64,000 nucleotides of DNA. It comes from Mobula hypostoma (lineage: Eukaryota). The first letter of the stretch is position 1. Each line of letters begins with the position of its first letter. The stretch spans positions 143,284,001 to 143,348,000 of the forward strand of contig NC_086097.1 in assembly GCF_963921235.1 (NCBI RefSeq), written 5' to 3'. The translations under genes were made by a program, and so were the position numbers. Below, in pieces: positions 1-64,000 of the stretch. The notes beneath the pieces are model-generated. The model had not been told where the DNA came from, ran no database searches, and worked only from the letters and a program-made list of their open reading frames with translations.

Positions 1-484
1 CGAGGTGGACTTTGCAAGGTTGCCTGGACAGCACATTGCTATATTCATGGCAAGTGATCAGTCCAGTTCTATTCTTTTTCTATATGTACATAGGGCTATT
101 GCTGCAATTGAGTGACATGCTCTGCTGCTGCAAGAGGGCATTTAATAATCAACTGCATGGGTGGGTCCATATTGGCCAGAGCTTGTAAGGATAGCAGGGG
201 TCTTTTCTAATTGATGAAGGAAATCCAGATCATCACTATTGAAACCAGTCCCCCCCACCCCCCGCCAATTTAACTGAAATTAAATTCCACACCTGCTGTG
301 CAGGGAACTGAACATGAATCTTTGAATTGTCCAGGTCTCTGAATTACTAGTATAGTGATTTATATTACCAGTCAGACAGCTTAACTACTAATCTTGAGTA
401 TAAATACCATTTGACAGATTATAATTTTGTTTTGATTGTTTCTCTCTGCGGTTTGTGGTGCATATTGGGCTGCAACCTTGCTGT

Positions 485-639
485 TTCTTTAGCATTTGTC
501 CATTTTTTACGAGGCTGAGTTGCTTGCTCGATGCTCAAATCAGCACAGATGAAAAGTGTGCAAAGAGCTGGCTGGATTTGAACCCAAGACCACTTGCCTC
601 GAGGTCTGGTGCGAATGCCACTACATCACCGGCTGGCTA
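485..639 (-). mobile_element. tRNA-derived SINE
   Basis: Reverse strand begins agccagccggTGATGTAGTGGcattc...GGTTCAAATCCagcc, i.e. Pol III A box and B box at tRNA-like spacing, followed by a non-tRNA body. Confidence 0.55.
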
Positions 640-721
640 ATATGTTTGTTTGCCTTAAGCTAATTCTTAGATTTGGATATATTATTGAGTGATGTTAATT
701 TAGATAATTTATTTCCCACAG

Positions 722-801
722 GTGAGAAACTAAAAGGCAATGAAGATGACCTAGCATCTGCAGTTGGAGCAGTAAAACAGGAGGATTATGACTCTGAGTG
801 A
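722..801 (+). CDS. Probable terminal coding exon of an unidentified upstream gene (..EKLKGNEDDLASAVGAVKQEDYDSE*)
   Basis: Acceptor tttatttcccacag ends at 721; phase-1 frame is open to TGA 799-801; followed by non-repeat UTR-like sequence, AATAAA at 1237-1242 and a GU/U-rich downstream tract. Product not recognised. Confidence 0.55.
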
Positions 802-1236
802 CTCCTGGTCCTCTGGTGGACAGTAATTTTGGGTCAGCCACAAGCTAGTTAACTTCAGGGTATAGGTACATGCACGCCATTTTATGTCCCCTGTTAACCT
901 TCTCTTTGAAGAGAAAATGCCAATGTATCAGATCAGGGTTGAAGCACATTGAAAAGGTGGCCTTCATTCCACCTTACAGGCAGGACTCTGCTCTCTACTT
1001 TGACTTCTGGCTGCTGATGTAATGATCCCATTGTCTCTGTTGCCACTGTACCATATACTGATCTGCAACGAACTTCCATCTTCAATTCAAATGTCTTGTT
1101 ATTATGCTAATTTTAAATTTAATTATGGATGTTTATTTTTCTATGATATTGATTGTAATACATCTTCGCTAGATCACCTGTCATTTCATTTCCAGGTCAG
1201 AGCCCAGGTTTGTTCTTTAAAAATCAGCCCTTCTGA

Positions 1237-1242
1237 AATAAA
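1237..1242 (+). terminator. Polyadenylation signal of upstream gene
   Basis: AATAAA followed by gtcattgtttttactcatttgctttgtttt. Confidence 0.5.
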
Positions 1243-1342
1243 GGTCATTGTTTTTACTCATTTGCTTTGTTTTCCCTGTGCCTTAATGTTTAAAAATTGA
1301 TTGCAGTGTTCAGCATGGTCTAACTAGCTCATTGTGCAGTTA

Positions 1343-2510
1343 GCACAATAATGCTGGAGGAACTCAGCAGGTCCAGCGGCATCTATGGAGAGGAATAAAC
1401 AGTTGATGCTTCAGGCTGAGGCCCTTCATCAGGATTGGAACAGAAGGGGGGGGGAGAAGAGCAAGAAGAAGAAAGTGGGGTGGTAAGAAGGAGTACAAGC
1501 TGGCAAGTGATTGGTGAAGCCAGATGTGAAAAATGGTGGGTGGGGTAGGTGGTGAAAGGAGAAACAGGGTGATGGGTGGAAAGGGTAAAGGGCCGAAGAA
1601 GGAAAATGGACCATGGGTGAAAGGGGAGGAAGAGGGGCCCCAGAGGGAGGTGATGGGCAGGTGAGGAGAAGAGAATGGGGTAGGTGGGGAGTCAGAATGT
1701 GAATTGGAAAAAGAGAGAAGGAGAGGGTGTAGAAGTACCAGAAGTTAGATAAATCAATGTTCATGCTGTCAAGTTGGGGGATACCCAGATGGAATACAAG
1801 GTGTAGCTCCAACTTGAGAGTGGCCTCATCAGGGCAGCAGAGGAGGCCACCATTGGTTGTCGGAATGGGAAGGGGCAGTGGAATTAAAATGGTTAGACCA
1901 TAGACATAGGAGGAGAATTAGGCCATTGAGCCCATGAAGTCTGCTCTGCCATTCCATTATGGCTGATCCTGGATCCCACTCAACCCTATACACCTGCCTT
2001 CCCGCCATGTCCTTTGATGCCCTGACCAATCAGGAAACTACCAACTTCCACCTTAAATTACCCAAGGACTTGGCCTCCACCACGGTCTGTGGCAGAGCAT
2101 TCCAGAGATTTACTACTCTCGATAAAAATATTCCTCCTTACCTCTGTACTAAAGGGTCACCCCTCAATTTTGATGCTGTGCTCTCTAGTTCTGGACACCC
2201 CGCCACAGGAAACATCCTCTTTATATCCGCCTTATCAAGTCTTTTCAACATTCGGTTGGTTTCAATGAGATCCCCACACATTCTTCTAAATTCCAGTGAG
2301 TACAGGCCCAAAGCTGCCAAATGCTCCTAATATGTTAACCCCCTCTGGACTGTCTCCAAAGACAACACATCCTTTCTGAGATATTTGGTTGGCCAAATGT
2401 GTTTGACAATGCAGTTCACAAGCTATGTCGGGTCTCACTGATGAGAAGCACCAGGACATTTTGTGTGTATTAGTCTGGATTTCCAGTATTGCAGAATCTC
2501 TTGTATTTAT
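1343..2510 (-). mobile_element. Penelope-like element (PLE) 3' fragment, interrupted by a CR1 3' fragment (~1897-2390, minus)
   Basis: Minus ORF 1429-1812 has HLVFHLGIPQLDSMNIDLSNF (PLE GIY-YIG C-terminus type) and a degenerate hammerhead at ~1400-1437. ORF 2138-2320 LGLYSLEFRRMCGDLIE is the CR1 ORF2 C-terminus. Confidence 0.7.
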
Positions 2511-2974
2511 CAGTATGCAGTTGTTTTTGGAGTGGTGCCTCCTCATGTCTTTCATCACAGACTGGTGGATTGCCTATAGTTGGCTTTAAGGGAAGGAACC
2601 AAGAGTGCTCAGACCTGGAGCCTCCCCAAAACAATTTATAAAATGTATTCACTTTGTCACAATCTCTGCTTTTGGCTCACTTGATCCTTTAGTGAATTTC
2701 ATTAAATTGCTGTGATTTGGTGTGATTAGGTGAATTTGGAGGAAAAAGCGTGGCTGTAAGGTTGTATAAGAAGCAGAGACCAGAGTTGTGATTAAGATTT
2801 AAGAGGACTGTCAGTATGAGGTTAAAACTCAATAATTGTAAAGCATAATTCTCTCCACAGGCTTCAAACCTAAATCTAGACTTGTTCAATAAGTGTTAAT
2901 AAAATGTAAGTTTGCAAAGCATCATAACCTGTACAAAATGTATATTGTAAGTACTTGGCATTCAAGATGTAGTA

Positions 2975-3985
2975 AATTTTACGAGACATTGGCTTTGTGG
3001 GAGAAGGCAGAGTGTGGTAGTAGATGGTTGCCTCTCTGACTTGGAGGCCTGTGACTAGAGGAGTGCTGCAGGGATTGGTGTTGGGTTCGTTATTGTTTGT
3101 CATCTATATCAATGATCTGGATGATAATGTGGTTAACTGGATCAGCAAGTAAGCAGATGACACCAAGATTGTGGATGTAGTGGACACTGAGGAAGACTAT
3201 CAGAGCTTGCAGTGGTATCTAGACCAGATGGAAAAATGGCAGATGGAATTTAATGGAGACAAGTGTCAAGTGTTGCAATTCAATAGGGCCAACCAGGGTA
3301 AGTCTTGAGCAGTGAACACTAGGGCACTGAAGAGTGCCGTAGAACAAAGGGATCTGGGAAGACAGGTCCACAATTCATTCAAAGTGGTGGCACAGATAGA
3401 TGGGGTTGAAAATTGGCATATTGGCCTTCATGAGTACAGGAAATGGGATGTTATGTTGAAGTTGTATAAGACATTGGTGAGGCCTAATATGGAATATTAT
3501 GTGCTGTTTAGGTGACCTACCTGTAGGAATGAAATATTTAAGGTTGAAAGAGTACAGAGAAAATTTTCTAGGATGCTGCCAGGACTGGAGGACTTGGGTT
3601 GTAAAGAAAGATTGAATAGGTTAGGACTTTATTCCTTGGAACGTAGGAAATTGAGGGGAGATTTGATCGAGGTATACAAAATAATAAGGGGTATAGATGG
3701 GGTAAATGCAAGCAGGCTTTTTCCTCTAAGGTTCATGGCTTAAGGGTGAAAGGTGAAAAGTGTAAGGGGAACATGAGGGGAAACTTCAGTCAAAGGGTGA
3801 TGAGTGTATGGATTGAGCTGCCAGCACAAGTGGTGCATGCAAGCTCGATTTCAACGTTTGGATAGGTATTTGGATGGTGAGGGTATGAAGGGTCATGGTC
3901 CGGGTGCAGGTCAATAGGAGTAAGCAGTTCAAATGGTTTAGCACGGACTACTTGGGTCAAAGGGCCTGTTTCTGTGCTCTACTGG
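2975..3985 (+). mobile_element. CR1 LINE, degenerate 3' part
   Basis: RT/C-terminal remnants (GVLQGLVLG, ADDTK, EQRDLG, LYKTLVRP, RGDLIEVYK) with stops and frameshifts. Confidence 0.85.
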
Positions 3986-4363
3986 TAAGGCATAGACTCA
4001 TAGAAAAGTAGTGTCTGAATGACCAGAGATGAGTGAAATATTCCTTTCAGGTAATGTGTCAAATGATTATGTTTAAGAATGGTTTTTTTTAAAAGCTAAG
4101 CATTTCTTATCCTACAGACCAAAATATCTTCTCTGTGGTTTATCCCAATATTTGAAGGTTTGTGTGTGTGTGTGTGTCTGACCCCCTCCCCCCACCTTCC
4201 ATTTCGCTGTAGAGTGCAATTCGAATTGCTTGAAAGTTGATATTCCGGAAAAGGCAACTCTGTGATTGCCACTAGATCTACACCCTAAACATTCATTTCC
4301 TCCTGCACATTGTACGTGCAGTGATTCAAAAAAGACAGCTCACCAACACCCTCTTATGGTCTC

Positions 4364-4495
4364 GTGAGAAAATCTGCAGATGCTGGAAATCCAAAGCAAC
4401 AACAAAATGCTGGGAGAACTCAGCAGGTCAGGCAACGTCTATAGAAGAGAGGTGAACAGTCAACATTTTGGGCTGAGACCTTTCATCAGGACTGT
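4364..4495 (-). mobile_element. PLE terminal-repeat fragment ending at a degenerate hammerhead motif
   Basis: aaatctgcagatgctggaaatcc...gagacctttcatcaggactg, the same family as the other PLE ends in the window. Confidence 0.65.
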
Positions 4496-4890
4496 TTAAC
4501 CATATTTATAAACGAATAAGAAAATGTCCAATTCGAGAGGATTATACAGTCTATCTGACACAGAAGATGCATTTTTGTGCGTAGAGCAGTGCGGAGATGT
4601 TGTGCTCCAGTTTCCGTTACAACAAGAGAGCTGCAGGAGGAGGTCATGGATTCGGGCTGCATCAGTGGAGGCTGAGGCAGGGTCGATGTTTCAGGTGGAG
4701 ATCCTGAATCAGAAAGGTGCTTACCCTTTAAAGAAACTGATAAGCTCAGCGGTCAGGACTGAATCAGGGTCTCGAACGAAATGTGGGCTATTCCTTTTCC
4801 TCAAAGTATACTGTTAGTTCAGTAGCGTTCCTCCTGCAGTTTATCTCCCCTTTCAGATTTCAATACCTTTCGACCATCTGGAGTTAGGCT

Positions 4891-7800
4891 GGTTTTTCAA
4901 CTCGATCGTCTTCAAACAATTCCTGAATATACTCAGTCCATCTGTTCATAATCTCATCTTTTTCCATGATAATGGTACCGTCCTTTGCTTTCAAACATCT
5001 ACCCGAAGAACAGAGGAGCTTTTTACCAGTGATATTCTTGATTTGTTGATGTAACCTTTTTGGATCAGTAATAGGGATTCTTTCTATTTGGTCACATTCC
5101 TGGTTTAACCATTCTTCTTTGGCTTTTTGACATAAGCTTTTAACTTTTTTATCTAAGGACTTATATTCTATAGGATTTGCTTTCTTCCGTCTCCTGTCTT
5201 CCATTAGATTTTTGATTTCATCTGTCATCCATTTATTCTTTGTGTTTTTTTCTTTTTTAGGAATCACTGACTTTGCTGATTCTACCAAGCCATCCTTTGG
5301 AGAGTTAAACTTAATTTCTTCATGATTGCTATCACCTTCAACAGATTCTATTTCTAGACTTTGAAATCTATTCCTTACTTCAGTTGTAAATTTTTGTCTT
5401 AAGTTTTCTTCAATTAATTGTGAGTAGTCAAGGGATTGTTCAGGTTTTTGCTTTAGTTTTTTAAGTTTTACTTTTACATGACATACTGCTGGGTTATGGT
5501 CACTATTACAGTCTGCACCTGGATGTGTTTTGCACTGAGTCACTGAGTGTCTAAATCTTTGGTTTATAGTAATAAAGTCAATTTGATTTCTAGTGTTATC
5601 ACCTGGACTTTTCCAGATCCACAAGCGTCTTGGATGGTTCTTAAAGTAGGTATTCATAATGACCTAATTATTCATCTTGCACCATTCTACCCATTTCTCA
5701 CCTCTTTCATTTCTTTCCCCAGTCCAAATTTTCCCATGGTATTTCCATCAGTACCTTGTCCTACTTTAGCATTTAGATCTCCCATGACAATAACAATATC
5801 TTAAGATTTGCATCCATTCTTTGCCTGTTCAAGCTCTTCATAGAATTTATCTATATCCTCATTTGTTCCATCCATTTTTGGTGCATACACCTGTATAATT
5901 GCTAAATCAAATGGTTGTCCTGTGAATCTAACAAGGAGCACTCTTTCTGATATTGCCCAATGTCCTAAAACACTTTTTGCCGTGTTTTCATCCATAAGAA
6001 TTCCTATTCCATTAGTATGGGATGTTCCACAAGAATAAATAGTGTTTTATTTCTATTCTGACATGTTTCAGCACCTATCTAACGAACTTCGCTAATTCCC
6101 ATGATGTTAACCTTTAGTCTTTCCATTTCATTTATCACATTGTCCAATCTTCCTGCTTGATATAGGGTTTTTACATTCCAAGTGGCAATAATTTTCTTTT
6201 GTGTTACTTGAATTTTATGAGCAGTAGCTTGATGACGGTCGGGGATCCCCTGCTGACCAGGATCAACCCTACCGAGCGAAGTATATTCAAGAATTGTTTG
6301 AAGATGATCGAGGTGAAAAACCAGAAATTAAGAAAAACATTGAAGGTCCAAGTATTTTAAAATCTGAAGTTCGTAATGCAAAAATAAGATGAAGAAAGGA
6401 AAGGCAGCAGGTCCTGATGAATTAGTAATAGAACAAGATATTGCCCTTGAAGATTATGGAATTGAAAAACTTACAGATTTAATCAATGACATTTATGAAA
6501 CTGGAATAATACCAGAAAAGATGAAAAAAACAGTATTTATCATTCTTCCTAAGAAACCTGGAGCAATAGAATGTGAATTTTATAGGACCACAAGTTTAAT
6601 GAGTCATATCACCAAGATATTTCTAAGAATTTTGATGACAAGAACTAAAAGTAAGATGCAAGCTGAAATAAGAATGTGGTTTTGTGAAAGACAAAGGTAC
6701 GGGAAACACAATATTGATGTTAAGGATGCTATCAGAACGAGCTATTCAAGTGCAAAAGGATTTGTTTGTTTTATCATCTACACAAAAGCATTTGATAAAG
6801 TGAAGAACAATAAGTTATTTGAAATATTCCAGGAAACTCTAGATCTAGATTCGAAAGACCTCTGCCTAATCAGAAATCTGTACTGGGAACAAACTGCCGC
6901 TGTAAGAATAGCTGGAAAAGTGAGTCAGTTTACGAAAATCAAGAGAGGCGTTCAACAAGGGTGTGTTTTCTCCCCTGATTTGTTTAATGTGTACAGTGAC
7001 ACAATATTACAAAAAATAAGAGACATCTTGGGAATCAAAGTTGGCGGTGAAATCATCAATAATTTCAGATATGCAGATGACACTGTTAATTGCAAGTATG
7101 GAGGAAGAACTACAAAACTTAATTGACACAAAATGCTGTTGGAACGCAGCAGGCCAGGCAGTATCTATAGGAAGATGTACAGTCGACGTTTCAAGTGGAG
7201 ACCCTTCGCCAGGCTAAGGGAAGTAAGAGATTTGAAAGGGGGAGGAGGAGACCCAAAATGATAGGAGAAGACAGGAGGGGGAGGGATGAAGCCAAGAGCT
7301 GGGAAGTTGATTGGCAAAAGGGATACAAGGCTGGAGAAGGGGGAGTATCATTAGGACGGAAGGCCTTGGAAGGAAGAAAGGGGGAGGGGAGCACCAGAGG
7401 AAGATGGAGAACAGGCAAGGAGTTATTGTGAGAGGGAAAGAAAGAGAAAAAATAAATAATACATTAGGGATGGGGTAAGAAGGGGATTGATATCTCTAAC
7501 TTCTGTTAATGCCCCTCCTCTCCTCCTTACCCCATCCCTAATTTATTATTTATCTCTCTCTCTTTCCCTCTCACAATAACTCCTTGCCTGTTCTCCATCT
7601 TCCTCTGGTGCTCCCCTCCCCCTTTCTTTCTTGTATCCCTTTTTCCAATCAACTTCCCAGCTCTTGGCTTCATCCCTCCCCCTCCTGTCTTCTCCTATCA
7701 TTTCGGGTCTCCCCCTCCCCCTCCCACTTTCAAATCTCTTACTATCTCTTTTTTCCATTAGTCCTGACGAAGAGTCTCGACCCGAAACGTCGACTGTACT

Positions 7801-8630
7801 ACTTCCTATAGATGCTGCCTGGCCTACTGCGTTCCACCAGCATTTTGTGTGTGTTGCTTGAATTTCCAGCATCTGCAGATTTTCCCGTGTTTGCATTTTA
7901 AAAAACTTAATTAATATAGTTGAAGAAAGTTCAAAAATGGGTTATCTATCAATTGCAAAAAAACAATGTATGGTGATATCCAAAAAGAAGGAGAATCCTA
8001 TCTGCAGGCTGAGAATAAACGGGGAAGACATAAAACAAGTACAGAACATTTGCAACTTAGGAAGCTGGGTGGCATCAGATGTCAGGTGCGACATGGACAT
8101 CAATAGAAGAATAGGGATGGCAAAAGACACCTTATGAGCATGAAGAGTATACTGACCAATACTAAACTAGGCATGACAACCCGCCTCAGCGTACTGAAAT
8201 GTTAGATTTATCCAAGTTATGTGGCTCAGAATGTTGGATAATTTCTAGTAACATGAGGAAACGAATTGAAGCAGCAGAGATGTGGTTTTTGAGGAGGATG
8301 CAAAGAATATCATGGACGAAACGAATATCTAACAGGGATGTCATGAACAGAGCAAACACAAAAAGAGAAATAATGTATGAGATCATGAAAAGGCATCGTA
8401 ACTTCATTGGGCATGTGATTAGGAAAGAGGTGTTAGAATACACAGTAATTATGGGAAAGATTGAAGGGAAGAAAGCAAGAGGAAGACAAAGACAAGTGAT
8501 GATGGAGATGGAGACAGCAGCCAGAGAACTGGAAATGAATACCAATGAATTGATCTACTTGGCCCGAAACAGGAGTGTGAGAGCCATAGCTGTCAAAACT
8601 CAAACTGGGCACGGCACCTGATGATGATGG
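4891..8630. mobile_element. RTE-clade non-LTR retrotransposon with inverted 5' part (APE endonuclease on minus ~4891-6270; RT on plus ~6280-8621)
   Basis: Minus: IIQVYAP, WKSPG..NQIDFI, SDH (APE). Plus: KAAGPD, KAFDKV, RGVQQGCVFSP, RYADDT, RRMQRISW (RT). (TGA)n tail at 8619-8629; 12-bp TSD tggagttaggct at 4879-4890 and 8631-8642. Confidence 0.9.
7125..7901. mobile_element. PLE-derived long inverted-repeat insertion inside the RTE RT ORF
   Basis: Arms ~7126-7490 and ~7510-7850 are reverse complements; 11-bp TSD aaaacttaatt at 7114-7124 and 7902-7912; hammerhead core CTGACGA at 7764-7770 and GAAAC-GTC at 7784-7791. Confidence 0.85.
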
Positions 8631-8776
8631 TGGAGTTAGGCTAGCCCGCCGGAACTGAGGCATTTCTGTATCTGCGAATATCCGGGAAGTGTGGGAGCTG
8701 GGGAGGAGTTAGTTCGCAGAACTGGAAAATTAGAAGTGAAGTCTTGAGGAAGAAGCCGGCAATATTTCAAATTTTG

Positions 8777-8963
8777 CACACACAAAGTGTTGAAGGAACT
8801 CAGCAAATCGGGTAGTATCTATGGAAGGCAGTAGGCAGTCGACGTTTCATGCCGAGACCCTTAACCAGATCAGTTCTCTGGATTCTGTCTGACTTTTGCT
8901 GAGTTCCTCCAGCATTTTGTGTGTGTTGCTGAAAATTTCCAGCGTCTGCGGAATCTTTTGTTT
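8777..8963. mobile_element. Older PLE fold-back mini-element directly upstream of the TBRG4 promoter
   Basis: cacacacaaagtgttgaaggaactcagc ... gctgagttcctccagcattttgtgtgtg inverted arms, followed by the family tail ttccagcgtctgcggaatc. Confidence 0.65.
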
Positions 8964-9029
8964 ATTGTTTCAAATGTGATATCGATTTACTTTTGGATTT
9001 GCATCGACCAGTTGCGGAGTGACTCTGCT

Positions 9030-9265
9030 CCAATGACGTATCACTGGTGCTTCTCACCGGGAAATGTTTCCTGGTACGTCACGGCGCCGCGCGTGAGGGC
9101 CGTGCGCACGTCAAATGACGTGAGACGTTGAAGGACGGCCATGCCGGACTCGGGAGTGAGGGTGAGTGTCTGGGTGCTGTGACCCCCAGTGAGTTAAACC
9201 CGGGGCCCCCGGGCCGGGGGTGGTTTACAAGACTCGGCAGGGAGAGAAGGAACCTGGCCATTTTA
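9030..9265 (+). promoter_or_regulatory. TBRG4: CpG-rich TBRG4 promoter with four CRE/ATF half-sites, an NRF1-like palindrome and a YY1-like motif
   Basis: TGACGT(A/G) or its complement at 9034, 9075, 9107 and 9116; palindrome cgtgcgcacg 9101-9110; gccatttt 9257-9264; local CpG enrichment just upstream of a strong donor. Confidence 0.65.
9120..9161 (+). other. TBRG4: TBRG4 putative 5'UTR exon 1 (start approximate)
   Basis: Canonical donor AGG|gtgagt at 9162 in the CpG-rich patch upstream of coding exon 2. Confidence 0.6.
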
Positions 9266-10039
9266 ACCCGTCAGAAGTAGAGCCACGGTCTCATTCCCCC
9301 CAGGGACACTGCAGCCCTGGTGCAATGGCATCTGCCAGCTCCACTTTCACCCTCTTTCTGGAGATCTAGCCCGTTCTTTCCACCCCCAGGGTCGTCGTTC
9401 TTCTCTGGTAATATCCGCGTCCTGTTCCATTGCGATGGCAAATGTGTTTCAACACCTGGACTGGAATGCCTGAAGGTGTGGCTAGGAGGTCAGGGTGTTA
9501 AACAGCTGGGTGTTAAAGAAGGAAACTAATAAAATGGAACCCATGCTCTTCAAGTAGTTTCCACTTTCCAAATATTGGAAACGAAAAGGAGCATTACTCC
9601 AATCAGACTACAGCGAAATATTGTATATAATTCACATAATTATATGTGAAAGTCTTAAAGATTGTAGAAATAATACATTACCAAAGTGGTTCAGGGGCAA
9701 GGAATTTCAGTTGAAATTTTAAACTGAAGAATCAGAGATTTGATAGAGGTAATAGAATAATTCAGTATATGAGCAACACAAAGTGTTGGTGAGGGAAATA
9801 AATATTTGATGTTTTGGTTGATCATCCCCTCTTGTGGTCTCCTGAAAGCTTGCACTCCTCCTCCTCTCTCCAACTTATTCTGGTTTCTGCCCCCTTACAT
9901 TCCAGGCCTCATAAAAGGTCTTGACCCAAAACATTGACTGTCCATAATTGCTGCTTGACCTCCTGAGCTCCACCAGCATTTTGTGTGTGGTCCTCAAGAT
10001 CTCCAGCGTCTGCAGGATCTCTTGTGTCCATGATTTACT

Positions 10040-12650
10040 ACAGGCCACCTTATCGGCACCGATCAGGATGCCAATCTAAACTAAACCCATCTGCCTGCAT
10101 GTAGTCCACATCTCTGTTCCCTGTCTGTTCATACGTATGTCTAGATGCCTCCTAAATATCACCATCATATTTGCTTATACCTCCCCTCCTAACATGATTT
10201 TGGGCATCTGCCACTCTGTAAAATTAAACTGCCTTGCCTTTATCTCAGGTTAAACATATGCCTTCTAGTATTTGACATATAAAGAATCTGTTTATCCTGT
10301 TTGTGCCTCTCATAACTTTTTATTTATTTGGAGATACAACACGGAACAGGGACCTTCTGGTCCAACGAGCCACACTGCCCAGCAACGCACCTATTCAACA
10401 CTACCTTAATCACAGGACAATTTATAATGGCTAATTGACTTACTAATTGAATTGAATATATTTAAATCTTACATCCATCCCACAACATGAGTGAGTAATA
10501 ATCTTTGCGTTGCAATGTACAGACATGTGAATTTATGAGCCTAATGGCTTGTAGAAAGAAGCTATCCCATAGCTTGTTGGCCCTGGCTTTAATGCTGCGG
10601 TACTGTTTGCCAGACAGAAGCAGCTGAAACAGTTTATGGTTGGGATGACTGGTTTCCCTGACGATCCTCCAGGTGTTCTTTCTGCACCTGATGCTGTAAA
10701 TGTCCTCAGTGGAGGGAAATTCACATCCACAGATGCGCTGGGCTGCCTGTACCACTCTCTACAGTACCCATTGATCAAGGTTGGTGCAATTCCCGTACCA
10801 AGCGGTGATACAGCCAGTCAAGGTGCTCTCCATGGTGCCCCTGTAAAAGTTCTTGAGGATTTGGGGGCTCGTGCCAAACTACTTCACTTGCCTGAGGAGG
10901 AAGAGACGCTGTTGTGCTTTTTTTTGCCATACAGCCAGTGTTTATAGTCCAGGTGAGATCTTTGGTGATGTGTCAACCAAGGAACTTGAAGCTACTCACC
11001 CTCTGAACTGCAGACCCATTAATGTTGAGCAGGGAGAGCCTGTCTTGGTTCCTCCTGTAATCCACGATCAGCTCTTTTGTTTTTTGGACATTGAGGGAGA
11101 GGTTGTCATCCTGGCATCACTGTGTCAGGGTGTCAAACTCTCATCTGTAGGCTGTCTCATCACCACTAGAGATAAAGCTGATCAAAATCATGTGATCTGT
11201 GAATTTGATCAGCAGACTGGAGCTGTGTGGGCAGCACAGTCGTGGGTGTAAAGAGAGCGAGGTGGAGACTCAGGACACAACGTGGGGGAGGGTGTGGGGC
11301 ACCTTTGTTGAGGGGCAGAGGTGAGGGAGCCCATCCTTACCACCTGTCGGCAATCCGATGGGAAGCCTAGGATCCAGGTGCACAAGGCGGGGTGCAGGCA
11401 GAGGTCTGAGCTTCCTGTCAAGTCTGGAGGGAAGTATGGTGTTAAATGCTGAACTGTAGTCCAGGAACAGCATTCTAACATATGCATCCGTCTTCTCCAA
11501 GTGAGCGAGGACGGTGTGCAGTGCTGCGGCTATGGCATCATCGGCAGACCGGTTCCGTCGGTAGGCGAATTGAGAACGCACCCTGGGGTGCCGCTGCCTT
11601 GCGGCTGTTGACACGTTGGAATGTTCTGCGTACCTCAACTTTGGAGATTACCAAGGTGCAGGTCTCGTTGGCGGCTCTCCTTGGGGGTTGAGTCCTGCCA
11701 ACCTCGAATCGAGAGCAATGAAACATTTGGCTTGTCCGGTAGCAAGATGGCAATGTTAGCTGTTCTGCTGCATTTCTTCTTGGAAGTCCGCGATGGTGTG
11801 CAGTCCTTGTCACACGCTGCAGGTGTTATTTGTTGCAGAATTGTGACTGGATTTTGTCCTTGTGTTGCTGTTTTGCCACCTTGATGGCTCTATGTAAATT
11901 ATGGTACATTTTTGTACTGTGGGAGGAAACTGGAGAACCCAAAGAAAACCCATGAGGTCATGGAGAGAACTAGTCTTTTGAACACCGCACTCCAGAATGC
12001 TCCGTTGTAATAGTGTTGCACTAACCCCTATGCTGCCATGGCATGATTGATATACTATCAATTCACCTCTTGGCTATTGACACTGGTGAAAACAGTCCAA
12101 GTTTGTTCAACCTCTCCTTAAACCTAATACAATCCAATCCAGGTTTCAATTACTTCAGATCGGTGTCCCCTCATTTTTGATCTTACTATGAAGGAAAGTA
12201 GTTTCTTCCTATTAAGCTCACCATACTATGCCATGGATTTCCATTCTGCATCCTCTCTCTTCCAAAGTGAATAGAACTAACTCATCCTGTCTTTCGACAT
12301 CAGAATTTTCCAGTCCTGGGAACATTCTCATGGATCTTCCTTGTGTTATCTCTTGCACAATCCCATTTTTCCTGTAATTTGGCTGTACTTGTGTTGTTGC
12401 CTAACTAGTGTCATATATAGTTCCAGCATACCCTTCCTGATTGCTTGGGTAATCTTGCATATCTTTTCAACACCTTACTGACCCGCCTTGTGAACTTTAC
12501 ACATCTGTGCACATATGCTCCAAGGTTCCAGTTATTGTATATTCTTTATCTTGTTTTGGACCCTGTCCCCCTCCCCTTTTCCAGTCGGATAACTTTACCC
12601 ATTAGCATTTACCACTTCCTTCCCAACTGACTAAACTAGAATATACTCAA
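10040..12650 (-). mobile_element. Nested relics: CR1 (~10040-10320, ~12050-12650) containing a V-SINE/HE1-like element (~10320-10445, ~11895-12045) containing Rex1
   Basis: CR1 3'-type sequence on both outer sides; V-domain-like tgtgggaggaaactggagaacccaaagaaaacccatgaggtcatggagagaac at ~11918-11970. Confidence 0.55.
10445..11895 (-). mobile_element. Rex1/Babar LINE fragment
   Basis: [14 protein letters not shown]...[24 protein letters not shown] and HPNHKLFQLLLSGKQYRS motifs. Confidence 0.85.
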
Positions 12651-13514
12651 AGCTATCCAGTATCCATGGAGCATGGAAGGTAGATATGGGGAAGGTGGTG
12701 GAATATGTTGGTTCCGTGACAATTACTGAAAAAAAAATTACTGTATAATCACACGAGTTTTCTAGTGTTAAATAATTCAGTGTAATCTCCTTACCCTTTT
12801 ACACAGTGAAGTTTTACAGATAAGTTCTACCTATTGAGGCTCAATGGTAAAATGTAGCGAAGATAAACCAAATGAATGATTGTACTCATCTTCACATGAA
12901 GTGCCAAATCTTCAACGTGAACCTTGCTGCGCATTATCATGCAATACATGTAAATGAGCTGAAAACAACTTTTCATTCTTTCTTTGATAGCACTTGAAAT
13001 TTCAGTTTGATGTTATTTTCATAAAAATAAAACAATCTTACGGACTTTATGCAGTGAGTTTATTCCAGAATTTGGAAAGTGGAAACTAATTGAGCGTGGG
13101 TTTCAACTTCATCAGTTTCCCCCTATAGCTGTAAATTGTTTCTCAATATCCTGACCTCTTGGCCACTTTTTCCTGGGCTAGGCTATTGCTTAAACTAAAA
13201 CACTTAAGTTGCAGTGTCCTTCTGAAATTCAGAATTATTTGCCATGTTCTGGATATTAGTGGAATTTCATCAAGTTCAGTGGAACATTTTTGAGTTGAAG
13301 TTGAAGGAGATTTAGGCTGACAGGTCTTTTTGGATAGATTCCTTATGTTTTTTTATGAAATATATAAAAACCTAACAGAACCCAGTTCATCAAATTCAAT
13401 TAAAAAATCTTAATATATTAGAAACCTTTGCTAGTATGTGAGTATTCCATACTAGGTAAATGAGATCATCGCAGGGACATTTAAAATATGTAATCTAACA
13501 ATATGGATATGAAT

Positions 13515-13875
13515 TCATCATCATTATATGCTATGTCTTATGATGTGGGCAACCATGGTCTCATGACAATGATAGTTCTTGGCAAATTTTTCTACAGACA
13601 TAATTTACCATTACTGCCTTCTATACAGTGTCTTTACGAGATTGGTGACCCCAGTCGTTATCAATACCCTTCAGAGACAGTCTGCCTGGTGTCAGTGGTT
13701 GCATAACCAGGACTTGTGATATGGACCAGCTGCTGATATGACCATCCACCACCTGCTCCCATGGCTTCAAGTGACTCCGAGTGGAGTGCTACAAAGATGC
13801 TACACCTTGCCCAAGGGTGACCAGCGGGGTAGCGGAGGAAAGAAGCACCTTATATACCTTCTTTGGTAGAGACTC
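13515..13875 (-). mobile_element. SINE-like element with a (TGA)n tail, possibly RTE-mobilised
   Basis: Begins with tcatcatcatt (the reverse of the RTE-type tail), followed by a repeat-like body. Confidence 0.35.
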
Positions 13876-13889
13876 GAATATGAATTAGG

Positions 13890-14482
13890 AAGTTTTCAGG
13901 TGACAAAATGGTAGTATTGATTGTGGTGAGGAAAGTTGTAGGCTACAGCATGATATATAATGAGTTGGTAAGGTTGACAGAACAAAGACAGATGGGATTT
14001 AAACCTGGCAAGTGCAAAGTAATGCACTTTGGAAGGACTAACAAGGGTAGTGTCTACATAATAAATGGTAGGGACATACAGGGTAATGAGGAACAGAGGG
14101 CCCTTTGTATACAAGTCCAAAGAACCCTGAAGATAGCAATGCAGATGGATGAGGTGGTGAAGAAGATCGCATGACATTTCCTTTCACTAGTCAAGGTATA
14201 GAATACAAGAGTTTTTTAAGTCTTGGTATAATTTTAGAATGCATTGGTGAAGCCATTGTTGGAGTACTGTTTTCTGTATACTAATATAGGAAAATGTCAT
14301 TCCATTGGAGGTGGTGCAGTGGAGATTGACCAGGACATTATACCAAGATAATGTTCTGGTAAATCACTGCACCACCTCCAATGGAATCATATCCTACCTA
14401 TATTAGAATACTAGAGATTTTTTAAAAGTCTTGGTACAATTTTATAACACATTGGTTAAGCCATTGTTGGAGTACTGTTTCT
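13890..14482 (+). mobile_element. CR1 LINE relic with a local duplication/inversion
   Basis: QMGFKPGKCKVMHFGRTN...EEQRAL motif; see the hairpin finding at 14207-14482. Confidence 0.75.
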
Positions 14483-14641
14483 CATTGAATGATGTAACTA
14501 GCTTCAGAGTTTGATGTTTAGCTGGTTGAATCATTACTGCAGACAGAAGTGTTTAATATGAACATCATAATTTCCTTTTTTTTTAAACTTTAGGTATCAT
14601 GAGATATAAAGTTTGAAGTGCTTTTACCTGTTCACTTTGCA

Positions 14642-15064
14642 ATGGCAATGACAGCCCGGCTCATGCCCAGGTGCATCCGGCACCTGAGTGCTTCGTTCCT
14701 CACTGTTCCAGTCTCCGCTACTGTGCTAACTACCTGCAGGCGAATCATGCCTGAACAGTACTGGTCGTCTGTGCCGTTTGCTGGTGTGCACATGTCTGCT
14801 GTTTGCCACCAAACTGACTTGCCTTCTGCTGCTGAAAAACCCTTCAGCCAGCACCCAGAGGACACAAAGATGAAGGAGCTGATTGAGTTAGCCCAGAGTG
14901 TAGAGGAGCTCCTACAGATTCCCAGTGACCAGAAAATCAATGGGAACCAAGCAGCCTCAGTGCTTATTCGTATTTGTGTCCTGAAGATAAGTCAGAAGCT
15001 GGACCCTCAGGATATCATGGGGGACGAGCGCTTCAAGCATCTTTTGAACACCATTGACAGACAG
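14642..15064 (+). CDS. TBRG4: TBRG4/FASTKD4 exon 2 (first coding exon; exon starts at 14594)
   Basis: Acceptor tttaaactttag ends at 14593; MAMTARLMPRCIRHL... (mitochondrial-presequence-like) to GNQAASVLIRI..HLLNTIDRQ; donor gt at 15065. Resembles recalled human TBRG4 DSNQAAMVLIRL..LLNSQ. Confidence 0.9.
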
Positions 15065-15384
15065 GTTGGTGACTTTCATTTTGTGAGAAACTTGGCTCAT
15101 CAGGGATGATACATGTAGTGAAATACTATGTTGTCAGTGTATCACCAGCTGGAATAATAGTTTTTGGGTATTATACTGTCAGAATTATAATCCAGGCATG
15201 GTGAAGTTAAAGCATGATAGTTTTAAGAATTTACATCCAATTTATACGAATCTAGAATGTATATGCAGCCAGTAGCAAAAAGTGAGCGTGAAGGTGTCAG
15301 ATATCCTTCATGAATACTGGAAACCTGATGTTCATACTTGCTTTATCTTTTATATTGCTTCTGTTTATGATTGATCCTAAATTT

Positions 15385-15612
15385 CCTCCCCCACTACTTT
15401 CCTCCTCACCTGGTTTCCCCTATCACTCACCAGCTTGTACTCCTTCCCCTCATCACCTTTTTCTGGTGGCTTTCCCCTTCCTTTCCAGTTCTGATGAAGT
15501 GTCTTGGCCTGAAACGTCAGCTATTTATTCCTCTCCATAGATGCTGATTTCCTCCAGCATTTTGTGTGTGTGTTGCTCCGGGTTTCTGGCAACAGCAGAA
15601 TCTCTTATGTTT
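15385..15612 (+). mobile_element. PLE terminal-repeat fragment with hammerhead core
   Basis: CTGATGA at 15491-15497 ... GAAAC-GTC at 15511-15518, followed by the family tail. Confidence 0.65.
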
Positions 15613-18216
15613 ATGCCTTATTAAATCACTCTGTTGCAGTAAGGTAACCAGAGATGGGCAATAAATTTTCTCCTTTCTAGAGTATCCAAAAATGAACTTA
15701 AAATAAGAATAGAAAGTAATGAAAGTATTCGGCAGGTTAGGAAACATACATGCTTGAGAAAGAGAATTGATGTTTTGAGTTGATACTTTTATTAGAATAA
15801 GATAAAATCAGAATTTAAAAGATTTTTTTTATAATGGTGGGTTTGGAAGGGACCAAAGAGTAGGCCTGTGTTACAGACCTGGAGTAATTGAATGACGGAA
15901 GTGGTGTTATTGCCAGCTGTAAGAGTAATAAAGACTGCTGATGTAAATAGAAGATGGATGAAATCTGAAATAACCAGAAGAGGGAAGAATAAAAAACCTT
16001 AATGTTAGAAATATGAGAATATCTGAAATTGTCTTAACTTATTCTTTAGTGCAGAACATTTTAATATAAGTAGTTGGAAGGTGAGGTGCTGTCCCTCGGG
16101 TTTGTATGAAGCTAGAGTGAGATTGGGAGTTATAGTGAAAAGCAACTGGAAGCTTAGTGTCTCCCATACATAATAAAAACATTGTGCAGAACAGCTGCGC
16201 AACCTATGTTTGTCTTTTTCAGTCCACATCATAAATTGGTCAAACTTATATGGAAAGAGTGTGAGGTTCTGGATGATGGGATAGGAAGAAGTGAAAGAGC
16301 AGACCTTGGATCCCATGTTCCTAGACATTCTACCATGTGGGACCTTGTCAAATGCCTGATGGAAATCCATATGTCAATGTCTATTGCCCTACCTTCAATA
16401 ACCTTAGTTATCTCATCAAAAAGTCTATCAGATTAGCGAAATACGATTTTTTTTACACAAAACATACTATCTCTGATTACTTACTACGTTGACAAATTTA
16501 CATAAATTCTATCCTTTAGAATTTTCTCCAGAACTTTCCTACCACAGAAGTAAACTCACTAGCTTGCCTTTATCCAGCTTATCCTTGCTGTCCTTCTTAA
16601 ATAAAGAAACAATATTGGCTGGCTGTTCTTCATTATTCCCTTGTCTTTCACATTGTGAACATGCTTTCTTTTGTCCTCTTGGTAATTTCAGATTTAATTC
16701 ATATCTTTCCCTCAGATGTCCTTTTTTATATTCATTAGCCTTTACCACCACCTTTCAACTGACACCACCATCACTTGTATCATTCAGTCTCTCTTGGTCT
16801 CCACATTTTTTTTCCTCTGCAAAAATCATTCTTTTATATCTTCGTTATTTCGAGTTATATTGAAATGTTGTTACCTGAATTGCTAATCCTGCTTCTTCAT
16901 CCAGAAATACTGCCCAACCTACTGAGTATTCCCAGCATTTTCTGTTGTCCTTTCCTTCATCTTCAATACATTGCTTTTGCTTTATGAATGTAAAATACTC
17001 ATGTGGAAATCTGTCTGTGGTTGAAGAATTCTGTGAATAATCACTCTATTGGACAGTTTCATACTCTGCCAAACTGACTTTCACTCTCACCATTGTGCTC
17101 ACTTGGTCCCTCACTTTTTCTCATGTAAACGCACAACACCTTCACAGTAGTGCAGTGGTTGCACTGGACCTGTATTCTAAGGCATGTATAGTTGATCTGG
17201 GAGCAGAAATTAGAATTTTAATTTAATAAGTGTGGAACTAAAAAAGTTTATTATCATTAATGAAGATCGTGAATCTAGTGGGTTATCTTAAAAATATAGT
17301 TTACTTCCCTAAGGGAGGGAAATTTACCATCATTATTCTGTCTGGCCTAGGTTCTTAGATCACATCTATGTGCTTCTCAGTAAGTTACCAGATTAAGAGG
17401 ATTTGTTAACTTTTAGTCCCTTTAATTTCTCTACTACTTATCCTCCTTTGTATCCCCAATACACTCAGACCCCACTTAACGTAGAGGATGCATTCCTCAG
17501 AGGTGGAGCGCTATGTAAAGCAGTGCTATGCAGGGTCTGAGTGTTTGGTCTTCTGTATTACCTCAGCTACATATTTTTTTCTGCATTTTCCTCCAATCTC
17601 TGCCTTTAAGCTCCACATGTACTTTGTATATTTTGCAAGCAGTTAGCACCAACACAATGGTTGTGAAAGCTTTTTCATAACCTTTCTTCCTCCTGTGTCA
17701 ATATTTCTTTCTCTCACTTGTAGAAATATTTGGATACAGACACCCTGCATTTACCCTTGCTAGACTGCTCTGCAAGATGCAAATTAGTAATGTGGCCACA
17801 AGCCATCATCAATTATTTTTGCACTGCTGGTTTGAGAAATATCTACAAAGGGGTATGACCCAGGCCCATGATTCCCTTGTGTTGTAAGGACTTAGAAATT
17901 TCTCAATCTGCTCTGAATGTGAGTGATGATTCCAGGTCTTCTATCAACCCAAGGTACGATTCTGTCAACCTACTCTTGATCAACAAAGTACAATATAAAT
18001 GGACCACAGAATGTTTCTGTTCATCTGGCCCATCACAGTAAGCAGACAGCTACCTATGCTTGCCAATCCTTTGAGTGTTCTTAATGCTTTTGGGTACTGA
18101 TTGGCAAGGCCCTGGGGAGCTTGGGCCCTTCCTGCTGTGCCTGGCCCTAGAAATATTTTAACAAATCCAAATGAAGGGTCTTAACCCATAATGTTACCCA
18201 TTCACTTTTTTACTTA

Positions 18217-19395
18217 GAGGGTAGTGCCGTGGATGTGATCTACATGGATTTTAGTAAGGCATTTGACAAGGTTCCACACGGTAGACTTATTCAGAAAGTT
18301 AGAAGGCATGGGATCCAGGGAAGTTTGGCCAGGTCGATTCAGAATTGGCTTGCCTGCAGAAGGCAGAGGGTGGTGGTGGAGGGAGTACATTCAGATTGGA
18401 GGATTGTGACTAGTGGTGTCCCACAGGAATCTGTTCTGGGACCTCTACTTTTTGTGATTTTTATTAACGACCTGGATGTGGGGGTAGAAGGGTGGGTTGG
18501 CAAGTTTGCAGACGACACAAAGGTTGGTGGTGTTGTAGATAGTGTAGAGGATTGTCAAAGATTGCAGAGAGACATTGATAGGATGCAGAAGTGGGCTGAG
18601 AAGTGGCAGATGGAGTTCAACCCAGAGAAGTGTGAGGTGGTACACTTTGGAAGGACAAACTCCAAGGCAGAGTATGAAGTAAATGGCAGGATACTTGGTA
18701 GTGTGGAGGAGCAGAGGGATCTCGGGGTACATGTCCACAGATCCCTGAAAGTTGCCTCACAGGTGGATAGGGTAGTTAAGAAAGCTTATGGGGTGTTAGC
18801 TTTCATAAGTCGAGGGATAGAGTTTACGAGTCGCGATGTAATGATGCAGCTCTATAAAACTCTGGTTAGGCCACACTTGGAGTACTGTGTCCAGTTCTGG
18901 TCACCTCACTATAGGAAGGATGTGGAAGCATTGGAAAAGGTACAGAGGAGATTTATCAGGATGCTGCCTGGTTTAGAAAGTATGCATTATGATCAGAGAT
19001 TAAGGGAGCTAGGGCTTTACTCTTTGGAGTGAAGGAGGATGAGAGGAGACATGATAGAGGTGTACAAGATAATAAGAGGAATAGATAGAGTGGATAGCCA
19101 GCGCCTCTTCCCCAGGGCACCACTGCTCAATACAAGAGGACATGGCTCTAAGGTAAGGGGTGGGAAGTTCAAGGGGGATATTAGAGGAAGGTTTTTTACT
19201 CAGAGTATTTGGTGTGTGGAATGCACTACCTGAGTCAGTGGTGGAGGCAGATACACTAGTGAAGTTTAAGAGACTACTAGACAGGTATATGGAGGAATTT
19301 AAGGTGGGGGCTTATATGGGAGGCAGGGTTTGAGGGTCGGCACAACATTGTGGGCTGAAGGGACTGTACTGTGCTGTACTATTCTATGTTCTATG
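18217..19395 (+). mobile_element. Young 5'-truncated CR1 LINE inserted in a PLE remnant
   Basis: ORF 18229-19032 DFSKAFDKVPH, SGVPQ, KFADDTK, LYKTLVRPHLEYC; TGA at 19030 (probably CGA>TGA); (ttctatg) tail. Confidence 0.92.
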
Positions 19396-19705
19396 CTGTC
19401 TGACCCACTGAGTTCCTCCAGCATTTCGTTTGTTGCTGCCGAATCCAGTATCTGCAATCTCTTGTGTCTCCAGTCATAATCACACTTCATAGCTGTGAAA
19501 ATGCTTAAAAGTTCTTGCACATCTAGGATTGTGTCAATTAACCAAAAGTATAAATTACCTGAATCTTCATCTCTCTCTCTGTCTCACCTGTTTTTCCATT
19601 GTACCGAGTGGGGTTACTGAACTGCACTGCATGCCAGTTGCAAATTAAGTGAGAATATTTTCCACCATAAATGCTAGAAAACAAATCAAGGACAGTCTAT
19701 ATGTT

Positions 19706-19938
19706 AGCAACATACATCAAAGTTGCTGGTGAACGCAGCAGGCCAAGCAGCATCTATAGGAAGAGGTGCAGTCGACGTTTCAGGCCGAGACCCTTCCTTC
19801 AGTTAGTCCTGACGAAGGGTCTCGGCCTGAAACGTCGACTGCACCTCTTCCTATAGATGCTGCTTGGCCTGCTGCGTTCACCAGCAACTTTGATGTATGT
19901 TGCTTGAATTTCCAGCATCTGCAGAATTCCTGTTGTTT
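19706..19938. mobile_element. PLE-derived fold-back mini-element with hammerhead motif and 14-bp TSD
   Basis: Arms 19706-19797 and ~19813-19905 are near-perfect reverse complements; TSD acagtctatatgtt at 19692-19705 and 19939-19952. Confidence 0.88.
19804..19841 (+). ncRNA. Minimal type-I hammerhead ribozyme motif
   Basis: Stem I agtc(19805-08)/gact(19837-40); CTGACGA 19809-15; stem II agggtctcggcct; GAAA 19829-32; C-GTC with predicted cleavage after 19836. Confidence 0.7.
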
Positions 19939-19970
19939 ACAGTCTATATGTTGCTTTTTTTTCTTTTCAG

Positions 19971-20294
19971 GTTTCAATCGTATGGAATGGGAACTTGATC
20001 AGCTTGCTACGGAGCCTCTTTTTCATCGGAATTGATGCTAAAAACCCAGTCCTTCGGTCTATTGAAAACGAGGTCCACTGGCGGCTGAGACGGCTAACTT
20101 TTAAACATCTCACTTCGCTTCTTGACTACTACACCAGTTTTGCACAGTCAGACCAACAGAAGGTGTTGCTGAGTGATATAATAAAACATGTGGAATTGAG
20201 GTGGGCAGAGATCACGGATGCAAAGACTGTGGCCTTGTTAATGACAAAGGTTGGACACCTGTCAGATACGCTAATGGACAAACTGGAGGATAAG
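19971..20294 (+). CDS. TBRG4: TBRG4 exon 3
   Basis: ttttcag|VSIVWNGNL...EVHWRLRRL..KVGHLSDTLMDKLEDK|gtatgc; 324 nt, phase 0-0. Confidence 0.95.
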
Positions 20295-20384
20295 GTATGC
20301 AAGACTCACTCAATGTATGTTATAATCAACATAGGAATAACTAGCATCCTTGTACAAGATTGACCTTGTTCTTTATTGTGCTGG

Positions 20385-20580
20385 CAGCATTGTCTCAGTG
20401 TTGACAAGTCCCACCCCAGAGATTTCAGTGCTTAATTCACTTCTACAATGCTGTGGAAACAGCACTGTTGAGGTTGCTGCTTTCAGAATGAATTATTCAA
20501 ACTTGCCCAGTCTGCTCTCTCTTCTGGATGTAAAGGATCCCCTGGCACCAAAGGAAGATGAAAAATGTAGTTGTCCCAGT
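20385..20580 (+). mobile_element. Deu-domain SINE relic (SacSINE/AmnSINE-like)
   Basis: cagcactgttgaggttgctgctttcagaatga...ggatgtaaaggatcccctggcac resembles the recalled Deu domain; a similar relic lies at ~60210-60420. Confidence 0.4.
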
Positions 20581-22237
20581 GTCATAGAGTCATATAGCAC
20601 AGAAACAGACCCTTAATCTCAACCAATCCATGCCGAACAGTGGCCATCTAAGCTAACCTCATTGACCCTTATTCCTCTAAACCTTTTCCATCCATGTGCC
20701 TGTCCACGTGCCTTTTAAATTTTGCCAATGTATCTTCTCAACCACTTCTAGCAGTTCATTTTATACAAGGATCACCCTCTGGGTTAAAAAAAAGTTGCCC
20801 CTCAGGTTCTTACTAAACCTTTGCCTCCTCACTTAAACTTATTCCCTCTAGTTCTTGATTCCCCAGCCTAGGGGAAGAAAAACTGCATTCACATCATCTA
20901 TGCTCCACATGATTTCGTACATCTCTAAAAGATCATCCCTAATTCTCCTATGCTCCAATGAATAAAATCCTAGCCTGCTCAACTCTTTTTCTATTACACA
21001 GTCCCTTGAGACCTGGCAAACATCCTTGTAAATCTTCTCTGCATTCTTCCCAGCTTAATGACACCATTCCTATAGCAGAGTGCTCAAAGCTGAAAACAAT
21101 ATTGCAAATGCAGCATACTCAGCATCCTGGCTGCTGAAGGCCAGCGAGCAAAAAGCCTTTTTCACCACACTCTCTACTTACGACCTCATTTTCAGGGAGC
21201 TATGTACTTCTTGATCCCCTTATTCTAAAAAATTCTCTAGGACCTTACTGATTACTGTGAAAGCCCTATCCTGATTTGTCTTTCTGAAATATAACACCTC
21301 ACCCTTAACTGAATTAAAAGTCCATTTTCCTTCATCTGCTCTTGATCCCACTATAATTCTTGATGACCATCTTCAGTGTATACAACACCTACTTTAGTGA
21401 CATCTGCAAATTTACTAAAAGTGTCTGTACATTGTCATCCAAATTATTGATATATATGAAAAATAGCGATCGGCCCACCACTGACCCATGGGAACACCAC
21501 TGGTCACTGACCTTCAGTCTGAAAAGCAACCTTTCACCATCACGCTCTGCTTCCTACCATAAAGCCAATTGTGCAGCCAATTAGCTCTCGCTGGATACCC
21601 TTTGATTTAACTTCCAGCAACAGTCTATCAAGCAGAAGCTTATTAAGGGCCTTACTGAAGTGTATATACAGTTGCAAGAAAAAGTTTATGAACCTTTGGC
21701 AATTACATAGTTTTCTGCATGAATTACTCAAAATGTGGTCTGATCTTCATGAAGTCAGTATAATAGACAGACACAATCTGCACACAAACAAGTGTACTAC
21801 TTCTCGTCGATACTGACTACACTATTTAAACAATCACAATCTAGGTTCAAAAAACTATGTGATCCTCTGGGATAATGCCTCTACAAAAACTACCTGGAGT
21901 CAGGTGTTCCAGTCAGTGAGCTGGGATTGGAAATGCCCTGCCCTGTAAAAAAAATCACACAAAGTCAAGTTACTGACAGAGCCTGCTCTTCTGAAGAAAG
22001 ATCTGTTTATGTGGACCACGCCTCAATCGAAACAACTTGTAGAGGACCTTAGAACAAGAATTAGATGCATGAAGCTGGAAAAGGCTACAAATATATTTCT
22101 AAAGATCATCAGTGTACAGTAAGCGAAATTGTCTCCAAATGGAGGAAATTCAGTTCTGTTGCTACTCTCCCTTCTGTTAAGATCACACCAAGAGTACGGT
22201 GTACAATGCTGAAGGAGCTGAAAAGAACCCAAAGGGT

Positions 22238-22970
22238 TATGGAGAACTTGGAGAGACAGGGCATGACAGGACAAAGTCAGCATGGTTTCCTTAAGGGAAA
22301 ATCTGGTTTGACGAACCTGTTGGAATTCTTTGAGGAGATTACACGTAGGATCGGTAAAGGGGATACAGTGGATATTGTATATTTGGACTTTCAGAAGGCC
22401 TTTGACAAGATGCCACGCATGAGGCTGCTTACCATGTTAAGAGCCCATTGTATTACAGGACAGTTACTGACATGGTTAGAACATTGGCTGATTGGTAAGA
22501 GGCAGCTAATGGGAATAAAAGGATCCTTTTTTGGTTGGCTGCCAGTGAGTAGTGGTGTTCCGCAGGGGTCGGTGTTGGGACTGCTTTTAATGCTGTATGT
22601 AAATGATTTAGATGATGGAATAGATGGCTTTGTTGCCAAGTTTTCAGATGATATGAAGATTGGTGGAGGGGCAGGCAGTGTTGAGGAAATAGGCAGGCTG
22701 CAGAAGGACTTAGACTGATTAGGAGAATGGGCAAGAAATATTGTGAGTGATGAATATGTGGAATTTGTTACTACAGGCAGCTGTGGAGGCCAGGTTGTTG
22801 GGTGTATTTAAGGCAGAGGTTCTTGATTGAACACTGCGTCAAAGGTTACGGGGAGAAGGTCAGGGAGTGAAGCTGAGGAGGGGAAAGAAGGATCAGCCAT
22901 GATTGAATGGTCGAGCAGACTCGCTGGGCCAAATAGCCTCATTCTGCTCCTATGTCTTATGGTCTTATGG
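22238..22970 (+). mobile_element. Internally deleted CR1 fragment inside Tc1
   Basis: QHGFLKGKS, LDFQKAFDK, GVPQGSVLG, then a jump to the 3' end with a (tatggtct) tail. Confidence 0.85.
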
Positions 22971-23569
22971 TGTAACAGCAAAAGACTTGCAGAAATCTCT
23001 AGAACTTTCTAAAATCTCTGTTCATGTGTCCACTATAAGAAAAACACTGAACAAGACTGGTGTTCATAGAAGCACACCACAGAAGAAACCACTGCACTTC
23101 AAAAAGAAAAAAGTTTCTGCACTTCTCAAGTTTGCAAAAAACCTCTTGGATGTTCCACAATGCTCTTGGGACAATATCCTATCGATAGATGAGAAAAAAG
23201 TTAAACTTTTTGGCAGAAGTGTACACCACTATGTTAGTGTGCAGTGCCCTGTTTCCTCCAAACGTCAAAACCTCATCCCAACTCTGAAGCATGGTGGAAG
23301 GAGCATCATGGTTTGGGGCTGCTTTGCTGCCTCAGGGCCTGGACAGCTTGCAATTGTTGAGGGAACAATAAATTCAAAATTGTATCAAGACATTTTACAG
23401 AAGACTGTCAAGTTAGTGGTCCATCACCTGCAGCTTAATAGGAGTTGTATGATGCAACAAGACAATGATCCGAAACACAAAAGTAAATCAACTGCAGAAT
23501 AGTTTAAAAAGAAGAAAATTTGTGTTTTGGAATGACAAGTCAGAGTCCAGACCTTAACCCAATTGAGAT

Positions 23570-26498
23570 CACAAACAAGAGAAAATCTGCAGATGCTGGA
23601 AATCCAAGCAGCACACTTAGTAGGAACTTAGTAGGCCAGGCAGATCTATGGAAAAGAGTACAGTTGACGTTCTAAGCTAAGACCCTTCAGTAGGACTGGA
23701 AAAAAAGATGGAGTCACAGTAAGAAAATTGGGAGGGAGGGAGGGGAGGAAGAGCCACAAGGTGATAAATGAAATGGGGGAGGGGGATGTTGAAGTAAAGA
23801 GTTGAGGTTGATTGGTAAAAGAGATACGGGCTGCAGAAGGGGATATCTGATAGGAGAGGACAGAAGGCCATGGAAGAAAGAAAAGGGGGAGTAGCACCAG
23901 AGGAAGGTGATAGGCAGGTAAGGAGATAAGGTGAGAGAAGGAAATGGGAATGGGGAATAGTGAAGGGTGGGGTAGGCATTACCAGAAGTTTGAGAGATTG
24001 ATGTTCATGCCATCAGGTTGGATGCTACCCAGGTGGAATTTAAGGTGTTGCTTCACCAACCTGAGTGTGGCCTCATCGCGACAGTCGAGGTGGACATGGA
24101 CTGAGATGTCCGAATGGGAAGCGGAATTACAATGGGTGACCACCGGGAGATCTTGCTTTTTCTGGCAGATGGAGCATAGGTGCTTGACGCAGCATTCTCC
24201 TAATCCGCAACACACACAAGATGCTGGTGGAACGCAGCAGGCCAGGCAGCATCTATAGGAAGAAGTATAGTTGATGTTTCGGGTCGAGAGCCTTCGTCAG
24301 GACTAATGGAAAAAAGTGATACTAAGAGATTTGAGAGGGGGAGACCTGAAATGATAGGAGAAGACAGGAAGGGGAGGGATGAAGCCAAGAGCTGGGAAGT
24401 TGATTGGCAAAAGGGATACAAGGCTGGAGAAGGGGGAATATCATTAGGATGGAAGGCCTTGGAAGAAAGAGAGGAGAAGAGGAGCACCAGAAGAAGATGG
24501 AGAACAGGCAAGGAGTTATTGTGAGAGGGAGAGAGAGGAAAAAAATAAAAATTAGGGATGGAGTAAGAAGGGGAGGTGGGGCATTAACGGAAGTGAGAGA
24601 TCAGTGTTCATGCCATCAGGTTGGAGGCTACCCAGACGGAATATAAGGTGTTGTTCCTCCAACCTGAGTGTGGCTTCATCTCGACAGTAGGGGAGGCCAT
24701 GGATTGACATATCGGAATGGGAATGGGACATGAGACTAATCCGCATTGGGTTTTACCAATACTCCTTACCAGGAGCACTGGATAGAGTAGGTCAGCGGTC
24801 CCCAACCACCGGGCTGCAAAGCATGCGCTACCGGGCCGCGAGGAAACGATATGATTTGGCGATATGAAAAATCTTTCCTCATTTTGGCACCTTTCCTCAT
24901 TCCCTGTCCGGCCACTGTTGAGCCATTACGCACGCGAGGTCATTACCCACGCGTCATCCATGTCAGCGCGGGAAGAGGATCAACTCCTCGAGCTTGCAAA
25001 TGAGGGGGGGCTGAAAAGTATGTTTGACATAACATCTCTGCTGGCATTCTGAATCAAAATCAAGACTAAATATCCTGAGATAGCCACGAAAGCACTGAAA
25101 ATGTTGCTTCCATTTCCAACATCATATCGCTGCGAAGTGAGTTTTCTGCAATGAAAGCAACGAAAACTAAATTGCGGAATAGACTGAACATAAGGAACCC
25201 CCTTCGAGTATCGCTGTCTCCCATCACCCCTCGATAGGACGGTGTTGTTGCAGGAAAACAAGCCCAGGGCTCCCACTGATTCAGCGATATTGGTGTGTTG
25301 CAATGATTTTATATGTTCATATGGGGAAAATATGTGCTGTGTGTTTAATATCCAAACGTTACTTAAAATGTTATGATGCTATTGACTTACTTATATAACC
25401 ATATAACAATTACAGCACGGAAACAGGCCAACTCTGCCCTTCTAGTCCGTGCCGAACGCTACTCTCACCTAGTCCCAGCAACCTGCACTCAGCCCATAAC
25501 CCTCCATTCCTCTCCTGTCCATATACCTATCCAATTTTTCTTTAAGTGATAATATCGAACCTGATTCTGCCACTTCTACTGGAAGTTCGTTCAACACTTA
25601 CTTCAAGCTCCCCTGTCCTCCCCTGATTATTGACTTATCGCTATATTCCTGCGAGGAAAATATGCGCTGTGTGTTTAATATTAAATTCATTAGATAAGCC
25701 CTTTTAGAAACAAAATTGTGTATTAGCCACTTATCACCTATATTCCGGTGGTGATTAACACCCCGCCCCCCCAACAGAATCGGCATAAACGATTTGTAGA
25801 AAAAAATCGGCAGGCACAAGCGCGCAGGTCACGCATGCACACTGGTGCCCGCGCAAGGCTTCATGGTCATTGTAGTCTTTCTTGGGTAAACACAACGTAT
25901 TTGACTGCTACTCTTGTCCGTTGGCAACCTCACCCCACCCCGCCGGGTCGGCCGGTCTGCAAGAATATTGTAAATATTAAACCGGTCCGCAGTACAAAAA
26001 AGGTTGGGGACCCCTGGAGTAGGTGACTCTAACAGACTTGTAGGTGAAGTGTAGCCTCAACTAGAAGGACTGATTGGGGCCCTGAATGGTATTGAGGGAG
26101 AAGTTGTAGGGCCAGGTGTAGCACTTGTTCCGCTTACAAGGATGTGAAGATGGGCCCTCACCCAATCCTCCCACCACCCACCAAGGATAGGGTTCCTGTT
26201 GTCCTCACCTACCACCCCACCAGCTTCTGCGTCCAGCATATAATTCTGCATAACTTCTGCCATCTCCAGCAGGATCCCACCACCAAACACATCTTTTCCT
26301 CTCCAGCCCGCGCTTTCTGCTTTCCGTAGGGGTCACTCCCTACCCAACTCCCTTGTCAGTTCGTTCCTCCCCACTGATCTCCCTCCTGGCACTTATCCTT
26401 TTTCCCAGTCCTGCTGAAGGGACTTGACCTGAAACATCAACAGTATTCTTTTCCATCGATGCTGTCTGGCTTCCTGAGTTCCTCCAGCATTTTATGCG
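23570..26498 (-). mobile_element. Penelope-like element (Neptune-type remnants) with inverted end, inserted in the Tc1 transposase
   Basis: 13-bp TSD acccaattgagat at 23557-23569 and 26499-26511; EQHLIFRLGSLQPDGMN (GIY-YIG C-terminus); inverted segment RVPVVLTYHP at 26144-26329; a second PLE copy is nested at ~24205-24730. Confidence 0.85.
24793..26016 (+). mobile_element. hAT-Charlie/Buster-type non-autonomous DNA transposon
   Basis: TIRs cagcggtccccaacc / ggttggggacccctg; 8-bp TSD gagtaggt at 24785-24792 and 26017-26024; hAT C-terminal remnant YPEIATKALKMLLPFPTSY..KLRNRL..QAQGSH; contains a CR1-type tail at ~25393-25595 with TSD acttactt. Confidence 0.9.
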
Positions 26499-26914
26499 AC
26501 CCAATTGAGATGCTGTGGCATGACCTGAAGATGCTGTTCATGCAAGGTATCCCAGAAATATCGATGAACTAAGATAGTTTTTTATGGAGGAATGGTCTAA
26601 ACTTCCTCTTCGCCATTGTGCAAATCTGATCAGCAGCCACAGTAAACGCTTGGTGGAGGTTATTGCTGTTAAAGGATGTTCTACCAGTTACTAAATACAA
26701 GGGTTCACATAGTTTTTCCAGCCTGAACTATGAGCAATAAAACAATGTGTTCAATAAAGACATGAAAAGTACAATTATTTGTGTGTTATTGATTTAAACT
26801 GATTGTGTTTGTCTATTATTGTGACTTAGACGAAGATCAGACCATATTTTATGAGTAATTAATGCAGAAAGACAGGTAATTGTAATGGGTTCACCAACCT
26901 TTCCTTGCAACTAT

Positions 26915-27758
26915 TGTGACGAGAATACACATAAAATTAAGATGTTTGCTGGCCTGGGTTAGCATCAGTGACATCAGCAAGTGGTCTGCCACCTGCCCTC
27001 AGGGGAAGGAGAGATAAGGAACAATGGAGCAGCGTCTGGAGATGTGTAATGAAGGGACGTGGGAGAGAGAGAGCTGTCTGGAGCGGCTCCCCCTTTGAAC
27101 CCTGAACTGTTTGAAGTGATGGACAGGCGATACCCCAGCAGGGGGATAAAAAGGGACCGGTTCGCTAAGGCAGGGACACACGCCACCCGAGGTAACGAGA
27201 CCCTGGAAGCGGTGCGCCTCTCACGAGTGGGTGAGAAGTACCAGACAACGCCCGGGGTGGAAAGGTACGATCAGCGGGAACCTGGTGTGTGTCCGCCCTT
27301 GCCTGGGTGCCGGGTTCACTGCAGAGGATCGACCGCATCTGGAGGAGGGGTCACAGTCGGTGACCTCCGGTGACATCACCAAGGACCCGCCCAAAAGTTG
27401 CTTGTGAGCAATCTCGCCGGTCTGTGAGTGAAGCCGTTCTGAATGATCAGTTGTTCCTGTTCTATCTCTCTCTTCCCCCACGTTGTCCATCGCCATGGCA
27501 ACGATTACTGCGAACTGAACTTTGAGTCACTTTGAAATTTGGTCATTTACCCCTAGACAACGATAGAGCTTGATTGATGCTGTTATCTTAATTCTGTGCA
27601 CATGTGTGTTTATCATCGCTGAACTGTTGCATTTATTATCCTTTCGATTACTGTGTTGCTTGTTCCTTTAATAAAACTTTCTTAGTTCTAGTACTCCAGA
27701 CTCCAACTGAGTGATCCATTTCTGCTGGTTTGGCAACCCAGTTACGGGGTACGTAACA
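26915..27758 (+). mobile_element. Solo LTR (844 bp)
   Basis: TGTGACG...CGTAACA ends; 4-bp TSD ctat at 26911-26914 and 27759-27762; TATA-like gataaaagg at ~27145; AATAAA at ~27670; CpG-rich. Confidence 0.85.
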
Positions 27759-28119
27759 CTATATACCACATCTACCACCCTGCCATATCAACCTTCTTGC
27801 TTGCTTCTTGAAAGAACTCATGAGATACGATCTCCCACACACAAAGACTGTCCCAATGCTTGGACCAGCTAAAGAAGCTAATCTGGACTTTATTTTAGTG
27901 TTATTTGTAGGCCATCGCTTAATACCAGTTAATCACCTTATTTACTTGATTCCAACTGAAAACACTTGTCTTCGTAAAAGCAGACTTCATTTTTAAATCT
28001 CTGGAGTATTATGAGATTGTGAAAGGTGCTATTTAATTATAAATTTTTTCATGTTTTAGTCTTCTGAGTCTACATGGAATATGCATTCTCACTGTGTATT
28101 TGTCAACTTCATGTTTCAG

Positions 28120-28291
28120 AGCTTGGAACTGGCTGAACATTTCACTCCTGATGACACAAGAAAAGTGATGCTGGCCTTGGCATTTCAAAATCGGCGCTCT
28201 GTTCCTTTGCTACGTGCCCTGTCATACCACTTCATGCAAAAGTACTTTGATCTCAAGACTGAGTTACTGATTGACATGGCTTTTGCTTATG
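28120..28291 (+). CDS. TBRG4: TBRG4 exon 4
   Basis: ttcag|[29 protein letters not shown]|gtaagt; 172 nt. Confidence 0.95.
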
Positions 28292-28602
28292 GTAAGTGCA
28301 AATTCAATGACAGTGCAGCATATAAACTTAACCAAATGCAAGTGAAATGTCTGTGTGGGTCTCTGCAATCTGTGTTTAGCTCTGATTACTAGGTAACCAA
28401 GTTTGTAAGCCTAGCACCAGATTCGTGAACAGACATTCCACTCAAACTCAATTTTGAGAAGAGGAGGGGGAAGGATTCATCCCATAATACCATGTCATGT
28501 TGCAACATTTAAAAAATAAAGTATCTGCTTTTCAGAAACAAAGTAGTTTAATAAAAATAATAGCTGCTGAAAGTTTAATACTGGCTTCTTATAATCCCAC
28601 AG

Positions 28603-28760
28603 GAAAGCTGAATTTCCAACAGACACAGGTTTTCCAGCGGCTGGCCTCTGAACTTCTCCCCAGGGTACCGGAGTTGAGTCCCCTTGATATCATGCGATGC
28701 ACAAAGTCATTTGCTTACCTGAAGTGGCTCAATCTACCTTTGTTTGAAGCTCTAGCACAG
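28603..28760 (+). CDS. TBRG4: TBRG4 exon 5
   Basis: cacag|[33 protein letters not shown]|gt; 158 nt. Confidence 0.95.
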
Positions 28761-29269
28761 GTGAAGTTGCAATCATTAACATTGACATTGGAGCTAGTTT
28801 GATCATTTCCATTTTCCTATTTTGCCTTGATCTTCTGTTCACTTAAAAGACTTGGTTGGGTCTGCCTAACATTTAGCAGCTAATAATGTGTTACATATTA
28901 CCTTGTATAATACTGTTCAGTGTCTTGCTATGACCAGTAAACTTTTGTGATTTTAATTTATGTATGTAATTCGATGGAGAGCATTCATGCCCTTTCCAGG
29001 TACCATAATAAAATTATTGATTTTTGATGCTTATGATATCAATTCATATTTTCCAAAATTAAACTGAGAAAGTAAAATGTAAATTGACTCTCTTGAAGAC
29101 AATGTGCTTCATAATCCTGTCTACAGATTCCTGGTTTCTCTTTTAGAACATAAAATAGTTTAGTTTAGAAACAAGCCCCTCAGCCCACGATGTCTGTTAT
29201 GAACATGATGTCAAATTAAACTCAACCTCTTCTGCCTACGCATGATCCGTACCTCTCCAGTCTCTTCAT

Positions 29270-29945
29270 ATGAATCACAATACAGGAAGGAGATAGAAAA
29301 CCTTGTCACATGGTGTCATGACATCACATTTTCTCGCAGTGTCAGATAAATAAAAATGAGGTCATTGACTTCAGCAAGACGCACCAGTGCACATGGTCCT
29401 GTCATCATCAATGGTGCTGAGGTTGAGACGTTGAGAGTTTCAAGTAACTAAGAGTGAACAACACGATTAGACTTGAGCTGGTCAACTAAGTTGAGGTCAC
29501 TGCTAAGGAGACTTGCTGGTACCTCGACTCAGTCCATAGAAAGCATCTTATCCAGATGTACGTCAGCTTGGTATAACAAATTCTCTGTCCATGACCTCGA
29601 GAACATGCAGAGAGTTATGGACACAGCTCAGCACATCATGAAAATCAGCCTTCCCTCCTTGGAATGTGTTTTCTTGCTGACTTGTTAAGCCAGCCAGAAT
29701 AATCAAAAATCCTACCCACCCCAGAAATTCTCTTTGCTCCCCTCTCCGATTGAGCAGAAGATACAAAAGATTGAAAGTGCATACCATCAATCTCAAGGAC
29801 AGCTGCACCACTGTTATATGATTAGTGAATGGTTCTTTAGTATAATGAGATGGACTCTTGACCACACAATCTACCTCGTTGTGACCTTGCACCTTACTGT
29901 CTGCATATATTGCACTTTCTCTGTACTGTAACACTAATCTGCACT
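29270..29945 (+). mobile_element. Rex1/Babar LINE relic
   Basis: IESILSRCTSAWY..QRVMDTAQHI motif. Confidence 0.7.
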
Positions 29946-30597
29946 CTTATTTTTTTTATCTGGCCTCACCTCAGCTTCTTGACACTCCAGAGAAAACAGT
30001 TGGCTTTTCCAAGTTTGTCCGATCTCTCCTTATAGCTTAAACCCTCTTATCCAGCCAACGTGCATGTAAACTTCTGTACCCTTCCCAGAATCTGTAAGTT
30101 CAGCTTAATCAAAACTTAGCAACATGACTTACTGACTGTAGCACTCAATGCCCTGACCAATGAAGGCAAACATGTCATACATCTTGTTTACCTCTCTATT
30201 GACTGTTTTACTTGATATAAGCTCAGAATGTCATATAGTCCATCTTGATTGGTAAATTATAAAATTTGTACACGAATGGTATATGCAAAGAAAAGGCAGT
30301 TAGAGGTTGGTATCTAATTGAGAAATACAACTTTATGTATACAATAGTGGATCTCTGGGAGGGAATACTCATTTATTTGGGAGCTTTGATCAAATTCAGA
30401 TGGTTTATGAACAGAGTATTATACCTGAAAGTGAGTTATGGGCATGGTGTATATGTAGAAAATTAAGTATTTAAGAAGATTAAGGAGAGTACCTAATACC
30501 ATTCTAGAGACTGTAAGTTTGTTCATTTCTGTGTTTTTTGACTTTGGAACTTTGGAAAAGGTGCAGATAAATTAATGTATTGCATTATCGTATTTAG

Positions 30598-30708
30598 TAT
30601 GTATACGAGCACTGTGACGCGATGACTGAAGTGCAGCTCTGTAACATCATCATGGCCTTCGCTCGTCTTAATTATCAACCAGCCACTGGAGAGACCTTCT
30701 TTGCTAAG
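30598..30708 (+). CDS. TBRG4: TBRG4 exon 6
   Basis: tttag|YVYEHCDAMTEVQLCNIIMAFARLNYQPATGETFFAK|gt; 111 nt (not in the ORF track). Confidence 0.92.
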
Positions 30709-31980
30709 GTGGGGATGGTGATCTTTGAGAGGGAATATATTATCTTTATGACAGCTGTATCACAATGGTAGCTTGCTTTATTCAGAGTTAGAAAGTGGTG
30801 ATTGGTAATATAGTGGAATGTAAATGTAAAGTGTGGAAGGTGCGCTTGCATAAAATTGTTCTTGTTCTCAGCTGTGATGGCTGTATTTAGTCTCTTCGAA
30901 AAAAATTCAGCATTTCAGGACTTATAATCCAGTGATAGGAGTGTGGGTGGTGGAGGAATGCTGAATTTCTTTTACCCTTTGTGTTAAAATAACTGCTTCG
31001 TAATCAAGTTCTGAATTTAATTTACTGTATGTCCCTGTGTTTATAATTCCCTCACCAGAAAAAATAGTCCCCTATTAAAAGATTCCACTACTTTGATGAA
31101 TGTTTCCTCCATATCTTCCAAGGCCAATCTATCCACATTGCTCTGAGCAACTGAAGTACTGTCTTAATTGCTGCTCTTGACTTTTGTATTTGTAACTTTA
31201 AAATAATTTTTGCAGCTTGATACCTAATTTAGTTATAACTTATTTGCTGGATATAGGCATTATAAGAAGACAAACACTTATTGTCCATGCATAATTACTT
31301 TTGATAAGGTGGTGGTGAATGACATTCTTGAACTATTGCAATCTTGGTGAAGCTATCCCCGTAGTCTTGTTGAGTAGGGAGTTCCAGGATTTAAAACCAG
31401 CAAAGATGAAGGAATAGTTATGAATTTCTGGGTCAAAATGGTGGGTGACTTGGAAATGTTGGTGTTCCTTTACTATTCCCAGCCCCTCACTATTTAGTCT
31501 TCAATATTTCTTTGATCCAAAGCAGATCTCTTTACTCTTGGTTTCCCTGGCTATGTGGAACAAAATTGGCTCTTGTTTGCTCTATACCCTGTCTGTTATC
31601 AGTAGGGCCAGAATATAGCTAAATTGATCACTATTATGGTTTAATATCACCATAAGAAACATGAGAAATAAAAGCAGGAGTAGACCATTTGTCCTTTTGT
31701 GCTTGCCCTGCCATTCCATCAGGTAATGTCTAATCTTTTACCTCAGCTGCATTTGTCTGCACTAAGCCCACATTCATTAATAGTCTCATTTCTAAAGAAA
31801 CATGCGGATTGGTTCACTGTATCGATGGCTATTGGCACCCAGGAGAATGTGAAGTGTATTGTAATTTTGTTAATATTCTTTTAAATTTTTTTATGAAATA
31901 GCATTACATTAGAAGCAGTTGGCAGGACCAGTGGAAAACAGGATACTTTCAATAAGATCTAATTTTATTTTTGTCTGTAG

Positions 31981-32125
31981 ATTCACAGTAAACTTAACAG
32001 TGTCCTGTTGGAGATGGATCCATTCCTGCTGGTTGATTTGGTATGGTCACTTTGTATATTACAACAGGTTAATCCTGTTTACCTCCGTCATGTACTTCAA
32101 CCACATTTCTACCAAAGAGTTACAG
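31981..32125 (+). CDS. TBRG4: TBRG4 exon 7
   Basis: tgtag|IHSKLNSVLLEMDPFLLVDLVWSLCILQQ..QRVT|gtgagt; 145 nt. Confidence 0.93.
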
Positions 32126-32474
32126 GTGAGTCTTGTACTTCAGTGGTTTGTTTAAAATTCTTGTTGAATATGGAATCTTGAAGGCCCAAGTTCAGAACTT
32201 GTGTTCGGATAATGTACATTTGAATGTCTTATGCATTTATAGACAACAGAAAAATGAATGAAAAGGCTGGAATTTGTCATTGAATTGCTGCTTATTAATC
32301 AGTGTATTTAGGGTTAGGTTCTTGCCGTCCTCACCTAATCTATATTGCGTATAACCCTAATTGTAGGATAATTGTGGAAAAACAGATTAATTGTTTATCA
32401 TTGTTGTAGGCACTTGAAGTACGTATATACAAGATGTCACTGGGTTATGAGCGCCTGACGTATGGACACCCATA

Positions 32475-33507
32475 CAGTGTCCTGAAAAGTATTCAGCCCC
32501 CAACGCTTTGTTCACATAAATGAGAATTACAACAGGGATTTTGATCAATTTAACTGAGAATTTTTATTTGTGAATCACATGCTCCTTTTTTCCCCAGCAC
32601 AGCTCCAAAAATGGAGAATTGTAACGCATGAAAAACTAAAAATTCAAAACCTGAAATGTCAGCAGTTCAGAGGAATTCATCCCCCTTTCCTCAGTACTTC
32701 GCTCCCACAGCTATCACAACCAGTAGTCTTTTTGGATAAGTTTATTAGCATTGCATAAAGTAATGGAGCATGGTTTTCCCATTCCTCCTTCCAAAATTGC
32801 TCAAGTTACGTAAGATTAGTTTGGGAGCAACAGCGGACAGCAATCTTGAGGTCTTGTTAGAGATGTTCAGTCATGTTAAGGTCAGGACACTGACTTGGGT
32901 CACTCAAGGTTATCAATTTTTTTTTCATTTGAAACCACTCCATGGTTGCTCTGGCAGTGTGCTTTGAGTTGTTTTTCCTGCTAAAAGACCGACTTCCCAG
33001 TTTAAGCTTTCTGGCGGAGGCTAGCAGGTCTTTATCCAGGATCTCTCTATATTTAGCAGTAATCATCTTCCTATCAATCCTGATCCGGCTTCTGAAAAGT
33101 GTTTCCATAGCATGATGCTACCTCCACCATACTATGGTGTTAACTGGTTGATGCACAGTATTAGAATTGCACCACATGTACCAGTAAAAAAAGCATATCT
33201 TTGCCCATAAAGACTTTGCAAAGCTTTGCTCAGAAGATACTGTAAGGATATGGAAGAAAGTTTTGTGGTGGGATGAAACTAAAGTGGAACAACTTAGCCT
33301 CAATACAAAGTGTACATGTGACTTAAATCTAATACTGCACATCAACCAGGTAACACCATTCCTAATGTTTTTGGGGACTCTACTGTGGGGGGAAATAAGA
33401 GCATGTGATTCAAAAAAAAAATCAGTTAAATTGATCAAAATCCCTTGGTTGTTATACTCATTTATGTGAACAAAGGATTGGGGGCTGAATACTTCTTCAA
33501 GGCATTG
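32475..33507. mobile_element. Deleted and rearranged Tc1 transposon
   Basis: Long TIRs cagtgtcctgaaaagtattcagccccc..ttgttcacataaatgag / ctcatttatgtgaacaaag..gggggctgaatactt..cattg; minus-strand NNSKHTA..SQCPDLN; plus-strand WKKVLWWDETKVE. Confidence 0.85.
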
Positions 33508-34494
33508 TCAGTAAAAATGAATTCTCATAATATTACTCAGTTACAAAGTCTTTTGAATGACTTTAGAACTGAATAATACCCATCACCCACCCTCTTCCTC
33601 TCCCCCATCTTCCTGCTCTCCTCCCCATTTAGTAATTGTTTGTTAATGTAACAACCCATTGTAGTTCATTTGATGTAAAACACTTCATCAAATATGTGAA
33701 AAGTGGCAAATGGATGTTACAGAATTTAAACCATCAGTTAAATTGGCTAAGCAAAATGTGTAACCATTAATAGATTTTTACAATCGTAACAGTAATTCTC
33801 CTATTCCAAGAAAATAAAAGGTTGTTTCTCCCTTTTGCTAAAAATAAATTGAGTCTGTTCTCGGCAGGCTCCTAGTGCCAGCCAGGTGTGTTTAAATTAC
33901 CAAAGGTACCTTCAGATGGGGCATTAAATCATTCAGTAAGTGATTCATAGCCGCCTTTGCAAGAGAAAGAGCTTTCTTGGTGTCTAGAGTAATATTGTTC
34001 CTGCAGCTATCAGAAATGAAACTCAGGGCATCCCTCAGGTGAGTTGGAGGGGCTCAGTGGGGCAAGCAGCACCTATGGAGGATGAGGGACAGGTGATTTT
34101 TCAGGTCAGGACTCTCTTCCCTCCATAGATGCCACCTGACCTGCTGAGTTCCTCCATCTCCACCTCCCTTGTCTGTTGCTCCAGACTTAGAGTATCTGCA
34201 GTCTTTTGTGACAACATAAAATTGTTATCTTTGTCACGTTGCCTACCAGAAACACAATGCCAGGCTAATCTCTGAGTGAACTATTATAGTAACTTAATCA
34301 CAAGCTGGAGAAAAATCTGCAGATGCTGGAAATTCAAGTATCACAAACACAATGCTCCAGCATTTTGTGTGTGTTACAATAGTAATTTGTTACGTGCATC
34401 ATCTGTGGGTTGCAATCATATCTTAGAGGAACAGTTTCCAGTCGGATTGCAACCTGTTGACTTGCTAATTTGTTTGTATTTCTGTTGGTACCAG

Positions 34495-34743
34495 AAGGGA
34501 CCCAGCCACAGAAAGGGGAGAACTATAAACTGAAGTTGGTACATATCAATGCCACAGCTCAGCTTGAATGTTCTGACTATAGTGGTCCCTTTTTGCCAAG
34601 TCAGTGCCTGGATGTCTGGATCTCAGGAGCCAGGAAGAAGCCAAGTCCACTAAGTAGTGGTGTATGTGAAGCTTTGCAGTCTGCCTTTGGAGACCAGACC
34701 AAATATCGCTGTGGTGTCAACACATTGTATGGTTGGGTTATTG
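34495..34743 (+). CDS. TBRG4: TBRG4 exon 8 (alternative start 34498, NAGNAG)
   Basis: KLVHINATAQLECSDYSGPFLP...VNTLYGWVI|gtgagt; phase 1-1. Confidence 0.92.
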
Positions 34744-36165
34744 GTGAGTTGTAAAATTGGTTTTCCTTTTACTCTCTTCCCCCTTCCCCACCATGCACAT
34801 AATTTTAACCCCTTGTGCTGACCTTTGGAAAGAGAAACACAGTTAACATTTCAGATCGAAGACCCTTCATCTATTTAAACTCATGTTTAGACTGACATTG
34901 TAATGCAGGATCAAGGGATGTATTAGAGGCTGTTAAATCAAAGCCTTATTCCCAGTTCAGGTGGCTAGGAATAGAGAGGCTTCAATTTAAGATCAGCATC
35001 ACAACAATAAGGGGAGAGGTCTGGAGCAATTTGGTATAGGATGCTTGTTTGGGATCTTAAAAGAGATATCTTAAATATCTGGAATGAGGAAGTAAAAATA
35101 AATGGAGGATAGAACAAAATGGATTACTTTTGAGAGACTTAGCAACTGAATTGTTTTTTTAGTTGTTAAGACAGGTGCAAACACTTAAAGAAATCCCTAG
35201 GCAATATTCAGTTGTGAGTCAGTTGTTCTGATAAATTGCTGCACCCCTTTTCTCAACTAATATTTACTTGACCATTGCAGTTTGTGAAACTTTGCTGCTA
35301 CAGAAAAGTTAAATGGTTTGTTTTGCATGACAATCATCACTATGCTTTTTACATCTTTCAACGTAGTAACATCCTATTTAAACATAGGCAACCTATACAT
35401 AACAGGGTCTTCCATCCCTTAAAAAAAAAAGCTGCTTTGTGATTTTCTGAAATGTGAGACCCCTTTTCTCATGGAACTCTGGTTCATAATGCATTCCTAT
35501 GAGACGTTTGCCTCTCATTAAACCATTTTTCAGTGATAATTAAGTGACTCACCTTATTTAACAACTGAGCCAACACTCGTGGCTTGTGAAGTAGGAAAAG
35601 ATTTAGCAAATGAGGATATCAGGATGTAATTTGAAGATCAGGGTCCATGGGAGAAAGGGGGCATAAAAGGAGTTCTAGGGGCTAATAGGTTAAAGTACGG
35701 TGACTTAGCTTTAAGTGTAGTATAGGCTGAGGGATTACTTTGGACAGCCATGGGTCTTGGCTGTCCACAATGTAATCAGAGAAATTGCTTCACAAATGAA
35801 GAGTGCAGCACACTGTTCATGTGTCCTCAGACTGGAGAGAGTGTGGCAAAGGAGGGGGTTTCACTGAGACTGTGAACCCAATTGATGCAATGATGTCATC
35901 TTCAAATCTTCGAACCCAGAGTCTTGAGGGAATAAAAATACAAAGTGACAGCATTTGTTGTTTCTTTTGTATTTTGTGTTTACTTTTTCCGACATAAATT
36001 TTGTAAGACTGAATTTTATTCTGTATCTCAAATTTTTTGGATAGAGATTTGTGAGTTTTTAAGGACAAATTTCCATAATCTCAACAGTTGTAATGCAATG
36101 GTCACCCATATTTTCTTTCACATAGTGACTAAGTATAGCTGCTAGAGACACCCGTTGATCAAATA

Positions 36166-37449
36166 CAGGTTTCCCCCGCTGTCCGAAGGTGGAGCGTTCC
36201 TATGAAATGGTTCGTAAGCCGGAATGTCGTAAAGCGAAGAAACAATTACCATTTATTAATATGGGAAAAATTTGAGCATTCCCAGACTCAAAAAAAACCT
36301 ACAAAATCATGCCAAATAACACATAAAACCCAAAATAACAGTAACATATAGTAAAAGCAGGAACGGTATGATAAATACACAGCCTATATAAAGTAGAAAT
36401 ACTTTTCTGCAGCACTGTCTAGTGCAGCGCAAATCTCACGGCAGCACTCTCGGCGGAAGCGCTCTCAGCAGAAACACGGCGCAAGCGCTCTCGGCAGATA
36501 CACTCTCTCCAGTAACCTTTAAGCTACAAAGCTGCCAAATCATACCAAATAACACATAAAAATACACAGCCTATATAAAGTAGAAATAATGTATGTACAG
36601 TGTAGTTTCACTTACCGGAATCGGGAAGACTCCAATAAATTGCAGTTTCGTCACAGTTAAACACTTGCTTATACGAATAACCATCTTCTGTAATTATTTT
36701 CTTCAGTTCTGCTGGGAACTTTTCGGCAGCTTCAGTATCAACCAAAGCACTCTCTCTGGTAAACGTTAAACTATGAAGCTGCCCTCGCCTCAGAAACCCA
36801 TCAAACCACCCATGACTACCTTTAAATTCCACTTTTGCAACATTTTCATCGCCATCGTCCAATGCTTTCTGTTTCAGCTTATTAAAAAGGCTGACTGATT
36901 TCTCCTTAAGTAGAAGAAAACTTAACGGAACACCACTTGTACACCCATCAATTCACTCAAGCAATAGACTTTCCATTTTATCCATTATTGGATGCCAACT
37001 AAGAGAGAGACCACTTTGCTACGAGCAGAACCAACAGTTACATCGACAGCTTTCAAAATTCTTTCTCTCTGCATATAAATAGTGCGAATGGTGGACGCAG
37101 GCAAGTTCAACGCGTGAACAGTGACCTTACTTTGTTCACCACAATCGAAACGCTTAATTATGTCTAGTTTTACGCTAAGCGTAACACCCTTACGAGCTCT
37201 TTTAGGCTTTTCCAATACGTTAGAACTCATCTTGCTAACGGATGCACAAAATAAATCGAGATAAAGCACGTGTTTAAGCAATGGCGGCTAGAGTGCGGTT
37301 CCGGGGGAGGAGCTTGGCTGTTTGGGTGCGCACTGCCTTTTTTCGTAACAGTGAAAACACCTTCTGTTAGCAAAAACAGGTAACTAATGAAGGTCTTTCG
37401 TAACAGCGAGGTGACGTAAAGCGAACGTTCGGAAAATGGGGGCCACCTG
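36166..37449 (-). mobile_element. Tigger/pogo DNA transposon, internally deleted
   Basis: TA TSDs; TIRs caggtttcccccgctgtccgaa / ttcggaaaatgggggccacctg; CENP-B-like HTH (RKGVTLSVKLDIIKR), FKGSHGWF and VFNCDETAIYW motifs. Confidence 0.9.
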
Positions 37450-37661
37450 TACACAATGTCAGATTTCACATTTGATTTTAGGCTTGTTTTCTTTTTGGCA
37501 TCTTTTCTTTAGTAGTATGAAAGGTGTTGACATGACAGGAAACTCCCTTGCCTGTAATTCGAAGTAGGGTTTTACCAGCAGAATGCCATCTTGCTGTGGT
37601 TCCATGTCACCTTGATTGAAATACTATTACTACTAAAAGGTTATGGTTTCTTTGTCCGCAG

Positions 37662-37773
37662 ATGGAGAAGTTCTGATGGATTCTGAGAGTAAGCCTCTTG
37701 CCCTCCAGGAGTACACAGCCTTGCACATAATTCAACCTGAGGGGACAATGAGCCTTCCCTCTGGAGCCAAGAG
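37662..37773 (+). CDS. TBRG4: TBRG4 exon 9
   Basis: ccgcag|(D)GEVLMDSESKPLALQEYTALHIIQPEGTMSLPSGAK(R)|gtaaag; 112 nt. Confidence 0.92.
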
Positions 37774-37843
37774 GTAAAGAGTGAGCATACACTGATACAG
37801 TAAATAGCTGCATGTCACTTGGAATTTAGTGTTCCCCAAAATG

Positions 37844-38200
37844 ATAGAAACATAGAAAACCTACAGCACATTACAGGCCCTTCAGCCCACGCAGTTGTGC
37901 TGAACATGACCCTACCTAAGAAATGACTAGGGTTACCCATAGCCCTCTATTTTTCTAGGCTCCATGTACCTATCCAAAAGTCTGTTAAAAGACCCTATTG
38001 TATCCGCCTCCACCACCGTTGCCGGCAGCCCATTCCACACACTCGCCACTCTCTGCGTTTAAAAAAAAACTTGACATCTCCTCTGTACTTACTCCCAAGC
38101 ACCTTAAACCTGTGCCCTCTTGTGGCAGCCATTTCAGCCCTGGGAAAAAGCCTCTGACCATCCACACGATCAATGCCTCTCATCATCTTATACACCTCTA
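37844..38200 (-). mobile_element. CR1 3' end
   Basis: YKMMRGIDRVDGQRLFP..TRGHRFKV. Confidence 0.85.
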
Positions 38201-38504
38201 ATAGAAAGTAAAATAATAGAAATGTTACTGTAATGATGGAGGCTACTCAGCCTATTCACCCCATGTTATCTCACCGCAAATCAGTCTGTTCAATCCCACT
38301 TCTCAAAACTTCCTCTCAATAATTTATCTAGTTTTCCTTTGAAATTGCCAATTGATTTTATTTCCAATTGATCATGTAGACCAGGTGATGAATACTTGCT
38401 ATGAGAAATGGTTTTCTTCATGTAACTTCTAGCCCTTCTGCCAATTGTTTTAAATTGATGCCCATTTGTTCTTGACCAGTAGCATTTAATATGGTGCTGA
38501 TTCA

Positions 38505-39500
38505 AAGATTTTTAAGGAAAATAGAAGCTCATGACATAAGAGTTGGTTGCTAATAAATATCAATTCAGTTTAAATGGTTCTTTTTCTGATTGGTCAGATA
38601 TCATCTGTGGTATGCCAGAAGAATTGGTGTTGAGGCTTCAACTTCTTACAATTTTACGTTTTATATAAATAAATTTGGATGAAAGCATCATAGGGTATGT
38701 TGCTAAAATTGTTGATGACATGAGGATTGGTGGAAGGTAAACTGTGATGATTTGAGGGAGTTAGCAAGGAATATATATGGATTAAGACTGGGCAAAGAAG
38801 GAAACATGAAATTGTCCATTTTAGTGGGAAAAATTGTAACTAAGTGTATTACCTAACTGTGAGAGATTACATAGTACTGAGATTAGGAAGTGTCTTAGTG
38901 CATAATTCGCAGAAGTCCAGAGTGCAAGTGCAACAAGTAATTGGGAAAGTAAATCAAATGTTACTGTTTGCTGCTTGTGGAATTGAATATAAAAACAGGA
39001 TGATTATGTTGAAGTTGCATCAGGCATTGGTAAGACCTCATCTAGAGTCCTCTGTACAGTATTGGTTCAGAGGAAGTTTATTAGACCACTATATGAAGTA
39101 GGCAGGTTATCCGGTGAATACAAGGCATAGCCTATTAAGGTTAGATAGGCTAGCCTTTATATTTACTGAGTTTAGAAGAGTCAGAAGGGATTTAATTGAA
39201 ACAGGGTCCTAAGAGTTATCGACAGGATGGATGTGGAGAGAATGCTCCCTTTTATTGTGGGAGATTCTGAAAGTAGTAATTGTTTAAAATCAAGGGGTCA
39301 CATATTTAGCACTGGTGAAATAAAAATTTATCAGAGTGTCATAAGTCTTTTAAACTTTCTTTAAAGGGCCATAGAAGCAGAAGCTTTGCTAGGTAGATGG
39401 ATTCTGGAAATGTAGTGGAGTGACAGGTAGTGTGGAGTAGTTTGCAAGTTGAAGTCACTGTCACATCAGGCATGATCTGATTATATGGCTACACATCCTA
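38505..39500 (+). mobile_element. Old CR1 relic
   Basis: KLHQALVRPHLESSVQYW and other decayed CR1 motifs. Confidence 0.7.
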
Positions 39501-40544
39501 ATTCAGCTTTTTTATGCAGTTTTGTATTCTCTTAACTGCCTAGATTCTTTTTGATTTTGAAACCTCTACCATGTCACCTTTCAACCTTCTGGTGTGCAAG
39601 GAGAACAACTCCAGCTTCTCTGGTTTATTTATAACTAATTAAAACTTTGTAGTCAATAGGTACTGGGCTTCTCTTTGCATCTTTTATTGGAGCAATTGAA
39701 GGAATGCATGTGCTCTTATAGCCTCAATATTGGAACGAAACTGCCTTTAATGCTAATTCATTTTACCCTTCAGTGATCTTTTGCATATAATTCACAAAAG
39801 CATGCAATGAGGCTTTCTGCATTGTATACTACCCCCAGAACAAAGCAGCTTATCTGCTTGCTGTATTTCATTCCCCCCCCCCCTCCCCACCACCTCCTAC
39901 ATTTGGAGGTGTGGGCAGAAAGCCCAGATACTCTATGAACAGATCCCCTTGTATTATTACACAGAGCCCTTCCACTCCCATCAACCAAAGAAATAAACTA
40001 TACAGGAGAAAGTAAATTCTTCATTCACTCTTTTATGATTTCCATAGCTTTTATTGTTACCTGAAGTGGATGGTAAGGTCACGTAGTTTTTGCTGAGGTA
40101 CAGTGGTTGGTAGAATGTGATCCTGTCTTCGAACTGATTGGCAGTTATTTATTACCTTTAACAAACAGCACAGGGTGTCCTAAGTGCTTTTATGTAAAGA
40201 AGCAGTCTTTAAAAGTTAGTTACTTTGTCAGAAGTAGCATGTTAGAAGTTTATGGCCCCTGTTTAGTTGGAATCAATACATCTCAGGTTAGTACCAGCTC
40301 TATATTTCGCCAGTACTCATGGGTGATGCTGACTTGAATATTGGAACAAGCATGAAATTTGCTGTGCCTACAATTAAGTAGAGTGTACGGATGCTGTAAG
40401 AGACATCAACAAATGTGTAAGTTATTGTGGAATAGTTTATGTGACAACTTCTTGTGATACATTCTGTGTGGACTTACTTTATTGTTGTTTCCATGCAAGT
40501 TTTGCAGTTCTAGTCTCCATCTGAACACCTCTTTAAATTCACAG

Positions 40545-40659
40545 ATTGGCGCTCATGGCTAGGGAATATCCAAATTACATGTCACGAAGCCGAGATTTGT
40601 TAGGACGGTTTGCAATGGCTCGTCGGCACTTGAAGGTTGCTGGATTCTTGGTTGTGGAT
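40545..40659 (+). CDS. TBRG4: TBRG4 exon 10 (RAP domain)
   Basis: cacag|[38 protein letters not shown]|gtaagt; 115 nt. Confidence 0.95.
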
Positions 40660-41919
40660 GTAAGTCTCCAACTCTGAAGTAAGAGTAAACCATCTTTCTA
40701 AAAGTTCCTAAAATGCACAGGAGGAAAATCAAAAATATTTAGCTGGTAGCTCATGAGACAGGTATTAAAAAGCATTGGAGAATATTAACTGTTGCTTATG
40801 TTTGGCAAGGATAATGTCCACAAATGCCTTGAAGACAAAGACTGAACACCAGCAGAATTATAGGAGCTACCTGTATTAAAATGGGATAAAAACAAACAAG
40901 GGTCCTCTCTGCATATATTTTAACACTCCACAGATTTTTGGGCTTTAATATTGCTTTTAATAGCTTTGTACCTTACCTATGGTTTTTTTTAGGAGGGAAG
41001 GATGAATCAGTATTAACAATTTTAAGTATCAGAACAACTTAAGCATTCTCAATATTATCTGGCAGGAATCAGGTGCTAAAGAATCCTAATGAATCTCAAA
41101 TAGAGAGTTCAAATAGTCAGTCCCAGACTCTTAATACTATACAGTAAACAGTTTGATTTTTAAAAAAATAATTTCTCATCCTCTACTGTAACAGTGGCAT
41201 TCTGTTTGTCTCCTGTCTTCTCTATGGATCCAGTTTCTCTGCCACATTTGTCCTTCTCTACCCCTTCTAGTCTCTTTTCTGCTGTAAGTTCTTAATCCCT
41301 TCTGTAATATTTCTATTTGTAGTATACTTATTTAAATATTAAGCAATTTTAAAATAAACTAATTGTCTTTTTATCAGCACTTCATCCTCATTGCAGTACT
41401 TTATACTTGACACTCCTTCTGTGGCTTCTGATCCACTTTAAGTTCTGCTTCTTGGTTGTTAAGCTCATTTACTGCTATATTGTTACCTTGTCTGTTGTCT
41501 CCCAGGAATTTTTTTGCTTTTCTTTTAGATTTGACCTTGCTTTCTTTTGTAATTTTTTTTGAGTTCAACCTGTAAATCACCTACTGTTTGTTGTAAATGT
41601 AAATAATGTGATTCATTCTATTAGATTCTTGCCTTTATTTGTAAGTTATTCAATGCAATTGGACATCTGTCCTCTGAACTTATTCAGTTCTGAACTGGTT
41701 TTTTCCTCTATGTAGATATTAATCTCTGTAAATTATACCAATTGCTTGCTTAAAAACCATCAGATATCTATTATTTAATATATTAATTGCACAAAGCCCT
41801 CAAGTTGAGTACAAATAATCCATGGATAAGTAATTTCTTCTGTACATGATACTTGGGTGTTGAGAAAATAATGTGTTTGTTGTACCCATCCACTGTTTTG
41901 GCTCCATCTTTCTCTGCAG

Positions 41920-42021
41920 GTGCCATATTATGATTGGCTTGAACTGAAGTCAGAGTGGCAGAAGGTTGCATACTTGAAGGACAAAATGAGCAAAGCCATA
42001 GCGGAAGAAATGGCACAGTGA
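41920..42021 (+). CDS. TBRG4: TBRG4 exon 11 (last coding exon)
   Basis: ctgcag|[33 protein letters not shown]; close to the recalled human [23 protein letters not shown]. Joined CDS is 1911 nt with consistent phases. Confidence 0.95.
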
Positions 42022-42432
42022 AACACAGAGATCTGCCTCTCTGCGCTGTGAATCTTGCTTGAAGCTAGGCTGTGAAGACAGAAGTTCCTTCTAGAATGCA
42101 TGTGATAAAGAGCAGTGGAGTCAATGATTTTCATTGTACATACTATATTTTAAATTAAAGGAATCCATTGGTTCTGCAGTTTGTATTTGAGAGGTGGAGA
42201 GATTTTATTTGCTAGGTATATGCAGTCCTGTTTAGCTTTGGAGCACCCAGCTCCCTATAATTCCCAATTTCACCTATTTAATCCCTTTGCGTGGAAGTAA
42301 AACTCCTTTGTTTTATCCAATTCTATACATAATGAGTAATGGTGACCAATACTTAAGATTCAAAAGACCAAATCATTAGAAGTCAACTACACTTTAAAGT
42401 CTGAAGTTTGAATTTTTTTTGTATTTTGGAGC

Positions 42433-42438
42433 AATAAA
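42433..42438 (+). terminator. TBRG4: TBRG4 polyadenylation signal
   Basis: AATAAA ~410 nt after the stop, followed by U-rich sequence. Confidence 0.6.
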
Positions 42439-42829
42439 AAGTTTCCTTTGTTTAGATTTATAAGACCAGTAATTTTATTGCTTTATTTCCCCTCATTCCT
42501 TCTACACCTTCAAATCTGCATTCAATCAAGACAAGATATGCACTGAGCTTCTGCCTAGCCTGGGTTCAAAGTACATAAACGTAATGATATGCAACCCTGA
42601 GATTCATTTTCTCGTGGGAAATCACAATAAATTCAAGAAACACAGTAGGATCAATGAAAGACTACACCCAACAGGACGGACAACAACCAACGTGCAAAAC
42701 AAACAACAAACTGCAAATACAAAAATAAAAAAATAATAAGTAAACAATAAATATCAAGAACATGAGATGAGGAATTCTTGAAAGTGTTGAATAGGTTGTG
42801 GGAAAATTTCAATGATTGGGGCAAGTGAA

Positions 42830-45800
42830 GTTATTCACTTTGGTTCAAGAGCCTGATTGTTGAAGGGTGATAACTATTCCTGAACCTGGTGGTGCGGGTC
42901 CTGGGGATCCTTGATGACGGATGCTGCTTTCCTGCGACAGCAGTCCGTGTGGATGTGCTCAATGGTGGGGAGGGCTTTACTGGACCATATCTATCATCTT
43001 TTTGCCAGCTTTTCCATACAAGGGCATTAGTGTTTCCGTATTTGGCTATGATGAAACCAGTTAATATACTCTCCACCACACATTTATTGAAGTTCATCAA
43101 AGTTTTAGATGACATGCTTATCTGAAAGCAGAGGTGGTGATGTGCTTTATTCATAATTGCACTTACGTGCTGGACCCAGGTCAGATTCTCTGAAATGATA
43201 ACACCAAACAATTTAAAGTTACTGAGCGTCTCTGCCTCTGATTTCCCCAATGGGGACTGGCTCATGGACCTCTGGTTTCCTCCTCCTGAAATCAATAATC
43301 ATCTTGGTCTTGATGGCATTGAGTGAGATTACTGTTGTGGCACCACTCAGCCAGAGTTTAATTTTCCCTCCCATATGCTGATTTGTCACCACCTTTGATT
43401 TGGCCAACAACAGTAGTATCACCAGCAAACATAAAAATGTCATTGGAGCTGTGCTTAGCCTCACAGTTCTAAGTATAAAGAGAGTAGAGCGCACAGCCTT
43501 GTGGTGCATCTGTGCTGAGGGAGATTGTGGAGGAGATGTTGCCAATCTGAACTGAACAGAGTCTGCAAGTTGCACGTGGAGGTATTGAGGTCTGGACTTG
43601 AAGCTTATTGATTAGTTTTGAGGGGATGATAGTATTGAATGCTGATCTGTCATCACCGAAGAGCATCCTGATGAATGCGTCTTTACTGTCCAGCTGATCC
43701 AGGATTGAGTGAAGAACCAATGAATGGCATCTGTTGTTGACCTGTCGTGACAGTAGCTGAATTAGAGTTGATCCAAGTTGCTTCTCAGACGAGAGTTGAT
43801 GGGCTTCATCACCGACCTCTCACAGCACTTCACAGTGGATGTAAGTGCAACTGGATAGGTTACCACATTCTTAAGCACTGGTATAATTGAAGTCTACCTG
43901 AAGCAGGTCAGTACCAAAAACTGCTGAAGTGAGAGGTTAAAGATTAATCGGTGAACACTCCAGCCAGTTGGTCAGCACAGGTCTTTAGTACTCGGTCAGG
44001 TACCCCATCTGGGCTGGATGCTTTCTGTGGGTTCACCCTCCTGAAGGATGCTCTCACTAGTAGTATGCCTGATGTTGTAGTGTGTGAAGGAAAAGAAGTG
44101 AGTGCAGTTACTATTACAAGGGAGAAGGTGCTCAAAAAGCTGAAAGACCTAAAGGTACGCAAGTCACCCGGACCGGATGAACTGCACCCTGGGGTTCTGA
44201 AAGAAGTGGTGTTAGAGATTGTGGTGGCATTAGAAATGATCTTTCAAAAATCATTGAACTCTGGCATGGTGCCAGAGGACTGGAAAATTGCAAATTTCAC
44301 TCCACTCTCTAAGAAAGGAGGAAGGCAGCAGAAAGAAAATTGTAGACCAGTTAGCCTGACCTTGGGGGTTGGAAAGATGTTAAAGAGTCAATTGTTAAGG
44401 ATGACACAGAACAAAATAGTACAAAGTCAGCAGGGTTTCCTTCAGGGAAAATCCTGCCTGATGAACCTGTTGGAATTCTTTGAAGAGATGACAAGTAGGA
44501 TAGCTAAAGAGGATACAATGGATGTTGTAATATTTGGACTTTCAGAAGGCCTTTGACAAGGTGCCACACAAGAGGCTGCTTACCAAGTTAAGAGCCTATG
44601 GTATTACAGGAAAGTTACTAACATGGTTAGAGCGTTGGCTGATTGGTAGGAGGCAGGGAGTGGGAATAAAAGGATCCTTTTCTGGCTGGCTGCCAGTGAC
44701 TAGTGGTGTGCCACAGGGGTCGGTGTTGGGACCACTTCTTTTTATGCTGTATATAAAGGTTTAGATGATGAAATACATAGCTTTGTTTCCAAGTTTGCAG
44801 ATGATATGAAGATTGGTGTAGGAGCAGGTAGTGTTGAGGAAACAGGTAGGATGCAGAAGGACTTAGGACCATAGGCAAGGAAGTGGCAGATGAAATACAA
44901 TGTTGGAAAATGCATGATCATGTACTTTGGTGGTAGAAATAGATGTGTGGACTATTTTCTAGACAGGGAGAAAATCCAAAAAATATGAGATGCAAAGGGA
45001 CTTCAGAGTCTTTGTGCAGAGCACCTAAAGTTAACTTGCAGGTTGAGTTGGTGGTGAGGAAGGCAAATGCCATGTTAGTGTTCATTTCAAGAGGTCCAGA
45101 ATACAAGAGCAAGGATGTGATACTGAGGCTTTATAAGGCACTGGTGAGGCCTCACCTTGAGTATTGTGAACAGTTTTGGGCCCCTCATCTTAGAAAAGTT
45201 GTGCTGGCATTGGAGAGGGTCCAGAAGAGGTTCACAATGAAAGGGTTATCATATGAGGAACGTTTGATGGCTCTGGGTCTGTACTTGCTGGAATTCAGAA
45301 GGATGAGGGGGGATCTCATTGAAACCTTTTGAATGTTGAAAGGCCTAGACAGAGTAGATGTGGAAAGGATGTTTCCCATGGTGGGAGTCTAGGACAAGAG
45401 GGCACAGCCTCAGGATAGAGGGATGCCCTTTCAAATAAGAGATGGGGAGATATTTCTTTAGCCAAAGGGTGGTGAATTTGTGGAATTTGTTGCCACATGC
45501 AGCTGTGGAGGCCAGGTCGTTGGGTGTACTTAAAGCAGAGATTGATAGGTTCTTGATTGGACATGGCATCAAAGGTTTTGGGGAGAAGGTTAGGAACTGG
45601 GGTTGAGGAGGAGAAAATAAAAGCATCAGCTGTGATTGAATGGTGGAGCAGACTTGATGTGCCAGATGGCCTAATTCTGCTTCCTATGTCTTATGTAGAC
45701 CTCAGAGACTGAAATCACAGGGTCATCCGGGTCTGCGGAAGTCTGTGAAGGTTCCTCCACGTTTTGATGGTCAAACTGAACATAAAAGGCGTTGAGCTCA

Positions 45801-46900
45801 TCTGGAAGCAAAGCCTTACCTATGTTGCTTAGTTTCAGTTTGTAGTGGGTAACAGCATTCAAGCCCTGCTACAGCTGTCCAGCAGCCTTGAGTGATTCAC
45901 ATTTGGTCCAGAATTGCCACTTTGCGTGTGAGATGGCTTTTTGGACCTCTTGACCAGACCTGAATGCCACTGATCTGGCCCTCAGCAGACTGTAGATCTC
46001 AGAGTTCATCCAGGGCTTCTGGTTAGGGAAGACTGAGTTATTTTTGGGGACACCCTCATCTATGACTGTTTGTATGAGGTCTGTAGCAACCGTGGTGTAT
46101 TCGTTCAGATCCTCTGTGTCCTTGAACGTGGTCCAGTCTGCTGAATCAAAGCAATCCCACAGCTGTTCCTCAGCTTCCCACAACCACTTTGTTGTCTTTA
46201 TCTCTGGAGCCTTGCTCTTTAGCGTCTGCCTGTATGCAGGTAGGGGTAGAACAGCTAAGTGATCAGATTTCCTGAAATGCAGTCAAGGCAAGGAACAGTT
46301 GGCATTCCTAATCGTAATGTTACAGTCGTTGAGTGTGTTGGGACCCCTGGCATTGCAGGTGATATGTTGATAATTATTGGGCAAAGATTTATTCAAACAA
46401 GCCAGATTGAAGTCCCCGACAAAGATGTGAAAGTCATCTTTCTTGTTTGCTAATCTCAGCAGTCACTACATCGATCACTCTGTTTAACATCTGCCTTTGA
46501 TGGTATGTAAACTGTGGTCAGGATCACAGAGGAGAACTTCCTTGGTCAGTAGAATGGTCGGCACTTAATCATCAGATGTTCCAGATTGGGGGAACAAGAG
46601 TGGACCAGACTGCTACTTCCAAACACCACAAAGCATTTATCATGAAACACAAGGCTCCACCTTTTGCCTTCTCTGAATTACATATCTGGTCCATCTGGTG
46701 TATCAAGAAGCTCTTGCGTCTTACCACGCATCTGGTGTGTCCAGAGTGAGCCATGTCTCTGTGAAATACAGAACATTGCAATTCCTCATTTTCCTCCAAT
46801 ACAACAATCTTGCCCTTAGGTCCTCAGTCTTGTTCTTCAGCGACTATACATTTTCTAACAAGATGCTGGGTAGAGAAATGTTTAGTCTGGCTTGGAGTTC
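42830..46900 (-). mobile_element. Rex1/Babar LINE split by a CR1 insertion
   Basis: RMLF..SAFNTIIPSKL, SFRRVNPQKASSPDG, FPNQKPWMN, LPDELNAFY; the reading continues across the CR1 insertion. Confidence 0.85.
44058..45694 (+). mobile_element. CR1 LINE 3' part
   Basis: KSPGPDELHP, PEDWKIAN, DFQKAFDKVPH, GVPQGSVLGP, LYKALVRPHLEYC. Confidence 0.92.
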
Positions 46901-48149
46901 TCTCTTTTGGTCATGGTGATGTCCCTTCAACCACTTAAAGGTGCCTTTAAGCATTTGAATGTCAGGTGAAGGCAGGATTAGGTTGATTATCTTATCTGAA
47001 GTAAGAACACTGGTTGAATTAAGTGTGAACAACCAATACTTGCAGGCTAGTATCCAAAGAGAAGCAGCTTGTTTACTGAAATGTATATCATGTTAATTCT
47101 TTATTTGTTATTAACTTGATTTCCTGCAGCACATAAGCAGGACCACTCCCCTACCCTATTCCTTTACTTTTTTCAGATAAGTGAATGATAAATACATAAA
47201 ATTTGACAGAGATACAAGAAACGACTTGAATGGATGACCAGGACCTTTGTTGGAGAGGAACATTTTAAGGATTGCTTTGAATAATGAAAGCTGGTGGAGA
47301 GATTTAGGCAGAGAATTCCTGAGCACCGGTAACTGAAATCATCGGTGGCAGTTTTGGTACAATTATATTTTGAATAATCACAAGCCGGATGTGTAAGTGG
47401 ATGGACATCTCGGAGAGTAGTAAGGCAAGAAGAAATGACAGAGGTAAGATGGGGAACTTTGAAGACAAGGACAAGAAATATAAAATCATTAAGTTGCTTA
47501 AGCCAGTTCCTTCTGAGAATTTTGAGCACCAGGCTGATGAGTAGTTAGGGAAAGTCTTGAATGGCCTAAAGCTTATGGAGTTTAGAATGACCACCTGGAA
47601 TTTCCCTGTCTGCAGTGTAGAAACGTGTGGCTAAGGGTTTACAACAGATGAATTGAGGTGTGTACTGAGTTGGGACATATTAGAATAATAGAATCACTTA
47701 GCAGAGAAACAGGCCATTTAGCCCAGCTCGTCCATGTTCACCACTAGTGGGCACCGTCTGTACTCATCCTGCCACCCAGCATATGGTCCATACTGTGCTC
47801 ATTTAGACATTCCTTAAATCCTGTCAGCAAACTTGCTTCAACCACTATCAGTGCATTTCAGGTACTTACCACACTCAGGTGAAGGTGGTGTTATGAAGTG
47901 ACATCACAGTTCTGCATTAAGATGTGGTCTGGAGTTTATTTCCTGGTCAAATATAATGTCAAAGTTACATACAGTATGATTAAGACACTAAGGAATAGAA
48001 TTAGTAACTAGCAAACTAAAGTTGTGGTAATGACTAAAGAAAATTAAAAATATCAATCTGGTTTATTATCACACATCATGAAATTTGTTGTTTTGTGAGC
48101 AGTACAGTGCAAGACATAAAATATACTATAAGTTACAAATATAAATAGT

Positions 48150-50070
48150 GAAAAAGAGAATAACATGGACCCTTTTAGAAATCTGATGGTGGAGGGAAAG
48201 AAGCTGTCCCAAAATGCTGAGTGTGGGTCCTCAGGCCCACCTCCTGCTCATTGGTATTAATATGAAGAGGCATTTTCCAGATGGCGAGAGTCCCTAAAGA
48301 TGAACGCTGCCTTATTGAGATACATCTTTTGAAGTTGTTCTCATTCGTGGGGAGAATTGCGCCTGTGATGGAACTGGCTAAGTCTACAACCCTCTGCAGC
48401 TTTTTCAGTCCTAGTCATGGGAGTCTCCATACCAGGCAGTGTTGTGCCTGTCAGAATGCTCTAACTTTACATCTGTAGAAGTTTGCAAGAGTCTTACCAA
48501 ATAGTCCCAAACTTCTAAGGTACAGTCATTGGCATACCACCTTCATGATTGTATCAATGTGTTAGGTCCAAGGTAGATGCTCTGAGATGACGACTCCCAG
48601 TAAGTTGAAGCTGCTGACTCCTCAATGAGGACTGGTGTGTTTTCTCCAAACTTCCCTTTCATGAAGCCCAAAATTAATTCCTTAGTCTTGCGAGGTTGTT
48701 GTAACACCACTCAACCAGCTTATCTAGTTCTGTACGCATCCATGTGGACGTCTTAGATTCTGCCAACGACAGTGGTGTTGTCAACTGATTTATAGATGGC
48801 TTTTGAGTTCAAGATTCAGGATTGATTAATGATATTTCCAGTACACAAGTATAAAGGAGAACAAAATTATTGTTACTCTGGTTCAGATGCAGTCAACAAT
48901 ACAATAAATATAAATACATAAATTATATACATATACTGTGTACACAGCAGGTACAGGAGTGTCTGTGCCTAATATGACTGGCAGGAAATGATAAGGTAGT
49001 GGCAGTGGGGCATGGGGTGAGTTAGTGCGTGGAAATGTTGATCAAAAGTTTCAAAGATACTTTTACTGTCAGAGAAATGTATACAGTATACCGTGCATCC
49101 TGAAATTCTTTTTCTTCGCACCCATCCACAAAACGAAGGAGTGCCCCTAAGAATAAATAACAGTTAAATGTGGGAACCCCAAAGCCCACCCCAGCTTCCC
49201 CCTCCCCCCAGGCATAAGCAGCAGCAAAGCAATGATTCCCCCCCCACCAGCAAAAAAAAGCATCAGCACCCCCCCTCCACCCAGCACTCAAGCGTGCAGC
49301 AAAGCATCAATAAAGACAGACTTGCAATACCCCAAAGACTACTTGTTCACCCAGTAATTCGACATACTACAGGCTCTCTCTCTCTCCCTATTAAGGGAAA
49401 AAGAGGTGACTCTGTTTCACAGCCTCATTGCTTGGGGGAAAGTAACTGTTTTTGAGTCTGTTGGTCCTGGTGTGGATGCTGCATAATCTCTTCCCTGATG
49501 GGTGTAGGACAAACGGTCCACGAGCAGGGAGGATGGGATCCTTCATGATAATACTGGCATTTTTCTGTATATATGTCCTTTATGGTATGGGGCTTGTGCC
49601 CATGATGTGTTGGGCAGTTTTATCTGCCTATTGTAGAGCCTTGCTGTCCGCCATAGTGCTGTGATGCAGTGTTAGGATGCTCTCTACTACACATCTGTAG
49701 AAGGTCATGAGTGTTGATGTGCATAGTCCAGCACACTTCAGCATTCTCAAGAAGTAGAGGCATTGATGAGCTTTCTTGATTATGTAGGATGTGTTCTGGG
49801 ACCATGAGAGAATGTATGAGATGTGCACTCCCAGGAATTTAAAACTTCTCGCAGTTTCCACTGCTGTGCTACCAATGTAAAGAGTGGTGTGAGTTCTTCT
49901 GAAGTCAATAACCATCTCCCATGTTTTGTTGACATTGAGGAAGAAGTTACTTGCCTGCACCAGGTCTTGAATTCTCCCACCTCCTCTATGTAGGCCTTCT
50001 CGTTGTTGTTGGTGATGAGGCCCACCACTGTTACGTCATTGACGAACAGTCATAGTGAACAGATTGTACA
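48150..50070 (-). mobile_element. Rex1/Babar relics (at least two, with further insertions)
   Basis: LNVNKTWEMVIDFRR..FKFLGVHI..FYRCVVESILT. Confidence 0.7.
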
Positions 50071-50569
50071 GCAGGTTTAGAATGAGTAAACTATTGAATT
50101 ATATAGTCAAGGCTTTAAACCAATAACATGGGGGAGAGGGTGGAAGTATTCAGAAAAGTAAGTTTTAAAACCTGCAAGTGAAATGTCAAATGGCTACAAC
50201 AGCTTTGTGTAGAATAGGCAGTGCACATCTGGAAGAGACAGAAAGTATGAAAAAGGTAATGAGATAACACTATCTACTGTGGCACCTAGGGAAAATAAAA
50301 TCAAAAGTCATACTTAAAAGGCACTGCTTCTGAATGTGCATAACAGATAGAAACTAATAAGTTTCACTAAATGGCTATTGCAAGTCACAATTTCAAAATA
50401 ACCATGCTTGTGAATAAAGAATTTCATGAAACTCAATTGTGAGAGACGATGGACAAAATGGAAATGGATGATGGACAGTCCTGAAAATGGGACAAAGGCG
50501 GTTAAATTAATGGAACTCTGTTTAGGAAATAATTGGGAGATGCTACAAAAAACAAGGGAATTTTTTATA

Positions 50570-50780
50570 AGCAACACACATCAAAGTTGCTGGTGAAGGC
50601 AGCAGGCCAGGCAGCGCCTATAGGAAGAGGTACAGTCGACGTTTCGGGCCGAGACGAAGGGTCTGGGCCTGAAACGTCGACTGTACCTCCTCCTAGAGAT
50701 GCTGCCTGGCCTGCTGCCTTCACCAGCAACTTTGATGTGTGTTGCTTGAATTTCTAGCATCTGCAGATTTCCTCGTGTTT
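50570..50780. mobile_element. PLE fold-back mini-element
   Basis: Same ends as 19706-19938; inverted arms; imperfect TSD gaatttt(c)ttat at ~50558 and 50781. Confidence 0.82.
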
Positions 50781-50884
50781 GAATTTTCTTATGTCCTGAA
50801 ACCATTGTAGGCATCTGATAAATTAGGAAATTAGAGGTAAATGTAATAAATAAAAATGTAATTAATAATAAGAAGAATAATGAG

Positions 50885-51430
50885 CTAGGGGTTTATAATG
50901 CATTGGTCAGACTGCAATTAGAATATTGCAAGCAGTTTTGAGCCTATTATCTAAGAAAGGATGTGCTGGTATTGTAGATGCTCCAGAGGAGATTCACGAG
51001 AATGATCCTGCGAATGAAAGGGTTAATGTATGAGGAGCATTTAATGACTTTGAACCTGTAGTTGCTAGAGTTCAGAAGAATGGGGCTGCTGGAATTCTCA
51101 TTGAATAGTGGATGTGGGGAGGATGTTTCCTACAGTGGGGGAGTCAAGGACCAGAGGGCACAGACTCAGAATAGAACAATGTCCCTTTAGAACAGAGATA
51201 AGGATGGATTTCTTTAGCCAGGCGGTGGTGAATCTATGGAATTCATTGCCACAAACCGCTGTGGAGGCCAAGTCATTGGGAGTACTTAAAGTGGATTTTG
51301 ATAGGTTTTTGATTAGTAAGGGTGTCAAAGGTTATGGTGAGAATGGGTTTGAGAGGGATAATAAATCAGCCATGATGGAACAGACTCGATGGACTGAATG
51401 ACCTAATTCTGCTCCTATGCCTTATGGTTT
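50885..51430 (+). mobile_element. CR1 3' end
   Basis: ESRTRGHRLRI..FFSQAVVNLWNSLP. Confidence 0.85.
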
Positions 51431-52664
51431 TTTTAAATAATACACCACTTTAATCTGGCAAACAAATTAACAATGATAGTGTGGAGTATACAATACAATT
51501 TTCAATATCGGTATATCATGGAACAACCCTGGGAAGAGGCTATATAAGAATGTAAATAATACAATATCGAAAGCTCAATTAATAACTTTCTAACATCCTA
51601 ATTAACCTTTTAGGATGAGTGGTCATATCATGATAGAATTTTCCATGAACATTGAAAATTATTTAGTTTAAATCTAATCTATGATACAAAAGCATTGGGG
51701 GCTGTGTTAGTCTGGGAAACTACATTAAGATACATGGTAGTGGACAAACAACAGCTAACATTTAAAGAATTAAAACACTAATACACAGTTTGTAAGATTT
51801 TTTTCCCCTTTTAAATGCTCAAAAACTGAACAAGGTAAGTGGTCCTATCATGGCTAACGAGAGGGGTTAAAGGCATTATCAGATAAATGAAAAAGGCTTT
51901 ATAATATTGTAAGAAAAGGCCTATAAGTCCTAAGGATGGGGAACATTTCAGAATTCAGTAAACCAGTGAGAAAATCAAAGAGAGGAACTAAAATATCTGA
52001 GCAGCTAGACGCATGAAGGTCTCTACAGTCCTGCAACAAAGGTTCATTAGATAAATAAAATCAAAAATAGAACTGCAGATGTTGGGAGTATGAAATAAAA
52101 TGCTTGATGAACTCAGCAACCAAGCAGCATCCGTGGAAAGAGAAACTGAGTTAATGTTCCAGGCACATCAAGGCACATACTCTTACCTGAATGAGGTGGT
52201 TTATGCAGTCCCTGATCGTCAGTGATGATTTGTTTCCATTCTGGGGTTATGGGTTCTGAAACGGCTCGTGAGCACGTGTGAGATCTGCATAAACTTCTAC
52301 GAATGCGGCAAGAAGGAACAGTTGAGGAGGATGGCCGTTTGGTTTGTGAGGTGGTGGACTCCTTCCATTGCTTACTCAGGTCTGAGTGAGTGTTGCTCCA
52401 ACACTCAGTAGGTTCCACTGTACCCATGACAGAGCAGCCTCTTTATTTGGCTCCCAAGCATTTCTAATGCTTTCACTAATGGTACACTAATGCCATGCCT
52501 ACCATCTAACGTATGCACCATGTTGCTCATACGTCAAAATCACTGCAGATGCTGGAAATACGAAACACAATACAAACAACTCAAAAATTCAGCAAGGCAG
52601 GCAGCACCTGCAGTTTCTTGTTTAGGCTAATAGAATGGCGCTACCCAAGTCTGCAGCCTCTTGG

Positions 52665-54985
52665 AGAGATGAGGTGAAGGAACCCTTAGGAGACAGTGAT
52701 CATAACATGATTGAGTTCACTGTGAAATTAGAAAAAGAGAAGCCGAAATCCAATGTGTCGGTATTTCAGTGGAGTAAAGGAAATTACAGTGGCATGAGAG
52801 AGGAACTGGCCAACGTTGACTGGAAAGAGACACTGGCGGGAAAGACGGCAGAGCAGCAGTGGCTGGAGTTTATGCGAGAAATGAGGAATGTGAAAGACAG
52901 GTATATTCCAAAAAAGAAGAAATTTTCGAGTGGAAAAAGGATGCAACTGTGGTTGACAAGAGAAGTCAAAGCCAAAGTTAAAGCTAAGGAGAGGGCATAC
53001 AAGGAAGCAAAAATTAGTGGGAAGACAGAGGATTGGGAAGTTTTTAAAACCTTACAAAAGGAAACCTAGAAGGTCATTAAGAGAGAAAAGATTAACTATG
53101 AAAGGAAACTAGCAAATAATATCAAAGAGGATACTAAAAGCTTTTTCAAGTATATAAAGAGTAAAAGACAGGTGAGAGTAGATATAGGACCGATAGAAAA
53201 TGATGCTGGAGAAATTGTAATGGGAGATGAGGAGATGGCAGAGGAACTGAACAAGTATTTTGCATCAGTCTTCACTGAGGAAGACAGCAGGATACCGGAC
53301 ACTCAAGGTTGGCAGGGAAGAGAAGTGTGCGCAGTCACAATTACGACAGAGAAAGTACTCAGGAAGCTGAATAGGCTAAAGGTCGATAAATCTACTGGAC
53401 CAGATGGAATGCACCCTCGTGTTCTGAAGGAAGTAGCTGTGGAGATTGCGGAGGCATTAGCGATGATTTTTCAAAAGTCGATAGATTCTGGCATGGTTCT
53501 GGATGACTGGAAGATTGCAAATGTCACTCCGCTATTTAAGAAGGGGGCAAGGAAGCAAAAAGGAAATTATAGACCTGTTAGCTTGACGTCGGTAGTTGGG
53601 AAGTTGTTGGAGTTGATTGTCAAGGATGAGGTTACAGAGTACCTGGAGGCATATGACAAGATAGGCAGAACACAGCATGGATTCCTTAAAGGAAAATCCT
53701 GCCTGACAAACCTATTACAATTTTTTGAGGAAATTACCAGTAGGCTAGACAAGGGAGATGCAGTGGATGTTGTATATTTGGATTTTCAGAAGGCCTTTGA
53801 CAAGGTGTCACACATGAGGCTGCTTAACAAGATAAGAGCCCATGGAATTACGGGAAAGTTACATACGTGGATAGAGCGTTGGCTGATTGGCAGGAAACAG
53901 AGAGTGGGAATAAAGGGATCCTATTCTGGTTGGCTGCCGGTTGCCAGTGGTGTTCCACAGGGATCAGTGTTGGGGCCGCTTCTTTTTACATTGTACATCA
54001 ACGATTTGGATTATGGAATAGATGGCTTTGTGGCTAAGTTTGCTGACGATACGAAGATAGGTGGAGGGACTGGTAATGCTGAGGAAACGGAGAGTCTGCA
54101 GAGAGACTTGGATAGATTGGAAGAATGGACAGAGAAGTGGCAAATGAAGTACAATGTTGGAAAGTGTATGGTTACGCACTTTGGCAGAAAAAAATAAATG
54201 GGCAGACTATTATTTAAATGGAGAAAGAATTCAAAGTTCTGACATACAACGGGACTTGGGAGTCCTCGTACAGGATTCCCTTAAAGTTAACCTCCAGGTT
54301 GAGTCGGTAGTGAAGAAGACGAATGCAATGTTGGCATTCATTTCCAGGGGAATAGAGTATAGGAGCAGGGATGTGATGTTGAGGCTCTATAAGGCGCTGG
54401 TGAGACCTCACTTGGAGTACTGTGGGCAGTTTTGGTCTCCTTATTTAAGAAAGGATGTGCTGACGTTGGAGAGGGTACAGAGAAGATTCACTAGAATGAT
54501 TCCGGGAATGAGAGAGTTAACATATGAGGAACATTTGTCCGCTCTTGGACTGTATTCCTTGGAGTTTAGAAGAATGAGGGGAGACCTCATAGAAACATTT
54601 CGAATGTTAAAAGGCATGGACAGAGTGGATGTGGCAAAGTTGTTTCCCATGATGGGGGAGTCTAGTACGAGAGGGCATGACTTCAGGATTGAAGGGCGCC
54701 CTTTCAGAACAGAAATGCGAAAAATTTTTTTAGTCAGAGGGTGGTGAATCTATGGAATTTGTTGCCATGGGCAGAGGTGGAGGCCAAGTCATTGGGTGTA
54801 TTTAAGGCAGAGATTGATAGGTATCTGAGTAGCCAGGGCATTAAAGGTTATGGTGAGAAGGCGGGGCAGTGGGACTAAATAGGATAAAATGGATCAGCTC
54901 ATGATAAAATGGCGGAGCAGACTCGATGGGCCAAATGGCCTACTTCTGCTCCTTTGTCTTATGGTCTTATGGTCTAATGGTCTAA
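52665..54985 (+). mobile_element. Young 5'-truncated CR1 LINE with near-intact RT
   Basis: SDHN end of APE; 341-aa RT ORF 53172-54197; stop at 53067, frameshift in the A-run at ~54190; (tatggtct)n tail. Confidence 0.95.
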
Positions 54986-57900
54986 ACCAAGAATGGTAAA
55001 GCTAGTAAGCACACCATGATCAGATTCCCCTCCAGGTCTGCCTGGAAATATATTGCCACTCCTTCATTGCCACTAAGTGTAGGCCCTGGGATTCCCTATC
55101 ACACAGCTTTACGGCAAAATCTTCATTAGTACAACAGCAAGAATGACAAGCCAGTTTGCTCTTGGGGCAGGGGTGCGGTGGAGGTAACCAGGTACAGACA
55201 ATAACTGATAACCTTGGTAATGATGCTCCATGCCCAGTACATGAAAAAAAACTACAAGTGGAAAACCGTATCCTGAAGTGACACTGAGGTGTTAGAGAAA
55301 GAAAGAAACATTATATCTCAAGTAACTAATTCTTCAAAATGAACTCTTGGGATTCATGGGCATGAGTCAGCACAAAAACACACTGACTGGAGTTGAAAGT
55401 AAAGTCCTGCTCAAGAATGAGTGGAAGACTACGATTGTTTATTCCTTCATTCTGAATCCCCATATACAGGGGGTTTATCATGTTCATTAATTTCTCCTTT
55501 GCTACTATTAACTTATTTAAGTTCCTCATTCTGTTTACCCCATGATTCCTCGGTAGTTTTCAATTGTCTTCTACAATGAGGACAGATAAACATTATTTCT
55601 TTAAGTTTCTGAAATTCCTTATTGTTAATATAATACTTGCTTTCAATTGATCCATCTTTATCTTTTGCAAGCTGTTTCTCCTAATATACATGCAGAACCA
55701 GTTACAATACTGACAATACTGTTTATTTTTCCTCAGTTTCTACTTTCTCGCTATTCAATAGTTGTATTCAGATCTCAGTTTTGAAGATGATGCAGGCACC
55801 TTGAAGGAGTTAAGAGGTGCACAAAACATTTTGGACTACCTAAGCCACATGTAGTGTTTGTTAACATGTAGTTGCTACGAACTTTCCTGTTAACCTTCAA
55901 GTTAATATGACCCTCAGGGTAATGATGTTATTAATGGCATTTGCCATTGAAGTCTATTGATATTTTCTACCAGGAAAGGAATGGAGATGTCCCGTGTTAA
56001 AAGTTCCACTCCTACTTTTTTTTAAAAAAAGGGAGTGGAAAAGTTTGAGATCTTAAGAGTTCCTCAATGCACTATGAAATGAAATTTTGTAGCAGTGTTT
56101 TGACTGTTGTAATATCCAAAATAAAACAAACAACTTCTGCACACTAAGTATCTAGAAATCAAAATAAATAAATATATCATCTATTTTGTTGATGTTCATT
56201 GAGGCATGAAGGTTACCCCAGCACATCACGAAGAACTTCCCTGTACAATAGAAAGGGGTCCTCACACAGCTGTCTTGTCAAGGATCATTGTAGGGATAGC
56301 GAAAGATGTTAACTGGTTAATCTCCCCCCATAAGTAAAATAAACTATACTCAGGTTCTGTCAGAAAAACTTCTTTGCAGAACACATTATAACTAAGATTC
56401 AAATCCCAGCTTCAGTGTAATGTGACAAAAAGGCTACCTTTACCATGACTTGTAGAATCTAATAAGTTATCTTGGAATCCCAACAATCTAACCTGAAGAA
56501 GAAAAACATCATCTTTAACATTGCTAGAAATTATAGGGAAGCTTTACTTAAATCTGACTCTCGTTGCACTTGGTGCAAGTACCTCCAGTGAAGGGGAGTA
56601 TTGTGTCCATTCCAGGGCAGCTCACCTACCTTTGGTCCCCGCTGGATATTCATCTCTCACCTGTGGCTCCAAGTAGTGGAGTAGCTGTTTGCGGGTGGCA
56701 GCATCCACCCCCTGGTACTCTGCTTCGAGAAGGGTGGGGGGGGTGGAGGTCTAAACCAGGTGGGGGTAGCCAGCAGCCTCATACCCCAGTGAGATAGGGG
56801 CATGTCTATCCTAACACGCGAAGCCAGCTCCGGCAGACGGGGCAGATAAGATCTTCAGTGAGATCCAATGGCCTGGGAGGTGGTACTGCAGTGCTCCAGA
56901 GAGAATGAAGGGCATGACAAGGCGCAGAAGACATCACGGTCATCCACTGTAACCAAGGAAGACCCCAGTTTGTGACGCTTGTTCATACCACTGGACTCGG
57001 ACTTCTGAACTTGAGAGAGTGGAACTATTCAAGTGCAGGTGCTTCTCCACTTTAAAAACTCTGCCTGTCATTGTTGGACACGAAGGACTGCCTTAATCTG
57101 ATAGACAATGTAGAGGGGTTGTTCCTATATAAACTATATTGCACTGACACAGGCACAAGGATCCATCTGTGTAGTATTTTTACTATTACTAATCTGTAGA
57201 ATATGGGGTTAGATCACACCTTGAAGCCGAATTCTGTCTTGAGAGCCAGCTGTCAGTCAAGTGAGTATCAATATGTTGTTTAGTCATGAAAAAGATAACA
57301 ATTCTGCAATGAACATTAGAGAATCAAACCAGCCATCCCTACATGCTATGAAGGGCTGAAGGGTCTGTGAACACGCTGCCTGATCCTTTATGACTATGAC
57401 ATGATTGTGAAGGGCAACAGGCTGAAGAAAACATTATTTTCTCCATGTCACACACCAGCCTAATTGCATTCTGCATTCCCTAATCATCACTAGATCAAAG
57501 TCCAGCAACTCTTAACCTAGCAGTTTAATTAAACCATCTTCACCCAATGGACTGCAGCAATTCAAGAGAAAGGTCTTCTCACATTCTCCAAAAAGAATAA
57601 ACAGTAAAAATGGCCTTCCAACAACGCCCACATCGTGAGTGAATTCTAAATTAGACATATTGCTTTCAGCTAGGAATGAACAGTTCCAGGAATGAGCCTG
57701 GGTTACGGGAAATGTGTGGCAGCAGCTCTGTCTGCTGTGCCACACTTGGTTACAATCCAGCAGGAAGGGGAGAAAATGAGGGAAAAGAAATACGGAGGAG
57801 GGAAGTGTTGGGGTGAGAGAGGCTGGTGAACGAAAGAAGCCATTTTGCTTTGAAGAATTTGTAATCCCATAGCACCTTTCAGGATGTAGTGAAATACCTT

Positions 57901-58442
57901 ATAGTCAGTTACCATAATTTTCTAAACAGGTCTTTCTTGAGATTTTTGTGCAAGATAATGTACAAGAAGCTGCAGTAAGTGACCGTTAAATCTGTTTCAA
58001 TGATACAGTTGAGGGATAAGTAATGGCATGTATATGAGGAAGAATTCCCCTGTATGAATTAATAATCACATTTTGTTTGATACTGTTTGTTTTTATGAAT
58101 GTTTGGGATATTTGACTACATGATAAATGTTCAAAATCTGCAGGTTGTTTTTGACAATGTCGACAATTATGAATCCTTGTTCTCAGGTGAATAGGTACAA
58201 CTCATACAACAGGAGCAGGCCCAGTTTAACATCATGTCCTTCATGAATTGTCTTCCATGATTGCTCTCACATTTGTGAAATTTACCTTTTATAGTCTTAA
58301 GGTATTAAATAAGTATTAACAATTTAATAGATTTTTTTTTCCAGTGTGTGTGTGGTGGAGGATGCCTTCTTAAAACATTAAACCAACTCACCTCTTTCCC
58401 ACTGTTGACAGGCCCACTACCTACTTACAGCATTTGAAGAAA

Positions 58443-58606
58443 GCAACACACATAAAAGTTGCTGGTGAACGCAGCAGGCCAGGCAGCATCTCTAGGAAGA
58501 GGTGCAGTCGACGTTTCAGGCCGAGACCCTGCCTGGCCTGCTGCGTTCACCAGCAACTTTTATGTGTGTTGCTTGAATTTCCAGCATCTGCAGAATTCCT
58601 GTTGTT
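58443..58606. mobile_element. PLE fold-back mini-element, internally deleted
   Basis: 14-bp TSD agcatttgaagaaa at 58429-58442 and 58607-58620; same ends as 19706-19938. Confidence 0.85.
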
Positions 58607-59434
58607 AGCATTTGAAGAAATATATTTTTCTGATTTCTAACATTATCAGCTTTCTTTTGAACTAAATCATCCCTTTTGGTTATTATCTGAGCAGAAAGTC
58701 TCAAATTTTCACTTTAAGAGAAGGCTCCCTCCTGGCTTACTGTGTCTCTCTCCACAGGCCCCAGATCACCAGCACCTTTCCCCACCCCCACCCCCGTTTC
58801 TCCAAATGCCAACCTCCCCAGCTGTCTCACTGATGGTCTTTGTGCCTTGGTGATTATTGTGAGTGACACCCCTGCTGGTTCTTAAAAAGACACTGCTTGA
58901 ATCTAAATGAATCCTTAATGAGGGGCAAAGAACGAAGGCTCAACAAAGACTGACACTGGAGAAAGTAGAGCAAAATATGCTTCATCTTTTAACTTTTGAA
59001 AAGATCAGACTGATGCAATAGGACGCAAGTCCTGAGAAGTTGCTTTATTTTCTGCAGTATTGATTACAAGCAAGCTGTCTCTTTTTCCTGTCTCTCTCTC
59101 TCACTCTCTCTACAATTCTGCAGTGCCTGGTACACACCCTGATTTTCTTCTGAATCCTGCTGACATCATCTAGCATGACACAGCTAAGTACAGTAGAGTG
59201 CACTGTCAGAAGGGATGCTGGTGCAGTGCACGCTCAGTCCCAAGCACACACACATAAATACACACGTAGGATCCAGCACACATTTCGGTCTCTCTCTCTC
59301 CCCCCGCCTTCCTTGCTTCCCCCTCCCCCAGCTCAACAGCATTGGTAAAAAGAGGTGGAGAGATATCAAACGACACAAGCTGGCTGCTCTACCTAAACAA
59401 ATCCGCGGCATTAATCCTGAGATCCAGCTCAACA

Positions 59435-59504
59435 ATGCCTGGGGATGCAACGAAAGATGCAGCAAATGTACATCAGGAGTTCCAACCCAAGCAAAGGAGC
59501 CCAG
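59435..59504 (+). CDS. NACAD: First coding exon of a NAC-alpha domain-containing gene (probable NACAD)
   Basis: aacaATG MPGDATKDAANVHQEFQPKQRSP+G|gtgagt (70 nt, phase 1). MPG(E/D)A start is shared by NACA/NACAD; human NACAD lies directly downstream of TBRG4 on the same strand (recalled). Confidence 0.75.
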
Positions 59505-60445
59505 GTGAGTCAGTGGGGTGAATCGGTGGAGGGGGTGAGGATTTGATCTGGTTTAATATATATAAGAAAGTCTAAGAGGATTGCTGTTTAACAATCTTAA
59601 CGTTGCACCCCTGCCTTCTGATGTAGAAATGCAGATTTTTTTTTGAACAGGGCACTGTGTGACAGACATTTTATAAAAGGGGAGGGTAAAAACATGAATC
59701 TGTCATCATTCATTAAAGTCTGCTTTTAATGGTTTTGAAATCACTATTAAAACACCAATAACAAATAAAACTGTGAACTGCAGAGCCTTTCTTCAATTGG
59801 GTTTAATCATTTATCATTAATATTAAAAATAAATCTCTGCCAGCTTCCATGATTATACATAGAACAGTTTCAGTTTGTGGGTTCTGGTATAAGGTTGCTA
59901 GGTGGTGGTGTCAGATTATATAACACTTATGAGCTTTGTAAATACACACTCAGGGATGCCTATTTTAAAATACAGTGCACATACTGAAGCCCAGTAGAAA
60001 CGAAGGCCAAATACTGTTTACGGAGCTTAGGTGAAATGAAATTCTAGTTTGACGCAGCTGGCAGAAATCTGAGCGAAATGAATGATAAAACAAAGCGAGG
60101 ATGATCACAAACGTCTTTGAATATACAAGGCTGTAATCAAATTGAAACCCAAACAACTCAGCCCACAGCCAACAGACTAAGGTTTAAAGATGCCTTCCCA
60201 TGTCGTTTCATCCTGGCTTGGTGGTAATGTTCAAATCTCAGGGCTCACCAGGCCGGGATGAATCATGTGAATCGAGCACTCAATCTAGGCCGACATTTCC
60301 AATGTCATGCGGAGGGAGTGCTACACTTTTGGACTTGCAAGCTTCAGATAAGGACAAAGTGCAGGGATTGATCTGATCTCTGAGGAAGATCATGTAAAAT
60401 ATCCTGCAACAATCAGTGGGACAAAACAGGAGAACAGATTCTCAG

Positions 60446-60611
60446 CAACACACATCAAAGTTGCTGGTGAACGCAGCAGGCCAGGCAGCATCTCTAGGAA
60501 GAGGTACAGTCGACATATCAGGCCGAGACCCTTCGTCAGGACTAACTGAAGGAAGAGGCTGGTAAGAGATTTGCAAGTGGGAGGGGGAGGGGGAGAATTC
60601 CTCGTGTTTAC
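60446..60611. mobile_element. PLE mini-element (one arm plus terminal tail)
   Basis: 14-bp TSD gaacagattctcag at 60432-60445 and 60612-60625; antisense hammerhead copy with GAAA mutated. Confidence 0.82.
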
Positions 60612-63600
60612 GAACAGATTCTCAGTCCCATTCTGTCTCTCACATAACCACTGAAGGAGATTTGCACTTTGATGTTTTATGAAGTTTACTGGCTGCCATA
60701 TTTCCCACGCTACAATAGAGGCTGCAATTTTAAAATTCCTTTACTGGCTCTAAACAGTTTCAGATAAGTAAAAGAGCAATAGTTTATAAGTATGTTTGCT
60801 TCAGAGTTTATCTGATAGGTAACCATTGGCATGGATGCGCAAGAGCTTGGCCTGTGGTGTTAAGAAGCCTGAGGGAGTGCTGCCTTCAAAAAAAGCCACG
60901 TCAACACCAATCCATTCAATTTAGATGAATGTAAAAGTGTTTGCAGATCTATTCAAACACTTATTACTCCAACAATGTCACTGTAAATATGGAAAGGATA
61001 ATTGATCCTTCATTAGAAAACAATAGAATGCTCCTGTAGCTCTCCTCTTGAACAGAAAAATATCTCATGGAGATGAACAAAACCAGGGAGCAGCCATTTT
61101 TGGCCACTACTGACGTAAAATATCTACCATGTTTCCTTCTACTGTGATGTTATTGTGTTCACTGTCTGCAAAACTCTAAATTCAAAAGAAGATTTTAAGC
61201 TCTATCTGATACAGGTATCCAGGGGTACCCTCACTATAGGGAAATTGTACTGTATCCACCTACTATTTAAGGACTTGCTTATTTCCCTGTTCCGTCTCTC
61301 TGGCAAGATCTAGCTGTCAATACACACTGCTTGGTGCTGGGCTACCCCTTCCTACCAAGGAGGGGATACTTCCAGTTAATGAAGTAGTTTTAACACAGTT
61401 TATTTTATTCTTAATGATACACATTTAAATTTAGATAAATAGTTCTCAACAAACATTTAAAACTCACAGGGGATTTCTGATTTATAAAACATTTCTGAAC
61501 TACAAAAGATCTGTAAACTATGTCCAAATGATTTCCAAGGTACAGATTTTACAAACTAAAAGAATGTACCAATGAGTACAGATGAAGGAGTCATCCAATG
61601 CAGACTGAGGAATGAATTTTAGTTCTTCTGTCACTCTATCTTTCTGTCATTCTCTTGTCGTTCCTAACAATCCCCAATGCTTTCTAATATTTATACTGTT
61701 TTGCTACTAGTTGACATTATTTGCATATGATGTTTCTCAGATATGTTTGCTGGGATAAAGTAATTCACATGGATGGTCTAAAAGATTCTGGGGATAGAGA
61801 TCCAAGACACCCAAATTCAATGCCATGGTGGCTGGCTCTCTGAATATACAAATATCCCAACTATTAATAGATGAGCTACAGTATGTCTGTGCCTATGCTT
61901 GATGTGCTAAGTGACATAATCCTATTGTCCTGCATTTTGCTAATGCAGACAAGCCGCCTCGTGGTCACTTCACATATCCCTTGAGCAGCCAGTCAGCTGC
62001 TGTGGGCCAGCAGCCTGTGCTGTGTGAACAACACTGTTTGCAAGGCTGCGCTTTTAACTTCAAAACTAATTGATGCTTGCAATTTACATTAAGAACCGAA
62101 GACTGGTTCTTGTTTACAACAAGAAGCTGAGCAAGGGATATTAGTTAGAAGTCTGATCTTGTCACCAACAGATATGACCCTATGGAAATGTCATACTGCT
62201 GTACTAAAAAGCTAAGGTTAGCACAAGGCTCTCAGGCCCTGGAAGGCAAATACCTGTTGTACTGTAGTCACTGCACAAGCAGATGGCAGAAAGAGCCCAG
62301 AAATAAAGAAATGTATCTTCTTCATAGGACGTCCCTCAGGGCATTGGAAAACTTGGTTTTATTATAGCTCTGTGGGTTGTGAAGAGGATAAAGAGACCCG
62401 TGTAGGACTTGGCCGCAAGTGGGGTAGTTAATACTTGGTTAGTTAGCTTGGGACATTGTGTGCATCTTTTACCACTTGCACAAAACCTCCACATTCTCCT
62501 GTGGAAGAGACTGAAGACAGCCAGTGCCTTTCTAACTGGTTATGAGCCAGGGATTTCCACCAGTTCATGAGAGTCTTCCATTTCTACAAGGAGGCTTTGA
62601 AAATGTCCTTGAAGTATTTTCTCTGACCTCTAGGAAATGGCTTGTCATGTTTGGAGCCAAGAGGAGAGTGCTTAGTTTTGGAATTCTGTCTGCATGCCAA
62701 ACACCAGTAATGGCCTGCACTGAAGCTGGCTGAGTGTCATCAGAACCTCGAGGCTGAGGATATTTACCTCAGAGGACACAGACTGCCGCGGTCAGCCTTT
62801 ACTGGCAGTGGAGTTGGAGGAGCTTGTGGAAATTGCGGTGATTGCTTTTCTTCAGTCATCCTCGCAGGAGACAGAAGTGCGATGGTATTCAGGCAGCCAG
62901 AGGCTGTGTTGGAGATCTGGAGATGGGTGGTGCATTACATCATGAATGTCTGCCTTCATTGAAGGGTGGCTCCTGTGATATGGGAAGTTTTCCAGTGAGT
63001 CTCCATGGATCTTGTTACTTAAGAAGTGGGTTCTCCTGTAGTTGGAGACTAGTAGAGGACAATGCCTTCCAGATACTTGGTGTAATCCTTAGTGCTTCAG
63101 TGCTAGAGTTCGGTGTGACTTGGAACAGCGGTTGTCCACATTCAGTGAATCACTGATTGAAATTGTATCTGCAGTGTTTATGAATATTCTTGGCACAAAA
63201 TGGCTGCTAGTTTCCTACTGGGCATGTGTTCACGACATTAAGAATAATTTTTAAGAAATTTATGAATGAGTAGCTAAGCTGGTGGGTTGCAGCTCAGAAT
63301 ATAAAACATTGCTAGAGCTTGGAAAGTTTGTAGGAAAGATTCATTTGGAACAGAGAACAGTTAGAGAGCATATAGTTCAGAATTTAGAAGTCTGTTGATA
63401 GTAGAGTGGTAATACTGAGTGGAATAAGAGATTTTATGGTTATAAAATGCTAGAGTAGTATGTTGGATTTTAAGTGAAATAATTAGTTTTATTTTCAATT
63501 GCAAGAACGTAGTGAGAAGGATGTGAATATATGATGTACATGGAGGAGCACATAACATTAAAGAATGAAGTCTGCTCACTGACTGCGGTTTCTCCAGGTG

Positions 63601-64000
63601 CTGCCTGTCCACTACAATGCAGAGCAGGAAATTTACTAACTTCCTGGGCACAGAAGTTCATGCATTGTTACTGCCATTCTCAGCAACGCTGAAATTACAG
63701 CAATTAGTGAACAAATCGCTCTCTGTGCATATCTGAAGTAACTCGGGGGATTAGGGGGTGTCTGGAATAGGCATACAGAAGAGTGTGGCAGTCTAGAGTA
63801 AGTTGTGCAGGAGATGGGCCTGAACAAGTTATGAATAGTGAAATAAAATTAAGGTGTGTTGGAGGATCACGCACTGAAGAGATCATCTTTGGAGTTCTGG
63901 GTATAGAACTGTTTTCCCTATTTAAGGAAGAATGTTAATGTATTGTTAATAATTTTTAGATTACTGGAATAATCTCTGGAATGGACCCATAGTCTTATGC

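Follow-up and report, generated by a model that had tools for sequence, protein, structure and literature searches.

Four short insertions (A–D) in the 64-kb window, the whole stretch of DNA that was analysed, are genuine and recent, and by their sequence they are 5′-truncated terminal pieces of a Penelope-like element (PLE) of Neptune type that is very abundant in a manta or devil ray. They range from 164 to 233 nt. We hold with high confidence that they are truncated PLE products and not an amplifying family. As a full explanation, it is likely that the inserts arose one by one through a twin-primed PLE route, every one of them dead on arrival, and twin priming as such is the route that we moderately favour. 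Coordinates of A–D and of neighbouring features are collected in Table 1.

Table 1. Insertions, related copies and neighbouring features in the window
Feature	Position (strand)	Flanking duplication or repeat	Details
Insertion A	19706–19938	19692–19705 (+) left, 19939–19952 right; 14 bp exact	inverted arm 19706–19796 (minus), direct arm 19793/19797–19938 (plus)
34-nt tail	19905–19938 (+)		one arm only
Minimal type I hammerhead motif	19804–19841 (+)		identified by comparison with the motif described in PMC4209133
Hammerhead parts			helix I 19804–19808/19837–19841; core 19809–19815; extra A 19816; helix II 19817–19828; GAAA 19829–19832
Predicted hammerhead cut	after 19836
Insertion B	50570–50780	50558–50568/50781–50792; degenerate, 7 exact bases, ~11–12 with one indel	inverted arm 86 nt, direct arm 128 nt, microhomology 3 nt
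Insertion C	58443–58606	58429–58442/58607–58620; 14 bp exact	inverted arm ~89 nt, direct arm 78 nt, microhomology 2 nt
Insertion D	60446–60611	60432–60445/60612–60625; 14 bp exact	inverted arm ~154 nt into 3′ UTR, tail 16 nt, microhomology 4 nt
Longer fold-back insertion, sister subfamily	7125–7901	7114–7124/7902–7912; 11 bp exact, 14 bp with one mismatch	arms 7126–7486 and 7492–7901
Old fold-back PLE insertion	23570–26498	23557–23569/26499–26511; 13 bp exact	tail at left; endonuclease and linker remnants; interrupted by two later insertions
Younger single-armed PLE copy, tail-less	24207–24736 (−)	24200–24209/24736–24745; 10 bp, 3 nt overlap element end	nested in endonuclease remnant of the old copy
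Unrelated TIR element	24793–26016	24785–24792/26017–26024; 8 bp
Older short fold-back copy	8777–8967	8765–8772/8968–8975; 8 bp exact	absent from the initial annotation
Older short fold-back copy	34035–34213		ends approximate
Very short fold-back copy	34299–34377	34286–34295/34379–34388; 10 bp with one mismatch	tail at left; both arms end far before the ribozyme
Older tail-less single arm	1346–1900 (−)		continues into endonuclease C-terminus
Older single arm with tail	4366–4494 (−)		truncation at 5′ edge of helix I
Host gene FASTKD4, coding exons	14642–42018 (+)

The coordinates of the insertions in an initial annotation of this DNA proved correct, as did the exact 14-bp target duplications it gave for three of the four (A, C and D) and the exact duplications of 11 and 13 bp around two longer relatives (7125–7901 and 23570–26498). 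When 400 random position pairs were put through the same scan, none scored at least 11 (maximum 10). Inspection by eye of five duplications revealed no common nick motif. The initial annotation had also proposed a search for empty sites, and A is missing from all three of the other, related organisms (runs X5, X15 and X20). In X5, position 19691 is joined to 19939, a gap of 247 nt that corresponds to 233 + 14 and leaves a single copy of the exact 14-bp duplication; target duplication is documented by an empty site for A and by flanking repeats for the other inserts. Contigs ending at 19938, each time against a different AT-rich flank, number 509, 450, 111 and 320 in the four runs. The starts are less fixed than annotated: the left ends of A–D vary by 2–3 nt, and in older copies this end is spread over about 11 nt. 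Two bases at the left ends of C and D can be assigned to target or to element. D is not a hairpin, its 154-nt inverted arm being accompanied by only 16 nt of tail. Its DNA fold energy is −14.8 kcal/mol, versus −130.7 kcal/mol for A, whose arms share 91 nt of identity and overlap by 4 nt of junction microhomology.

The protein link to PLEs holds for the longer relatives and not for A–D themselves. A 3′ UTR common to the D arm and to the copies at 7125 and 24207 continues into endonuclease remnants that are 60–87% identical to protein P0001. This protein has a GIY-YIG match (E 4.6e-4; 20.9 bits in Pfam, below the curated cut-off of 22.6) and a linker with the motif Cx4CxxC, and its relatives at E ≤ 1e-30 number 750. 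The linker motif occurs in P0001, P0002 and 26 of 32 long homologs, and a decayed form of it lies in the window at 26153–26019. A Cx2-5CxxC linker, along with CCHH in the endonuclease, marks Neptune, but Nematis shares the linker motif (PMC8557442). By itself, a 73-aa fragment from the window had no Pfam match, and a homolog search with an older fragment was also empty; there is no full-length PLE copy in the window. A–D represent a young subfamily that is set apart by an indel and is nearly missing from run X15. In the 7125 copy a frame is open from an ATG that follows the ribozyme; because the indel breaks this frame, the source of the subfamily may be non-coding there; the start of that frame had no match among 164 proteins compared. 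In contigs the arms reach about 10^5 times the flank depth, a ratio that is not a copy number. Pattern scans of metagenome and viral contigs returned 0 matches. Twenty-seven metagenome loci found with a looser pattern were put down to chance (best 14.2 bits, with no profile match extending more than a few positions outside the pattern).

Nine inserts in the window are two-armed, and every one of them pairs a tailed with a tail-less arm. A and the 23570–26498 insertion lie within FASTKD4 introns, with B, C and D downstream of the gene. The 23570–26498 insertion is a composite, an old fold-back PLE that also holds a younger PLE copy and the TIR element, which is putatively hAT-like. Searches for a duplication flanking 34035–34213 and 4366–4494 found none.

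The arms meet at a different junction in each of A–D and share 4, 3, 2 and 4 nt there, respectively; random joins overlap by at least 2 nt in 14.6% of cases and by at least 4 nt in 1.5%. No junction dominates among the joints listed from contigs (15 of 620, some of them uncounted in X1; the junction of A itself cannot appear as a joint), the best-supported having a depth of 273.5 versus 3.3–11.6 million on the arms. Since the junctions all differ, share microhomology and include no dominant listed joint, we regard A–D as products of a stereotyped integration, with priming by the second target strand probably at a fixed site. This was one of two readings offered in the initial annotation. The other was a hairpin element that is non-autonomous and carries a ribozyme; amplification of such an element as a unit, in MITE-like or retrozyme-like fashion, is very unlikely. 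In the window the unique junctions of A–D are what the annotation itself had named as refuting an amplifying family. The subfamily's own indel and possibly non-coding source would suit such an element, as would the joint of depth 273.5, a depth about 13-fold that of the flanks in X1 but 0 in the other three runs, so that some identical-junction copies may exist. Yet no single internal structure is common to the copies, there are no tandem monomers among them, and 224 X1 contigs continue upstream of A's arm into a longer 3′ UTR. Nor do inverted repeats occupy both termini as in a MITE-like family: the terminal repeat of A ends 34 nt before one terminus and the arms of D are unmatched. A go-back joint in X1, from 19841 to 19805, hints at small tandem copies elsewhere.

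In the twin-primed route, the GIY-YIG endonuclease would nick both strands of an AT-rich target about 10–14 nt apart, a stagger suggested by the observed duplications. One target 3′ end would start cDNA synthesis from the outer terminus of the 34-nt tail, consistent with the fixed ends, and the other would prime at a second start site 34 nt upstream. Both cDNAs would end early and be joined at the 2–4 nt of microhomology seen at the junctions, and gap repair would leave an inverted arm, a direct arm and the tail between target duplications. The same or sister transcripts may have supplied both arms, as suggested by variants common to the two (four positions in A, one in C and one private in B); two of A's (~12% and ~28%) and that of C (~18%) are minor alleles in X1. 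The arms of B disagree at six positions, including two that vary across the family. The priming is modelled on in vitro work with Poseidon, a PLE of another clade, in which both strands are nicked and extended and two reverse transcription start sites bound the tail (PMC11167929). Two such start sites would explain the fixed ends of the ray inserts. The start site did not differ between strands in that work (PMC11167929), which by itself does not account for the pairing of tailed with tail-less arms in nine of nine ray inserts.

Self-priming offers a different, though unlikely, account: a single priming at the tail would be followed by fold-back of the cDNA on itself, the endonuclease would resolve the hairpin at the tail boundary, and asymmetric copies would reflect later deletion at the palindrome's centre. 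Both the self-priming (PMC3846280) and the endonuclease resolution of the tail (PMC8557442) have been proposed in print. Variants common to both arms are accounted for in this way, and the near-equal arm ends of A, B, 7125 and 34299 (at most ~30 nt apart) are also expected from it, a point that counts against twin priming; junction microhomology suits deletion as well as joining. However, in C, D, 8777 and 34035 it is the tail-less arm that extends further upstream; fold-back of a cDNA on itself cannot yield these copies, and an additional deletion is required in four of the nine two-armed inserts. D moreover retains only 16 nt of its tailed arm with the 14-bp duplication intact, and the tail-less end is also found alone with a duplication, in the nested 24207 copy, which ends at the second site and has no tailed arm. 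That same end is a start site for reverse transcription in vitro (PMC11167929). A pile of ends at the second, tail-less start site was not among the rows listed from contigs. Twin priming remains the route we prefer.

The predicted hammerhead motif lies within the copied stretch. In the alignment 85% of cells pair, versus 15–41% in slid registers, and covariation is not above that of shuffles (425 of 500 reach it). With an E cut-off of 1, Rfam returned 17 matches, all under the gathering score and none of them a hammerhead; these sub-threshold matches are to microRNA and snoRNA. The initial annotation placed the turn-around points of several copies at or beside the hammerhead, and a cluster is indeed present in its 5′ half, whereas none falls at the predicted cleavage site. 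Among the 17 arms in the window that reach the ribozyme, nine stop in 19793–19819 (A right-arm coordinates), 17–44 nt upstream of the predicted cut, and none in 19820–19841, counts that come from a single window and an interval picked after seeing the data. The inverted arms of 8777–8967 and 34035–34213 end at the same ribozyme position as those of A–C. This is suggestive of cDNA synthesis ending more often while the 5′ half of the hammerhead is copied. Loose-end piles at 19805–19807 occur in all four runs; we discounted them as support, older subfamilies diverging from A there, as is visible in the consensus.

That hammerhead cleavage itself sets the ends, with an RNA 5′ end at the cut limiting the cDNA, is highly improbable. 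Truncation at the cleavage site is rejected for the window copies by the absence of stops there (0/17 arms). The best-supported listed joint inside A, from 19773 to 19811, is compatible with a left arm that ends where the cut is predicted, but its four ambiguous letters are an inverted repeat in the ribozyme fold, and microhomology alone favours the joint. For Poseidon, cleavage was unneeded and no RNA reads ended at the cut (PMC11167929). A stop in the 5′ half might come from a fold held by protein, from a branch or 5′ end of the RNA close to the core, or from trimming at a later step. A nascent cDNA hairpin that frees the primer has little support (cDNA fold −2.8 kcal/mol, RNA −12.2 kcal/mol, z −0.61). 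We tentatively propose, as a possibility short of an even chance, that the miniature copies record a PLE integration intermediate with two primers 34 nt apart on one RNA, a stagger of 10–14 nt and a specific stop, distinct from the cleavage site, within the 5′ half of the hammerhead core (RNA 5′ end, branch or protein-bound fold). If so, the PLE hammerhead gains a role other than cutting, and the formation of inverted pLTRs and tails becomes testable by copy counts in one genome. Hairpins of this kind could be mistaken for MITEs or microRNA precursors in annotation.

Twin priming in LINE-1 resembles the ray inserts in that both target strands prime and an inverted 5′ segment, junction microhomology and a target duplication result. 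In LINE-1 the segments are copied from neighbouring parts of a single RNA, beginning at its poly(A) end, whereas the two ray arms duplicate one stretch, each from its own fixed internal start, and these starts lie 34 nt apart. Tailed PLE inserts that include an inverted copy are already known, and a description of the family alone matters little. The initial suggestion of an under-described system was overstated: insertion units of EN+ PLEs comprise a pLTR, an adjoining inverted 5′-truncated copy and a one-sided tail of 30–40 bp (PMC3846280, PMC8557442, PMC2377424), with duplications of 8–10 bp in Adineta (PMC3846280, PMC8557442). The ray copies share the inverted truncated copy, the one-sided 34-nt tail, the duplication, microhomology joins and variable arms; they differ in being very short on both arms, in their batoid fish host and in duplications of 10–14 bp, slightly longer than in Adineta. 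Clustering of stops in the ribozyme is not mentioned in the available portions of the published EN+ PLE descriptions. In the open-access papers searched, we found no description of the stop cluster, of PLE twin priming or of this ray family. One suggestive loose end is that breakpoints favour the interior of the element's small ribozyme. How PLE inverted repeats and tails form has been called unresolved (PMC8557442, PMC11167929). With its abundant arms, clean 14-bp duplications and empty sites in relatives, the ray genome could reveal how stagger lengths are distributed, discriminate between twin priming and self-priming, and tell if cDNA synthesis is ended by the ribozyme region.

Poseidon of Anolis likewise has two fixed ends bounding the tail, AT-rich targets, nicking and extension of both strands, and a hammerhead upstream of the start sites that is unneeded for insertion there; it belongs to another clade, without the Cx2-5CxxC linker, and the available portions of that study are silent on stagger length, fold-back junctions and tailed/tail-less pairing (PMC11167929). 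The ray motif shares with the minimal hammerheads of metazoan PLEs a short helix I, an unpaired base after A9, a G10.1-C11.1 pair and a palindromic helix III, but its helix II, as drawn here, has 3 bp versus 7–8 bp in Schistosoma (PMC4209133). That survey describes pairs of opposite-strand motifs 100–700 bp apart and many single motifs from truncated PLEs, and elasmobranchs are unmentioned in its available portions (PMC4209133). Among 30 profile matches in the window, no head-to-tail hammerhead monomers were present. Non-LTR retrozymes are short, non-coding, hammerhead-bearing and derived from PLE pLTRs, and have been found in a chondrichthyan; they are head-to-tail tandem repeats (bioRxiv 10.64898/2026.07.22.740005), whereas the ray copies are inverted pairs or single arms.

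The four short inserts A–D, two-armed products of a Penelope-like element (PLE), lie where the initial annotation placed them, and the 14-bp target duplications it reported for three of them are exact in the flanks of A, C and D. Its duplications for two longer relatives are likewise exact, over 11 bp (7125–7901) and 13 bp (23570–26498). B's flanks share 7 exact bases within about 11–12, with an indel. No random position pair scored at least 11 in the flanking-repeat scan (0/400), and the repeat-end profile matched 30 times in the window but never when the window was reversed. Three further short two-armed copies bring the inserts scored to nine. In all nine, one arm (a truncated copy in inverted or direct orientation) has a tail of 34 nt, and the second arm terminates about 34 nt before it. 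The older pair 4629–4843 was left out of this set; it is a divergent fold-back pair whose arms both start at the ribozyme 5' edge, with a 41-nt spacer, and a search for a flanking duplication found none.

Contigs of four sequencing runs were aligned to 19400–20250; run X1 may be the window's own source and is not independent. One X5 contig joins 19691 directly to 19939, skipping 247 nt, the summed length of the 233-nt insert and a single 14-bp copy; elsewhere it differs at 4 letters in about 600. A is also missing in X15 and X20, where small length differences adjoin the site. A is therefore a young insertion with a 14-bp duplication. It lies within 19692–19971, 17 nt upstream of a FASTKD4 coding-exon acceptor AG (19969–19970), where the branch point is expected, and is missing from three related organisms. 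Across 110 aa, one FASTKD4 exon matches a protein named from Mobula birostris at 100% identity, which places the host among the manta or devil rays or their close relatives. The window has 41% GC, 0 N and many LINE remnants, several of them CR1/L2-like.

Features in the window, by nucleotide position
Feature	Position	Remarks
Insert A	19706–19938	tail 19905–19938
Insert B	50570–50780	
Insert C	58443–58606	
Insert D	60446–60611	
Further short two-armed copies	8777; 34035; 34299	
Younger PLE copy	24200–24745	nested in what is left of an older PLE copy's endonuclease coding sequence
TIR element	24793–26016	1.2 kb, 8-bp duplication; presumably hAT-like
Open frame	22903–23502	taken by us to be like a Tc1-type transposase remnant
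FASTKD4 coding exons	14642–42018	protein comparison

The family of A's arms is clearly very abundant, X1 contig depth being 3.3–11.6 million in the arms against 20–27 in the flanks, although depth is no copy number. Of the fixed ends proposed for the inserts, the tail end was borne out: contigs stop at 19938 in all four runs (509, 450, 111 and 320), with unlike, AT-rich flanks. At the second end, that of the tail-less arm, no pile of contig ends occurs among the 24 rows listed (1509 further rows), so its support comes from window copies, in which 10 scored ends spread over about 11 nt, the four young ones falling within 3 nt.

The junctions of A–D all differ, which contradicts an independently amplifying hairpin family and favours the other proposal, a stereotyped integration product; on this evidence the four inserts are separate products. 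Their junction overlaps are 4, 3, 2 and 4 nt; random joins overlap by at least 2 nt in 14.6% and by at least 4 nt in 1.5%. Among the 15 joints listed of 620, two lie inside A, at X1 depths of 105.7 and 273.5; some joints in X1 were uncounted, and A's own junction cannot appear as a joint. The deeper one, about 13 times flank depth and tiny against arm depth, has four ambiguous letters that form an inverted repeat in the ribozyme fold. None of the three remaining runs has it, and the organism labelled A may therefore contain a few copies with identical junctions. X1 contigs also contain a go-back joint, 19841 to 19805, which may reflect a retrozyme-like tandem duplication of the ribozyme unit at another genomic site.

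For a Poseidon element, the accessible text of PMC11167929 describes both target strands as nicked and extended and two RT start sites as bounding the tail. In the window, each target strand would prime at one of two such sites. The nested 24207 copy used the second site alone. The tail-less arm extends further upstream than the tailed arm in 4/9 inserts, in C by 44 nt and in D by 172, a difference that self-priming, in which the cDNA folds back on itself, yields only with later deletion. Self-priming is an unlikely route, even though arm ends within about 30 nt of one another in four inserts speak for it. Arms of a single insert have variants in common, some minor in the family, so both arms go back to one transcript or to sister transcripts, or have been converted. 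Priming of each strand at one site is opposed by the 6 differences between the arms of B, and the strict one-tail pairing has no explanation in it. In the old composite (26019–26498), the tail-less arm crosses the ribozyme, then jumps into the reading frame at about residues 231–234 of the ray PLE protein P0001, where the tailed arm stops, and extends further upstream from there. Either two primers sharing one RNA or a deletion in one arm of a long palindrome would fit this pattern.

Turn-around points had been placed at or beside the hammerhead. The scoring covered 23 arms, namely 21 profile matches (of 30, with 9 old or weak ones excluded) and two that were too short to match the profile; upstream ends of long or old copies are approximate and hand-entered, and one arm jumping to the reading frame counts as a stop. 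In A right-arm coordinates, 9 of the 17 ribozyme-reaching arms stop in 19793–19819 and 0/17 in 19820–19841, where the predicted cut lies, so that the clustering stood but not at the cut. The stop rate per 100 nt at risk is 2.88 in the former interval versus 0.26–0.47 in zones outside the ribozyme, and 0/300 constant-rate simulations were equally extreme. A cruder scan gave p from 0.005 to 0.19, varying with the assumed mean length. With A–D removed, 4/11 stop there (fixed-interval p 0.02–0.06, scan p 0.37–0.96). The interval was picked after all arms had been seen, and the cluster is no more than suggestive. A cDNA hairpin would be a weak explanation for the stop. The core, which lies upstream of the pyrimidine tract and AG at 19855–19856, might hold an RNA 5' end or a branch, but this is speculative; A's tailed arm goes beyond the proposed point.

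D's arm extends into a 3' UTR common to the 7125 and 24207 copies, as do 224 X1 contigs, and endonuclease remnants beyond it are 60–87% identical to P0001. This protein (422 aa) carries a YIDD motif and a Cx4CxxC linker, and it matches GIY-YIG at E 4.6e-4, below the Pfam cut-off. The linker marks Neptune and Nematis and is missing in Penelope/Poseidon, according to the accessible text of PMC8557442; we file the parent, from this motif, as putatively Neptune-type. The arm motif at 19804–19841 fits a predicted minimal hammerhead and agrees with the description in the available part of PMC4209133; Rfam did not detect it, and its covariation was not above shuffles. Directly downstream in most subfamilies (19842–19860) are a pyrimidine tract, then AG and ATG, resembling a splice acceptor ahead of a start codon; in the 7125 copy the frame that follows stays open across the tail, and A and B carry a shift in it.

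A literature search, with Repbase, Dfam and most subscription papers outside it, found neither the stop cluster nor PLE twin priming described. The insert layout, an inverted truncated copy with a one-sided tail, is already published in the accessible parts of PMC3846280 and PMC8557442, as are the ribozyme and opposite-strand ribozyme pairs in PLEs in that of PMC4209133. Short truncated copies are also in print, with a median of 128 bp for a Chlamydomonas PLE. Duplications of the Adineta PLEs are given as 8–10 bp in the accessible text of PMC3846280, whereas those of the window inserts are slightly longer, at 10–14 bp; such variable length agrees with target-primed insertion, as expected.

Follow-up and report, generated by a model that had tools for sequence, protein, structure and literature searches.

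Can a hammerhead ribozyme motif that lies in the sense orientation within a host gene cleave the intron that carries it? The question arises for a minimal type I hammerhead motif at positions 19805-19840 (+) of a 64,000-nucleotide stretch of the Mobula hypostoma genome (here called the window), within the gene TBRG4. The initial annotation of this DNA had read the motif as one of several minimal, dimer-type hammerheads of a Penelope-like element (PLE) and had suggested that two sense copies in one TBRG4 intron might pair and cut it. We conclude with high confidence that the motif is a minimal hammerhead ribozyme (min-HHR) at the 3′ end of a high-copy Penelope element and that, because its mirror-image arm is predicted to zip it into a hairpin, it is predicted to be masked and is probably a non-cutting passenger of the intron.

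Host gene and hammerhead motif

The placement of TBRG4 on the forward strand held up. Protein mapping puts the coding part of its first coding exon at 14642-15064 (+), 99% identical to FASTKD4 of Mobula birostris (P0004; labeled FAST kinase domain-containing protein 4 and carrying FAST_1, FAST_2, and RAP domains), and this protein maps as 10 collinear plus-strand exons from 14642 to 42018 in blocks of 86 to 100% identity. We take TBRG4 and FASTKD4 to be one gene. The second coding exon lies at 19971-20294 (+), and the motifs at 15487 and 19805 share the intron between the two (15065-19970). The claim that both copies occupy the same intron was therefore correct, while its number, intron 2, depends on a noncoding first exon near ~9070-9165. 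That stretch is CpG rich, has a GTGAGT donor, and is the likely TBRG4 promoter and noncoding first exon; its presence would also place the 7760 copy upstream of the gene. Another short inverted-repeat hairpin, with a sub-threshold Rfam match, lies at 14296-14390, ~250 nt upstream of the first coding exon.

Transcripts of the gene were sought in X10, presumed to be an RNA run and derived from another sample of the species, from an animal that may or may not carry the insertion described below. One X10 contig of 1,888 nt fits only 19968-20294, at a depth of 250, whereas unique parts of the intron have depths of 0 to 3.6 and position 19954 has no cover, the pattern expected of spliced TBRG4 mRNA.

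Direct reading of the sequence confirmed the quoted letters, and the hammerhead core, stems I and II, and palindromic ACGU reported for 19804..19841 stand in the register proposed. Stem I (AGUC/GACU, 19805-19808 with 19837-19840) has four Watson-Crick pairs plus U19804·G19841. The core box CUGACGA occupies 19809-19815, with C3 at 19809, and is followed by one extra A (19816); stem II (GGGU-CUCG-GCCU, 19817-19820 with 19825-19828) has 4 bp, the 10.1-11.1 pair being a G·U wobble. GAAA spans 19829-19832 and the ACGU palindrome 19832-19835, and in the cleavage triplet GUC C17 is C19836, with the nominal cut after C19836. Present, too, are the features that define min-HHRs: CUGANGA with one extra nucleotide (CUGACGA-A, 19809-19816), GAAA-C-GUC, a palindromic 15.1-16.1 without helix III, an NUH triplet, and a short helix I (4 bp) with a helix II opened by G10.1. 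The G10.1·U11.1 variant of helix II occurs in 8 of 56 published min-HHR examples, as counted on Fig. S3 of PMC4209133, and the pair is G-C in 2 of 11 aligned window copies. With an intact core and a G·U pair also found among the published examples, the motif without its arm is therefore a normal member of its family.

A structural descriptor comprising stems I and II, one of the checks that had been suggested, gave three matches in the window; over 300 shuffles it averaged 0.003 and never exceeded 1. The loose pattern CTGANGA-N5-30-GAAA was barely enriched (12 versus 7.1 expected; 12 reached in 5 of 100 shuffles). The other suggested check, with Rfam covariance models, found no hammerhead family among 27 matches in the window at an E value of ≤10, presumably because helix III is missing. 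Among those matches, the mir-3926 precursor (RF03560) was rejected as a generic hairpin match (50.9 bits versus a gathering threshold of 82, equal on both strands), and the other microRNA and snoRNA matches are sub-threshold hairpin matches.

Identity of the element

Linkage to protein remnants points to the source of the motif. Three stingray proteins (P0001 to P0003) map GIY-YIG C termini to 1741-1891, 23985-24203, and 24594-24728, all on the minus strand, and each of these three remnants (E < 1e-6) is followed 288 to 305 nt downstream, on the same strand, by a motif copy. The same proteins match the translation of 26102-26326 and mark an RT-thumb remnant at 26177-26411 (+) and a Zn-linker (CX2-5CxxC) remnant at 26019-26153 (−), whose third Cys is Trp in the window and Cys in P0002 and P0003. 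The Penelope identity of the fragments is taken from these homologous proteins and not from Pfam, which returned no families for three of three PLE fragments of the window and weak RVT_1 and GIY-YIG matches, below the cutoff, for the stingray homologues. The focal insertion contains no ORF, but an 87-nt part of it shows 85% complementarity to the ORF-linked copy at 24304 (−). Fit to the min-HHR consensus and linkage to GIY-YIG thus bear out the attribution to minimal, dimer-type hammerheads of a PLE.

The motif copies are the 3′ ends of a Penelope element that is probably Neptune-like, given its CX2-5CxxC linker and given that the PLE clades of vertebrates are Neptune and Poseidon; the window contains no RT core. 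The family is very abundant, with 73,383 contigs of X1 (the possible source run) aligning to the stretch and depth piled on 19797-19937, a figure that is not a copy number.

The min-HHRs of metazoan PLEs described by Cervera and De la Pena in 2014 (PMC4209133) share with the focal motif CUGANGA plus an extra nucleotide, GAAA, NUH, the palindromic 15.1-16.1 without helix III, a short helix I, and a U-rich 5′ flank, as well as a place in the 3′ repeat behind RT-EN and thousands of dispersed single copies. Helix II has 3 to 8 bp in their examples and 4 bp here, and min-HHR pairs on opposite strands 100 to 700 bp apart are also reported there. In contrast, the 56 examples aligned in that paper include no cartilaginous fish, and the focal copy, unlike those min-HHRs, is paired to its own inverted arm. 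The kind of motif is therefore a known one. For the ray family itself, we found no published account of a Penelope hammerhead family in Mobula, sharks, or other elasmobranchs, with most subscription papers, Repbase, and Dfam outside the scope of the search.

Structure of the focal insertion

The motif belongs to a 233-bp Penelope-end insertion of head-to-head (hairpin) type at 19706-19938 (+), defined by an inverted repeat, a target-site duplication, and the repeat profile and ending 30 nt upstream of the acceptor AG. Its left arm (19706-19796, −), which the initial annotation had not recorded, is a 91-bp, 100% identical inverted copy of 19814-19904 and lacks both the tail and CUGAC. A 4-nt junction microhomology, CTTC (19793-19796, +), is common to the left arm and the parent sense sequence (by comparison with the 60543− copy). 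The 34-nt tail (19905-19938, +) is one sided, on the right arm only, and many family contigs end at 19938-19941. Flank comparison identified a 14-bp target-site duplication (19692-19705 on the left and 19939-19952 on the right). An assembly artifact is an unlikely source of the 91-bp arm, given the target duplication, the continuity of an X1 record through the right junction, and the similar hairpins found at other places in the window.

Two further hairpin-type insertions of the same young subfamily lie at 50570-50781 (target duplication of 7 bp at best) and 58443-58606 (14-bp target duplication), each with the motif cut at the apex. The three young hairpins (19706, 50570, and 58443) share the base at which the inverted arm ends, which is also the end of two solo copies, and carry a 33- to 34-nt tail on the opposite arm; the arms of the three are 92 to 96% alike, and the apex differs in each. 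Across the window, target duplications of 10 to 14 bp flank six insertions; none was found at the 34030 hairpin. The arms of 50570-50781 are 93% complementary, differing at sites that vary among young copies (TATAG/TCTAG and CCCG/CCTG) yet sharing a private change, and possibly come from two RNA templates.

The inverted truncated arm, one-sided tail of 30 to 40 nt, and target-site duplication at the focal locus make up the Penelope signature described for EN+ PLEs, with their inverted pLTR and 30- to 40-nt tail (Arkhipova et al. 2013, PMC3846280; Craig et al. 2021, PMC8557442). As in the elements of those reports, a 5′-truncated copy is inverted head to head with a short junction overlap and a tail on one end, target duplications measure about 8 to 14 bp, and the linker is the CX2-5CxxC type of Neptune/Nematis. 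Unlike EN+ PLEs, both focal arms are trimmed to about 100 to 140 nt, and the whole insertion is a 233-bp hairpin without an ORF.

Copies of the motif across the window

All eight further copies claimed for the window exist, none of them more than 3 nt from its given position. The description of one copy with an intact core was right for the focal motif but not in making it the sole intact copy, since 4 of 11 copies scored in register (19805+, 7760+, 15487+, and 24304−) keep CUGANGA, GAAA, and NUH. A repeat profile returned 28 matches at E < 1e-3 and 32 at E < 1 within the window, 11 of them the copies on which it was trained, and none in the reversed window.

The older copy at 15487-15522 (+), the proposed dimer partner, has an intact core and a broken stem II (G·U, U·C, G-C, and U·G). 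Three more sense copies scored in TBRG4 (9904, 18164, and 26407) have broken cores. On the minus strand, AAAA replaces GAAA in the decayed copy at 4458-4493; a Penelope 3′ fragment at 1335-1891, in which a GIY-YIG C terminus precedes the 1436− motif, has GAAG for GAAA; and a tail-less solo copy of the young subfamily (60444-60611; 14-bp target duplication) has GATA in that place. The copies annotated at 23660(−) and 26405(+) mark either end of a single large head-to-head Penelope insertion (23570-26498), which is flanked by a 13-bp target duplication and retains remnants of the RT thumb, Zn linker, and GIY-YIG domain. The 24268(−) copy is a later arrival nested inside it, a tail-less Penelope 3′ fragment (24207-24735, −; 10-bp target duplication) in which a GIY-YIG C terminus precedes the 24304− motif. 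The 7760+ motif is contained in a hairpin-type insertion at 7125-7901 (11-bp target duplication) and faces an upstream arm that is 89% complementary. This insertion consists of nested palindromes, with three inverted-arm pairs (88, 93, and 90 nt), in one Penelope insertion within a LINE-like RT remnant.

Core conservation and covariation in the 11 window copies showed nothing beyond controls. The covariation score of 0.184 was equaled in 395 of 500 shuffles, and core mismatches numbered 8 of 99, versus 59 of 410 in the 3′ block, at non-CpG sites (P = 0.10); the lower core mutation rate leans towards the earlier view of the motif, although it is not significant. Read variants on the repeat fell outside the core in the 4 of 21 that were listed. 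Within TBRG4 (taken as 9100-42020), profile matches at E < 1e-3 are seven sense and six antisense, and those covering the motif are four sense and two antisense; on these small numbers no depletion of sense copies within the gene was seen.

Predicted masking and alternative explanations

The insertion region is predicted to fold as a single hairpin of −199.2 kcal/mol (z = −24.8), a stability that none of 200 shuffles reached. A predicted +55.8 kcal/mol would be needed in context to impose the monomer hammerhead fold and +60.1 kcal/mol to impose the dimer-ready state, whereas the isolated 54-mer would need +4.6 and +10.4 kcal/mol. In simulated folds of the growing transcript, stem II, GAAA, and GUC pair with the left arm at a probability of 0.75 to 1.0 once made and of 1.0 afterwards, so that, by prediction, the upstream arm already holds the focal motif from 19814 on during transcription. 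In the pre-mRNA, the left arm would come first and capture 19814-19904 on emergence, leaving only CUGAC, in a 17-nt apex, and the intron would then be spliced out whole. Stable upstream structures are reported to block ribozyme assembly in vivo (PMC2817708), for a ribozyme whose type may differ. The stem could still come apart through ADAR editing or the action of a helicase.

The homodimer of the focal motif is predicted at −9.5 kcal/mol versus −28.3 kcal/mol for an inactive duplex. Purpose-built min-HHR dimers cleave weakly in vitro (PMC4209133), and one of nine tested Xenopus retrozyme dimers cleaved (bioRxiv 10.64898/2026.07.22.740005). The PAc hammerhead of Anolis needs protein, and PLE protein can assist such ribozymes (PMC11167929). 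As published for other species, the motif in full-length tandem elements would probably act as a slow, dimer- or protein-assisted processing ribozyme.

The proposal of a strand-swapped dimer, in which the motifs at 15491 and 19809 would pair by way of their ACGU palindromes and cut TBRG4 intron 2 so as to regulate or damage the transcript, draws on two intact sense cores in one intron, on a 4-bp intermolecular helix III that can form, and on intronic self-cleaving ribozymes affecting host genes, such as that of CPEB3 (PMC10919898) and those of RECK and CTCL (PMC6155905). Against it, the focal motif is sequestered at a predicted +56 to +60 kcal/mol; the cores are 4,318 nt apart; and the swapped dimer, even with the arm left out, is predicted at +2.2 kcal/mol versus −22.0 kcal/mol for the inactive duplex of the same strands. 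Both hybrid sites are also mismatched. The first (15487 core with 19805 cleavage strand) would use the broken stem II and need the buried strand; the second (19805 core with 15487 strand) would need the buried core and has a C·A mismatch at 2.1-1.1, beside the cut, the closing pair that the negative-control mutant in Fig. S6 of PMC4209133 disrupts. A broken helix II need not abolish cleavage, as engineered miniribozymes with a single G-C helix II pair still work (PMC544870), though the 15487 copy has G·U there. The spliced TBRG4 signal in X10 speaks against the proposal as well, and the apparent absence of the focal copy from two relatives (see below) implies that the pairing is not conserved. 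We therefore regard cleavage of the intron by this pair as extremely improbable. More broadly, the very many intact hammerheads in manta and devil rays might cut host pre-mRNAs, in trans or as protein-assisted dimers, so that young sense copies survive in introns mainly when head-to-head insertion has given them an antisense arm of their own that locks the ribozyme. We consider such a safety catch very improbable, and the seven sense versus six antisense copies in TBRG4 argue against it, small as these numbers are.

Two alternatives to the masked Penelope end give the palindrome itself the leading part. The insertion could act through its hairpin rather than as a ribozyme, by ADAR editing, dicing, or a shift in splicing. 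The geometry is there: a perfect duplex of 91 bp lies 64 nt before the acceptor AG, and the tail together with the duplicated target (19936-19942) supplies TTTAC, which resembles a branch point, and an extra CAG situated 28 nt ahead of the true acceptor. However, the X10 exon contig starts at the normal acceptor, with no cover at 19954 and no use of the extra CAG seen, and intronic inverted repeats are often edited, mostly with no consequence. Hairpin action as the main explanation is very unlikely, and such effects are compatible with a masked Penelope end as a side effect. Alternatively, the palindromes might be a separate self-replicating family, a MITE-like or retrozyme-like unit, instead of one-off Penelope products, as the similarity of the arms of the three young hairpins could suggest. 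That the apex differs per hairpin, the tail is one sided, target duplication length varies, and the sequence also occurs in solo, tail-less, and ORF-linked form makes this reading scarcely credible. Non-LTR retrozymes (bioRxiv 10.64898/2026.07.22.740005; PMC7229834) are likewise PLE derived, carry a type I hammerhead, and are present in one chondrichthyan, but they are described there as tandem direct repeats, whereas the focal locus is a monomer with an inverted arm and does not qualify as one.

Origin and age of the insertion

How a Penelope end acquires a mirror arm may be read from the junctions of five copies in the window, on which the following mechanism is based. The element endonuclease would make a staggered target cut of about 14 nt. 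Reverse transcriptase would copy the RNA 3′ end twice, from the tail end and from an internal start 34 nt further in, with one cDNA copy on each target strand; both copies would stop early and be joined at the CTTC/GAAG microhomology. We hold this account of two priming events to be evenly poised between right and wrong. That one cDNA instead folded back and primed itself at these 4 nt is possible but more doubtful, and some other origin of the hairpin is unlikely. Two priming events are favored over fold-back because the protein of the Anolis Poseidon element PAc nicks and extends both target strands and has two start sites for reverse transcription, one on each side of the tail (Frangieh et al. 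2024, PMC11167929), a likeness that would match the two-primer model. According to the same report, PAc inserts in vitro without its hammerhead, at whose cut site no RNA-seq reads terminate. PAc differs in belonging to another clade, without a Zn linker (PMC8557442), and its AC-rich start region (PMC11167929) has no obvious match to the UG-rich sense sequence here. We found no publication that states a two-priming (twin-priming) model for Penelope, most subscription papers being outside the scope of the search.

Two unusual joints were seen among the contigs. One connects 19904 with 19939 on opposite strands, tail-less end to tailed end (tail to tail), in two X1 contigs and one X5 contig and may bear on the insertion mechanism. 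The other runs from 19839 back 35 to 19805, in three X1 contigs and one X12 contig that come from elsewhere in the genome. This joint may reflect two bare 35-nt hammerheads in head-to-tail tandem, an arrangement able to fold as a true cis dimer, or equally the nesting of one truncated copy in another. A 35-nt tandem unit, if real, would be shorter than the smallest retrozyme unit given in bioRxiv 10.64898/2026.07.22.740005, 51 bp.

The insertion looks recent and lineage specific, since its arms are 100% identical and its target duplication is perfect. Runs were compared over 19797-21200, using 4 of 24 listed runs, all in the form of contigs; no RNA ends at C19836 were seen, although contigs do not reveal such ends. 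An X1 record covering 19917-20982 has no differences, extends 22 bases into the tail, and crosses the right junction. In contrast, the fit of records of organisms B (X5) and C (X12) starts exactly at 19939, preceded by 295 and 286 nonmatching letters. On an empty allele these letters would reach 19397 and 19406, inside the next old repeat, which would account for the contig breaks there, and the two relatives thus appear to have an empty site.

Significance and neighboring repeats

The locus is a real motif of a known kind on a dead, recently inserted Penelope end, and as one more copy of a published motif it matters little as it stands. It is, however, a clean and apparently lineage-specific example of the tail-plus-inverted-arm signature of Penelope, and such short hairpins could help to choose between the two-primer and fold-back models of insertion. 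If it were true that hammerheads cut host introns, a copy-rich ray genome would be a place to see selection against unprotected sense copies, and such selection would bear on what PLE hammerheads are for.

Other repeats surround the Penelope copies. The Penelope endonuclease remnant is interrupted by a 1.2-kb insertion at 24793-26016, probably what is left of a hAT-type DNA transposon, whose ends are short inverted repeats and whose target duplication measures 8 bp. The large insertion at 23570-26498 was itself received by a Tc1-like transposase remnant (22903-23569 and 26499 onward; Pfam HTH_Tnp_Tc3_2). LINE-like RT remnants, which we take to be probably of the CR1 type, occur at 53070-54747, 18175-19032, 22235-22975, and 43948-45690, with an RVT_1 E value of 2e-31 for 53070-54194.
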